Assembly: GCF_001194135.2 (NCBI RefSeq)
Contig: NC_068987.1
Location: 18,964,188-19,028,187 of the forward strand
Length of the DNA: 64,000 nucleotides
DNA from: Octopus bimaculoides
Lineage: Eukaryota
Direction: 5' to 3'
This document shows positions 1 to 64,000 of this stretch, one piece after another. Under the pieces are notes generated by a model. It had not been told where the DNA came from. It made no database searches and saw only the letters and a list, made by a program, of their open reading frames with translations. The position numbers and the translations under genes were made by a program. Position 1 is the first letter of the stretch; every line of letters begins with the position of its first letter.

Positions 1-1278
1 GGGATTTATCCACGTTGATTTAATCTATATTCATAAACACTGTTTTATTGTAATTTAAGTACACAGGCATCAACATATATCAAGGAGAAAACTGAAGAAT
101 GCAGACTATCATGCTTCATGTCACTCTCGGTCAGTGATTCCATTTTACTGCCTGACAAACTTTATTTGGCGATCTTTGGTTTTAGATACATATATCTGCA
201 GGACTGATATTACCATTGTTTACAGGTTGGTTTATTTTTCTGGCAATCCTTCCGATTAAGATTGTTTATGACACAACCAGCTTGTAACGTGTTTATAGAA
301 CTGTAGCAATATGATTATTACATCCTTTCGAAGTTACTTTTACAACGTGGTCATTAAAGTTCAAACAAAAATATCGCTATAAAAAAAGCAAATCTTTTAA
401 TAAATAAAATACTAATGGGTTACCAAACAGATTATTAATGACTTTCAAGCATTTACAAATTCAGTGCGCTTATTCGGGATACCTATGTCTATTAGTGTAT
501 TTCCCCTGGATTGTTTCTTTTTCACTATCAGTCCCACAGATGTATGTACCTAAAAACCAAAGACCGCTCTTCATTTTACCAAGCTGATCTCTGCTAATTA
601 ACAATAAATTAATTGTGAAATTGGTTTCGTGGCAAGACTTCCTTTTGTACCCCCACCCCAAAATCCACCCGCACTTTTTTTTTCCAAATGCCTGTTTAAT
701 CAGGACCTTCTTGGGAATAAATAAGAATTGGTACGGAGACGTTCCCCAAAAAGGAATATGACAAGTGAAGTACAGTCCTACATATCACGAAAAGGACGCT
801 ATAGCTATGTCTGAAATGTCTTATAACATAGGTTTCGTTGACCAGTATTGACCTGGAGCTTAAATAATAGACACACCCGACTGTCACATCATAAACTATA
901 CATTTAACCACAGCATAATGGCGTGTGTAACATAAGTGATCTGCTCGGCAAAGGACCGGTATAAATGGAACGATAGCTCTGTTGGTAACTACATATGTGC
1001 TAAAGCAATCACTGGCAATCTGCAGGACTTTCTGAATGACAAGCCTACGGCCCGCTAACTGAAAAAGGTTGCCTACGCCCATGTTAAAAGGCTTGTGGTA
1101 TCAGAGCTGACCTGGGGCTGCACAACATTTTAACTCATAATCGCCAAGCAACACTATAATTTCGTACAATATTTCCTATTCATTTCACTTACAGTTCCCT
1201 TTTGTGATATTCAATATATCAAATAAATAGTTCTATGTAAAAAAAATTTAATGAAAACTCTACATTACAATATTAATT

Positions 1279-1556
1279 ATACTTACCAAACATTGAAGTC
1301 TAAATGTGAAATCACTTCAGATAGTGAAACTTGAACTCGACAGACAATAGGGAGAGATTCACTATCAAGTAAACTCTTCAATTTGTTTTCAACCGCAAAA
1401 TCATAGAGAAACATTGATTTCTGTGAGCTGTCTATATATTTTACTCCCACATCTCTTGATTAAAAACAGGGCATCTTTGGATTATATAATTGCATAGAAA
1501 AAAATCTCGTTAATGGCAAAGAAATTAATAATAAATGATCGAGGGAAGTAACTGTC
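1279..1556 (-). promoter_or_regulatory. Promoter/first-exon module M0, serving a gene left of the window
   Basis: Donor GTAAGT on - at 1286-1281; CAAAATCATAGAG core; GAGGGAAGTAACTGTC motif variant at 1541-1556; candidate acceptor TTTGTCAG at ~152. Confidence 0.55.
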
Positions 1557-2083
1557 GGACTTAAAACCCGTCACATAGAACATGTGCTTCTTTTTATTTT
1601 AATGTTTTCGTTTTGTAAGACCATTATATGCACACTTCGATGCATTAGCAGAATCACTTGAGTGTTGGACATGATGATTTTGCTGTATTTCTTCCCGGCT
1701 CCTTACCTTTCTGAGTTTTAACCCTGCCGAAGTCAACTTTGCCTTTCATCCTTTCGGAGTCGATTCAATAAAGTACCAGTCAAGAACTTGGATCAATGTT
1801 ATCGACTACTCTCTCTCTCTTTCTCCGCACTATTACAGTTCTTGTGTCTCAATCAGAAGCTATTATTGTATATTTCTGTTCGTTCACGCTTTCTTTATTA
1901 GATATTTTCGCTCTTTGTTGTCGTCTGATGAACGTTAACTCCTTTTTTTCATGGCAAGTTTCACTATAAGAAAGAAGACACATTAAAGTTGCGCTCATTG
2001 ACTAAGTTTTGACATAGTTATCCCCCAGAAAGGAAAAGGGGGCGATCTTTCGATACCAGCACCAAATATCGGCCTTTTCCGTA

Positions 2084-2188
2084 TTAGGGGCAGGGTTAGG
2101 GTTAGGGACGAATTCCCTAACCCAAACCGTAACCCTAAAACCCTAACTGTAATCCTAACCCTGACCCTAAAACCCTAACCCTAAACCC
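2084..2188. repeat. Interstitial telomere-like repeats in inverted orientation (TTAGGG then CCCTAA)
   Basis: TTAGGGGCAGGGTTAGGGTTAGGG-ACGAATT-CCCTAACCC...CCCTAACCCTAAACCC. Confidence 0.8.
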
Positions 2189-2770
2189 TTCAAAAGAAAT
2201 CGCGCTCTCTGTATCTCGCTTTTACGACGTCGTTTCCCTCTCTGAAGACATGAACAAACAGTATTTGTAGTCCAACGCTGCAAATTAGAAAACTTTTGCT
2301 AATTATACCCAGATTCTCTCAGAATATAACGCTAAGTTGTATCTTTGTGTGGTGATTTTACCATTGATTGAAACTAGCAACCGAGAAATAAGTATTTTAT
2401 TTATAAACACAATTGACGCGTTAATTGACCTTAAGTTAAACATAGAATCTTCTGTTATCTGTGAGACTCCCGAGAAATAATATTTCACATTAAAGATCAG
2501 TCGACGGACGAGATGGTCACATCTGGAATACCTTCGATCAGGGCTGATCAGAGGCCAAGTAACAACCTGTGGTGTCTATCCTTTCCATCATACCTGAACC
2601 CAAGTCCATGTAGCTAAAATATTGTATTTCATAACGGGAAATAAGTCATAAAGGGAAAATATCTTTAAAAATATAAGGAGAGTTACATATCACATCGAGT
2701 GAAGATCTGGTTAGCTTAGATTGCTTCTATTTATTCTTTATGCATACATCCACAAATTCTGTCCGAAGTC

Positions 2771-3089
2771 GAGAATTAGTTCCCTTGATAAAGTATTGTC
2801 AATTCACTCCAGCACCGGCTGTTTATGTATCTATATATCCGATGGATGCAAATTAACGCTGCCGCTACACATAGTTTCTCGCAACTTGCGAGCCATCAAC
2901 CGACTCAAAAGTTACATATATTGTCAGGAAAAAAGAGGATAAGTTTCGTAATATTTTCTCAGTAAGGCGTTAGTCTTATGTAAAGTTCTTTGATAATGAG
3001 ATTGATGTCTTCATCGTTTGAAATACATACAAGTTGTTGCGAAAGTATCCTTCCTTTGTCATATTCGGACTGTATTGATATGTAAGTAT
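2771..3089 (+). promoter_or_regulatory. Promoter/first-exon module M1 (ZNF-1)
   Basis: GAGAATTAGTTCCCTTG (reverse complement of the shared motif) at 2771; TATTCGG..TATTGATAT|GTAAGTAT donor at 3082. Confidence 0.65.
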
Positions 3090-4119
3090 CAATTATTAGT
3101 ACGAAAACAAGAAGCTACATTAAGATCTGTCTCAATATTAATTTGTTTGGTAGTTGCAGAAGAATTTATTTTCTGGCACAGTGCTGTAACCACCCAAGTC
3201 TTGGTTTTGGAAGTCTTTTGGTGCGACCGAGTTTTAGTTTTGTTTTGCTGTTATTAACTTTGATTGACCAAGTTTATGATCAAAGAAAAGTAAGCTCTTT
3301 TTTAAAGTACGATTCAACCGACAGTAAAATTTAATGATAGAAATTAGAAAGAAACAAAAAGTTTATATATCACTTAAATCGTTATTATGCTTGTTGTAAA
3401 ATGATTATCTTTAGCATTTTACCTCCGTTCCCAATCGGAGAAGAATTTACCTTGATATCGCTTGTAGACAATGGATTACGATTCTGAACTCGAATTTTTA
3501 TATAGTGGTTAGTCAAGAGTGCATGGCTTATTATCCTTGCTCTCACATTGTGTGAATTGGCATTTTTTTTTTTTTTTTTTTTTTTTTCTTGAAGGAAGGT
3601 GAATACGGTGGAACTGTTGATGAAATTTCCTACAGTTACTGAAGTTTGGATATAAAGATATACTAGCTTCAGTATAAGAAAAAACAGTTTTGCCGACTTG
3701 AAGAATCAAGTAGATAGTAGAATTCATTTTATTGAATATTTTCATTCTTCAATGAGATAAAATGAATGCAAACTCCTGAAAATTTTAAATGAAACCATCA
3801 TGTTAATGAATAATAGATGAAGTCTTACAAAAGCATTGGTTTGATTTTGCAGTATTCATTTACTATTATGGTCTCTAGAAAAATCAGGTGGGTATAATCA
3901 AAACTATTAGATTTATCATGAATATGTTTTATTTAAATAAACTAGGAAAGATTAACAGAAACAAGGAAACATTAACAGAAAGTATTGTTTACACACTCGA
4001 ATTATTGTTTAAGACATGTTTATTCAGTCCAAATAATAGTTTAATAGAAATTCATTTCAAAGAATGCTGATTAAAATATAGTTACATGACACCTTCCAGT
4101 TATAGAAGAGATGGCATTT

Positions 4120-5110
4120 GAACTGACTCTAAATGACATTTATTTAGCTGTGAATAAGCTGAATAACAATAAGTCTTCAGGATCTGATGGAATCTGTGCA
4201 GAGGTCTAGGGATGACAAAATGTTTGAACTCTTAAATATATTAATTTGTCACTGTTCGAGAACTGAGAAAGTGCCTTAAGACTGGATTGATGCCATTTTT
4301 GTCTTCTTGTATAAAGTGGGGCCAAAGGATCTGTGGTAATTTTCATGGGATTTTGCTTTTGTCTGTAGTTGGAAAGGTAGTTGCCCACATTCTGTTAGAA
4401 TGTTTAAATACCTTCATAGTTCCAAATATAATGTCCGAGTCTCAATGTGGTTTTCGTTTCTCCAGGGGCACAGTTGATTGTATTTTTAATATCAGACAAT
4501 TTCAGGAAAAGTACATTGAACAGAATTTTGCCCTATACCATTGCTTTGTTGATTTAAGCAAGGTATTTGATGCTGTTAATCAAAATGCTCTGTGGATAAT
4601 TCTAAGGAAAATAGGTTGCCCAGAAAAATTTGTAAACATGATCAGGGCTTTGCATCAAGATATGAAAGCTAGAGTTAATTTTGGTAGTAGGCTTTTTGCC
4701 ATGAAAATGTCTTTGCCTCTGCATGCATCACTTCAGTTAAATCAATGATTCTGAAAAATCAAATGAGATGGGCTGGCCATATTGTCCGAATGGCAGATGA
4801 ACGCATACCCAAACAACTGTTTTATGGTGAGCTTGCAGAGAGGAAATGCAATTGATATAAAAGAGGTTTAAAGATGGCATAAGGACTACCGATGAAGTCC
4901 GGATTGAACTGGATGGCAAACAAAGGTGTGGAGTGAAGTGAAAGCTTTTGAGGAGACTAGGAATGACATATGCAAGACTCAAGAGAAATTTAAAGACGAA
5001 TGTTGCAATTGAGAAGATGAACCTCGGTGACCTTTTTCTGTACACAGTTTGTGACAGACTATGCCTTTCTTTTGCTGAGCTCAAATCTCATTTGCAGACC
5101 CATGAACAAT
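4120..5110 (+). mobile_element. RTE-clade LINE remnant (RT N-part and C-terminus, internally deleted, with frameshifts)
   Basis: KSSGSDGICAE; ORF 4287-4748 with QCGFR..RGTVDCIF..RQFQEK and FVDLSKVFDAV; downstream RWAGHIVRMADERIPKQLFYGEL. Confidence 0.88.
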
Positions 5111-5172
5111 AAACCTCCACCAACTACTCTGCCTCTATATCTGTACACATCTTTCAATGCTGTGTATGCCAT

Positions 5173-5480
5173 TCGTCGTCGTCGTTTAACGTCCGCTTTC
5201 CATGCTAGCATGGGTTGGACGATTTGACTGAGGACTGGTGAAGCCAGATGGCTACACCAGGCTCCAATCTGATTTGGCAGAGTTTCTACAGCTGGATGCC
5301 CTTCCTAACGCCAACCACTCAGAGAGTGTAGTGGGTGCTTTTACGTGTCACCCGCACGAAGGCCAGTCAGGCGGTACTGGCAACGGCCACGCTCATCTCG
5401 CTCGAGAAACCTCATGTGTCACCCGCACAAGAGCCAGTCCAGGGGCACCAGCAACGACCCCGCTCGAAAATCCTACAACA
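5173..5480 (-). mobile_element. SINE with RTE-type 3' tail (family D)
   Basis: CGTTTAACGTCCGCTTTCCATGCTAGCATGGGTTGGACG tail, near-identical at 37133 and 43020. Confidence 0.82.
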
Positions 5481-5794
5481 ACCCCACACAAGAGCCATTG
5501 GGTCTACAAATCTAACGGAGGCCTCAAAGGACATTTTAAGGTCCACAAAGGTCAGAACATAACTGCAGCCCTTGGTGGTCCAAATCAGATATGCAATCTA
5601 TGTGGGTGTCTTTTCAATACCTTGGTTTAAAAAGCCATATCAGGTGCCATGATGGATCTAAGGTGTAAGCACAGGAGATGGTCAGACTCTGCATAAGGAG
5701 TAGACAACCACTGTATATATACACACACACACACACACACATCTGACTTTCAGTATACTTTTGTCTCTAATAATACTTGAGTTGACATTTATAG

Positions 5795-5815
5795 TATATC
5801 TTCTTTTATTTCAGA
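5795..5815 (+). other. Candidate splice acceptor of the ZNF-1 coding exon
   Basis: TTCTTTTATTTCAG|A, AG at 5813-5814; resembles acceptors upstream of the other paralogs. Confidence 0.5.
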
Positions 5816-6131
5816 TTTTCACAAGTAATTGAGATTATCATTTCTCGTCCAAGTTACGTCATCAAATTTATATTTTGAAAACTGCAGTTATGTGTAGAAC
5901 ACCTGTTACATTGTTTACTTCACTTCAGTTAAAATCTGCATTATTTCCTCTGACTTCCAATTTACAATAAAAGCAATTTTATACTATATTCACATATGTC
6001 AACTGAATGATTTTTGTCAAGAACTTAAACTTGAAAAGCTGACTAAATATTTTCACTTAGACTGTGTACTAGTTCTTTCAGATCTGGATTTAACTAAATG
6101 GCTGGAAATAGTTTAAGGATTTATTTTGATT

Positions 6132-6360
6132 TTATCCACTTAGCATTTAAATTGGTTATATTTGACCCAAATATTCTATCTGATTTATGTTCAAACTAGC
6201 CAGATCCAACCTATCACATCTACTCTACAATGTCATTCTAGAAAATAAACAATCACATCACTGAAATCTCAAAGCTCTGAGATAATGTAGGATTAATTCA
6301 AAATAATGTGAATAAATAAGCATCATATTTGACAGAATAATCCGAATGCTAAAGGGTTAA
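6132..6360. mobile_element. piggyBac-like MITE
   Basis: Termini ..CTTAGCATT / AATGCTAAAGGGTTAA; TTAA-CCC..GGG-TTAA pattern across copies. Confidence 0.7.
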
Positions 6361-6619
6361 AAATTACCAAATTTAGTTCTGGAAAAGGATTCTATCCTAC
6401 AAGAAATTAGATTACAAATGTTTGCAGTTGAGAAAACTTCAAATTTAATGAGGAGAGGGAAAGGAAAAAAAATAGGACTATTTTACAGGAAGTATAGGTT
6501 TAGAATAATTCTTTGGAAATTTGTTCCAACATGTCCTAACCATGATGGTGGCTAAAACAGACTAAAGAACATAAATCAGAAAAGTAAAATAATTTTTGTG
6601 ATTTGTAAAAGAGAACATA

Positions 6620-7966
6620 ATGGAAGATGAATCAAAGAGTCAGCTTCTTGGAAAAACACAGCCGGAAAATATTGATTTTTCTCATGAGAAACAGGGAGAG
6701 ATGGAGAATAAATCCCACTCCAAAGACATTTTTGCGACAAAAAATAATTTAAAGCCAAAAAAATTTCCTCACTCCGGATCAAAGTCTTACCAATGTAAAG
6801 AGTGTGGCAGAAATTTTACAAGAAACAATTCTTTATATCGGCACCAGCTTATTCATACAGGAGAGAAGCCATACCATTGTGATATCTGTGGTCGAATGTT
6901 TTCACAAGAGAACAGTTTACATAGACACAAGTATATTCACACAGGGAAGAAACCATACCAATGTGATATTTGTGGGAAAAGGTATACTGGGAATAGTGAT
7001 TTATCTTGGCACAAACGTACACACACAGGGGAGAAACCATACTGCTGTGATGTCTGTGGTAAAAGTTTTACCGGAAATAGTGATTTATCTCGGCATAAAC
7101 GAATTCACATGAGAGAAAGACCATATCAGTGTGAAATCTGTGATAAAACGTTCTCTACAAGTAGCCATTTATACAGACACATACGTATTCATTCAGAGGA
7201 TAATCCATCATACCAGTGTAATATTTGTGGCCAAACATTCTCAATCAGTGCTAATCTATCTCGCCATATACGTATTCACACAGGAGAAAAACCATACCAG
7301 TGTGATATATGTGGTAAGGCATTCTCTAGAAAATATGTTTTGTTCAGTCACAAAAATAGTCACTCACAAGTAAAACCATACCACTGTAATATCTGCGGTA
7401 AAATGTTCTCTTACAGTACTGGTTTAAATAGTCATAAACAGACTCATACAGAAGATACACCATACCACTGTGATGGCTCTGATGAAACATTTTCAGACAG
7501 CATTAGTTTATCTTCTCACAAACATACTCACACAGAGGAGAAACTATACTGCTGTGATGTCTGTGGTAAATCATTCTCTGTCAACAGTAATTTATGTAGC
7601 CACAAACGTACTCACACAGGAGAGAAACCATACCATTGTGATATCTGTGATAAAACATTTTCTAGGAGTAGCTCTTTGTCTACTCACAAACGTTTTCACA
7701 CAGGTGAAAAACCTTACCACTGCAATATCTGTGGTAAATCATTCTTTGCTGCTAGTGGTTTATATTTCCACAAACGAACTCACACAGGAGAGAAACCACA
7801 CCATTGTGAAATCTGTGGTAAAACATTTTCTATGAGTTATAGTTTATCTAACCACAAACGTACACACACAGGAGAGAAACCATATCACTGTGGTGATTGT
7901 GGTAAAACATTTACTTACAACAGTTCTTTGTATCGTCACAAAAGGATTCACAGAAATGATAAATAA
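6620..7966 (+). CDS. Multi-C2H2 zinc-finger protein (ZNF-1), 448 aa, 14 fingers (9th degenerate, CDGS) after a ~56 aa charged N-terminal extension
   Basis: ORF track shows repeated Cx2Cx12Hx3H units with TGEKP linkers; ATG start, TAA stop; no recognisable KRAB/BTB/SCAN domain. Confidence 0.93.
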   Translation: MEDESKSQLLGKTQPENIDFSHEKQGEMENKSHSKDIFATKNNLKPKKFPHSGSKSYQCKECGRNFTRNNSLYRHQLIHTGEKPYHCDICGRMFSQENSLHRHKYIHTGKKPYQCDICGKRYTGNSDLSWHKRTHTGEKPYCCDVCGKSFTGNSDLSRHKRIHMRERPYQCEICDKTFSTSSHLYRHIRIHSEDNPSYQCNICGQTFSISANLSRHIRIHTGEKPYQCDICGKAFSRKYVLFSHKNSHSQVKPYHCNICGKMFSYSTGLNSHKQTHTEDTPYHCDGSDETFSDSISLSSHKHTHTEEKLYCCDVCGKSFSVNSNLCSHKRTHTGEKPYHCDICDKTFSRSSSLSTHKRFHTGEKPYHCNICGKSFFAASGLYFHKRTHTGEKPHHCEICGKTFSMSYSLSNHKRTHTGEKPYHCGDCGKTFTYNSSLYRHKRIHRNDK

Positions 7967-9757
7967 TAATTGAGGCACACCATATAACACTGATTGGAAT
8001 TTGTGAACGAAAATATTTACAGCTCTCTGACACACTACCATTGTCATATATGTCCATGCATGTGATTGCTTTACTGATTTCAGGAATGTGACCATGTTGG
8101 AGTACTGCCTTTATGGATTTCAGTTAATTGCATTGTCAATAGTATTGTACCTTTTCAGAAGGGTAAAAAGCAAGATAGATTGATCTGAACTTAAAGTAAC
8201 ATAAAGGAATATTTCCAAATATTCAGATAACCTGTCAATTAAAGTTCTTAAATATACAAGATAATTGTTATTGTTATTGGAAACAAACTACATTGGTATT
8301 TATTGCACAAATTCCACCATGATTAAGTTTCGAATACTCTAAGGGTTTCATCATTCATGTACACTGTTTACATTAATCAGAGTGGTTCCACATGGCCGCA
8401 GTCAAATGACTGAAACAAGTAAAAGAGTAAAGAGTAAAATATTCTTAAATATTACATTTACAATTAATTTTGCTTGAGATTAAATTTAATATCCAGCCTG
8501 ATTTCTAAATCCAAACAGTTATATTCACTGTTGTACTGTCTTTAACACTATTTGGTGGTGTACCAGGTGTTTTACTTTGTTTAGATGATGTTTTAATATC
8601 AAAAGTTTTCACAAACGAAAAATAGGTATTATTAATATATATAGTAAAAGGTTGTATGGATATGTGCTCTGGTATTACCACATGTAATACAGTATTAGGT
8701 GTGCATAGATAGTTTTGAAAACTATTTCTATACAGTTTTTAATAATACCATTAACATGTCACTACTATGTAACAATAATTTAGTAGACATAACCTCACTT
8801 TTGTACTGGGATTTATTAAGATAAAAGATATCACAATGTGCTCACATACACAAAAATAATGATAATAATAATTGTACTACGATAATTAACACCTGATATT
8901 TGGATAAAATGTCTTTATATGAAAAAAATAAAACGCATCAGAATGAAATCAGTTTTTTTTTTTTTTTTAAGAAAATGCAAATAAAAGTATAAAATAGTTA
9001 TTTGTGTTATTTTATCTATAACAGATTTTTTCAGCCTGAAATTTCTGCTATTATAGATATTGTAATGACCAACTGAAAACTTCTCTGTTATTTTCAGTTC
9101 TGGATGGAATTTTTGCTGACAGCAGTTGTGTGTAAATTTATCCTATTCACCGACAGTGGTTCTATGCCTTTTATCATTTGTTCTTTTGAAGCATCATGCA
9201 GTAAAAGAGTGATGAACAAAATTTTAAAAGGTTTGAACATAAAATAACGTATAGTAATATTTGATACTTTCACTAGAAGCCAGTACTTAGTTTTGGTGTT
9301 GGTTCTGTTAAATGAACGACAAGCAAATCTACCACTTAGACAGGATGCCACAGTATCACAGTTTACTTGGCCAAAGTCCCCTTTATGGTTTAATCAAAGG
9401 AGAAAAAGCAGTGCTCTTAATTTTTTTGTAACGAATGGGATACTTGTGGGGGGAAATGGAAGAATAAACGAAGTCCAAATGCTTGTAACTGAGTGGATTC
9501 AGCTAAAGACACTCAAAGCCGGTTTGTGGTGTTAAACAAAATGATGGGCTAACTCTGCCATCCAAAAACATATAGAGACTTCTATACAGTTTCCATTCAC
9601 CCAACATTAATCATTTTCATGAACATAGTTTAAGTCAACCTGAGACACTTGTCTAAGATACCACACAGTGGGATTAAAACCAAAAATGCATGATTGCAAA
9701 GCAGATTTATTACCATCATGTCCATATCTGCTCCCAGTAACTGGGTAAACTAGAAAC

Positions 9758-10033
9758 ATGTAGAATAGTTCGTTTTTGGATTTGGTTTGCAAGATTTTTT
9801 ATGTGATTTCATGTGTTGAAGCATATTCTGTTGTGTCTGGGGAGAGTCATTTTCTTATTGTGCCTTAAAATTTAACACACTCACCGTCAAGACTATTGAT
9901 AAGGTTGCAAGACGCAACGAAAATTTGAGGAAAATAAAATTAAGAAATAAGTGGAAATTTTACCGGTGAGTGTTAAATTTTAAGGCACAATAAGAAAATG
10001 ACTCTCCCCAGACACAACAGAATGTAGAATAGT
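9758..10033. repeat. Insertion with 60-bp inverted arms, possibly a Penelope-like pseudo-LTR inversion
   Basis: Arms 9825-9886 and 9964-10023; 12-bp direct repeat ATGTAGAATAGT at 9758-9769 and 10022-10033. Confidence 0.6.
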
Positions 10034-10743
10034 GTTTTGTTTAAAGAGTACAGTATGCTGGTAGTAAATTTGAAGTTATAACTTGGCTGTTTTAGTATGA
10101 TAGATATTAGATGAACAAGGATTGTTGTGGTTTAGCACCAGATCAGACCTATGTTCAAAGATGTTCCAGATATTACAACCCCATCTTTCTTTTTGGTGTC
10201 TACAGGACTACATTATCCAATATAACCTTTTTTTCTCTGGTAGACTGTGATTTGAGAGAGACTGCTTTTGATTTCATCTATGGCTTACACCTTAAAGACA
10301 TGCAGTTGTCACTTTTGTCCTTTATGATATTTCTAGAAGAAAAGAAATATAATTCAATTGTTACAAACTCTGTTTATGATGTTATTTGATCTAACCTGAT
10401 ATTATCTTGAGCATCTGCAGGTACCTTTCATCCATAACTCAATGCATTTTTATTTATTTCATATGAACTATGTTAATCATTAGCAATTTACAAATTCTTT
10501 GATCATATATGCACAGCCACTTTTCACCTCCTCCTGCACAAGTTATGGATTAGTTGTTCTGCATAGATGAAATGAATGAACAATCACTTTAGAACAACAA
10601 AATCCAGGTTTGTAATGATTTGCAACTCTTGAACTGTTTATACCCACCGCCTGCAGCATGTCTCCAAAGTGTACAGATTAAATATTTGCTATTACCACCA
10701 AGATTAGCATTTGTGATTGGCTTCACCCTATAATAATATCCCA

Positions 10744-11256
10744 TTGGATTTTGTCTCAAAGAAAAACTTTGCATGTGTCAACAAATGTTTTACTTGCTGA
10801 TTTCTGAAGGAAGGTGTAGTAGTACTTGGCTAGCTCCAAATATCCAATCAATATTCAGTGTGAATAAATCAAATGATTGCACTACAAGAATGTTTTTTTT
10901 TTCCCTTATAAACAACATTGTAGAAATATAGCTCTTTCACCTGTTGGAGATATTTCTGTCACGATGACCAACAATTTAGCCACTGATTTCATAGGGATAA
11001 GTTCCCACCCACCAACTGTCTGTAATTAAGGTATTTGTTTTAGACAATGATTTACCTAAATTATTCCTATAAGCTTTGTGTGTAAACACCAACATGCTTC
11101 AAATGATGCCAGTGTTTTGGCTTGATTTAGACCTCCTTAGGAATAGGCAGTGTTGGACGTTTGGAGCTAGCTAAGAACTCCTACACCTTCCTATAGAAAT
11201 CAGCAAATAAAACATTTGTAGATACATGCAAAGTTGTTCTTTAAGACAAAATCCAA
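10744..11256. repeat. ~100-bp inverted repeats enclosing a decayed ZNF fragment
   Basis: 10744-10847 is an imperfect reverse complement of 11153-11256. Confidence 0.8.
10851..11070 (-). pseudogene. Decayed zinc-finger fragment, detached copy of the ZNF-2 3' flank
   Basis: Aligns with 13381-13576; on - reads GKSLSK..., PTGER..., KTFL*CNHLI..H with stops and frameshifts. Confidence 0.55.
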
Positions 11257-11501
11257 CAGAAAAGATTGCTTTATGAATGTTATGAATAGATGTACATACC
11301 ATTGTTCTTATTTTCAGTTTCATGTGCTCATAATAATTTAGTCTAGTTAAAATAGATCTGCAAAGTGAAAACATCACATTAATTTAAGAATTAAGACTTC
11401 AACTGGAGTGATAATTGTTATTCATAATAAAATAGTGGTATGTCTATGTGTTTGTATTTAGAATGGAAGTAAAAGAAAATCTACAGTCAATATACTTTAG
11501 A

Positions 11502-11722
11502 TTAATCCTTTAGCATTCAGATTATTGTCGAGTGTAATGCTTATTTATTCACATTGTTTTGAATTAATCATGCATTATCTCATAGCCTTGAGATAATGAC
11601 AATGTGATTGCTTATTTTTAGAATAACATTGTAGGGTAAGTGTGAGAGGTTGGATCTGACTGGTTTGAGCATAAAACAAGTAGATTTGGGCCAGATATGG
11701 CCAGTTTAAATGCTAAAGTTAA
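11502..11722. mobile_element. piggyBac-like MITE
   Basis: TTAATCCTTTAGCATT...AATGCTAAAGTTAA. Confidence 0.72.
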
Positions 11723-12448
11723 CTGACAGTATACAGTTTCAAACAGCAAATTTTTGTTGTGTAAGTGTGACATATAATGACTATTCAAAACTTCATAAAG
11801 ACCTGAAGCATGGCAAGGTTATTTATCATGTCACTGGGACTCATAAATGACAAAGGACTAAGATCAATGATAATACGATATATAACAGATCTGTCCAATG
11901 CATGGCATGGAAAAATGAACATTAACACAGGTTGACAATGATCTATGGATTACATATACCATTTATTTATTTTCATTAAACTAAATGTTGAGACATGCAA
12001 ATTTACATTCAGCTTAACCATTAAGGTCCAAAGAAATCAAGTCATAAATAAAAGTGTATACAAAGGGATAAATTTCTTTGATGAGATTCATACAGTGAAG
12101 TTCAGTCACATAATGTCCTGTTATAGTATCATAAAATAGTTCATTTTTTTGTTTTAAAAATTATTTGTGATTCTTGCAAAACTTAACAACAGATTCTTTG
12201 TTGTTTAACTTTTTCATTACCATATTTCAGTTGTTTAAATTAATTTTGAAAAATAATGAAGAATTTAGCAAAATAACTAATTATTCAGCTGATGTTTTTA
12301 ACATGGCATTTTGATGGAAGGTTTAAATTTAGATCACTTTAAAACAGCAAGTTTGTTTCAAAGAACCAAGGATGGTCTCAAGGATGTTGGTATTAAAAGA
12401 GTTTAACAACAAATTATTGTTAGATGTATCAACATTATTATTTGGTCA

Positions 12449-12832
12449 GGTGGAGGCGCAATGGCCCAGTGGTTAGGGCAGCGGACTCGCGGTCATAGGA
12501 TCGCGGTTTCAATTCCCAGACCGGGTGTTGTGAGTGTTTGAGTAAAAACACCTAAAAGCTCCACGAGGCTCCAGCAGGGGATGGTGGCGAACCCTGCTGT
12601 ACTCTTCCACCACAACTTTCTCTCACTCTTACTTCCTGTTTCTGTTGTGCCTGTAATTCAAAGGGTCAGCCTTGTCACACTGTGTCACGCTGAATATCCC
12701 CGAGAACTACGTTAAGGGTACACGTGTCTGTGGAGTGCTCAGCCACTTGCACGTTAATATCACGAGCAGGTTGTTCTATTTATCGGAATCAACTGGAACC
12801 CTCGACGTCGTAAGCGACGAAGTGCCAACAAC
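12449..12832 (+). mobile_element. tRNA-headed SINE (family C), full length
   Basis: Head GGAGGCGCAATGGCCCAGTGGTTAGG...GGTTTCAATTCCC; (CAA)n tail; 10-bp TSD TATTTGGTCA at 12439-12448 and 12833-12842. Confidence 0.9.
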
Positions 12833-13380
12833 TATTTGGTCAATTTTAAAGTTCACTTTACAATTACATGGCTCCCAGTTTGATTTCACTGCATTACATC
12901 TTGCTCTAGTAGCTTTTCTTAAGAAACTTTGGCTGACTCAAGCATCAAGAGTGAAACTGTGTAGACTGGAACTGTATGGAAGACTGTGTGATGGACTGTG
13001 CCCGGTCTTAGGTCATCACCAGGTTGGCCTTTAGAAGCCTTTGGTACAGAGTCCACTCTGTTATAAGCATTCACATCATTTTACTGGTACGAATATATCT
13101 TGATATGCTGCTTCCCACTATGGTAACACAAAATTCATGGGTTCTTCATTTCTCCCATTAGTCTAGCTCTTGTAAAAGGTCATGGGTGCAACTCTTTTCC
13201 CCTCCAAAAAAAAAAAAAAAACACAGAAAAAAAGTTACTTAAATCACAGTTGTAAACTTTGTCATCAGTTTGGATATATTTGTGGCTTTATAAAATATTG
13301 TAGGGAGTATTTCATCTAATCCAGCAGTATTTTTTACAGTTGGGAAGTTATTTTGTCATGAATCGCTCATATTTTAGGAT

Positions 13381-13600
13381 ATACTCAGGGTGAATAAATC
13401 AAATGATTGCATTACAAGAATGTTAATTTCTCCACAAACATAGCAGAAATATAGCTTTTCACCAGTTGGAGATATTTCTGTCAATGACTGACAATTTAGC
13501 CACTGATTACATAGGGATAAGTTCCCACCCACCAACTGTCTGTAATCAAGATATTTGTTTTTGACAATGATTTACCAAAAATATGATAATGATATTACAT
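13381..13600 (-). pseudogene. Decayed zinc fingers downstream of ZNF-2
   Basis: On -: YHYHIFGKSLSK... and PTGEKLYFCYVCGE in shifted frames. Confidence 0.6.
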
Positions 13601-13899
13601 CATGGCACAGCCATGATAACCATGTAAAAAGCATACAAAATCTGTTGGATTTCCTTTCATTTCTTTCTGGAGATATCAAAATTCTCACTAAACTTTTGCC
13701 TCCCGATCACCAAGACATTTGTGAAAATGTTGAAAATTAGTTCCTGGAAAGTTTTTGTAAGCCTCAGAGGGAATCCTTTACTTTCTCTCTTTTTCTTTTG
13801 TTGAACTTTCAGACATTCAGGTCAGCTGCCCAGTCATTGCTTCACCTTTACAGATAAATAGCAATTTAGGGACAATAAATCCATATGAATTTAAAAGAT

Positions 13900-14017
13900 A
13901 CCGTTTCAGAGGAAGCATTACCAAAGTAATTGGGTTCAATGATTGGGTTCTTCTCCAGAATGAAGATGTTTGCGTTTGGTTACCTGTAACTATAAAACAA
14001 TGAATTTACCACACAAA
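13900..14017 (-). pseudogene. Dead terminal finger of ZNF-2
   Basis: After a 2-nt deletion the sequence continues CGK...LQVTKRKHLHSGEEP, homologous to the terminal SYxFQVTKH finger of ZNF-3/-6. Confidence 0.7.
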
Positions 14018-15163
14018 TCAGTTATTTGGCTTCTCTTCTGTATGAATTTTTTTGTGTCTCGTTAAATGCTTTTTTTCAGAAAATGATTTGCTGCAGACAT
14101 CACAACTGTATGACTTCTCTCCTGTATTCTGATGAGTATTTGAATGACATCTTTGAGAAAATGATTTATTACATACACTACAATGATATGGTTTCTCTCC
14201 AGTATGAGTATGTACATGTTTCATTAAAGGACTTATTTCAGGAAATAATTCACTACATACATCACACTGATACGGTGTCTCTTCTGTGTGGATACGTATA
14301 TGTGTTGCTAATATGTTTCTATGAGAGAATGATTCGTCACAGATATCACACTGATATGGCTTCTCTTCTATATGAATACAATTGTGTTTGGTTATTTGGT
14401 TCATGTCAAGGAAGAATTTACCACAAATATCACAGCGATATGGTCCTTCTTCAGCATGAATAAGCTGGTGTCTATTTAAGGCAGTTTTCTGAGAAAATGA
14501 TCGATCACATATATCACAGTGAAATGGCTTCTCACCTGTGTGAACACGTTTGTGTCTAGTCAAGCCGCTTCTTTGAGGAAATGCTTTATCACAGATATCA
14601 CACTGAAACGGTTTCTCTCCAGTATGAATACGTGTGTGATGGGTTATTTGGCTGACACAAGTGAATGATTTGCCACATATATCACAGTGATACGGCTTCT
14701 TTTCTTTATGAATATACTTGTGTGTATTTAAATTACTTTTTTGTGAGAAACGTCTGAAGCATATATCACATTGATATGGTTTCTCTCCAGTATGAATAAG
14801 TACGTGTTTAGTTAAATTATTTCTTTCAGAGAATGATTTACCACAAATATCACAATGATATGGCTTTTCTCCTCCATGGATGTATTTGTGTGTAGATAAG
14901 TGACATTTTCGGGAGAAAGATTTACCACAGATATCACAGTGATACGTCTTTTCATCTGTATGAATATGTTTGTGTCGAGTTAAGCTTCCCCTCCGAGAGA
15001 AAGTTTTTCCACAGACTTCACAGAGAGACGCATTTTCTCGCATATGATTAAATTTATGTGCTGTTAAAACTCTTTTCTGAGAGAAAGTTTGACCACAGAT
15101 ATCACAAGGATATCGACTCTCTCCTGTTGGAATACGTTTATGTTGAGATATCAAACTGCTCAT
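14018..15163 (-). CDS. Multi-C2H2 zinc-finger protein (ZNF-2), 381 aa, 13 fingers (12th lacks the final His)
   Basis: ORF track; TGEKP-linked fingers; the stop arises from a frameshift in the ancestral last finger. Confidence 0.9.
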   Translation of the reverse strand: MSSLISQHKRIPTGESRYPCDICGQTFSQKRVLTAHKFNHMRENASLCEVCGKTFSRRGSLTRHKHIHTDEKTYHCDICGKSFSRKCHLSTHKYIHGGEKPYHCDICGKSFSERNNLTKHVLIHTGEKPYQCDICFRRFSQKSNLNTHKYIHKEKKPYHCDICGKSFTCVSQITHHTRIHTGEKPFQCDICDKAFPQRSGLTRHKRVHTGEKPFHCDICDRSFSQKTALNRHQLIHAEEGPYRCDICGKFFLDMNQITKHNCIHIEEKPYQCDICDESFSHRNILATHIRIHTEETPYQCDVCSELFPEISPLMKHVHTHTGEKPYHCSVCNKSFSQRCHSNTHQNTGEKSYSCDVCSKSFSEKKHLTRHKKIHTEEKPNN

Positions 15164-15310
15164 TGTGAATCTTTTATTACAAATATTGTAATTATGAAGA
15201 ATTGATCCTCCTTTGGTTTACATTCAATTAATTTATTTCCAATTATGGATGACTTTATATTGATATCAGCAGTATCATTACGTAGGTCTTCTTCAATCTC
15301 TGATCACTAA
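15164..15310 (-). pseudogene. Frameshifted N-terminal fingers upstream of the ZNF-2 ATG
   Basis: On -: DINIKSSIIGNKLIE / GGSILHNYNICNKRFT-M, homologous to the ZNF-5 N-terminus [15 protein letters not shown] / [17 protein letters not shown]. Confidence 0.65.
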
Positions 15311-15927
15311 AACCAATATTTTATGGCTTTTTATGCAATATTTTTCCTTCAAATCTTCACATTTTCACCACACAGCAGCAACAACAACAACAAAATAATT
15401 TTCGTTCTTTCCTGCCAACAGCCAATAACAAGATGGCTTATAAGTGAACAATCATTCCTGAGATAATTATTCCAAGAGATGTAATTAGGATAGAATTCTG
15501 TCTTGCAATGAAAAATCAGGAAGTTTAAAAAAAAAACACAAAAAATAGTTCCACTTATCACATAGATTCTATATGAAAATTCCCATCAAGAAACCGAATG
15601 TATATTTATGGTAAATTAGTTTAAGGTTTATATACAAAATCATTAAGAGGATGTGTTGAAAAATGGAGGTCAAATCTCAAATACTGTGATACAAAGTACT
15701 GAAGAAATTCCCAAATAAATAGTGATATATGCTGTATCCCAACAAACCTATGGCAGTTTGATAAAATGGACATTAAAATATAAAGGATGATGATGAATTT
15801 AATCCAGGATTTGAATGAACAGCTTTATACGAGATCTTCATAAAAACCACTGTTTCTTCTTCAATTAAGAATAATTATGTTGATGTATCTTAAGTGAAAT
15901 CTTCATGTTCATAATACCACTTGATAT

Positions 15928-15945
15928 CCTAAAATAAAAAAAACA
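15928..15945 (-). other. Candidate splice acceptor of the ZNF-2 coding exon
   Basis: On -: TTTTTTTATTTTAG|GATATC. Confidence 0.55.
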
Positions 15946-16262
15946 GTATATTAAAAGAGTGTTTGATATTAACTTGAATATTATAAAATAAAATACAAGA
16001 TTACTCCATAAAAGTATGTTCTACTAAGTCTCATAAACAAGCTGCACTAATTCAATTTGCAATTATTTGATTGATAGAAATTACTAACGAAGAAGCCCCC
16101 AATGATGCAATTTGATTGGTGGAGAACTAATTCTCAAAATCTAAATGCAGATAGATCTTTCCAAATTATTGCAATATACAAACACCAATATCATCTCATA
16201 AACAGCAAGAATATATTTTTACTAACATTATGTCTAGAATATTTACAAAAAGAGATCGATAG

Positions 16263-16367
16263 AATAAGTACTAGGCTTACAAAGAATAAGTCCTGGGGTC
16301 GATTTGCTTGACTAAAGGCGGTGCTCCAGCATGGCCGCAGTCAAATGACTGAAACAAGCAAAAGAGT
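16263..16367 (+). mobile_element. SINE family B 3' fragment
   Basis: GAATAAGTACTAGGCTTACAAAGAATAAGTCCTGGGGTCG..CAGTCAAATGACTGAAACAAG. Confidence 0.8.
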
Positions 16368-17496
16368 ATGTATAAACAACTAACATTTGTTTTATAAGTG
16401 TCGGAATGTGTATCGTATACAAGATGATATTTTTTCTGGATGCAGAAATGCCATTAGAACAACAAGAAATACTGGGTAAATTACCTTTACAAATCAGAAA
16501 AATTTGTCTGCATTCGGAAAAAATATTTTCTTATTTGTATCATACAACAATTATTTATCTGAACAACTTAATTTTATTTTTCAATTGGTTATTTAATCCT
16601 AGTGACTTCTAACAAGAAATATAATGTTAGTGAATTACATTTCACTGCAACATTTTGTTGATGATTTACTTTGACAGCTCACTAAGCAAAAGCACTACAA
16701 CATAATGTTGATTCATTTTCCAAAGAACTTTTGGATTCACCATCACTCTGAAAAACACTTAATTTCTGCTTCTGCCACCTCTAGGAACTCCCAACTATCT
16801 CCCACTAATCAGCGTTAAGGACAGAGAGAGCAGTACAAAACTTTATCTATGATACCACGAGAGGCAAAGACAGTGGGGATAACCAGTCCAAAGCAAGTAA
16901 CTCCTTCTGTCGCTTCACCACTTCAAAAAATTGATAATTCTGAGTGAAGAGCCTTAATGAGATATATTTGTACCATTACTCAAACATAAAGGAGAAAAAA
17001 TGCAATATCATATGCAGATGAACAGATGAAAATAAAATTCAATATTACAAATTTTAAGCACTCATCTACCAACCCTCTAACACATTACTGTTCAGATACA
17101 AAGACCCAGGACGATTGCTGTCTCAGATTTAGAATATGAGAGACCTGGTAATCATATGTGACCTAGTAAGTAATCTTATGTGATATGTGAAAGACTTGGT
17201 GATTACAAATAAATAATCTGATGGTCCGACATCCAGAAGATTGGCTTTGTGCAGTGACTGAAATAATGAGAGAGATTGAAAGTTTTAAGACTCTACTCCT
17301 TTCAGCAAAGAAAATAATAATATGCAGTGGTTTACTAGGGGAAGTCAAAAATTATCTGCACTTTCACCAAAACTTTCTTTAGGTTGGCTACACTGCCTTC
17401 AGTGCTCGCATCTAAAAGGTGGTACTCTTATGATTATATAACTGAGGTTTGACCTTGATCACTCCAGTTTTCTTTCTTGTATTACAGAATAAACCT

Positions 17497-18250
17497 GGTT
17501 GCTCCACTGGCAGTGTGCACCAAGGAAGAAGAGAAATCAGTGTTCTAATTTCTTTGATCTGAAGGTATGTCAGGGACTGAAATTCATTGCAGGCTTTCAG
17601 GACAATATGGGGAGAACATTCTACTGTGTAAAAGTGTGTATAAGAGGATCAAGAAGTTTTTAAATGGCTGGACAAGCATGAAGCAGAAAGAGGGAACAGG
17701 ATGCCCATCAACCTCCACCACTAAAATGAAGATTCAACAAGTTTGAAAGATGGTTCTGGCAAACAGCAAGTGACCATCGATGAGGTTCTCTGCAAATTAG
17801 TCATGGTTTTGTATATGAAATCATCCACGACAAGCTTCGCTTTTGTAAAGTCTGTTTAAGATGGGTGCCAAGAGAGCTTACCCAAGTGCTTAAATGCAAT
17901 CAAGTAGAGATTTGTCAATGCTTACTAAACCAATGCAACAATGAAAGGTGAAGCTTTTTGGGAGAGAACAGTCACAGGAGATGAGGCCTGAGTCCATCAC
18001 TTTGAGCCAGAATCTAAAAGGCAAGAATTGCCAGCAAAGAAGAAATTGAAGACTCAACTTTCTGCAAAAAAAAATGATGCTCTTTTTTGAGATACAAAAG
18101 AGCTATACTGGGACATTACTTGGAAAAGGAGTTTATAGTCACAAGTGAAAACAGCAAATTGCACCAAATGCTGTTGTAAAAGCAAGGGTTATTGTTGCAT
18201 GGTAATGCATGCTCACACCATTAAAAAATGGGTTTTGAGTTGCCCCGAAA
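17497..18250 (+). mobile_element. Decayed mariner transposase
   Basis: Broken frames give CTKEE.., WVPRELT, TGDEA*VHHFEPESKRQ and GLLLHGNA (cf. mariner WVPxxL, TGDExW, LLHDNA motifs). Confidence 0.85.
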
Positions 18251-18399
18251 TATTGAATACAATATTCATATATTTGTTTTGTGATTTACCTTGCATTTAC
18301 TTTGCATTGTTTTGGCCTTACCCACAATCCTTTGTACAATATATACTACACAATGCTTCACAGTAATTATTCCATACATACACGTGTGTGTGTGTGTGT

Positions 18400-18577
18400 G
18401 GAGGCGCAATGGCCCAGTGGTTAGGGCAGCGGATTTGCGGTCGTAGGATAGCGGTTTCGATTCCCAGACCGGGCATTGTGAATGTTTATTGAGCGAAAAC
18501 ACCTGAAGTTCCACAAGGCTCTGGCAGGGGAATGGTGGCAAACCCTGCTGTACTCTTTCACCACAACTTTCTCTCAC
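18400..18577 (+). mobile_element. SINE family C, 5' part ending at a gap
   Basis: Same head and body as 12449. Confidence 0.85.
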
Positions 18578-18587
18578 NNNNNNNNNN

Positions 18588-18623
<36 letters not shown>

Positions 18624-18902
18624 CATACATACACAAGTGAGTAGACAAACAAAAGGGCACTCTACACATTTAATGGGGGTTATATAGATATATTTCAAAT
18701 TTAATAAATTATTATTACCATTATTAAATATAATAATAATAAAGTGGCCAGCAAGCTTAACCTAAATAGGCGAAATATAAACAAATAAACAATGGTACCA
18801 AAATACCAGCTTGCTAGAACACTGCATTAACTGTGCATGTTTATTTATAGTGAGAGGTTTGTGGCTTCGGGGTGTTGACTCCTATTTCTAGGAGTGTGTG
18901 TG

Positions 18903-18940
<38 letters not shown>

Positions 18941-19027
18941 TGTTTATAGTATCAGCTTAAGAGCTGCGGCCATGCTGATGCACCGCCGTGATATATATGT
19001 ATGTATATTTATATATATATATTTTTT

Positions 19028-19060
<33 letters not shown>

Positions 19061-19063
<3 letters not shown>

Positions 19064-19487
19064 TTCTTTTATTCTTTTACCTGTTTCAGTTATTTGACTA
19101 CGGCCATACTNNNNNNNNNNTTCTTTTATTCTTTTACCTGTTTCAGTTATTTGACTACGGCCATACTGGAGCACCACCTTTAGTCAAACAAATCAACTCC
19201 AGGACTTATTCTTTGTAAGCCTAGCACTTATTCTGTTGGTCTCTTGACCGAACTGCTAAGTTGCAGGGACGTAAACACACCAACATCAGTTGTCAAGCGG
19301 TGATGGGGGGACAAACTCAGACACACAAATATATATATATATATACACGATGGGCTTCTTTCAGTTTCTATCTACCAAATCTACTCACAAGGCTTTGGCC
19401 GGCCCGAGGCTACCCAAGGTGCCACACAGTGGGACTGAACCCAGAACCATGTGGTTGGTAAGCAAGCTTCTTACCACAGCCACTCCT
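19061..19487 (-). mobile_element. SINE family B
   Basis: Aligns with 26493-26874. Confidence 0.82.
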
Positions 19488-19778
19488 ATCATCCTCATTT
19501 AATGTCCATTTCCCATGCTAGTATGGACTGGACAGTTTGACAGGAGCTGATAAGTTGGAGAACTGCACCAGGCTATGTTTGTTTTGACATGGAGTTGAAC
19601 AATTTTCAATAATTCATCTCATAAATGAATGATCAAATAAAATATGATTGCTTTGTACCTAGAATAATTTCTATTATTTACTTGAAAATTAAAAAAAAAA
19701 GAAAGAATCCCAGTATTTTAAAGCAACGAAAAGTTATTAGTTGATTAAATTCTATTAAATACTTCAAAACAACAGAAC

Positions 19779-20125
19779 NNNNNNNNNNNNNNNNNNNNNN
19801 NNNNNNNNNNNNNNNNNNNNNNNNNNNNNNNNNNNNNNNNNNNNNNNNNNNNNNNNNNNNNNNNNNNNNNNNNNNNNNNNNNNNNNNNNNNNNNNNNNNN
19901 NNNNNNNNNNNNNNNNNNNNNNNNNNNNNNNNNNNNNNNNNNNNNNNNNNNNNNNNNNNNNNNNNNNNNNNNNNNNNNNNNNNNNNNNNNNNNNNNNNNN
20001 NNNNNNNNNNNNNNNNNNNNNNNNNNNNNNNNNNNNNNNNNNNNNNNNNNNNNNNNNNNNNNNNNNNNNNNNNNNNNNNNNNNNNNNNNNNNNNNNNNNN
20101 NNNNNNNNNNNNNNNNNNNNNNNNN
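19779..20125. other. Assembly gap; others at 18578-18587, 19111-19120, 23692-24085, 27694-27806, 32343-32515, 46501-46653, 59412-59421, 60316-60910
   Basis: N runs. Confidence 0.99.
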
Positions 20126-20893
20126 ATCCCAATTTATGATGCTTAAAATATACACATCCGAAGAAATCACGGCTTTTGACGCACAAGATAATTCCAATTA
20201 TAATCTTCAAGAACACTTATTTTGTCCCATTACAAAAAAAAAAAAAAATATTGATACCGAAATGCGGTAAAGTACCTAAGAAAAAAAAAACAAAAACGGC
20301 AACAATTTCCAAAACTTATTTTGTGGAAACCATACGTCTATTTGATGGGAAACTGCCACACCCTATTTTCAATAAAAGATTCAATTAATAAAACCTGTTT
20401 AGGAGAAAAACAAATTTATTCCTATAGGAAAAAAAAAAAGAAAAAGGAAAAACAAAACAAAAACAACACCACTACGTTTTAGTTTGAATGTGGTAATTAA
20501 CAGTTGTTTTATAAAGTAAGAATTTTAATTAAAAGACACCTTATATATATCGAGGATAACCAGAATTTTGTTCATGGAACCAACCCAGTTGGAGAAAATC
20601 AGTCTAAGACAAACGAACCGGTCGCAGCACAACGCTAAGAAAAAATTCTTCCGCCGGCCGCCAAAGAAAATATATAAAAAAATTAAAACCCATCTGAATA
20701 AAAGGCCTGACTAATCCAACCAAAATTCATATAGATTCCCCAATTTCTTTAATTCTTAGCATTTTCGGCTAATTTCATTGTGTAAGAATAAACAGACGTT
20801 GTAGAAACACTTGAATAGACTAATAAACATTGATATACATGTATGTTAATAAAACTGACATACATATATGTAGATATTAGATGTATATATATA

Positions 20894-21182
20894 ATACTTA
20901 CAAATCAATATAAGTGCGAATATATATATGGCAGATGTCCTAATAAGGTCGGATTCAGTCTGCGAGAACAAACTAAGACCTCACCACACAACTTCCCGAT
21001 CTTAAAAAATGTTTATAAACAACAAAATCTCGAAGTAAACACGATCAATGGCTTTGTGATGCCAATTACTACAGATCTCGACAGAAGTCTTATCTCACAT
21101 ATGATAACCTTGTCATAAAAGAGGAAGCGTTGGAGAATAGCTATGAAAATAAAGGCAAAAATATATGAGGGGAACTAACTCT
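20894..21182 (-). promoter_or_regulatory. Promoter/first-exon module M2a (ZNF-2)
   Basis: ATACTTACAAATCAAT (donor at 20901); AGGGGAACTAACTCT at 21168-21182; followed by a GA repeat. Confidence 0.7.
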
Positions 21183-21959
21183 TTCTTTATGTAATAGAGA
21201 GAGAGTAGGAGGAGAGTAGACAATAGAGATATTTGGCAAAATCAGATTAAAATAGTCATTGAGTTTTCCTATCCTCACCGCATCTAATATTAATTAGATT
21301 CTCCGCCTCACAACATTAAAATGCGAGCCTTGTACTTGGTTTATGAGATTTGTTTTGGCTTAATGGAATATCAATTTGTTTATGGGAGTATTTTTTGTAA
21401 TGATTTAATACATAATATTCATTTCATATTGAAATAGTACTTTCCTTTCTTCACCAGATAAGTATTAATAATTAATTTGATTCCACCCCCTCACTCATTA
21501 CATTAAACAGCAGGCATGACAAAGTATTAATTTGTTCACTGAATATTTTACATTTACATTTTATGAGTGGGGTTGTTCAATATTTTTAACAATAAAGTTT
21601 ATATAAAGGTTGAAAAAATAAAGCTAATTATTCAGTTTCTTAGTTTAAAGTTTAAATAAAAGGTTTTGTTCATTTCTTTTCTCCAACAGTCATTTTCTCA
21701 CTTCTAAACCCAATCACTACTAAACCATATCCATCTCTGCACTTGTTAAGCCTTCCGACCCTCTGCTTTGCTTCATTGCAGAACTCTTCAACACAGAATC
21801 ACATCCTACACTACACCAACCGTATTTGACCCAATGGCATTTGAACTCAGTGACTGGTTAGAGTTCTATGAGTTTCATGCCACTTATCCCTGGTATCACA
21901 TATTTCACTTTTGAGCCATCAAAAACAGTTAGGTGGGTGACTGAAACTATCCTTTAGGG

Positions 21960-22266
21960 CAGTGGTCCCTGACTATTGGGCTGCAGACTAGTGCCAGGCC
22001 ATGGATCACTTGGTACCAAAATGCACAGAAAGAATAAATTTTCCAATTTTTGTTTCTATTTTATTGACTATCACAATCTTCAGGGTGTTTTATTTTGAAA
22101 AATTACTACTTCCACTTCCATCTATGACTCTTGCCCCCACTTGTCTTAAGTTACATTTTTTTTTTCATACACCAATAATTTTTTTCTTATGCACGATATC
22201 CTTGTCTGTGGAAAAATAGTCTTGCATGAAACGGGTCTATAGTGCAAAAAAGGTTAGGGATTGCTG
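21960..22266. mobile_element. hAT-like MITE
   Basis: CAGTGGTCCC...GGGATTGCTG termini; 8-bp TSD CTTTAGGG/CTTTAAGG (7/8) with central TA. Confidence 0.65.
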
Positions 22267-22369
22267 CTTTAAGGTATACCCAGTCACATCCTATACACAA
22301 TAAAATCTCAAAGTCCCAAGCCCACATAATAGTTTACTCTTAGCTTTGCTATATCTGTTTGAGCAGAAA

Positions 22370-23445
22370 ACAAGGCATCCAATGCCTGGAGTCTTCCCCA
22401 TTCCTCCAAACTGGGAGACATTCATCCAGCAGCACAATTCCTTTAAGACTATTATCTGGTGTACAAAAGATGCCATCAAGCTTTCCCACTTTCCAAACTA
22501 GAACTAATCCTTCGGTTTCTTGTCAAAAGAATCTTGACCATCTTTGCAGAGTCCTCTTTTCCTCACCTTCTAAACAATAACGGCTCTGCAAACACGACTC
22601 CAATGGAAAAAGTTTCTTTCACCTCCTGGACCAGTAGCTTCCCAACTGATCACATCATCATGGCATGTGTTGAAAGAGCTCTTTCTATTCCATTCTCAAT
22701 CAACTCTGGTGTTCCTCAGAGTTTAGTTTTATCTTTCACTTCCTTCTTAATACGCATCAATAACCTATTTTCTGATACATCTAACAATGCTAATGACACA
22801 ATTCATAATTTCCTAATTCCCCAACCATTACATCATTTGTAAGCAACTGAGACACCACATATCAAGTCTGCACAGAGAAGTTGAGAGAATTGACCATGCC
22901 ACCCTGGTTTCATTTAATAGCAAAAAAAAAAAATGACTAAGATACCAATATCAAGAAAACTCCACATTTCCACAAAACACAAATGGCATTCAATTGGAGC
23001 CCTTAAAAAAGGTAAAGACCCCCCTTCGTCATGAATGACCATGGGATTACACCTAGAAAGTTCCCCTCTGAAGCACATGTCTGAACAAGCCTGTTTATAA
23101 CCAGCAACCACCCATGTCGTCCCTCTCCACACCACCAATGTTATTGAAGGGAAAAGCAAAGACTGATACAGCTTGGCACCAGTGATGCTACAACTCATTT
23201 CTACAGCTGAGTGAACTGGAGCAATGTGAAACAAAGTGTCTTGCTCAAGAACACAATATACAGCCCAGTCCAGGAATCAAACTCACTAACTTATGATTGT
23301 GAGCCTGACACTCTAACCACCGAACCATGTGCCTTCACTGCTGGGTGAATGTTTCTTCAGTGGGAGCCCTTACAACCACTCCAAATGCTGGGCTTCAGTT
23401 TCACCAAGCATCTCTCCTGGATGCAGCACATCCTTAGCACAGCAT
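22370..23445 (+). mobile_element. CR1/L2-like LINE RT remnant interrupted by a SINE (22995-23338)
   Basis: NAGVFPIP, INSGVPQSLVLS..FLI.INNL, and LG.SFTKHLSW..HI after the SINE. Confidence 0.7.
22995..23338 (-). mobile_element. tRNA-headed SINE (family E); second copy at ~36500-36730
   Basis: On -: GTGGTTAGAGTG...GTTTGATTCCTGG head; TTGAGCAAGACACTT..CACATTGCTCCAG central domain. Confidence 0.72.
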
Positions 23446-24840
23446 GGACTATATCCCCCAAAAAACTGGCTCTTTACAAAAAAACGTCCATAGGGTGGTC
23501 CTATCACCCAGTCTAGTTATTTGTTGAGCATACTTTTTCCAGAAAAATGGATATTTTTTTGAAATTTTCTACAAATATGCTTCAAATAATGTAGATTCTG
23601 ATTACAACAGAATCTATAGAGGAAAAAAAAAATTTTCTAGGGGGTGGTAGGGGAGAGGAGTTTCAGAAAAGTCACGAGTCGACTTTGTTTCNNNNNNNNN
23701 NNNNNNNNNNNNNNNNNNNNNNNNNNNNNNNNNNNNNNNNNNNNNNNNNNNNNNNNNNNNNNNNNNNNNNNNNNNNNNNNNNNNNNNNNNNNNNNNNNNN
23801 NNNNNNNNNNNNNNNNNNNNNNNNNNNNNNNNNNNNNNNNNNNNNNNNNNNNNNNNNNNNNNNNNNNNNNNNNNNNNNNNNNNNNNNNNNNNNNNNNNNN
23901 NNNNNNNNNNNNNNNNNNNNNNNNNNNNNNNNNNNNNNNNNNNNNNNNNNNNNNNNNNNNNNNNNNNNNNNNNNNNNNNNNNNNNNNNNNNNNNNNNNNN
24001 NNNNNNNNNNNNNNNNNNNNNNNNNNNNNNNNNNNNNNNNNNNNNNNNNNNNNNNNNNNNNNNNNNNNNNNNNNNNNNNNNNNNNGGTCAACTGTCTTTC
24101 ATCCTTTCGGAGTCAATCAAAATAAAGTACCAATCCAAGGTGGTGGATTAATAAAACTAAAAAACGTGGATCCGGATACCTTGCGGTATTGTTCCGGTTC
24201 TTTGCATTCTGATTTCAAATCCCACTATGACAGACTTAACCCGTCGCCCGGTTTAATACCATCATTTGGCACCTTGGTTTATCTTTAGGTGATCCACTTT
24301 GTTGCAAGTATTCGGACCAGGCCTCTAGTTTGAGATCCTCTACTCCTACCAATCGCAGAGACCCTGTAACGCATCAGGGGCACTGCCTTTCTTCCTGACT
24401 AAAAAAAAAAAGATAAAACAAAAAGAATTTAATTATTCGTTTCGCTTGCCCAGGAATTATAGAAATGTTCACTGAATAATTAACATCATAATAGAAAATC
24501 GAAATATAAACTGAGACTGGAACAAGTATCAAAGAATGAATGATGGCACCAAAAGACAGACAAGCCGGTCAATGCACAGCGTCAAGTAAAATTCTTCCGC
24601 CGGTCGCTGCACAACATCAATAAAACAAATTCTTCCGCCGCACCCCCCTCCACCCGAAAAGAGAGAAAGAAAACTCATCTTATATTCCTAACTAATCCAA
24701 CTAAACAAAAGCTTTAATCTCAGATAAAATTTGCTCTTTATTTATTTATTCTCTTTCATTTAACTTCTTTGTGAAATGCAACTTGTAAAACGAAACATAG
24801 TTACACTATTAAATGGACTATAAGCATTGATATATTAATC

Positions 24841-25108
24841 ATACTTACAAATCAATACACACCGAATAGGAAATATGCCAGATGTCCTCGTATGATCAGT
24901 CTGCGAGAGCAAGCAAACTAAGTCTCATCACACACAACTTTGTGATCTTGAAAATTTTTAGAATCAACAAAATCATAAAGTAAACATCAATGCGTTTGAG
25001 ATAAAAATTACTACATATCTCCACACAAGTTTTTAGCTCACTTATGACAAACCTTGGATGAATGAATGACGGAGAACGTCTACAAGAACTGTCAGGGGAA
25101 CTAACTCT
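24841..25108 (-). promoter_or_regulatory. Promoter/first-exon module M2b (extra copy with no gene of its own)
   Basis: ATACTTACAAATCAAT (donor at 24848); AGGGGAACTAACTCT at 25094-25108; aligns with M2a. Confidence 0.7.
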
Positions 25109-25496
25109 TTGTTTATGTAATATAGAGAGGGAGAGAGATACAAATAGAGAGGGGTGGAGTTAATACGTGTATATGTGAGGGAGTCAAAGATACACAGATA
25201 GAGAGAGGAAGAAAGAAAAAACGTGTATGAGATTGTGAACAACAGAGAGACGGTTCTTCCTCTGAAATAAAGCACTGTTAATCTTTAACGTGGAATTAAC
25301 GGATGCTTAGTGTTTCTCGAACTTTTTAAACTCTTGCTCCTTTACTTATACTAACATTCTTTCAACGTACCCCCTTGTTACAGTTGCACGAAAAACACGC
25401 TACAAAATTTGCTGCTGACAAGTTGGTTACCATTTGATAAGTCGCTTTATCAACATATGGAATATCAAAACATCATTTCGACCAATATTATTTCTA

Positions 25497-25915
25497 ATAT
25501 AGGCACAAGGCCTGAAATTAGGGGGAGGGGTAATCGATTACATCGACACCAGTACTTATTTTATCGACACTGAAAGGATGAAAGGCAAAGTCGACCTCGG
25601 CAGAATTTGAACTCAGAAACTAAAAGATGAATGAAATGCCGCTAAGCAGTTTACCTGGCATACTAACGGTTCTGTCAACTCGCCGCCTTATTTCGACTAC
25701 CAATATTAGTTCCAAATTTTGACACAAAGCGAGCAATTTCGGGGGAGGGGAGTAAGTCGATTACATCGACCCCAGTATGGTACTTATTTTATCAACCCCG
25801 AAAAGAGGAAAGATAAAATCGACCTCGGCAAAATTTGAACTCAGAACACGAAAACGGATGAAATGATGCTAAGCATTTCGCCTAGCATGCTAACAATTCA
25901 GACAGACTGCTGCTT
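25497..25915 (-). mobile_element. Two adjacent SINE family A copies
   Basis: AAAGGCAAAGTCGACCTCGGCAGAATTTGAACTCAG core twice; further copies at ~1650-1810(+), 41140-41550(-), 43465-43553(-), 49123-49250(+), 54460-54640(-). Confidence 0.8.
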
Positions 25916-26492
25916 TAAAATTTCAATCACTAATATTACCAAATGATTTGTTAATAGAGTAAAAATTTAGAATATTTTTGGAAATTATGACATTAAAAAC
26001 TGTACCTATTCCTCCCCGTCCTTTTGTGCCCAACTCCCGGGTTAACAGCAACAGGTTGAGTAGCTTTGGTTGTGCTAACGGAGAAATGAATGGATAATGT
26101 AATCAAGGTAGACAAATTATGCATTAGACTAATGAAATTTAGGTTAGTCTTACGCAAAAGAGCAAGAACATTTTCAACAGTTAGTCTCTGCATACACACC
26201 ACAAACAGGGCTGGCAGATGAGCATTTTTATGAACCATGTACAAAGGTGCTAGAGTGCTGGTGGCACATTAATTTAATAATAAAATTATATAATCTTCCA
26301 AGAAAAGAATTCATTCCTTTGATGGGATTCACTCAATGGAATTCAACAGAAAATATATCACATATAATATCCTGTTTTGGTTTGACAGAGTATTTAACCT
26401 TTCTTGGTTACATAATTATTCTCCCTATCATAATGACATAATGATGTATTACTGATGTGTGTGATTACATTCGTTAATAATTTAACCAAACA

Positions 26493-26874
26493 TACTCTTT
26501 TACTTGTTTCAGTCATTTGACTGTGGCCATGCTGGAGCACCGCCTTTAGTCGAGCAAATCGACCCCAGGACTTATTCTTTGGATTCCTAGTATTTATTCT
26601 ATCATTCTCTTTTGCCGAACCGCTAAGTTACGGGGACGTAAACACACCAGTATAGGTTATCAAGCAATGTTGGGGGGACAAACATATACACACACACACA
26701 TACATATATACGATAGGCTTCTTTCAGTTTCCGTCTACCAAATCCACTCACAAGGCTTTGGTCGGCCTGAGGCTATAGTAGAAGACACTTGCTCAAGGTG
26801 CCATGCAGTGGGAATGAACCTGGAACCATGTGGCTGGTAAGCAAGCTACTTACCACAACAGCCACTCCTGCGCC
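26493..26874 (-). mobile_element. tRNA-headed SINE (family B), full length
   Basis: On -: GGCGCAGGAGTGGCTG..GTAAGTAGCTTGC head, CA/TA microsatellite in the middle, (AAAAGAGTA) tail. Confidence 0.85.
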
Positions 26875-27317
26875 TATACAAATAAATCAAATATATTATT
26901 CATACACCTACCAAAATGTTTGGAGAAAATACAAGTGATAGAAACTGTTTATAACTTGACATCAATTTGATATTTGACACGTATTAGAATTACTTGCAGA
27001 AAACAGAAATGTTTCCCACTGTTCTAGGTTTAGATTGCTTTATCACAGACTTTAACTGTGATAGAAAAACAAACGATATTGCTTTTGCTAATTAATGTGT
27101 AATGAAAAATCAAAGACATAAAAAATAACAGATTCTCATACAAATGATTTTTATCAACATTTTAATTATATAATTAAGGAATTTGTTTCACATTTTAGTC
27201 CCACTGCACAGCACTCTTCGAAAGCATCTTTTTCTATAGTCTAATGTATGAATATATACGTGAGTTTGTGTATATGGGCACATTGTCTATATACCCAAAC
27301 TCCCATATATATATTTT

Positions 27318-27687
27318 GTTGTTGGCACTCCGTCGGTTACGACATGGAGGGTTCCAGTTGATCCGATCAACAGAACAGCCTGCTCGTGAAATTAACGTGC
27401 AAGTGGCTGAGCACTCCACAGACACGTGTACCCTTAACGTAGTTCTCGGGGATATTCAGCGTGACACAGTGTGACAAGGCTGACCCCTTTGAATTACAGG
27501 CACAACAGAAACAGAAAGTTGTGGTGAAAGAGTACAGCAGGGTTCACCACAATCCCCTGCCGGAGCCTCGTGGAGCTTTAGGTGTTTTTGCTCAATAAAC
27601 ACTCACAACGCCCGGTCTGGGAATCGAAACCGCGATCCTATGACCGCGAGTCTGCTGCCCTAACCACTGGGCCATTGCGCCTCCACC
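27318..27687 (-). mobile_element. SINE family C, full length
   Basis: Reverse complement of the 12449 element. Confidence 0.88.
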
Positions 27688-28467
27688 ATATATNNNNNNN
27701 NNNNNNNNNNNNNNNNNNNNNNNNNNNNNNNNNNNNNNNNNNNNNNNNNNNNNNNNNNNNNNNNNNNNNNNNNNNNNNNNNNNNNNNNNNNNNNNNNNNN
27801 NNNNNNGTGCATGTATGTGTGTATATCTTTCTCTTTCTTTCACCATGGCTATTTATGATTCTCCTGATTAATATCCAGATATAAACACTTCATCCTACTG
27901 TGATTTTCGTATTATAAGTTTTTTTTCTCCGTCTGCCTAATTTCTAATACCTCACATGTCTATCTAACATGTAAATCCTTATAATTACTATTTAGCAAAT
28001 GAAACATGTAATGGAGAATAAATAATACCAAAAAACTTCCTCATTCCTGTTTTGTTATAGTCTTAAATTAAAATAAAAACTGAGCAGACAAGGATGATGG
28101 GGAGGGGAATGTCATAAGAGCTATACCTATTTCTTAGTGGTAAACTTAATTCAGCACAAAATTTAACACCACAACCTAGCTCTTACATGCCTTTAGCAGA
28201 ATCCACTTTGTTGCTAGTATTTTCTGGTCTAAGGATAACTTGCTGTCTTCATATACTGCTTCCAATTGCAGCAACATAAAACTTGTAGTGTATTCTCTTT
28301 CTCTAATAAGTCTTAGCAGATCTGTGAAAAGTCATGGGTGCAGCTTTTCCGTCTTGGACTAAGCCACAACAAAACATGTTATTTAAATCAAAGGTGTAAA
28401 TTTTGTCACCAGTTTGGGTATATTTTGCAGTTATATAAGATAGTGTTGGGAGTTTATTTTGCCAAGG

Positions 28468-28930
28468 ATCATCATCATCATCGTTTAACAGCTGTTTTCC
28501 GTGTGGGCATGGGTTGGTCAGCTTGACAGGAGCTGGTCAGCCAGAGAACCATCCAGGCTCCAGTTGTCGGTTTTGGCATGGTTTCTATGGCTGGATGCCC
28601 TTCCTAATGCCAACCACTTCACAGAGAGTTCTAGGTACTTTTTATGTGCCACCAGAATGAGTGCATTTATGTAGCACTGGCATGAGTGCATTCTATGTGG
28701 CACCAGCACCTGCAAGACAAAGGTTTCTCGGCTGGGAGATGGTGTAGGGACGTGGCCATAAAGGACATGCCTGTATGTATGGATGGCTACAATTTTACTT
28801 AGCTTGACGTGTCTTCTCAAGTACAGCAAATAGCCACAAGTCATTGTCATCCTTGCCATGTGGCCCTTGTCATCCCTGCCATGTGGCCCAGTGTCTGAAG
28901 ATCCTTTCTCATCACTTCATCCCTCATCTT
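28468..28930 (-). mobile_element. Older SINE family D-like copy
   Basis: (CAT)nCGTTTAAC tail; GGCTGGATGCCCTTCCTAATGCCAACCAC; interrupts homology between the ZNF-2 and ZNF-3 3' flanks. Confidence 0.72.
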
Positions 28931-29200
28931 CCACAGGTTCCCTCCATAATTAGAGATTGCGTTCCCACCACAATTAGAGATTGAGGTCTCTCACATATTA
29001 AAAGACAACCAGTGTAAATAAATCAAATGATTACTCAAAGAGAGAGTTTACCAATAGTTGTCACATAAATTTGAATTTTTTTCCAGTGTAAATACATTTT
29101 AACTATTTATAAAAGAAATTTAGTCATAGATTTAATGGAAATAAGGCTTCTACCCTGACTGAGTATATCTGTGTAAGACGTTTCCTTTAGACAATGATTT

Positions 29201-29570
29201 TGTTGTTGTTGGCACTCCATAGGTTACGACGTGGAGGGTTCCAGTTGATCCGATCAACGGAACAGCCTGCTCGTGAAATTAACGTGCAAGTGGCTGAGCA
29301 CTCCACAGACACGCGTACCTGTAACGTAGTTCTCGGGGATATTCAGCATGACACAGTGTGACAAGGCTGACCCTTTGAATTACAGGCACAACAGAAACAG
29401 GAAGTAAGAGAAAGTTGTGGTGAAAGAGTACAGCAGGGTTCGCCACCATCCCCTGCCAGAGCCTCGTGGAGCTTTAGGTGTTTTCGCTCAATAAACACTC
29501 ACAACGCCCGGTCTGGGAATCGAAACCGCGAGTCCGCTCCCCTAACCACTGGGCCATTGCACTTCCACAC
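29201..29570 (-). mobile_element. SINE family C, full length
   Basis: 10-bp TSD ACAATGATTT at 29191-29200 and 29571-29580. Confidence 0.9.
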
Positions 29571-29720
29571 ACAATGATTTACAATGGATCATAAGGACAT
29601 GCTTTTAATTGTGTTAAAAACGTTTATGGCAAAATAATCAACTAATTTGGGATAACAGTTTCTCACAGGTTATCAATAGTAATATGATTTCTCTCCAGTG
29701 CAAATATTTATATAGCAAAA
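29571..29720 (-). pseudogene. Decayed zinc fingers downstream of ZNF-3
   Basis: On -: TGEKSY.. CEKLLSQIS*LFCHKRF*H ... CKSL. Confidence 0.55.
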
Positions 29721-29783
29721 ATGAAATAGCTACTTTAAGAGAAAAAGTACATGTAAATTTTTTTAAATATCTTTTGGTAGAAA

Positions 29784-30917
29784 TTATATTAGTGACTGTT
29801 CCTCTCTTGTGTGGATACTTCTGTGTTTGGTTACTTGAAATCTATAAGAGAATGATTTGCCACAGATATCACAGCCATGTGGCTTCTCACCTGTATGAAT
29901 TTTTTTATGTCTAGTTACATGCCTTCTTTCAGAAAAGGATTTCCCACAGGTATCACAGCTATATGGCTTCTCTCCTGTGTGAATATGTTGGTGTGTAGTT
30001 AAATGACTCTTTTGAGTAAATGAATTACCACAAATATCACAGCTATATGGCTTCTCTCCCGTGTGAACATTTTGATGTGTTTTTAAGTGACCCTTCTGAG
30101 AAAATGATTTGTCACATACGTCACATTGAAAGGGTTTCTCACCAGTATGAATACGTACATGTTTTGTTAAGGGACTTCTTTCAGAGAATGCTTTACCACA
30201 TATATCACACTGAAATGGTTTCTCTACTGTATGAATACGTATGTGTTCAGTTAAGATATTTATATGAGAGAATAATTTACCACAGATATCACAGTGATGT
30301 CTCTCTTCTCCTTGAATACATTTGTGTGAAGTGAGGTAACGTTTTTGAGAGAATGATTTTTCACAGATATCACAGTGATATGGTTTCTCCCCTGTATGAA
30401 TTCGTTTGTGTTTAGTTACTTGGTTGGTATCAGTAAATGATTTACCACATATATCACAGTTGTACGGCTTCTCTCCTGTGTGCATATATTTGTGTGTAGT
30501 TAAAACAGTTTTTTGAGAAAATGATTTACCACATACATCACAGTGATATGGCTTCTCATCTGTATGAATACGTTTATGTATAGTTAAGGAACTTTTCTGT
30601 GAAAATAATTTATCACATATATCACACTGATATGGTTTCTCTCCGGTGTGAATCAGTACATGCTTACTTAAGTTACTTTTTTCTGAGAATGATTTACCAC
30701 AGATATCACAGTGATATGGATGCTTTCCCGTATGAATATATTGGTGTGTAGTTAAGTAACGTTTCTGAGCAAATGATTTATCACATGTGTCACAGTGATA
30801 TGGTTTCTCTCCAGTATGAATACGTACGTGTTTAGTTAAGTTACATTTTTCAGAGAATGATTTACCACAGGTATCACAGTGATATGTTTTTTCTCTAGTA
30901 TGAGATAAACTGCTCAT
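29784..30917 (-). CDS. Multi-C2H2 zinc-finger protein (ZNF-3), 377 aa, 13 fingers (7th ends HKCIQ)
   Basis: ORF track; canonical fingers and linkers. Confidence 0.92.
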
Positions 30918-31146
30918 AGCAAATATTTTACCACAAATGTTTTATGAAGTATTGGTTTTTGTCAACTAATTTATCTCAAATAACTCAATTCTTGATGCAT
31001 TCATTTGTGCTGAATTAATTCATTTCCACATTAATGTTAAAGAGAGATGATTTATTCACTTTCACTTCAGTGTCTGAGAGAATAATGTATGCTTCATAAT
31101 TTCTTTGTCGTATACAATTTCATCTCAAAGCTCTCTGGTTTGATAA

Positions 31147-31162
31147 CCTGAAATAAGAAATA
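31147..31162 (-). other. Candidate splice acceptor of the ZNF-3 coding exon
   Basis: On -: TTTCTTATTTCAG|GTTATC. Confidence 0.58.
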
Positions 31163-32523
31163 ATGTATATATAACAGAAAATTATTTGAAAAATGGAGAA
31201 AAAAAAAGATGTTGATTCCTAAAGATTATTAACATGATTCAGTTTCATAAACGAGTTACACTAATTTAGCCTGCTGTTAATTGATTTGTAGAAATTAGCA
31301 ATACTGATCTATTATTTCAGACAAATCATGCCTTCACCTAGCTGAAGATTACAGGCAGTGGTTAGTCATATTGAAGAATGGCATTAAAGAGTTTGGACAT
31401 GCTGCACTCTCTCTCCTGCTTCATCTGTATCTGTACGTTAGTAGATTCTAGTATTAGCCATGAGCAGACTAAGCTGGGATGAAACAATTGCTTTTCCTCT
31501 ACATTGAATGCAGTCATCATTGGTAATGTGCATCCAAGCATACTGTTTAGCTTAACGAAGCCATTGATTCTGGTGCTATATTTGTGTATTAATGTTTCTT
31601 ATGATTGTTGGGACTAAGTGAGTAAGGTATGTTCTTTGGATGGTGATGTTGCAATATTTTGAGGTGTTATAGAAAAGTGTCTTTGTCTGAAGTTAATTTT
31701 TTTTTATGTAGTGGTAGTGACTGCTTGTAGTTGCTGCAGGTGGCTCTCCATGTTTCAGAGCCATACAAAAGCACAGATAATAAGCAGAGTTGGTGCAATT
31801 GCTGCATACAAAGCCTATCTTCACTATTAGCCAGCCTATGATCCCACTAACATTTCTTGTGCATTCATTGTTTAAACTGAGCACACTCTGTGTTATTTCT
31901 GCCACCTTTTTCCAACATATCAAACACGGCCGTTTCCCTAGTGTTTACCTACTTACTAAAACTTTAGTCTTTGCTAAGTTTAAGGACTTTCAATTACAGT
32001 AAGAGGATCTTTTTGGTTTGATGGGCAACACTTGTTTTTTTAACGAAACACTTTCAAACTTGGGACACTGGTAGAATGTGTCATATAAAACAACTTTTTC
32101 TCTTAGCCTTCTTAACAAAAAATTGTACATCGCAAGTTATTTCATGTTAAAGTTGTCGTATTTCTGTAATTTCAACCGATCACTGACGTCTATTCAGCTG
32201 AATACAGTTACTGCTGCGGCGGTGTATATGGTATTAATCCCTTGTTGACATATTTCATCCGTTTTTTTTCGTTTGTTTTCTTTTGAAGCAGACAAAATTA
32301 CAGAAAAATGGTAATTTATACGCATATATTGTCTATATAATANNNNNNNNNNNNNNNNNNNNNNNNNNNNNNNNNNNNNNNNNNNNNNNNNNNNNNNNNN
32401 NNNNNNNNNNNNNNNNNNNNNNNNNNNNNNNNNNNNNNNNNNNNNNNNNNNNNNNNNNNNNNNNNNNNNNNNNNNNNNNNNNNNNNNNNNNNNNNNNNNN
32501 NNNNNNNNNNNNNNNTTGAATAA

Positions 32524-32878
32524 TAGCTAATAAGGGGAAAAAGCCATCAAAATACTTGAATATTGCCTGCACTTGTTATTGGAGCTGGCAGAATTATTAA
32601 TGCACCTCCACCAAGTGCTTCATTTCCTAGAAATAGCAGCCAAATCTTCTTCAAATCAAACTCAGAATTATTAATGCACCTCCACCAAGTGCTTCATTTC
32701 CTAGAATTATCAGCCAAATCTTATTCAAATCAAACTAGAGTTTGATTTGAATAAGATTTGGCTGATAATTCTAGGAAATGAAGCACTTGGTGGAGGTGCA
32801 TTAATAATTCTGCCAGCTCCAATAACAAGTGCAAGCAATAGTCAAGTATTTTGATGACCTTTTTCCCCTTATTAGCTA
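32524..32878. repeat. Long palindrome with an internal ~74-bp tandem duplication
   Basis: Centre AG at 32737-32738; perfect inner arms; outer arms with a few mismatches. Confidence 0.88.
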
Positions 32879-33724
32879 CAAAATTTTTTATCTGTTCTAT
32901 AACACAAAATATACAAGTATACGAAGTTTGAAAGTGTTTCGGTACCAAAAACACTACGTAAAACATAAATGAAAAATGTTGCCCGTCAAACCAAAAAGAT
33001 CCCAGTAAGAAACCATCAGCATACGGGAGTTCCTATTCTACAGCCGGTCTTAAAACACTTTTTGCTATGGTTCTTGGGAACTATAATAATTACAACGAAT
33101 GCAAACAAAATACACTTCAAATGCAAAACACTCCCCACACACACACATCCTCTAATCTTCATTACGTTAATTTTTATTTAAAAAAAGGTTTTGGCAGATA
33201 CTTAATACCTGATGTTCGAAGCATTTTTTTTTAAAGCATAATAAAAAGAGAGGGGTTGTTATAAATACGATTAAACGAATAAGCCGCACAAACGTATAGT
33301 AATGTACACATTTGTAAAAGCAGAATTTTTTTTTTTAAATGCTAGGTAATGCAGAGAGATTTAAAAAAAAAAAAGGATCAGATGTAATTAAGGACATAAC
33401 AGGCGTACTCCAACTTCAATAGCGTATATTCAAGGTAAAAAAGTTTTTAAATGCATTACAGCTTATGAGAAACCCAACATCGCATAGACCTGGTGTGATT
33501 TTATGAGATGTTTTTTTAGTGGGGGAAAAAGTGTCATCAAATAAAGTAATAGGGCAATTATACAGTTTAGACCCAACTAATCCATCCAAACATCAGCTTT
33601 ACTCTCGTAGGCTCACTGCTTTCTTTATTTTCTTTTCCATTTATCTTTCTTGGTAAAATACACAGAAAAAGGACACTGACTATGGTGATACATTAACCAG
33701 ACTATAAACATTGATGCATTAATA

Positions 33725-33964
33725 ACACTTACAAATAAACGGAGTCCGAAAGTGATATCTGGGAGATGTCCTGAATACAGTCTGATTTAGTCTACAAGAG
33801 TACACTAACCCTCGCGACACTCAAGTTTCTGATCTTGAAATTTCCTTTATATACGACAAATCATAAAGAAGACACCATCAGAATTCATACAGCTAATTAT
33901 TAAAGACCTCTACCTCAGATAAACCTCATAACTAATGTTTACAATAAACAAGGGAACCAACTCT
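33725..33964 (-). promoter_or_regulatory. Promoter/first-exon module M3 (ZNF-3)
   Basis: ACACTTACAAAT (donor at 33732); AGGGAACCAACTCT at 33951-33964. Confidence 0.65.
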
Positions 33965-34411
33965 GTCATTATCTGAGAGATGTGTGTGTATGAGTGAAAG
34001 TGACAGGTAAACAGCTGAGTCCTTCTATTCTCCACTTCGGGATTAATGAAATTTGGATCTAGAGAACATCACAGATAGCTGACGGCAACGTGTTTAGTTT
34101 TAGTCTAAAATCACAATTAACTATTGATGTTGTTGATGCTTAACCTAAGGTCAACTCTAGAGTCGGACTGTGATTCAAAGTATTTTTTTCGTAGCTATTC
34201 TGTCTACCACTTTTTTTAAAAAATTAAATTAATAAGTATGTACTTCTAAGATGCTAGAACAGTACTTCTCAAAGTTTTTGTTTTTTACTGTCTCTCCTTT
34301 TCTTTCACTAAATATTAAATATACCACAAAAGATTGCTATCGAGATGATCGCCATTAAAAGACAACACATAAGTCATTTCATCAGTTTATATTATGTCAA
34401 AACAACATTCC

Positions 34412-34856
34412 GGTAATCTTCCAGTTTCGGGAGGTAAAAAAAAAGTAAATAAGAATACAAGGGAAATAACTTAACGTCTTACTACTATTATCCGTACTCT
34501 CCTCACCCCACCCGTTCGCGAGCGCGCATTCTTCATATTCGTTCACAGCAAGTTGTTTTACACCTATTACACTAATTTATTATTTTTATTTTTGAGCTCG
34601 GGTCAAACGCTTTAGTTTGACTGTTATTTCTCTATACTGGAAGATTACCATAAGTTGTTGTGCAGCCAGTACTATGATATTCAATCTCGTGTGTGATTTA
34701 TATATAAACAGTTGACTTCAATCACGTGTGTGATTTTATTTATAAACAGCTAAAAAAAAAACATTTCAGAGTAGTACGGATAATACTAGTAAGACGTTAA
34801 GTTATTTCCCTTGTATTTTATTTACTTTTTTTCACTCCCGAAACTGGAAGATTACC
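34412..34856. mobile_element. Mutator-like MITE, 445 bp
   Basis: ~90-bp TIRs starting GGTAATCTTCCAGTTTCGGGAG; 9-bp TSD CAACATTCC at 34403-34411 and 34857-34865. Confidence 0.85.
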
Positions 34857-35444
34857 CAACATTCCAAATACTAATACAACCAGATGATTCGCACACAATA
34901 AACAATTGGAAATGCTTTTGAAAATTAAGGTAATTAAAAGATGCATCTATCACCTCCTTTATCCCCAGCGCCCATAAAAAAATGTTCCACGCCACATTAC
35001 CGGCTGAGGTGCTGCCCACTTTTCCAAAGTACTGTGTTAGTGATTTGAACGGGGAATTGGCTGCTATTTCTAGCATGTCAATGTAGATGTTCGTTCATTT
35101 GGGTCATTTAAAATTCTTAATGTTATGATTAACATGTTAAATATTCAATAGGAGAAAGAATCAACTTCATCAAAATCTGTTTACGCCATGAATAATCTTG
35201 AAGTGGAGGGACGATAATTAGCTTTATTTCAATGTTTGGCTATATTTGCAATGAAACGAGATATTTAAAAAACATTAATCTACCGTTAGATACAACGGAG
35301 AGCACCATGTCTTGCTCTGACTTCTTAGATTCGGCAGAATCATCCAATCCATGCCAGTACTGAGAACAGACATAAAAGGAAGAACATGAAAGAAAAAGTT
35401 ATGTAAAATTTTTTGCCAGAATAAAGTGCAAAATTATAATTAAA

Positions 35445-35810
35445 ATGGGGTTCCTCTGAAGAACCTCTGGAATAATGTTACTTGATAGAATGCATAGCTG
35501 AAAGATCAGGGAGTTTTTCCAGGTTGAGCCTCTTTTCTCCACAATAAGAGGTAACAGCTCTGGGTACTATGGACAAGTGATTAGAATGTTACAGGAAATA
35601 ATCATAAAATAGATTCTTCAAGCCAAGCCAACCAGCAGGAGATTTAAGGGTGGTCCAAGAATGATATGGTCGAATAATATCCAGTCTCACTTGGGAAACC
35701 AACCAGAAAGTCTAATGATGTTTACTTCTGATAGGACACTATGGAGAGGTGCCTGAGGTCCTCTACCCAACAACCCTCCCAGGAATAATAGGCAGAGACA
35801 GGTGGGTAGA
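35445..35810 (+). mobile_element. RTE LINE 3' end fragment, copy 1
   Basis: Aligns with 37520-37890; QVEPL..QL.YYG.VIRM-type C-terminus. Confidence 0.7.
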
Positions 35811-37132
35811 AAATTAAAATGATTAAAGGGAAATAATTTCAATGGGCCAATACCATTTATTACTCCTCTGCATGTAAAAATTTATCCAAGGATTTGCAAA
35901 CTTTCTTAGACTGTACTATGTTGTTGAGGCCTGATAAACTGAAACATGTTCATAGTTGTCTTTCGTCTACAAATAAAATAAGAGGGAGTAGTTTTATACT
36001 TAGTTACTTATATGTTATTGAAATTGAGACATGCTCCAGTCAAATGATCTTGTAGACTTGAGACATTTTTTTTCTTTTTTAATATTTGCATTTGATGGAA
36101 TCCTATAAGATATTGCAGTAGAATCTTCAGAACAAATAAAAAGTCACTTGCAGAAAACAAAAAAAAAAAAGGAAAAACTTATGCAAAATGATAAGTTACA
36201 AATTTATTTGATAGTTCACAATATATAAATAGTTATTATTAGGTTTACAATTAGGGTTAGGGTTATTACATCATTAATTGTAAGACTTTAATGGAATGGT
36301 AACTATTAATAGTAATAAAATAATGATACACATGCCTATTTGTAATTAGACTAGGAGTTAAAAATAATCTACAGTTAATTTACTTTAGATTAACTTGGGC
36401 AACTAAAGCCTTGTGAGTGGATTTGGTTGAAGGCAGTCTGTCAGTTTGCCTGCCTACCTGTCTGTGAGAAAAAAAAAAGGATGAAAGATCCTACCCAAGC
36501 CATAGGCTCATAAGGCTAGTTTCCTGGTTTCTGTGGCTAATACATTCCCTGCTGGATAGGATGCTAGTCCATCACAGGAATACTCATTTTTGCCAGCTGA
36601 GTGGACTGGAGCAATGTGAAATGGAGTGTTCTGCTCTAGAATACAACACATTGGCCAGTCCAGGAAATGAAACCACAAACTTATGGTCATAAGTGCAATG
36701 CCTTTAACCACTAAGCTGCATGCCTCCACATCTACCTATATATGTAGATGTGTGTGTATGTCTACTAGTAATGATACCATGTGATAGTTTAGCAGTAAAG
36801 ATGCATTACCATCATACAAGCAGTATCACTTGTTTCCAATTTTCTGTTAAAACATGTCTGGCAATGGTGAAATATTGCATTGCTTGGAAATAAGGGTTGA
36901 TGGCAGGAAGGGCATCCAGCTGTATAAAATCTGTCTAAATGAATTCCATCTGACCCATGCAAGAATGGAAAAGTGAACATTTAAAACAGTGATGAATACT
37001 GTCACATATTTTAAACAGCAAATCACTTTTGTGTGAAAGGCAACTTTTTATAAAAGATTATTTAGGCCTTTCTAAATGAATAAAGAAATATATAATGAAG
37101 AGTGATGAAGTGATTTATCAGGATGCATGGAT

Positions 37133-37355
37133 TCATCATCATCATCATCATCGTTTAACGTCCGCTTTCCATGCTAGCATGGGTTGGACGATTTGACTGA
37201 GGACTGGTGAAACCGGATGGCAACACCAGGCTCCAATCTGATCTGGCAGAGTTTCTACAGCTGGATGCCCTTCCTAACGCCAACCACTCAGAGAGTGTAG
37301 TGGGTACTTTTACGTGTCACCCGCACAAAGGCCAGTCAAGCAGTACTGGCAACGG
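37133..37355 (-). mobile_element. SINE family D
   Basis: (CAT)n tail plus the same body as 5173. Confidence 0.82.
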
Positions 37356-37519
37356 ATTGATGACAAAAATTGAGATCAGTGATTGTATGATGTCTAATAG
37401 ATTTGTCCAACTCATGATATAGAAAAACTGAAGTTCACACATTGATGAGGACAATGATTCACAACTTATATTTTTTTATTAACTAAATGTTAAAACATAC
37501 AAGTTTACATTGTTTAACC

Positions 37520-37890
37520 ACCGGATCTCTGGAGTAACATTATTCAACAGGGTTCACAGCTCGGAGATCAGGGATTCTTTCCAGGTTGAGCCACTATTTC
37601 TCCACACTGAGAGGTCACAGCTCTGGTACTATGGACATGTGATCAGAATGTTCTGGGAATGAATCACAAGGCAGATTCTTCAGGCCAAGACAACTGGCAG
37701 GTGACCTAGGAATAGACCCAGAATGAGATGGCTGGATAGTATCCATAGACTCAGTTGGTCATATTTGGGAATCCAGCTGGAAAGTCTGATGATGGTTGCT
37801 TCTGAGATGATACTATGGAAGAGGTGCCTGAGGACTTTAAACCCATGATCCACCCAGGAATAGTGGGTGGAGAAGATGGATGGATGGATA
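37520..37890 (+). mobile_element. RTE LINE 3' end fragment, copy 2, with (GGAT)n tail
   Basis: FQVEPLFLHTERSQLWYYGHVIRM...RPRMRWLDSI. Confidence 0.78.
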
Positions 37891-37999
37891 AATCAGCCTT
37901 GATATCAAATGCAACACTGTTTTTACCAAATTTCTCAAGGATGATGAACTACTGATGAGTATCATAATAATAGAACAAGTCCTCAATAAATTTGATTCT

Positions 38000-38590
38000 A
38001 TGGAAGCAAAACTAGTGGCTACTGAGGAGGGAGATGGACTGAAGTTGTCAAGCCTCATGGCATTGTTGATCTGGAGTGATTGGCATTTCTTTTGTACTTG
38101 ACATGTATATGTGAATGGTAGAAAGGATAGGAAAAGTTTGCAATGGGGAGTTGGATGCAAACTGGGCAGCAAATATGGAAGTTTTCACAGAGCCATCAAA
38201 GTTAAGGGGTAGTGAATAGGATTGAGGATTCTACAAACTTGGTAAAAATTCTTTATGAAAGGACCAGTACTAAATACAATCTAAGAGGGTAGTAAGCTTC
38301 AGGCTGGGAAATGAGCAAAAGGTATTTTGCTTTATGGTTAGTAGTCTAGCATGAGGTGCAGAAGCACGTGAAATCCATCCAGTTAGTGGTGGTCAGTGAC
38401 TTATTTTCAGGCATTGTTAACTATGTTCCTTGCCTTAGGTGTGGCAGCGCAACTTTGTGTGAACCATTTGGATGGAAGCTTTGAGATGTGTGGGATGTAG
38501 AAGGACATCCTTATGAGAATGGTTTCAATGACCTGCTTAGCTTTCTGGGATTGGTTAGAGGTGCAAAATAATGCACAATCCAATATGTGC
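38000..38590 (-). mobile_element. CR1/L2-like LINE remnant (endonuclease-RT tether region)
   Basis: On -: MSFYIPH..SKWFTQSCAA and FAAQFASNS, patterns typical of this region. Confidence 0.5.
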
Positions 38591-38709
38591 AGAGATGTCT
38601 GAATAAACTCATAACATGAGTAAAGACTACATGTAAAGAATGTTTTGTTTAGACACAAATCTGATAGAGATACACTCTCTTCTTCATCTGTGGTTCAGAA
38701 AGATTAATT

Positions 38710-38770
38710 TTGTTTTAGATAATAATTTACCATACATAATCATAACGATATGGTTTTTCTCTCGTGGGAA
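38710..38770 (-). pseudogene. Decayed finger downstream of ZNF-4
   Basis: On -: TREKPYRYD..YGKLLSK. Confidence 0.45.
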
Positions 38771-38864
38771 CAACTCTATACCAAGATACATGGCTACTTT
38801 TAGAGAACAAGTTCATGTGAATTAAAAAGAAAATCTCAGAGGATGATATGATTTAAAATGGACG

Positions 38865-40100
38865 TCAGGGACTGTGTTTGTCTCCTGTATGAGTATGTTC
38901 ATGTTTGATTACCTGATACCTATAGGAGAATGATTTACCACAAATATCACAGCTGTGTGGCTTCTCTCCTGTATGGATTTTTTTGTGTCTGGTTACATGA
39001 TTTCTTTCAGAAAATGATTTACCACAGATATCACAGCTATATGGTTTCTCTCCTGTATGAATATGTAGATGTGTTGTTAAGTGGCCACTTTGAGAAAATG
39101 ATTTATCACATATTTCACACTGATAGGGTTTCTCTCCTGTATGAATACGTACATGTTTGCTTAAATTATTTCTTTCAGAAAATGCTTTACCACAAGTATC
39201 ACACTTATATGGTTTTTCACCTGTATGAATACGTATGTGTAGTGTCAAGATGTATCTCTGAGCAAATGACTCACCACAGATATCACAGTGATATGGCTTT
39301 TCTCCTCCATGAATAAACTTGTGTGAAGTTAAGTTACTTTTCCGAGAGAATGACTTATGACAGATATCACAGAGATATGGTTTTTCTCCTGTGTGAACCC
39401 GTTTGTGCTTGGTTACTTGGTGTGTATCAGTGAAGGTTTTACCACAGATATCACAGTGATATGGTTTTTCTCCTGTATGTATGTATTTATGTGTAGTTAA
39501 ATGACATTTTCTAGAGAATGATTTACCACAAGTATCACAGTGATATGGTTTCTCTCCTGTATGTATAAATCTGTGTGCATTCAAGTGAGATTTTAGAAAG
39601 AATGATTTATCACAGATATCACAATGATATGGCATCTCTCCAGTATGAATGCGTCTGTGTTGGGTTACCTGGCTTTTATCAGTGAATGCTTTATCACAGA
39701 TATCACAGTGATATGGTTTCTCACCTGTATGAATATATTTATGTCTAGTTAAGCTGCCTCTTTGGGAGAATTTTTTCCCACAGACATCACACTGAAGTGA
39801 GTTTTTTCCTGTATGAAACAATTTACGAGATGTTAATAGACTTCTTTGAGATAATGATTTATTACTAATATCGGATTTGTATGATTTTTCTCCTGTATGA
39901 ATACGTTTGTGTCGGGTTATTTGGCTTGTATCAGTGAATGACTTACCACAGATATCACAGTCATATGGCTTCTCTCCTGTATGAATATATTTATGTCTAG
40001 TTAAGTGACTTACTCGAGAGAATGATTTACCACAGATTTCACAAAGATATTGTTTCTCTCCTGTCTGAAGAAGTTCATGTTGAGATAACAAACTACTCAT
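38865..40100 (-). CDS. Multi-C2H2 zinc-finger protein (ZNF-4), 411 aa from ATG, 14 fingers (3rd degenerate)
   Basis: ORF track starts at a GTG (40184); the first ATG (CAT at 40098-40100) gives MSSLLSQH, matching the starts of ZNF-2, -3 and -6. Confidence 0.9.
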   Translation of the reverse strand: MSSLLSQHELLQTGEKQYLCEICGKSFSRVSHLTRHKYIHTGEKPYDCDICGKSFTDTSQITRHKRIHTGEKSYKSDISNKSLSQRSLLTSRKLFHTGKNSLQCDVCGKKFSQRGSLTRHKYIHTGEKPYHCDICDKAFTDKSQVTQHRRIHTGEMPYHCDICDKSFFLKSHLNAHRFIHTGEKPYHCDTCGKSFSRKCHLTTHKYIHTGEKPYHCDICGKTFTDTHQVTKHKRVHTGEKPYLCDICHKSFSRKSNLTSHKFIHGGEKPYHCDICGESFAQRYILTLHIRIHTGEKPYKCDTCGKAFSERNNLSKHVRIHTGEKPYQCEICDKSFSQSGHLTTHLHIHTGEKPYSCDICGKSFSERNHVTRHKKIHTGEKPHSCDICGKSFSYRYQVIKHEHTHTGDKHSP

Positions 40101-40532
40101 AGTGAATCTATTACAACAAATATTGATAATATGAATTATATATCCTTGGTGAATCAATTGATTTCTTATGATGAAGGACTTCACATTGATACAAAGATAT
40201 GATTTATTCAGTTATTTTCAGTGTCTGAACACAAACATCAATATTTTCTTTCTACATTTCTTCTGAGACTTAAACAATTTCCTCTTCAAAACCTTCTACT
40301 TCCATCATATAGCACAAAATTATTTTTCCTGCTTTTTTTAATGTGATTTAGAACATATTTCTCTCACTATATCTTTCCACCACAACACTGTTGTCTTTGA
40401 CATATTCCGAAGATGTTTCAAACAATCGATAACAAAATTATAAATAACAATATAATCACTTCTGAAGTAATTGATTCAAGAGAATTAATTAGAATAGAAC
40501 TCAATCTTATAATAAAAAGTTTGTAAATTAGA

Positions 40533-40563
<31 letters not shown>

Positions 40564-41091
40564 CAATAATAGCTAAAATATCTCTACTTGTCAACACAGA
40601 TCCATACAAACATTCTTGTTCATTCAAATACTCAGTGAATTATTCAATCCAGCACGCATTTCAAGGTAGTTGATATTTATACTGAGGTTAGTTTCAGTTG
40701 AAAGGAAATCTTTCACAGTATTTGTAAATGAAAGATGAATGCTTGATAAAAAAAATTACTATATACTGTCAATAGAAGGTATTTGGGAAAAAGGTAGATT
40801 TACAAAGGTGTGTGAAAAAAATGAGGAAGATCAGATTTCAGAATGATGTGTTTCTAAGAAGTGGTGATAAAAAAAAAACCCAACGTAACTGGTGATTTGC
40901 TGTATTCCAACAAATCTGTGTTTGTTTCATAAAATATGCATTAAAATGCTGAGGATGATGATCTTGATGAATTCAACCAAGGATTTCTGCAAACATATGT
41001 TCTTCATAAAGTCTTCCTATTATCTTCAAAAATTGATGAACATATTGATGCATCTGAATTGTAAAGTCTTCAGGCCCATTTCACATGATAT

Positions 41092-41108
41092 CCTGAAATA
41101 GAAAAACA
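41092..41108 (-). other. Candidate splice acceptor of the ZNF-4 coding exon
   Basis: On -: TTTTTCTATTTCAG|GATATC. Confidence 0.58.
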
Positions 41109-41658
41109 GTATAATATACAAGATTATTTAATATTGGTTTTAAATTTTGGCACAAGGCCAGCAAGAGGGGGGGAGGAGGTAAGTTAATTACATCAACCTC
41201 GGTGTTCAACAGGTACTTATTTTATCAACTCCAAAAGGATGAAAGGCAAAGTTGATCTCAGCAGAATTTGAACTTAGAATGTGAAGACAGGCGAAATATT
41301 GCTTAGCATTTTGCCAGCATGCTAATGATTCTGCCAGTTCACTGCCTTAGCTAAGGGTTTTGTCCGGAATGCTGATGATTCTGCCAGCTCAAATAATCTT
41401 TTCTACTATAGGTACAAGGCTTGAAATTGTGAGGAGGGGGCAGGTCGATTACGTCAACCCCAGTGCTCGACTGGTACTTATTTTATCGATGCTGAGAGGA
41501 TGACAGCCAAAAGCAATTACGACAGTATTTGAACTCAGAACGTAAAACCCAAAGAAATAAAAGTAATGATGATTTCTTTCATTTGCCACAAGGGTGACAA
41601 TACAAAGACAGGCATGAAGAGCGAGGATTTGCATAGAATGGAATGAAGAAGAATATAG

Positions 41659-41728
41659 GGTACCACTAAAGCAGCACGGTCCCGGACGCGCAACTGCGCG
41701 TTCGGGACCGTGCTGCTTTAGTAGTACC
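41659..41728. mobile_element. 70-bp fold-back (hairpin) MITE, Mutator-like
   Basis: 34-bp arms with 2 mismatches and a 2-nt loop; 9-bp TSD AGAATATAG at 41650-41658 and 41729-41737. Confidence 0.82.
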
Positions 41729-41794
41729 AGAATATAGGAAGTATACGTGGTATACCATTAACAAATGAAAAGAAGTACACATGATATAATAATA

Positions 41795-42080
41795 ATACTT
41801 ACAAACCAAATAATCCAAATGTAAAATATTGGTAGATGTCTTTTTACTGTCAGATTTAAAGTCTACGAAGGCAAACTAAGTGTCACCCGTACACAAAATA
41901 TCACGATTTTGAATTTCTTTACCCACAAAAAAATCATAAAGCAGACATTAATAATGCTTTTGTGTCGACAATTATTATTAATTCCTACACAAGTTCACCT
42001 GACATCTGAATAAATAAGTGTATTTATTCTAAATAATGTTTGGAGATTATCGACAATAAGCTATCAGGGGAACAAACTCT
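41795..42080 (-). promoter_or_regulatory. Promoter/first-exon module M4 (ZNF-4)
   Basis: ATACTTACAAA (donor at 41802); AGGGGAACAAACTCT at 42066-42080; GA repeat upstream. Confidence 0.68.
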
Positions 42081-42247
42081 TCCACCGCGCGCGCACCTGT
42101 GTTTGAGATAGAGAAACAGAATGAGAGAGAGAGAAAGATAAAGAGGGAAGGAGAGGAAAAGTGATAAGGGAGGCAGAGAAGGGGATAGACAGAGAGAAAG
42201 GGACAGACAGAGAGAAAGAGAGAAAATGGGTAAAACAGATAGATATA

Positions 42248-42800
42248 GGCGCAGGCACGTCTGTGTAGTCGAGAAGCTTGCTCTCGAGTCGTGCAGTCTT
42301 GGGTTCAGTTCCATTGCGCGGCACCGAGAGCAAGTGTCTTCTACTATAGCCCCAGGTCGCCAAAGCCTTGTGAGTGGATTTATTAGACGGAAACTGAAAG
42401 AAGCCCATCGTATACACACGTGCGTGCGTGTATGTGTCTTTGTGTTTGTCCTTCACCATCGTTTGACAACCGGTGTTGGTTTGTTTACGTCTTTGTAAAG
42501 GATATCAGTAGAATAACCCGGGGCTGTTCAATACCTTGTGAGTGAATATGGTAGATGGAGACTGTGTTGAAACCTGTCACATGTGTGTGAGTGTATTTGT
42601 CCCCATCTCCACCACTTGACAACCAGTGTTGGTTTTTTACATCCATATAACAGTGAATGGGTGAAAGAAGTTAATAGACTAAGTCCCACACTTAAAAAAA
42701 TAAATAAGTATTGGGGATGATTTGTTCAACTAAACTATACAAGACGTGCTCCAGCATGACTGCAGACCAATAGTTGAAGCTAGTAAAAAAACAAAGAAAG
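42248..42800 (+). mobile_element. Two partial SINE family B copies
   Basis: GGCGCAGG head; AAGCCTTGTGAGTGGATTT..GGAAACTGAAAGAAGCCC body; second fragment 42530-42790. Confidence 0.75.
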
Positions 42801-43019
42801 ATATAGGATGGAATTTTTTGTCTTTAGATTTCTTTTGATAAAATGTGATGTATTTACTTTTAAATAATGTTGAGTAATGTATGTGATGAATATGAAAACA
42901 AATGTGACCATGTAATTACTTTGTGATTATTTTGTGATTAAATAACAGACAAAATAAAACTATGACAGATTTATAGCAAATCAAAAACCTCCTTATTAAC
43001 AATATACTGCAAGCATGTC

Positions 43020-43370
43020 GTTCGTTCGTTCGTTTAACGTCCGCTTTCCATGCTAGCATGGGTTGGACGATTTGACTGAGGACTGGTGAAACCGGATGGC
43101 AACACCTGGATCCAATCTGATTTGGCAGAGTTTCTACAGCTGGATGCCCTTCCTAACGCCAACTACTCAGAGAGTGTAGTGGGTGCTTTTACATGTCACC
43201 CGCACAAAGGCCAGTCAGGAGGTACTGGCAACGGTCACGCTCAAAATGGTGTATTTTATGTGACACCCGCACAAGAGTCAGTCCAGGGGCACTGGCAACG
43301 ATCTCGCTCGAAAATCCTACAAAGGCCAGTCAGGCGGTACTGGCGACGGCCACGCTCGGAGGCAACGAAA
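43020..43370 (-). mobile_element. SINE family D
   Basis: Same body as 5173, with internal GC-rich tandem subunits. Confidence 0.82.
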
Positions 43371-44579
43371 CCTAAGAACATGTGAGTTATTTATTTGACT
43401 GTATACTTGACTGTTATACTTGACAGACAAGTATAGAACTCTCTTGTAGGCTCATAATGCATTCAAGGATGAACGGCAAAGTCAACCTTGGCAGAATTTG
43501 AACTCAGAACGTAAAGACAGACGAAATACCGCTAAGCATTTTGCCTGGATGTCTATATGTGTAGTAACAATACTGTTGTAAAAGTTTGATAGTTGTCATA
43601 GAGACTTTAGTCTCTCTATCACCTTTCAACATAATTATATATGAAGAGACAATAGAACAATTAACAGTATAATAAAAAAGGTTTTATTTATGATGATGCT
43701 TGGTTTCACAATTCCTGTCATTCAGCTTAGCAGCCGCTGATTAGGTTGTAGTTTGGTAATGGAAGGTTAAGGGCTTCCTTAATGCCTGCCAGAGAAACAA
43801 GTAGCTATCACCATCAAAGGCATCGAGGTGAAGTGGTAATTCGTTGAGGAGCGAGGAGTTGTCACGTAGCAGGTCTGAGCTCAACTGCCTAACAAAAGTG
43901 AAACTCTCTCTTTAAGAACCGTTTTACTACGCATGCACACTCGAGGGGCTTCCGGTGGTGAAGTCCCCTGCGCATGCGCAGAATAGTACTTCCTCAATGG
44001 CGGCTATAATTTCGCACCACTACACTGTCTTGGATGAGAGAGCTGTATACTATTGTAGGTTTCACTTGAGCTATATAGTAGCTTAGTAGTTATTGGGAGA
44101 CAAATATTTTGTGACCCCAAAGATACAGGTCTGTCTTTGTAATATAGCTGTTGACATGTCGAAGATATGTGATTGTAATGAAGACATGTGATCATCAGGG
44201 GAGATCAGTATTGGGGAGGTCTAGCGTTTGGAATAACCTTGAGGATTCTAGTTGACAGAAAATGTCTAGCACAAATATCGCAATGGTCATTAGCATTTTT
44301 ATATATGTTTGTCTACACTGGCATCGGATGAGTCAATTAAAACCCAACTTCTCAGTAAATGTTCTCATCTATGAGGACATATAAAATATAGTTAAGCAGT
44401 TATTTTGCCACAGATTTCCTGTATACACAAATACAGACACTCTGATAAGTTTGAGATAAATTACAATTCTGACAGAATATTTTTCAATAAATATCAATAT
44501 ATAGTTTCCCACTTCCCCTCATGTTCAACTTTATGGGCAAAATAATGGCTAATTTGAGAGAATTAACTCATGTTTTTAG

Positions 44580-44752
44580 CTAGATGAATAACCACAAATA
44601 TCAATGACAGTTTATCTTTTGCATGAAAGACTGTGTTTAATTACCTGAAATATATAAGGGTTTTAACAAACCACAGATATGCCCTCTCTTTAGTATATAT
44701 TAGTGTCTGATTAAATGCCTTTTTTTGAGTGAAAGCTTTATTACAAATATCA
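44580..44752 (-). pseudogene. Two dead terminal fingers of ZNF-5
   Basis: After a 2-nt deletion: DICNKAFTQK(+1)RHLIRH*, then PYIFQVIKHS and DICG. Confidence 0.7.
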
Positions 44753-45883
44753 CTAGGGTGGTTTTTCTCCAGTATGAGTACGTTGGTGTTTAGTTAACTG
44801 ATTTCTTTCAGAAAATGATTTACTGCACACATCACACTGATATGGCTTCTCTCCAGTATGAATACGTTTGTGTCGAGTCACTTGGCTTCTGCCAGTGAAT
44901 GATTTGCCACAGACATCACAGTCGTATGGCTTCTCTCCAGTATGAACAAGGTGGTGTGTAGTTAGGTGACCTCTTTGAGAAAATGATTTATCGCATATAT
45001 CACACTGATAGGGTTTCTCCCCAGTATGAATACGTACATGTTTTATTAAGGGACTCCTTTCAGAGAATGCCTTTCCACAGATATCACACTTATATGGTTT
45101 CTCTCCTGTGTGAACACGTATGTGTGTAGTTAAAATATGGCTGTAAGAAAATGATTCACCACAAATATCACAGCGATATGGCTTTTCTCCTGCATGAATA
45201 TTCTTGTGTGAAGTTAAGTTACTACTTCGAGAAAACGACTTCCCACAGATATCACAATGATATGGCGTCTCTCCTGTATGAACACGTTTGTGTATTATTA
45301 AGCTACAACTTTGGGAGTATGATTTATCACATATATCACAATGATATGGCTTTTCTCCTGTGTGAGTATGTTTGTGTATGGTCACGTAAGCTTTTTGAAA
45401 GAATGATTTACCACAGATATCACAGTGATATGGCTTCTTTCCTGTATGAATTTGAATGTGTTTATTCAGATTATTTTTCTTAGAAAAAGATTTACCACAT
45501 GTATGACAGTCATGTGGCCTCTCTCCAATATGAACATGTTTATGAGATGTGAAAAGACTTCTTTGAAAGAATGACTGACCACAGATTTTGCAGAGATATG
45601 ACTTCTCTTCTCTATGAATACATTTGTGTTGGGCTCCTCGACTTGTATCATATGGTTCACTACAGATTTCACAGGGATAGGATGTTTCTCCTGCGAGAAT
45701 ATTTTTGTGATCAGATAATGCATTGCTCATAATGAAACTTTTGCCACAAATATTGTTAGTATGAACTATTGATCCTCCAATAATTAATTTATGTTCAGTT
45801 AATTGATTTCTTATGATGAATGACTTCACACTAATGTCACATAGAAATGGTTTCTTCAGTATCTGATCACAGCATTTATACAT
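44753..45883 (-). CDS. Multi-C2H2 zinc-finger protein (ZNF-5), 376 aa, 2 degenerate N-terminal fingers plus 11 fingers, 3' truncated by frameshift
   Basis: ORF track; the start could be ATG 45883 or the paralog-equivalent ATG at 45730 (MSNALSDH). Confidence 0.88.
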
Positions 45884-46223
45884 ATGTATATAATTACATT
45901 TTATGCAATTTCTTCTTTAGAATTTCTATTTTCATCACATTATACGAAATCATTTTTCATTCTTTCCTTTACCTTATTTATAAGAAATATTTTTCTCCCT
46001 ATAAGTTTGATATCACAGTTATCTTTGTCAATTTCTGAAAATGTTGCAGAAAAACCAAACAAATTATTTGAGTTAGTTGTTCCAATAGGATTAATTATGA
46101 TAAACTTAAGCCAAGATTTACATGTAAAGGTTTCCGTGTATTCTTCATAAAGTCTTTCTTTCCTTTTCAAAAGATGATAAATATGTTGATGCAGCCAAAG
46201 TGAAAAATCTTTATATCCGATAA

Positions 46224-46240
46224 CCTGAAATAAAGAAACA
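46224..46240 (-). other. Candidate splice acceptor of the ZNF-5 coding exon
   Basis: On -: TTTCTTTATTTCAG|GTTATC. Confidence 0.58.
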
Positions 46241-47131
46241 AATTCATGTATAAGAGTTAATTTAATACTAAGGTTGAAAGTTATAAAAACAGAAAAGAAC
46301 CCAAAACAGTCATGTTTATACATTGGAGTGAAAAGGACTATCTACGCATCCTTAAGTAGAGGTACATACCTCTCTCTTTCTCTCTCTCTATATATATGTA
46401 GTGGATCTTGCATGCATGAAGTGGATTCGATCCACCATAGCCAAATTTAAATTAACACTACAACAGAACTTTTCCCACGGTGGAACAATGGTATATATAT
46501 NNNNNNNNNNNNNNNNNNNNNNNNNNNNNNNNNNNNNNNNNNNNNNNNNNNNNNNNNNNNNNNNNNNNNNNNNNNNNNNNNNNNNNNNNNNNNNNNNNNN
46601 NNNNNNNNNNNNNNNNNNNNNNNNNNNNNNNNNNNNNNNNNNNNNNNNNNNNNATATATATATATATATATATATATACGAGTATATATACAGGAGGCCA
46701 CTAGGTGGACTGATAAAGTGCTAGAAGAAGATCACATGTCATGTGTCTACTAAGACCGAATAATTCTCAAAGGGAATTTAGCGAAGCAACAAAAAAAAAA
46801 AATGTTCTTTGCTTCTATGTAATACATTGGGAAAATGTATTTTATACCTTGTCAGTGAATTTTGTTTGTGGAAATTGTACAGAGGGTTAGTGTGTGTGCG
46901 TGCGCACATGTACTTGAATGTTGATATTCCATGGCTTGAGATGTCACAATCTGAGCGAAACTGATGTGATATTTACATTCCTTTTTGACATCATGAACGG
47001 TCATTTTGTATTTTCAATGACATGTGAATTAATATAAAAAAACAACCTTCACTCAAAAAATCGCAGAAATAACATCTGGTCATAAAATTATGCTGTAAAT
47101 AAGACACCGTCTAATCCACAAGAAAACAGAT

Positions 47132-47476
47132 ATTAACGAACAAATATAAAATACGTAGATGCCAAGTAAATGATGTATGTATGTGTATATAGGTGTCTGT
47201 GGTATTTGCACATGTTTGTAGGCATACATATTTCTGCATGTAATTCCAATAAATCAGGATTGCTCACCCCAGAGAGTAGGAAAATGCACAATCTATGTTG
47301 AGGTGACAATTCAACCAATTGTGTACATTCGGTTTGTAGACAAGAGTTAGATCTTTCTTTGTTCGTGAATGCCGGCGAAAATAAGAGAAGGTTAATTATT
47401 CATTGATTGACCAAATTAATTACTTACAGTAGAATACAGCACTGTCAAATCATGACGTATGTAGTTTGTGATAAAA

Positions 47477-47534
<58 letters not shown>

Positions 47535-47820
47535 AATAATAAATGAGTATATGCATATATACGTACAGGTATGTGCATACCTACGTCTACCTGTATATAT
47601 AGGTGCATATCTGGGTACAGGACATTGCAAACAAAACGTAGACAAGAAAATAATAATAACCAGAGTACAGAAAACACACAAGCCACATAGAGAACATTTT
47701 CCTTCATATAACCATATATGTGTGGTTGAACGGCCATAAAACTAATCTTTAATACAACATAATTGCTACATCAATCTCTTCGTAATATAAAACCTACGTA
47801 TTTTATATTTTGTCGTTAAT
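47132..47820. mobile_element. Putative non-autonomous DNA transposon
   Basis: ~29-bp imperfect inverted termini ATTAACGAACAAATATAAAATACGTAG / CTACGTATTTTATATTTTGTCGTTAAT; no clear TSD. Confidence 0.45.
47480..47528. repeat. (AT)n microsatellite; similar tracts at ~18588-18620, 18905-19060, 46654-46680, 60911-60932
   Basis: Direct reading. Confidence 0.95.
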
Positions 47821-48326
47821 GTTAATTTTTCCCCATGGATTGGGTCTTACTTGCAGCACAATTTTTTGGCCAGATTGCAGATAACAGTGTCCCGAAAGGA
47901 ACTGGGTGTTTGATGGAGTTGAACACAGCACAGCTAGATGTTGCCTTACCTACAGAGCAGACTGTGGATCCGACCAGGTACTAAATTGTTACCTGATGGG
48001 TGAGTTTCCTTAATCCAACTGATCCAAATTACACAGATGATCGAGTGGCAGTTGATATCAGATAAGCACATGTGGAGAGCTAAATTAAACAACCCAAAAT
48101 AGCTTTACCGTAATATATAAATTGTATATCTTGGTACGTATATATAAGTGTCATTTTCTTCCCATTTACTTTCGTTTCGTTTGTTTAATTCCTTTTGTTA
48201 ATAAAATCTCTCGTTTCGATCACTCATTAAAATAGTTAATAACTAGATATAATCAAACTAATGAAGTTCATAGGATAATCGTTTATTCCTTTGTCATCCC
48301 TTTTCTTTATATATATACATATATAA

Positions 48327-48607
48327 ATACTTACAAATCAGTTTAGTCCGAATGTGTGCAGAATGGTAGATGCCCTCATATATTGAGTCTTAATGTGTTG
48401 TCCGCGAAAACAAAATCAGTCCCACCACACTCACAAAACTTCTTGGACTTGAAAATGCAAACAACAAAATAAACAAAGAAGACACTTATCAATGCCAATA
48501 TTTCAGACCTCTACATAAGTTTATCTCACGTCTGATAACCGTGTGATAAACAATAATTATTGTTATTGGAGAGATTTCTACAATAAACTACCAGGGGAAC
48601 TAACTCT
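48327..48607 (-). promoter_or_regulatory. Promoter/first-exon module M5 (ZNF-5)
   Basis: ATACTTACAAATCA (donor at 48334); AGGGGAACTAACTCT at 48593-48607. Confidence 0.7.
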
Positions 48608-48626
48608 TTTTCTTCTCTGCGAGAGA

Positions 48627-48993
48627 ATGTGGTTGGCACTCCGTCGGTTACGACGACGAGTGTTCCAGTTGATCCGATCAACGGAACAGCCTGCTCGTGA
48701 AATTAACGTGAAAGTGGCTGAGCACTCCACAGACACGTGTACCCTTAACGTAGTTCTTGGGGAGGTTCAGCGTGACACAGTGTGGCCCCTTTGAAATACA
48801 GGTACAACAGAAACAGGAAGAAAGAGTGAGAGAAAGCTGTAGTGAAAGAGTACAGCAGGGTTCGCCACCATCCCCTGCCGGAGCCTCGTGGAGCTTTTAG
48901 GTATTTTCGCTCAATAAACACTCACAACGCCCGGTCTGAGAATCGAAACCGCGAGTCCGCTGCCCTAACCACAGGTCCATTGCGCCTCCACAT
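48627..48993 (-). mobile_element. SINE family C inserted next to the ZNF-5 promoter motif
   Basis: 11-bp TSD TCTGCGAGAGA at 48616-48626 and 48994-49004. Confidence 0.9.
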
Positions 48994-50084
48994 TCTGCGA
49001 GAGACTAACTGTGAAAATGTTACAAACGCGAAGATTGAGATGGTTCCTTCTGTATTTTTAGAGAGCGTCACAAATAGCAAAGGGTTTTTATGCTTTTTAG
49101 TCCGTAAATACAATTAAATCTTGTTCTTGCCGAGGTCAACTTCGTCTTTCATCTAACTGGGGTCGATAAAATAACGTACCACTCAAGTACTTAGGTCGAT
49201 TATATCAACTCACTTCATACCCTAAAAATTATTGGACTTATGTCTGAATTAGAGACCGTTATTTAAATCAGGGTAGCTCAAACTGAGTATACTTACTAAA
49301 GGCATTTTATTTATAACCGATGCGTCCTTTTTAAGATGCTTGTGGCATTTGACTGCTACTTCTAGCAGTAGTGACATTTGCACCTCACTTATCTGTTTGA
49401 CATCTATTTCGTGTTATACTTTTGTTTCATGTCCACCTACAATAGCAAAGAGAGCTTCTACGTGGTTGCTGGACATGCTAGTAATAGCAGCCAAATTGTC
49501 CTCATATCCTGACCTATCGTCTTGAAAAACGAAAGGACATAGTGGGTAATGTAATCTTAGATACTCTCCCACCAAAAAACAGGATGGTCCTGGTTGGAAC
49601 ATCTATGATCATTTGTCTGTTGTTGCTTAATTCCAAGGTTGATCTGGAACTAAAGAACAGTATGTAAAAAATATACAAAGTTTCTTCAAACATCTTAAGG
49701 TAACAAATGCTAAATATTTAGGCATTAACCTTCACATCATTTCTTTTTTGCTATTTTCAAAAAAAAAATTGAAACAAATTGATAGTCAAATACCCTTTTA
49801 AAACATTTATAAAATTGAAACATAGGTGCTAAGTGAATATCTCATGTTAAATTAGTGGTACTCCAGTGACTCATCCACAAATTGATTGTTTGTTTTTGTC
49901 AACATCACCTTCATATGCTGGTGTCAGCATGAGCCAACATCCACCTTTTGGTCCTAACAGTTGTTTATTCATCCTAGCACATTGGTGTCAAAAGATATGT
50001 CATCTTTCAGATCAACTGGTTAGAGCACCTTCATCACCAAACGTGTTAACATAACCTCCATTAAGACCAATCAATGCATTAGAC

Positions 50085-50391
50085 CTGGCCAACTCAAATT
50101 ACATTGCCGGCCACTTTAATCACAGAAAGTTTTTTGAGGGCCACTTGTACACTGACAGAATTGAAAGCATTCTGCTTTTGCATGCTACTATTATAATAAT
50201 GAATGAATGATTGTTGATTCAACATGAAATATTATCATTGCAAAAACAGTAGTATCTTCCTTTTTTACTTTTTATTACAATCTTTGATTTTTGATAAAAT
50301 TTAAATAAATCCATTTCAAGAAAGTATCAAGTGGACCGTAAGATGTCTGCAGGCTGCATGCGGCCCACGGGCCTCAGGTCGGCCAGCCCTG
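50085..50391. mobile_element. hAT-like MITE remnant
   Basis: Right end GCATGCGGCCCACGGGCCTCAGGTCGGCCAGCCCTG; left end CTGGCCAAC; 8-bp direct repeat CATTAGAC at 50077-50084 and 50392-50399. Confidence 0.55.
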
Positions 50392-52899
50392 CATTAGACA
50401 GATGTTATATTAACAGGCACCTCTAGCTAGAGAGGAAGATGAGCTAAACGGATAGGACCATGATACCTGTTCTAAGATCTCCCCAAATTAGTTATATAAA
50501 TGTTAATTTGTTGATATAATTACAAAATCACTTCAGACACCTTATATAGAAAGTTTCGTTCTGGACACACATGGAAAATATTAGCACCTATCCTCTAGAT
50601 CAAGCTTGTTTACAGATTGATCAAACCTGGTCATTACCACAATGGTATCTCATAATACGTGTACTTCAGTTTCTCTACCAGTGGCCAAGGAAACTAGGTA
50701 GGAATGACATGTACAACAACCAGCTCATTTCATGTACATACTTCATGTGGCAGAAACATTCACTTTCTAAAAGCAAGCATAGACTGCTTTTTTTTTTTTT
50801 TTTTTCTATAAGCAACAACCTAGGAAGTTATTAATATAATGAATACTCATGTTACAATATTCAAAATAATTCTACAAATTAGAAGCTTGATTTTGTCAAC
50901 AACTGGCATCAATAGACGTATCTTTGTGAGCATCTTTCAGAACAACCAACTGATGCAACAGCCATCCATCTAGATGCACTGGTGCCGACAAACATACCCT
51001 CATAATCATCTTTATCAGTTAGCTAGTACACATATTTTATCAACAGATGTTATGATATCACCACCATTTGGACAAATCAGCAATCAAGGCCAACAATATC
51101 TTGATAGTACCTCTGGTTACATAGGGTATTCATATGTAAAGGGTACAGGCTATTTGTAAGAAATTCTAGCTCAACAGCTACACAAAGAAACAATACAGTG
51201 TACCTGGCCTTTTCATAGCCAACTGTTTTCACCAAAAGTGCATTATGCATACTTTATTTCCTCCACTCGTCATCACTGAAATGTTCATTTTCTCACGCTT
51301 GCATAGGTCAGACAGAATTTGCTGAGGCAGATTTTCTACAAGTGGATGTTCTTCCTGTTGTCAACCCTCACCTGTTTTTCAGCAAAGTAATATTTCCCCA
51401 TGTTGAATGTTTTCATAAAGGACTTGAAATGAGAGACGACTTGCTTGTCCAATGGTGAGACTCATGACTATCCTGTGATGTCAAGACAAGAGGCTACAAG
51501 CACCACACACACATAATATACATAAATTAAGAAAAGGGAGGTAGTCAGAATTTTGGATAATTATTTATTAGTGCTTTCATCTCATTCATTTACAAGATTC
51601 ATCAGATATGATTTTTTACAGAAAAGCCATGACTTTTTATATAAATCTGGAAGAGAATGTTCTTTTATCTATGTGTGTGTACAAGCATGTGTGTGTAGTG
51701 AATTTTTGGGAGGTTTGGTTAGAGGGAGAAAAAAAGAAAAGAAATACAAGACATAAAGGACAGGAGAGAAAAGAAAGCAAAAAGAGACAAGCAAAAAAAA
51801 AAAAGGAAAGAAAGAAAGGGGTCCTTTATTGTATTTTCATGGTCAGTCATTTCACAGCTGTTTGAAGTTAATGATATTTCATGATGTCAATGTTTGTTTT
51901 AGTTATTGTCTTTCTCTGTGCCTGCATATGTATGTGTGTGGCAAATTTTTTTGAGGTTTGGTTAGAGGGAGAGAAAAAGGGGAAAAAGGAAAAAGAAAGA
52001 AAGAGTGAGAAAGGGGCTCCCAGTATGGTTTAAATTATATTGTATTCATATGGTCAGCTTGTTGAAGTTAATGACAATTCAAGATGTCAGTTTTGAAAGT
52101 ATCTCTCTATATACACACACATAATATATAATGCAATATATATACATACACATCCATTCACCCTTCCACACACACACATGACTACATTATACATGCATAT
52201 ATACATATATATATATACACATACACACACACCTGTATGCAAGGTGTTTTGAATGTTAGTTGAGGATTGAAAAAGTGATTCATAATAGCAAGTATGGATG
52301 CAGTTACAATTATAAAGTATGAAAAAAATCCAAACAGTCCAAACTAGATTTAAAATATAAACATACACTCGCTCCAATGTTGATTAATCTTACACAAAAA
52401 TGAAACGCTTGGTAAGGGTCAAAAGCAAGTATTCAAGTACTTACTTTTGATTATTTCACACAAACCATGTGTAACTTCAACCACATTTTCTGCAAAAATT
52501 AGTCAGGTACAGTACTTGTATGAGTTAACTATGTAAAATGACGTCCACAACTTGTTCCATTTTAGCAAGTGTCCACATATTCTTGCTATAAATATTGACC
52601 AATATTTTGGAATCCAGTAACCTGAATTTTTTTTAATGTTTAATTTGGGTCAGAATTTGTTTGGTAAAATGAAGTTCCATTGTCTTCCAGTACTTTGGAT
52701 TATTCCTTGAGCATTTGTAGAAGGGAATGATCTTGAATTTGCTGTCTCCACATATTTCCAGATGTTTACTTAGTAAACACAGCAATGTTATTTGGCACAC
52801 TGCCTTATGAAAGTCACTGCTAGCTCTCACTGCACACACAACCATGTGCCACCATCTGTTGGAATGCTACAGAACTAATCCAGGAATTGTTTGATACCA

Positions 52900-53275
52900 G
52901 CTTGTATGTATTGAGAAGACCCATCAAGAAAGTGAAATTGTAGTCATGGCCAATGCCAGTGTTGCATATCTGGCACCTATGCTTGTGGCACGTAAAAAGC
53001 ACCCTTCAAACTTTGGGCTTCACAGAGGCAGTGACAAGTGACTGAGACTTTTGGCATGTGAGATCGTAGTCGTGGCTATTGCTAGCGTTTTGTAATTGGC
53101 ATGTAAAAAGCACTCACTACACTCTTGGAAGGGCATCCAACAGTAGAAACTGTGCCGAATCAGATTGAAACCTGGTGCAGCTCCCCAGCTTACCAGTTTT
53201 CAGTCAAACTGCCCAACCCATGCCAGCATGGAAAACAGATGTTAAATGATGATGTTGATGATGATGATGATGTAT
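52900..53275 (+). mobile_element. SINE family D-like copy
   Basis: GGAAGGGCATCCAAC..CAACCCATGCCAGCATGGAAAACAGATGTTAAATGATGATG tail. Confidence 0.72.
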
Positions 53276-53991
53276 GACATGCTTCTTTCAGTTTCTGCCC
53301 ACCAAATCTACAAGGCTTTAATCAGATTGGAACTATAGTAGAAAAAACACTTAGTCAGAGTGCCATGTAATGGCACCTTGAGTGTCTTCTACTATGTATA
53401 CAAATGCATGTGTGTGTGTGTGTGTAACTCATCAACAAAATTACAGAATGCTGTTGATTTTCATCTTGCTGACATTCACAGCTTGAGTTTGCATCTAACA
53501 TTTATCTTTCTGCACATATTATTTCTGTGTGTTATTCTCTTGATGTCAAAATCGAAACCACATGTTGTTTTAATATCTATAATGCTTGATATAGCTTCTT
53601 ACAGCTGCATAGCTCTATTGATCAGCAGAGAATCTAAATAAGGCCATTGTTAAATGTTATTTTAGACTGATTCTACAATTCTTTAAAAGTAGAATAATTT
53701 TAACAAAACATTCTTTAGAAACAACTTGATGGATTTTATCAAACAAACAAAAAAGTTTAAATGTCACAAGGATAAATCGTACTAATAACTTGGTTCCAAA
53801 AATTTAAAAAGGATTCTTCACCAAACTTCTGAATCTGCATAAAATTAGCAGGTAGTCTTTGATAAGATCATAGAAGCTCATAATCGACACAGTGGGGCCC
53901 CAGTCCCCACTACTACTTTGTTCTTCTCCCAGTGTAGTGTTTGTGGGCTGGTCAGTTTTGACACTAACTCCTAATCTACCTCTTTATCTGT

Positions 53992-54204
53992 TCAGCCCTT
54001 TAGCATTCAGATTACTCTGTCAAATGTAATGCTTATTTAAATTAATCATACATTACCTTGTAGCTTTGAGATTTTGATGATGTGATTGGTTATTTTTAGA
54101 ATGACATTGTAGAGTAGGTGTGAGAAGCTGAATCCAGCCAGTTTGAACATAAAGCATATAGAGTATTTGAGCCAGATATGGCTGGTTAAATGTTAAAGGG
54201 TTAG
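53992..54204. mobile_element. piggyBac-like MITE
   Basis: CCCTTTAGCATT...AATGTTAAAGGG. Confidence 0.7.
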
Positions 54205-55045
54205 CCTTTCAGTAGAAAGTATTTGATGGTTAAATCTCAGCAGAATATTGATTCTAGTCAATGACCGTACAATTGCTTCTAATCTTGAGCTCACATATGA
54301 TTATTTCCTCATGAAACCTTCAGGTGGACCAGCAGCTGAGCACTTCAAACAGAACAAGTGAGAATTTGGCTAAGCTTTTAAAAAATCCCCAACAACTTAG
54401 TTTTGAATTGAATTGTTACACAGTACTACAATTCCCTGTAGTAGTTCTTCAACAGTAGAGTCAAATTTTGGCACAAGGCCAGCAATTTCAGGGGAGGGGT
54501 AAGTCGATTAGATCAACCCCAGTGTTCAACTGGTATTTATTTTACAAACCTCAGAGGAATTTGAACTCAGAACATAAGGATGGAAAAAAAACGCTGCTAA
54601 GCATTTCACCCAGCATGCTAATCATTATACCAGATCATCGCCTTAGCAGTTCTTCATATTACCCGTCATTGAGAACAGCACCATAATTTTCACATTATGT
54701 CAGCATTGGTAACAAGCTGTAAAGTTTCGACCATTGTATTTTGCAAATGAGAATGATTTTGATTATTCACTACTATATTTCAGAGATAAAGGTGCACAAG
54801 TTGTATGCACATAATTAATAAACTTTACCACAAAGTGTATATCCTTAGATTTTAGCTGACACTGCATCTATCTACAAATTAAAATGATTAAATACATGAG
54901 ACAGTTGTAAACACCTGTCATGTTTATACAGCCTCACCATAGGCAGAAAAAAAAGAAGGATCAATTGGACAATCATTTCAAGTGACTTTACACTATCTCA
55001 TCAACAACCATATACTCTACATTAATTACCATTGTGAAATTGTAT

Positions 55046-55266
55046 TTAACCTTTTAGCATTCAGATTATGCTATCAAATGTAATGCTTATTTACACACAT
55101 TGTTTTGAATTAATCATGCATTATATTATAGTTATGGAATTTTGATGACATAACTGTTGATTTTTTAACGATGATATTATAGGGTTGGTGTGAGAAACCA
55201 CATCTGGCCTGTTTGAAAGTGAAATATTTGGGGCAGATATGGCTGGTTTAAATGCTAAAGGGTCAA
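55046..55266. mobile_element. piggyBac-like MITE
   Basis: TTAACCTTTTAGCATT...AATGCTAAAGGGTCAA. Confidence 0.7.
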
Positions 55267-56119
55267 AGCCATTCCTGTTAGGTTTATAGCTAAATTAGGT
55301 ACACTGATTTTCAACTGTTAGATCTCTTTAGGCAAATGTGTTAAATTACGAATGGTGCTTAAATGATGAAGAAAAGTGGTAATTCTGGGTCACACTGTCT
55401 GAGGTTGAGTGAAGGGACATTGTCAGAGTAGGTGGTCTTGTTTTGGAGTGGATGGATGGATGGATGGATGGATGGGTGGGTGGATAGATAATGTTTGGTG
55501 GTGAGATTAGTGAAATGGAGAACGTAAGTGCTGAAAGCATTTTGCTCTGCTAAATGCAAATGTAGAAGTAAACAAGAACATACTGCTTACAGAGTTATAA
55601 TGATCAAGCAATCTTGGCAGAGAGATTTTTGGTAAGGTGCCACAAGGATTGGCTGCAAGTTGGAAGGTGAGTTTCAAGGCAGTATGGTAAACAACAATAT
55701 TTTTTCAAATAAGGATGATAGTCTTGCATGCATAACAGTAATAGATAAAAGCCAACTGATTGAGATAAGCAGGTGATTTCTCTATATATCATAGGCAGCG
55801 TTCTTTACATTGTTACAGTAGAAGTAGATGTGACACATTTGGGTGATACAAGCTTTGGTTATGTGAGGGTAGTGCTTTGTTGTCTGAAATGGGTAAGAGC
55901 TGAAGCACATATTCTGCCAGAGACACCCCAAAAAAAAAAAAAAAATTGCAGTGGATGCTCTAATTGCTTAGCCAACTTGAAGTGCTATAGTTTTTGAAAA
56001 GTGGTGACAATTGGAAAGTATGAGGATGTCTAGTGGATAGCCATGATGAAAGTGTTCAAATAATCTAATAAGTGCAGAAACTTCAGAATATATTTATGAT
56101 ATAACTATTTGTAAAAAAA

Positions 56120-56270
56120 AAAACATTTAGCCACAGATCTCATAGATATGGTTTGCTTCTTGTCTGTGATTATGTAAGATATTTTGATTTAGAAAATGAT
56201 TTGTCATAGATATATAAATGTTTTTTCTCCTGTTTCATTATGTTCATGGCTAGATAAATAACTTCTGTGA
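56120..56270 (-). pseudogene. Decayed zinc fingers downstream of ZNF-6
   Basis: On -: SYLSSHEHNETGEK / YDKSFSKSKYLT* / KPYL(C)EICG*. Confidence 0.6.
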
Positions 56271-56404
56271 GATAATCTATTACATTATAAACAATGACAT
56301 TCCTCGTCTGAGTATTATAATGGTAAGGTAAATGATTACTTTGTCAGTAGAAGTTCCTGTGAATTGAAAAACACATCACTTTGGAAGATAACATATTGCA
56401 AATA

Positions 56405-57640
56405 TCAGTAACTAGTTTCATCTCCTGTATGAATAAGCCTGTGTTTGGTTACCTGAAATTTATAAGAGAATGATTTACCACAGATATCACAGCTATGAGG
56501 CTTCTCTCCTGTATGAATGCGTTTGTGTCTAGTTACATGATTTCTTTCAGAAAAGAATTTACCACAGATATCACAGCTATATGGCCTCTCTCCCGTATGA
56601 GTATGTTGGTGTGTAGTTAAATGACCACTTTGAGAAAAAGATTTATTACATATAGTACACTGATATGGTTTCTCTCCTGTATGAATACGTACATGTTTAG
56701 TTAAATGACTACTCTCAGAGAATGACTTGCTACATATATCACACTTATATGGCTTCTCTCCTGTATGAATACGTATGTGTGCAATCAAAATATATCTCTG
56801 GGCAAATGATTCACTACAGATGTTACAGTGGTATGGCTTTTCTCCTCCATGAACAAATTTGTGTGAAGTCAAGTTACTTTTCCGAGAAAACGATTTATCA
56901 CACATGTCACAGGAATATGGCTTCTCTCCAGTATGAACCCGTTTGTGTTTAGTTACTTGGTGCGTATCTGTGAAGGATTTACCACAAATGTCACAGCGGT
57001 ACGGCTTCTCTCCTGTATGTACGTAATGGTGTGTAGTTAAGTGACATTTTTGAGAAAAAGATTTATCACAGATATCACAGTGATATGGTTTCTCTCCTGT
57101 ATGAATACGTTTGTGCTGGATTGTTTGGCTTTTATCAGTGAATGCTTTATCACAGATATCACACTGATATGGTTTCTTACCTGTATGAGTATATTTATGT
57201 CTATTTAAACTACCTCTTTGAGAGTACGTTTTCCCACAGACATCACAATGAAACCGATTTTTCGCTACATGAATAAACTTATGCGCTGTTAAAACACTTT
57301 TTTGAGAGAATGATTTACTACAAATATCACAGGTATATGGTTTTTCTCCTGTGTGAATCCGTTTGTGCGTAATTAAATCACATCTCTGAGAGAAAGATTT
57401 ACTGCAGGCAAAGCAACTATATGGCTTTTCTTCTGAATGAATATATTTGTGTCGGGTTACCTGGCCCGTGTCAGAGAACGTTTTACCACAGATTTCACAA
57501 GCGTATGGCTTCTCTCCCGTGTGAATATAATTGTGTGTAGTTAAGTGGCTTTTGCGAGAAAATGATTTACCACAGATTTCACAAAGATACGGTTTCTCTT
57601 TTGTGTGAACAAGAATTTGTTGAGATAACAAACTGCTCAT
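56405..57640 (-). CDS. Multi-C2H2 zinc-finger protein (ZNF-6), 411 aa, 14 canonical fingers
   Basis: ORF track; all fingers retain C2H2; last seven fingers colinear with ZNF-4. Confidence 0.93.
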   Translation of the reverse strand: MSSLLSQQILVHTKEKPYLCEICGKSFSRKSHLTTHNYIHTGEKPYACEICGKTFSDTGQVTRHKYIHSEEKPYSCFACSKSFSQRCDLITHKRIHTGEKPYTCDICSKSFSQKSVLTAHKFIHVAKNRFHCDVCGKTYSQRGSLNRHKYTHTGKKPYQCDICDKAFTDKSQTIQHKRIHTGEKPYHCDICDKSFSQKCHLTTHHYVHTGEKPYRCDICGKSFTDTHQVTKHKRVHTGEKPYSCDMCDKSFSRKSNLTSHKFVHGGEKPYHCNICSESFAQRYILIAHIRIHTGEKPYKCDICSKSFSESSHLTKHVRIHTGEKPYQCTICNKSFSQSGHLTTHQHTHTGERPYSCDICGKFFSERNHVTRHKRIHTGEKPHSCDICGKSFSYKFQVTKHRLIHTGDETSY

Positions 57641-58400
57641 AGTGAATCTTCAACTACAACTGTAGTATTGTTGCCTCAGTAACATGATGTTTTTACAATT
57701 GTCTTCAGCCTCTAATTACAAAACTTAATATTTTATAACTTTTTCGTTTTCAGCTTGAAATTTATATAATTTCTTCATCAAAAGTTTCAATAGCTATCAC
57801 AACACAAAAATATTTTCCTTTTTTTTCTTTAATCTTTCCACAATATTTCTTCCAATATATATTTCTAAGACCAGTTATTTTTGTCAAATTCTGAAAAGGT
57901 TATAGAATGCCACGATAATTGTTCCAAGACAATTAATTAGGATAGAATTCTTTTGTAATAAAATGCCAGAAAGTAAAGAAATCGCTAAAATAGTTTACTT
58001 GCTAGCATAGATCCAAATATGAAAAGTCATTTAAATATTCTTAGTTTAATCTCTGTACAAAATTATCCAGTACATATGTTGCCGTAGCTATGAAAAATGA
58101 TGATTAAATTCAATCAAGATATATTCCACAATATTTGTCAAGGGAGGGGGAATCTTGGCAGAAAAAAAATTATCATTTCTTTTCAATGGAGGATGATTGT
58201 GGAAAATGAAGGTTTAATACAAATGTGTGTGAAATTTGGAAGCGAAATCTTAGAAAACTGTGTCTTGAAGAGGTGAGAAAAGACTAAGATGGCTGGTTAT
58301 ATATTAACAAACCTATGTGCGCTTCATGGAGTTTTCTTTTCATTTTCAAAAATTGAATGTATTAATGCATCAGAAGAGAAAAATCGTTCTGTCCATGTCC

Positions 58401-58417
58401 CCTGAAATAAATAAACA
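58401..58417 (-). other. Candidate splice acceptor of the ZNF-6 coding exon
   Basis: On -: TTTATTTATTTCAG|GGGAC. Confidence 0.55.
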
Positions 58418-58495
58418 ATATAATATATACTACATAATTTAATAAAGAGATACAAAAAAAATCTCTCCTAAAAATTCAGGCTATTAAATATTATC

Positions 58496-58724
58496 TCTTT
58501 CTTTATTGCCCACAAGGGGCTAAACATAGAGGCGACAAACAAGGACAGACAGAGGGATTAAGTCGATTACATCGACTCCAGTGCATAACTGGTACTTAAT
58601 TTATCGACCCCCGAAAGGATGAAAGGCAAAGTCGACCTCAGCGGAATTTGAACTCAGAACGTAACGGCAGATGAAATACCGCTAACCATTTCGCCCGGCA
58701 TGCTAACGATTCTGCCAGCTCGCC
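58496..58724 (-). mobile_element. SINE (family A), complete
   Basis: 21-bp TSD TTCAGGCTATTAAATATTATC at 58475-58495 and 58725-58745; core CTGAGTTCAAATTCCGC..GTCGACTTTGCCTTTCATCC. Confidence 0.88.
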
Positions 58725-59692
58725 TTCAGGCTATTAAATATTATCAACAGGCACAAGCATGGTTGTGTGATAAGAAGCTTGCTTCCCAACCAGATGGTTT
58801 TGGGTTCAGTCCTACTGCAAGGCACTTTGGACAAGTGTCTTCTGCTATAGCCTCAGGCCGACCAAAGCCTTGTGAGTGGATTTGATAGACGGAAACTGAA
58901 AGAAGCCCATGCTAACCAATTTTTACTCCATAAGATGATGCAACAGTATAAAATGATGATGCAAGACTTGCAATGTAATGGTTTCAAGCAGGTAGGAAAA
59001 AAAAATAACGAGAAATCAGAAATTACTCATCTTACCATAGATACCAATTTTGCCCTACCACTAATTTTTATGAAATTTTTCTATAAATGTCCTTCAAAGT
59101 GTGTAGATTACTATTATTATATCGGAATTTAATATGGAAAAAGAAAATTTGGCAGACTCGTACACATACAAACTGACACACATCACAATTTCTTTTCGAA
59201 ATTTCAAGTTTCATTTTATATATGGTGAAGCAATCAGGAAAAATAGAACTCAAAAAGGAGTATAATGTATATTTCTACTAATATTTAACAGAAACAACAG
59301 AGTGACTTGAGGGCCGAGAGTTTCGTTGGAACGTTCCAACGCACGAAACTCTCGGCCCTTGAATCACTGTTGCTTTTGTTAAATATTAATGTGTGTGTGT
59401 GTGTGTGTGTGNNNNNNNNNNGTGTGTGTGTGTGTGTGTGCGTGTGTGTATATACGTATATGCATGTATTTATATATATATATGCGTCTGTGTGTGTGTG
59501 TACGTCTGTGTAATTAAATTTGTTTGTGGACGCGAAAGGTTAACCCGTAATTAGGTAAATGTAATGCAGTTAATTAATTAACCATTCAGTAAAGCTAAGT
59601 TAGTTTGGCAAGCAAAGCAGAAATGTTAATGAGTATAGTGAAACAGTACACCAGCATCACAATGTATTCAATATTATTGTGCAGTCAAGTTA

Positions 59693-59850
59693 GCGAGCTG
59701 GCAGAAACGTTAGCACGCCGGGCGAAATGCTTAGCGGTGTTTCGTCTGCCGCTACGTTCTGAGTTCAAATTCCGCCGAGGTCGACTTTGCCTTTCATCCT
59801 TTCAGGGTCGATAAATTAAGTACCAATTGCGCACTGGGGTCGAATATATG
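59693..59850 (+). mobile_element. SINE family A
   Basis: GCGAGCTGGCAGAAACGTTAGCACG...GTTCTGAGTTCAAATTCCGCCGAGGTCGAC. Confidence 0.82.
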
Positions 59851-59902
59851 ACTTTGGGATCGCTAAATTCTGGTAAATATTGGTTCTCTCTCTATATTCT
59901 TC

Positions 59903-60315
59903 TATTCTTTAACTTGTTTCAGTCGTTTGACAGCGGCCTTGCTGGAGCACCACATTTAGTCGTACAAGTCGAATCCCAGGACTCATTCATTCTAAGCCTA
60001 GTACCTATTCTATCGGTCTCTTTTGCCGAACCGCTAGGTTACGGGGACATAAACACTCCAACATCGGTTGTCAAGCGATGGCGGGAGGACAAACACGGAC
60101 ACACACACACACACACGTACAAATACATACATAATACATACATACATACGCACACAGACACGCCCCCCCCATATATATATATATATATATATACTACTTT
60201 TAGTTTCCGTCAACCAAATCCACACACAAGGCTTTGGTCATCCCGAGGCTATAGCAGAAGACACTTATCCAAGCTGCTAGTGCAGTAGGACTGAACCCGG
60301 AACCAGGTGGTTGGG
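59903..60315 (-). mobile_element. SINE family B ending at a gap
   Basis: Aligns with 26493-26874. Confidence 0.8.
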
Positions 60316-62556
60316 NNNNNNNNNNNNNNNNNNNNNNNNNNNNNNNNNNNNNNNNNNNNNNNNNNNNNNNNNNNNNNNNNNNNNNNNNNNNNNNNNNNNN
60401 NNNNNNNNNNNNNNNNNNNNNNNNNNNNNNNNNNNNNNNNNNNNNNNNNNNNNNNNNNNNNNNNNNNNNNNNNNNNNNNNNNNNNNNNNNNNNNNNNNNN
60501 NNNNNNNNNNNNNNNNNNNNNNNNNNNNNNNNNNNNNNNNNNNNNNNNNNNNNNNNNNNNNNNNNNNNNNNNNNNNNNNNNNNNNNNNNNNNNNNNNNNN
60601 NNNNNNNNNNNNNNNNNNNNNNNNNNNNNNNNNNNNNNNNNNNNNNNNNNNNNNNNNNNNNNNNNNNNNNNNNNNNNNNNNNNNNNNNNNNNNNNNNNNN
60701 NNNNNNNNNNNNNNNNNNNNNNNNNNNNNNNNNNNNNNNNNNNNNNNNNNNNNNNNNNNNNNNNNNNNNNNNNNNNNNNNNNNNNNNNNNNNNNNNNNNN
60801 NNNNNNNNNNNNNNNNNNNNNNNNNNNNNNNNNNNNNNNNNNNNNNNNNNNNNNNNNNNNNNNNNNNNNNNNNNNNNNNNNNNNNNNNNNNNNNNNNNNN
60901 NNNNNNNNNTATATATATATATATATATATATTAATACATACATAAGGATAAGCATATTAAAAGGGGAAAACTCAAATAAAAGGGTTGGAAGCCACTATT
61001 CTATCGCTTCAAGATCCACTGGAGTAACTTGATATATTTACGCACCACGCAATTAATTATTGAAATTAGTTATTACTAATTTCTCCCCAGGAAGACTTAG
61101 GGGGGGGGGATTACCAAATTAGACATTAGTGTGTGCGTGAGGAAATTGACTAGGAATCCAACAGAGAAGAATATTGTTATACACCAAAAATTATCCATAT
61201 ATTTTATTAGCAACCTCAATTACAATCGGGTTAAAGTTGAGGAAAAATTTTAAGAAAGAAAAAAAGTATCTAACACCTGAATATGTTCCAAACTCTCTCG
61301 ACTTGAACAACAACCATCCTGGCCAATTTTTAATTCCGAAAGATGATGCAACAGTACAAAATAATGATGCAATACTTGTAATGTAACCGTTTCAAACAGG
61401 GTGGGAGAAAATAAGGGGAAATCAAAAATTACTGAATTTGCTTCCTACACTCCAATATATTTCTTTTTAGACTTTACACGAAGGCCTTTCTTCTGCTACA
61501 GTTTGAATATAAATTTTTTCACTGATGACAAAACTTTCGGGTAGCAAAATGAGGTGTTTTTACGGCATTTTTGGCTTTGAGACAAAATATATTTTTTACA
61601 AATGTTCACTATCTTACAAAAACTAAGCAAGTGGCCTATCTTAAATGCACTAAAGCATTATAACATAATCAGGTCACTATTTCAGGAAATTATCGCCGTT
61701 GTCTTTGAGCATGTAAAAGACAAATTTGGTTATGGCAAAATGAGCAAGACAAGATAATTCAAAAATTAGCCGCTTCAGTTCTCCGGAAAACAGACTCATA
61801 CACATCAATATCCATTTCTAGACATCAGAAAGATCGGAAATGTAAAAACAAATTGAAATATCTAGGTCAAATGAAAGAGGATCAGGGGAAAATGGTACAT
61901 ATGAAATTAACGAAACTCGACTAAAAAAAACAAAACAAAATACTAACATAAAATATTCTACAGCTTTTTCCCGATCTGCTGGAGTGTCCTCTCCGTGATA
62001 TATTTAAACGCCATGCAGTTAAAGAGATAAATTATTGAAATAAACCATTACTCATTTTACCCCATTTTAGACATTTTTGAAACTTGAAAATTGTCAAATT
62101 AGACATTAGAGTGGGAAAAGAATTGACTTAGAATCAAACAGAGAAAAGGATACTGATTGGTAAACACTAAGAATAATCTATATATTTTATTAGTAACCCC
62201 GATTACAATCGGATCAAAGTTGAGGAAAAATTTCTTGAAAAATTAGGACCTACCAACCTGACTGTTCTAGACTCCCTCAACTTCAACAACTATGCTGACC
62301 AATTCCTAAATATAATGTAACAAAATACAAAAATGATGATGCAATATTTGCAATGTAATAATTTCAAAACTTGTAAAGAAAAAATAACGAGAAAACGGAG
62401 GTTACTCATTTTGCCCCATTACTAATTCCATTCCCCATCAGTCAAATATCAAGCGTTACCTTCATGCATATTCCGCGCTTTCTTTTATTTTAAGCTTTCA
62501 GTTAACTTCCTTTGGCAACAGACATAATTAAAACATTAGATAGACTATAAACAACA

Positions 62557-62839
62557 ATACTTACAAATCAATGTATTCCGTATTCCGAATCTGGTAAAAA
62601 CAGTAATAGCCTGCGTATTGTCAGAGGCCACGAGAGCAAACTAAGCTTTCACCACTCACAACGTCCTGATCGTGAATGTCCATATAACAACAAAATCATA
62701 AAGGGAATATCATTAATGGTTTTTGCAGTGCCATTTGCACTCGATCTCTCCATAAATGTACAGAACATCTGATTAACCGTGCGAAGCTCTGGTAAACGTT
62801 AAGATACTAATTACAATGACCTATAAAGGGATTTAACTC
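62557..62839 (-). promoter_or_regulatory. Promoter/first-exon module M6 (ZNF-6)
   Basis: ATACTTACAAATCAAT (donor at 62564); CAACAAAATCATAAAG core; AGGGATTTAACTC at 62827-62839; GA repeat upstream. Confidence 0.65.
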
Positions 62840-64000
62840 GATTTTTCACTCAGAGAGAAAGAGAGACAGACAGAAAGAGAGACAGACAGAGAGAGAGTCT
62901 CCTCTCCTTATAAATTAGTCTTTGAAGTGAAATAAATTCTTAGCGTCACAAGAAAAGGGCTTATTTTCTGTCAGTTGTCAATGCAGTTAAGTCTGTCTAT
63001 TATCTTTTACTTGTTCAGTCACTGGACTGCGGCCATGCTGGAGTATCTCTGTGAAGGGTTTAGTTTAACAAATCGACCCTGTACTTACATTTTCAAAATC
63101 TGGTACTTATTCTATCGGTCGTTTTTTGCCATGCCTCTAATTTACAAGGAAGTTAAACTTCTTACCACACAGCCATACCTGCGTTAGAATTAGTGAAAAA
63201 CTACTACAAATAACAATAACAAACACGTCAATTAACGAGGGGTAATAATGGATTGTTTCGTATTTACCTTTCTGTAATAAATTGGCTAGTTAATTACTTA
63301 GGGTAATTACATATACAGTCACTTCGATTGCTTGTCTGTCCAGTCAACAAAGAAGCCGATAGGCAGTTGTTCGATTGCTAGAAATAGCAGCTAACTTCCC
63401 ACAACTGTGAATGAAAGCTTAAAAGTCTTACAATAAAAGATAAATATACGTCGGACATCAGTGTTCTAGATAGGTATAAAGAAGAATTGTGATAGTCATG
63501 GGTGGGACGTCTTCTCAATGAGAACTGAAATGTTAAAATAACAACTCGATATCACACACAAGGTTGACCTGACGCTATTGTAAATATTTTGTACTCGTTT
63601 TGGGATTGAACTTGGTGTCTCTTCGTTTCAAGTAAACTTTTCTCGTTAGCAAATAACGAGCTAACCACTATGAGGACGCTCGAGTTGCTGGAAATAACAA
63701 TCAAAACAAAACATTCAACGGTAACGAGGAAGACATTGATCGTTTCAATTATACATCGGTTATCGGTCTAGGATAAACTGTTTGAATATAAGATGGGCTG
63801 GTCATGGGTGGAACGCATTGATAACAGATCAGCTTGTTCGTTGCTTTAAAATCTACGTCAGATAAAATATTTGTAAACAAAAATTATCAACAGTGCTGCC
63901 CTCTATTATGATGACGTCACATGTCTACTTTTAGTTACTGAATTTATACAATGACAGAAAAGAATTTATTGTTATTAAACATATAATATTTAAGAAAACC

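What the first reader, a model, noticed from the sequence alone, without database searches (positions are those of the whole stretch)
1279..62839. One conserved promoter/non-coding first-exon module precedes every ZNF gene (8 copies)
Seen: a ~220-295 bp block recurs at 1279, 2771 (inverted), 20894, 24841, 33725, 41795, 48327 and 62557. Each copy has a GTAAGT donor, usually in the context GATTT|GTAAGT, usually an internal CAAAATCATAAAG-like core, and an AGGGGAACTAACTCT-like motif about 260 bp upstream. Several are followed by a GA repeat. Each is oriented with a ZNF gene and lies upstream of a conserved TTTCAG|G-type acceptor. Known: octopus genomes carry roughly 1,800 clustered C2H2-ZNF genes. 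Inference: the duplicating unit is promoter + short UTR exon + TE-filled intron + ZNF exon, and GGGGAACTAACTCT is a purifying-selected TF site that may co-regulate the family, possibly bound by a ZNF itself.
Basis: partly seen in the sequence, partly recalled or inferred. Interest (0 to 1): 0.78.

Follow-up and report, generated by a model that had tools for sequence, protein, structure and literature searches.

The report
Shared upstream exon module of octopus ZNF genes
Each of the six tandemly duplicated zinc-finger genes in this Octopus bimaculoides stretch keeps the same ~280-base upstream block, which starts with a 28-base motif and ends at a perfect splice donor; it is most likely a shared promoter plus non-coding first exon, an expected feature of a duplicated gene family, and no transcript data could be obtained to confirm it.

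Summary
Six blocks are clearly homologous: 20894, 24841, 33725, 41795, 48327 and 62557, all on the minus strand. A seventh, independent copy lies just outside the window at about 66668-66931 (+). The 2771 copy keeps only the motif and the donor. The 1279 copy is marginal, and GenBank annotates it as the coding first exon of a 309-aa gene.

Each block starts at the motif AAGAGTTAGTTCCCCTGATAGTTTATTGT. It ends 233-311 nt later at GTAAGTAT; seven of the eight GTAAGTAT octamers in the window sit at block ends. DNA upstream of the motif and inside the intron is not conserved.

All six C2H2-ZNF ORFs have such a block 0.7-5 kb upstream in the same orientation. The five minus-strand genes also share a conserved TTATTTCAG|G acceptor.

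The block has no conserved ORF, RNA structure, Rfam hit or tRNA. The best reading is a paralog-shared proximal promoter plus non-coding exon 1, inherited by tandem duplication.

No other octopus loci could be fetched, so family-wide use is unknown. Shared promoters and first exons are already known for zebrafish ZNF clusters. Interest is modest.

The parts
1279..1570 (-). Marginal block copy. Donor GTAAGTAT at 1279-1286 and a motif-like ACAGTTACTTCCCTCGATCATTTATTAT near 1556. GenBank has a 309-aa gene model whose coding sequence starts at 1414 inside it.
   Evidence: PWM 6.7 bits, within the shuffle range. Not detected by nhmmer. Gene model.
2771..3089 (+). Divergent block copy for the plus-strand ZNF gene. 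Motif GAGAATTAGTTCCCTTGATAAAGTATTGTC at 2771-2800; donor GTAAGTAT at 3082-3089.
   Evidence: PWM 22.4 bits against a shuffle maximum of 8-13. nhmmer hits only the motif and the donor, each E 0.015.
5806..5815 (+). Candidate acceptor TTATTTCAG|A for the plus-strand gene. It is less certain than the others because the acceptor profile does not detect it.
6620..7966 (+). U06: 448-aa C2H2-ZNF coding sequence in a single exon, annotated in GenBank.
14018..15163 (-). U14: 381-aa C2H2-ZNF coding sequence starting at the conserved M of (R)FTMSSL.
15791..15969 (-). Conserved acceptor region of U14. The AG ends at 15929. It covers about 40 nt of intron and about 130 nt of leader, including the upstream ATG in ATGAAG.
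   Evidence: E 8.8e-35.
20891..21204 (-). Block copy. Motif 5' end at 21183; donor G at 20901.
24838..25133 (-). Block copy with no ZNF of its own in the window. Motif 5' end at 25109; donor G at 24848. It is the closest relative of the 20894 copy (71% over 356 nt).
29784..30917 (-). U29: 377-aa C2H2-ZNF coding sequence.
31019..31191 (-). Conserved acceptor region of U29. The AG ends at 31148.
   Evidence: E 1.9e-19.
33722..33989 (-). Block copy. Its motif has a 3-nt deletion (5' end at 33965). Donor GTAAGTGT, with G at 33732.
38865..40100 (-). U38: 411-aa C2H2-ZNF coding sequence.
40965..41135 (-). Conserved acceptor region of U38. The AG ends at 41093. A GenBank 209-aa model ends 23 nt downstream, at 41070.
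   Evidence: (E 2.8e-40).
41792..42091 (-). Block copy in the cleanest unit, with a gap-free 709-nt interval to the acceptor. Motif 5' end at 42081; donor G at 41802.
42110..42218 (.). GA-rich microsatellites directly upstream of the 41795 motif.
44753..45883 (-). U44: 376-aa C2H2-ZNF ORF. It is not on record as a gene product; GenBank instead has a 209-aa model spanning 45883 to 41070.
46098..46269 (-). Conserved acceptor region of U44. The AG ends at 46225.
   Evidence: E 8.5e-39.
48325..48632 (-). Block copy. Motif 5' end at 48608; donor G at 48334. A young interspersed repeat (48628-48992) abuts it 20 nt upstream of the motif.
56405..57640 (-). U56: 411-aa C2H2-ZNF coding sequence.
58278..58446 (-). 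Conserved acceptor region of U56. The AG ends at 58402.
   Evidence: E 2.4e-33.
62554..62865 (-). Block copy. Motif 5' end at 62841; donor G at 62564. A GA-rich repeat at 62851-62897 lies directly upstream.

Best explanation
The window is part of a tandem C2H2-ZNF cluster on Octopus bimaculoides chromosome CM046607.1, at about 18.96-19.03 Mb. Each gene unit was copied whole by tandem duplication. Since then everything has decayed or been overwritten by transposons except four parts.
1. A block of about 280 nt that begins with the 28-nt motif AAGAGTTAGTTCCCCTGATAGTTTATTGT and ends at the 5' splice site (T/G)|GTAAGTAT.
2. A 3' splice site region, with about 45 nt of branch and pyrimidine tract, TTATTTCAG|G, and about 110 nt of leader.
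3. Patches of the leader.
4. The single-exon ZNF coding sequence, which starts at a conserved M in a decayed first finger.

The block is most likely the proximal promoter plus a non-coding first exon. The motif would be the most upstream required cis-element, recruiting a sequence-specific factor. Transcription would start somewhere in the 14-75 nt after it. The roughly 200-nt exon would be spliced to the acceptor 0.7-5 kb downstream.

Shown: the anatomy, the boundaries, the orientation and the non-coding nature of the block. Inferred: transcription, start-site position, splicing of the named donor-acceptor pairs, and factor binding.
For: HOMOLOGY AND BOUNDARIES.
- Identity between motif and donor is 57.6% against 32.5% for shuffles (z 10.7). 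The 250 nt upstream give z -0.1 and the 250 nt of intron give z 2.8.
- Local-alignment z averages 22 for the block, with all 15 pairs above 4. It averages 4-5 for the flanks.
- Conservation inside the block is uneven: motif 0.75, donor 0.84, spacer 0.13-0.27, which is lower than any column permutation.

SPLICE SIGNALS.
- GTAAGTAT, which is fully complementary to U1, occurs 8 times in 128 kb of both strands. Seven of those are at block ends. The copy outside the window also has it.
- The five acceptor regions are homologous, and the profile finds no other copy of that region in the window.

ARRANGEMENT.
- All six ZNF ORFs have a block 0.7-5 kb upstream in the same orientation, and there is no block anywhere else in the window.
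- Paralog units share nothing else collinear upstream of the block, so it is the 5'-most conserved element.

NON-CODING, NOT A STRUCTURED RNA.
- No ORF crosses the donor in the five minus-strand genes.
- RNAalifold gives -4.97 kcal/mol with a covariation term of -0.37.
- There are no Rfam or tRNA hits.

ANNOTATION.
- A 309-aa GenBank model starts its coding sequence in the 1279 block, and the frame closes at the donor unless it is spliced.
- A 209-aa model ends 23 nt past acceptor 41093, in the frame expected if that acceptor is used.

MOTIF.
- The motif is retained at 22.4 bits in the distant paralog U06.
Against: - No RNA-seq, CAGE or Iso-Seq evidence could be obtained, so exon status and start site are inferred only.
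- Block identity is no higher than four-fold-site identity of the paralogous coding sequences (54-75%). Substitution-level constraint over the whole block is therefore not demonstrated. Indel and transposon turnover could account for the unalignable flanks.
- The predicted leaders carry 9-22 upstream ATGs over 230-990 nt. That is awkward for one continuous 5'UTR and suggests an unrecognised further intron.
- No conserved TATA or initiator lies at a fixed distance, and the spacing from the motif to the next conserved sub-block varies from 14 to 54 nt.
- The 24841 copy has no gene of its own.
- The 1279 and outside-window copies have degenerate motifs.
- Four of the six predicted introns contain assembly gaps of unverified continuity (U14, U29, U44 and U56; the U06 and U38 introns are gap-free).
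Confidence: 0.7

Rival explanations
1. The block is an internal 5'UTR exon rather than the first exon. The CT-rich tract upstream of the motif would act as a pyrimidine tract, an AG at the motif's 5' edge would be an acceptor, and the real promoter would lie further upstream.
For: CT-rich tracts or microsatellites precede the motif in 5 of 7 copies. AG dinucleotides occur in the conserved AAGAG at the block's 5' edge.
Against: The AGs sit in AAG or GAG contexts behind a purine-rich stretch, which makes poor acceptors. No further collinear conserved block exists upstream of any block. In the 48327 copy a young repeat lies 20 nt upstream.
Confidence: 0.1
2. The block is a cis-regulatory DNA element, such as an enhancer, insulator or boundary site, that is retained next to each gene but is not itself an exon.
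For: A 28-nt motif sits at the edge of the conserved DNA. Conservation spreads over about 200 nt without coding or RNA-structure signal.
Against: It does not explain why every copy ends at GTAAGTAT, including intron positions +7 and +8, nor why 7 of 8 such octamers in the window are there. It also does not explain the strict co-orientation with the gene.
Confidence: 0.08
3. The block is a relic with no present function. It could be an old dispersed repeat or a neutral remnant of the duplicated unit that happens to remain alignable.
For: Block identity (about 58%) is not above four-fold-site identity of the coding sequences. Two copies (1279 and the one outside the window) have decayed motifs.
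Against: Flanks of the same age are unalignable. Conservation inside the block is significantly uneven, with the motif and donor nearly fixed. All copies are upstream of and co-oriented with genes, and there are none elsewhere in 64 kb. Interspersed repeats in the window are 83-96% identical and randomly oriented.
Confidence: 0.07
4. The block is a decayed coding exon of a lost N-terminal domain, analogous to the KRAB or FiNZ exons of vertebrate ZNF genes.
For: GenBank annotates the 1279 copy as a coding first exon of 43 codons. An ATG in TTTATGATTTTG recurs in 4 of 7 copies.
Against: The peptides from that ATG are unrelated and stop before the donor. Indels are not multiples of three. The 1279 ORF has no Pfam match.
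Confidence: 0.04

Closest known systems
Zebrafish chromosome-4 FiNZ/ZNF gene cluster with shared promoter architecture and alignable first exons (Wells et al. 2023, PMC10547256; it cites Hadzhiev et al. 2019 and 2023)
   Same: Hundreds of tandemly duplicated ZNF genes keep a common promoter type and a first exon similar enough that one morpholino targets 447 of 684 genes. This is the same principle of paralog-shared 5' modules that allow co-regulation.
   Different: There the first exon is coding, because it holds the start codon and the FiNZ domain, and the early-expressed class has a clear TATA box. Here the block is non-coding, no TATA was found, and the products are bare finger arrays with no effector domain. 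Expression timing is unknown.
Clustered protocadherin variable-exon promoters with a conserved sequence element (from my own knowledge; not tested here)
   Same: A short conserved element sits at a roughly fixed position upstream of every member of a tandem array, and it underlies promoter choice.
   Different: Those elements are bound by CTCF and lie upstream of coding variable exons. No binding data exist here. The motif's reverse complement (CTATCAGGGGAAC) resembles the CTCF core only loosely. Octopus protocadherins are whole-gene duplicates (PMC9068888).
Mammalian olfactory-receptor and KRAB-ZNF gene architecture (from my own knowledge)
   Same: Short non-coding 5' exon(s), a variable intron, then one large exon carrying the whole or most of the coding sequence. 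Family members share promoter-proximal motifs.
   Different: The motifs differ, and KRAB-ZNF genes have separate KRAB coding exons. No homology is implied.

Membership tests
U2-type spliceosomal intron bounded by the block's donor and the conserved acceptor | GT at the 5' end with U1 complementarity | tested here: met
   GTAAGTAT in 8 of 9 copies and GTAAGTGT in one. Seven of the eight octamers in the window are at block ends.
U2-type spliceosomal intron bounded by the block's donor and the conserved acceptor | Pyrimidine tract plus AG at the 3' end, conserved among paralogs | tested here: met
   TTATTTCAG|G with about 45 nt of conserved upstream tract in five minus-strand genes. The plus-strand gene's acceptor is only a candidate.
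U2-type spliceosomal intron bounded by the block's donor and the conserved acceptor | Spliced transcripts joining the two sites | not testable with these tools
No transcript contigs were found for the ZNF products.
RNA polymerase II promoter with first exon | Mapped transcription start or open chromatin at the block | not testable with these tools
   No CAGE, ATAC or long-read data were reachable.
RNA polymerase II promoter with first exon | It is the 5'-most conserved element of each gene unit and is co-oriented with the gene | tested here: met
RNA polymerase II promoter with first exon | Core elements (TATA or initiator) at a fixed distance | tested here: inconclusive
   There is no conserved TATA. 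An initiator-like TCAGAT/TCATAT in the second sub-block lies at a variable distance (14-54 nt) from the motif.
Dispersed repeat / transposable element | Copies scattered without regard to genes and orientation | tested here: not met
   In the window plus flanks, all copies are upstream of and co-oriented with gene models, and none lies elsewhere. The genome-wide copy number could not be tested.
Structured non-coding RNA | Match to a known family, or a conserved structure with covariation | tested here: not met
   Zero Rfam hits and zero tRNAs. The consensus fold is -4.97 kcal/mol with a covariation term of -0.37.
Zebrafish-type shared ZNF promoter / first exon | Tandem ZNF paralogs share an alignable first exon | tested here: met
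Zebrafish-type shared ZNF promoter / first exon | The first exon carries the start codon and an N-terminal domain | tested here: not met
   No ORF reaches the donor in the core copies. The products are finger-only.
C2H2 zinc-finger genes | Tandem C2H2 fingers with TGEKPY linkers | tested here: met
   Pfam zf-C2H2 and zf-H2C2_2, E 1e-55 to 1e-110. There are 10-14 fingers per ORF.

The most novel reading that the evidence does not exclude
The 28-nt motif could be the common control element of a large part of the octopus-specific C2H2-ZNF expansion. It would be bound by one dedicated factor, possibly a family member, and would give coordinated or stochastic one-of-many promoter use in neurons or embryos, in the manner of protocadherin or olfactory-receptor promoter choice. 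Its retention in a paralog only 49% identical in protein hints that it reaches beyond one subfamily.
Probability: 0.12. Interest if true: 0.75.

Novelty: new member of a known kind. Interest (0 to 1): 0.36.

Why it matters
If transcripts confirm it, the block gives correct 5' ends for octopus ZNF genes. The GenBank models here are coding-sequence-only or chimeric. It also supplies a concrete 28-nt candidate element for asking how roughly 1,800 lineage-specific ZNF genes are switched on together or individually. A profile of the block could be used genome-wide to find, orient and pair ZNF promoters. By itself, retention of a promoter and first exon among tandem duplicates is expected biology.

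Tried and rejected
- Other octopus loci. A ZNF protein search was swamped by vertebrate ZNFs and returned no cephalopod protein. It did not even return the window's own paralog, which scores 787 bits locally. The non-finger N-terminus of U06 found nothing. Exact-sequence cluster look-ups said the window's proteins are not in that collection. Five look-ups of ZNF products by exact sequence returned only the same GenBank chromosome or nothing. No paralogous or orthologous loci and no transcript contigs were obtained. The third protein search and the representative search were left unused as futile.
- The 209-aa GenBank model. Rebuilding its exon structure gave 53 valid three-exon solutions, so it is ambiguous.
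- The conserved ATGAAG in exon 2 as the true start codon. Rejected, because in-frame stops follow within 4-26 codons and no frame-compatible splice into the ZNF frame was found.
- A hidden ZNF or acceptor for the 24841 copy. None lies between 21204 and 24841, but the gap at 23692-24085 could hide one.
- Known factor sites. GATA-like TGATAG, a Cdx/Sox-like TTTATTGT, a COE-like TCCCNNGGGA half-match, and CTCF-like and B-box-like resemblances come from memory only. None is convincing and none was tested.
- Literature. Three full-text searches found no description of a shared promoter or first exon for cephalopod ZNF genes. Albertin et al. 2015 is not held.

Full report
WHERE THE WINDOW COMES FROM

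Exact look-ups of the ZNF products place the window on Octopus bimaculoides assembly GCA_001194135.2, chromosome CM046607.1, at about 18,964,188-19,028,187. The sequence is 35.5% G+C. It has nine N-gaps, three more than the finding listed: 46501-46653, 59412-59421 and 60316-60909.

It holds six long ORFs made of 84-nt finger repeats:
- U06, 6620-7966 (+)
- U14, 14018-15163 (-)
- U29, 29784-30917 (-)
- U38, 38865-40100 (-)
- U44, 44753-45883 (-)
- U56, 56405-57640 (-)

Pfam sees only C2H2 fingers and no effector domain. The proteins are 47-72% identical to one another, and U06 is the outlier at about 49%. GenBank annotates U06, U14, U29, U38 and U56 as single-exon coding sequences. The four minus-strand ones start at a conserved M inside a decayed first finger, (R)FTMSSL.

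GAPS, CHECKED FIRST

The sequence itself shows the following.
- No block, donor, acceptor or ORF touches a gap.
- The gap at 19111-19120 is flanked by an exact 47-nt overlap (19064-19110 = 19121-19167). It is a false gap between overlapping contig ends.
- The gaps at 18578, 46501, 59412 and 60316 abut TA or TG microsatellites.
- For 19779-20125, 23692-24085, 27694-27806 and 32343-32515 I found no cross-gap evidence either way.

Two units are gap-free and show the whole architecture on uninterrupted sequence: block 2771 to U06, and block 41795 to U38. The other four units repeat the same order and orientation across their gaps. Random mis-joins would not produce that.

IS THE REPEAT REAL?

Yes, for six copies. 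MAFFT and BLAST align 20891-21204, 24838-25133, 33722-33989, 41792-42091, 48325-48632 and 62554-62865, all on the minus strand. Global identity is 49-63%, and local identity is 67-77% with E 1e-7 to 7e-35.

A profile built from these six finds one further, independent copy just outside the window, at L002 707-895 with E 1.3e-16. In window numbering its motif is at 66668 and its donor G at 66924, on the plus strand.

The 2771 copy is recognised only at its two ends, the motif and the donor, each at E 0.015. Its motif scores 22.4 bits against a shuffled-window maximum of 8-13.

The 1279 copy is not detected by the profile. Its motif-like site scores 6.7 bits, within the shuffle range. It is nevertheless the tenth-best site of about 124,000, and it lies 270 nt from a GTAAGTAT. 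I treat it as a possible, much-decayed copy.

BOUNDARIES

The conserved DNA starts within a few bases of the motif and stops at the donor.
- Between motif and donor, mean identity is 57.6% against 32.5% for shuffles (z 10.7).
- The 250 nt upstream give z -0.1, and 250 nt of intron give z 2.8.
- With local alignment the block has mean z 22, and all 15 pairs exceed 4. The flanks have mean z 4-5, driven by low-complexity tracts.

Conservation inside the block is uneven. Pairwise identity is 0.75 at the motif core and 0.84 at the donor. It is 0.55-0.67 in several sub-blocks (TTTATGATTTTG, TTTCAAGATCA, CTTAGTTTG, GGACATCT). It is only 0.13-0.27 in a spacer after the motif that varies from 14 to 54 nt, which is lower than any column permutation.

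In the 48327 copy a young interspersed repeat (48628-48992, 83-94% identical to three other copies) sits 20 nt upstream of the motif. GA-rich or CT-rich tracts precede the motif in five copies.

SPLICE SIGNALS

The octamer GTAAGTAT is complementary to the whole 5' end of U1. The 33725 copy has GTAAGTGT, and the outside copy has GTAAGTAT.

Each minus-strand ZNF ORF has a homologous region 230-990 nt upstream. This region has about 45 nt of A/T- and pyrimidine-rich intron, TTATTTCAG|G, and about 110 nt of leader. A profile of this region finds exactly five copies and nothing else. The plus-strand gene has TTATTTCAG|A at 5806-5815, but that site is not profile-supported.

The DNA between donor and acceptor is 0.7-5 kb long. 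It is not conserved between paralogs and contains SINE-like and other repeat fragments.

WHAT THE BLOCK IS NOT

- It is not coding. No ORF runs from an ATG into the donor in the five minus-strand genes. Peptides from the recurrent ATG differ and stop early, and the indels are not in threes.
- It is not a known or structured RNA. Rfam and tRNA scans are empty, and the consensus fold is -4.97 kcal/mol with a covariation term of -0.37.
- Within this window it is not a dispersed repeat. Every copy is upstream of and co-oriented with a gene model, whereas the real interspersed repeats here are 83-96% identical and randomly oriented.

ANNOTATION HINTS

A 309-aa GenBank model to the left of the window starts its coding sequence at 1414, inside the 1279 block. 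The open frame closes on the TAA that overlaps the donor, so the model must splice there or earlier.

A 209-aa model spans 45883 to 41070. It ends 23 nt after acceptor 41093, in the frame that closes with TGA if that acceptor is used. Its internal exons could not be recovered, because 53 three-exon solutions fit. The full U44 ORF is not on record as a product.

These models show that gene prediction used sites in or next to the blocks. I cannot tell whether transcripts supported them.

INTERPRETATION

The simplest account is tandem duplication of a whole unit: block, intron, then a leader and ZNF exon. Only the functional parts were then retained.

The block is the 5'-most conserved piece, is co-oriented with the gene, is non-coding, and ends at a near-perfect donor that pairs with a conserved acceptor. 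It is therefore most likely the proximal promoter plus a non-coding first exon. The motif would be its most upstream required element.

The motif's survival in U06, whose block has otherwise decayed, argues for selection on the motif itself.

The 24841 copy is the closest relative of the 20894 copy (71% over 356 nt). It has no acceptor or finger remnant downstream before the next block. It could be an alternative first exon for U14, an orphan, or the promoter of a gene hidden in the gap at 23692-24085.

The two ends of the cluster are head-to-head pairs: 1279/2771, and 62557 with the outside copy.

CAVEATS

- Nothing here shows transcription.
- Four-fold-degenerate sites of the paralogous coding sequences are 54-75% identical, which is no lower than the block. 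Those sites may be inflated by codon bias and array homogenisation. Even so, constraint on the whole 200-nt exon is not proven. The secure signals are the motif, the donor, the sub-block pattern and the contrast with the flanks.
- The leaders, read as one piece, hold 9-22 upstream ATGs. One of these is a conserved ATGAAG about 75-87 nt into exon 2 in most genes. A further intron or uORF-based control is possible.
- No conserved TATA or initiator lies at a fixed distance.
- What binds the motif is unknown. Resemblances to GATA, Cdx/Sox, COE or CTCF sites come from memory and are weak.

COMPARISON AND NOVELTY

Shared promoters and first exons among tandem ZNF paralogs are documented for the zebrafish chromosome-4 cluster. 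There a common promoter architecture exists, and one morpholino against the aligned first exon targets 447 of 684 genes (PMC10547256). In that case the exon is coding and a TATA box is evident, so the octopus case differs in both respects.

Full-text searches found no description of such a module for cephalopod ZNF genes. The octopus chromosome paper describes only cluster sizes and locations (PMC9068888).

I rate this a new member of a known kind. It is useful for annotation and as a lead to family-wide regulation, but it is not surprising. Its generality beyond this 68-kb stretch is untested, because no other octopus DNA could be reached with the tools available.

Noticed in passing
window 2085-2190: An interstitial telomere-type repeat in inverted arrangement: (TTAGGG)3, then (CCCTAA)n degenerate for about 75 nt. 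It lies in the 1.2-kb head-to-head spacer between the 1279 and 2771 blocks.
   Followed up: no
window 19064-19167: The 10-N gap at 19111-19120 is flanked by an exact 47-nt duplication (19064-19110 = 19121-19167). This points to overlapping contig ends that were joined with a spurious gap and a duplicated segment.
   Followed up: yes
window 46501-46653, 59412-59421, 60316-60909: Three assembly gaps lie inside the finding's span but were not in the program's list. Two of them fall in the predicted introns of U44 and U56.
   Followed up: partly
L002 707-985, equivalent to window numbering 66668-66931 (+), outside the window: A ninth block copy on the plus strand, head-to-head with the 62557 copy. 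It has a degenerate motif (GAGAGTTACTTTTCTTGATAA) and donor GTAAGTAT. Its gene lies beyond the fetched DNA.
   Followed up: partly
window 41070-45883 (-): GenBank carries a 209-aa multi-exon model that starts at the U44 ATG and ends 23 nt past the U38 acceptor. It looks like a chimera of two neighbouring ZNF genes. The intact 376-aa U44 ORF is not on record as a product.
   Followed up: partly
window 12449-12832, 27317-27690, 29203-29573, 48628-48992, partial 18398-18572: A young interspersed repeat family, 83-94% identical in both orientations. One copy is inserted 20 nt upstream of the 48327 motif. Two copies end at assembly gaps.
   Followed up: no
window 25554-25905, 41215-41559, 43465-43551, 58594-58723, 59693-59807, 1709-1781: A SINE-like repeat (AAGGATGAAAGGCAAAGTCGACCTCGGCAGAATTTGAACTCAGAAC...) scattered in introns and spacers. 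ARAGORN calls no tRNA in it.
   Followed up: no
window about 15842, 31098, 41008, 46149, 58328 (-): A conserved upstream ATG in the context (T/C)(T/C)ATGAAG lies 50-87 nt after the acceptor in all five minus-strand genes; U06 has ATGTGT at the equivalent position. It opens short, unrelated uORFs of 4-26 codons.
   Followed up: partly
window 49289-49296 (-) and 34474 (-): The only GTAAGTAT not at a block end lies about 680 nt upstream of the 48327 motif. A second, weaker motif-like site (9.6 bits) lies about 510 nt upstream of the 33725 motif.
   Followed up: no
window 40100-40211, 45883-46051, 57761-57907: The DNA just upstream of the annotated start codons still reads as decayed fingers, for example KSFIIRNQL shared by U38 and U44. 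The arrays appear to be eroding from their N-terminal end.
   Followed up: no
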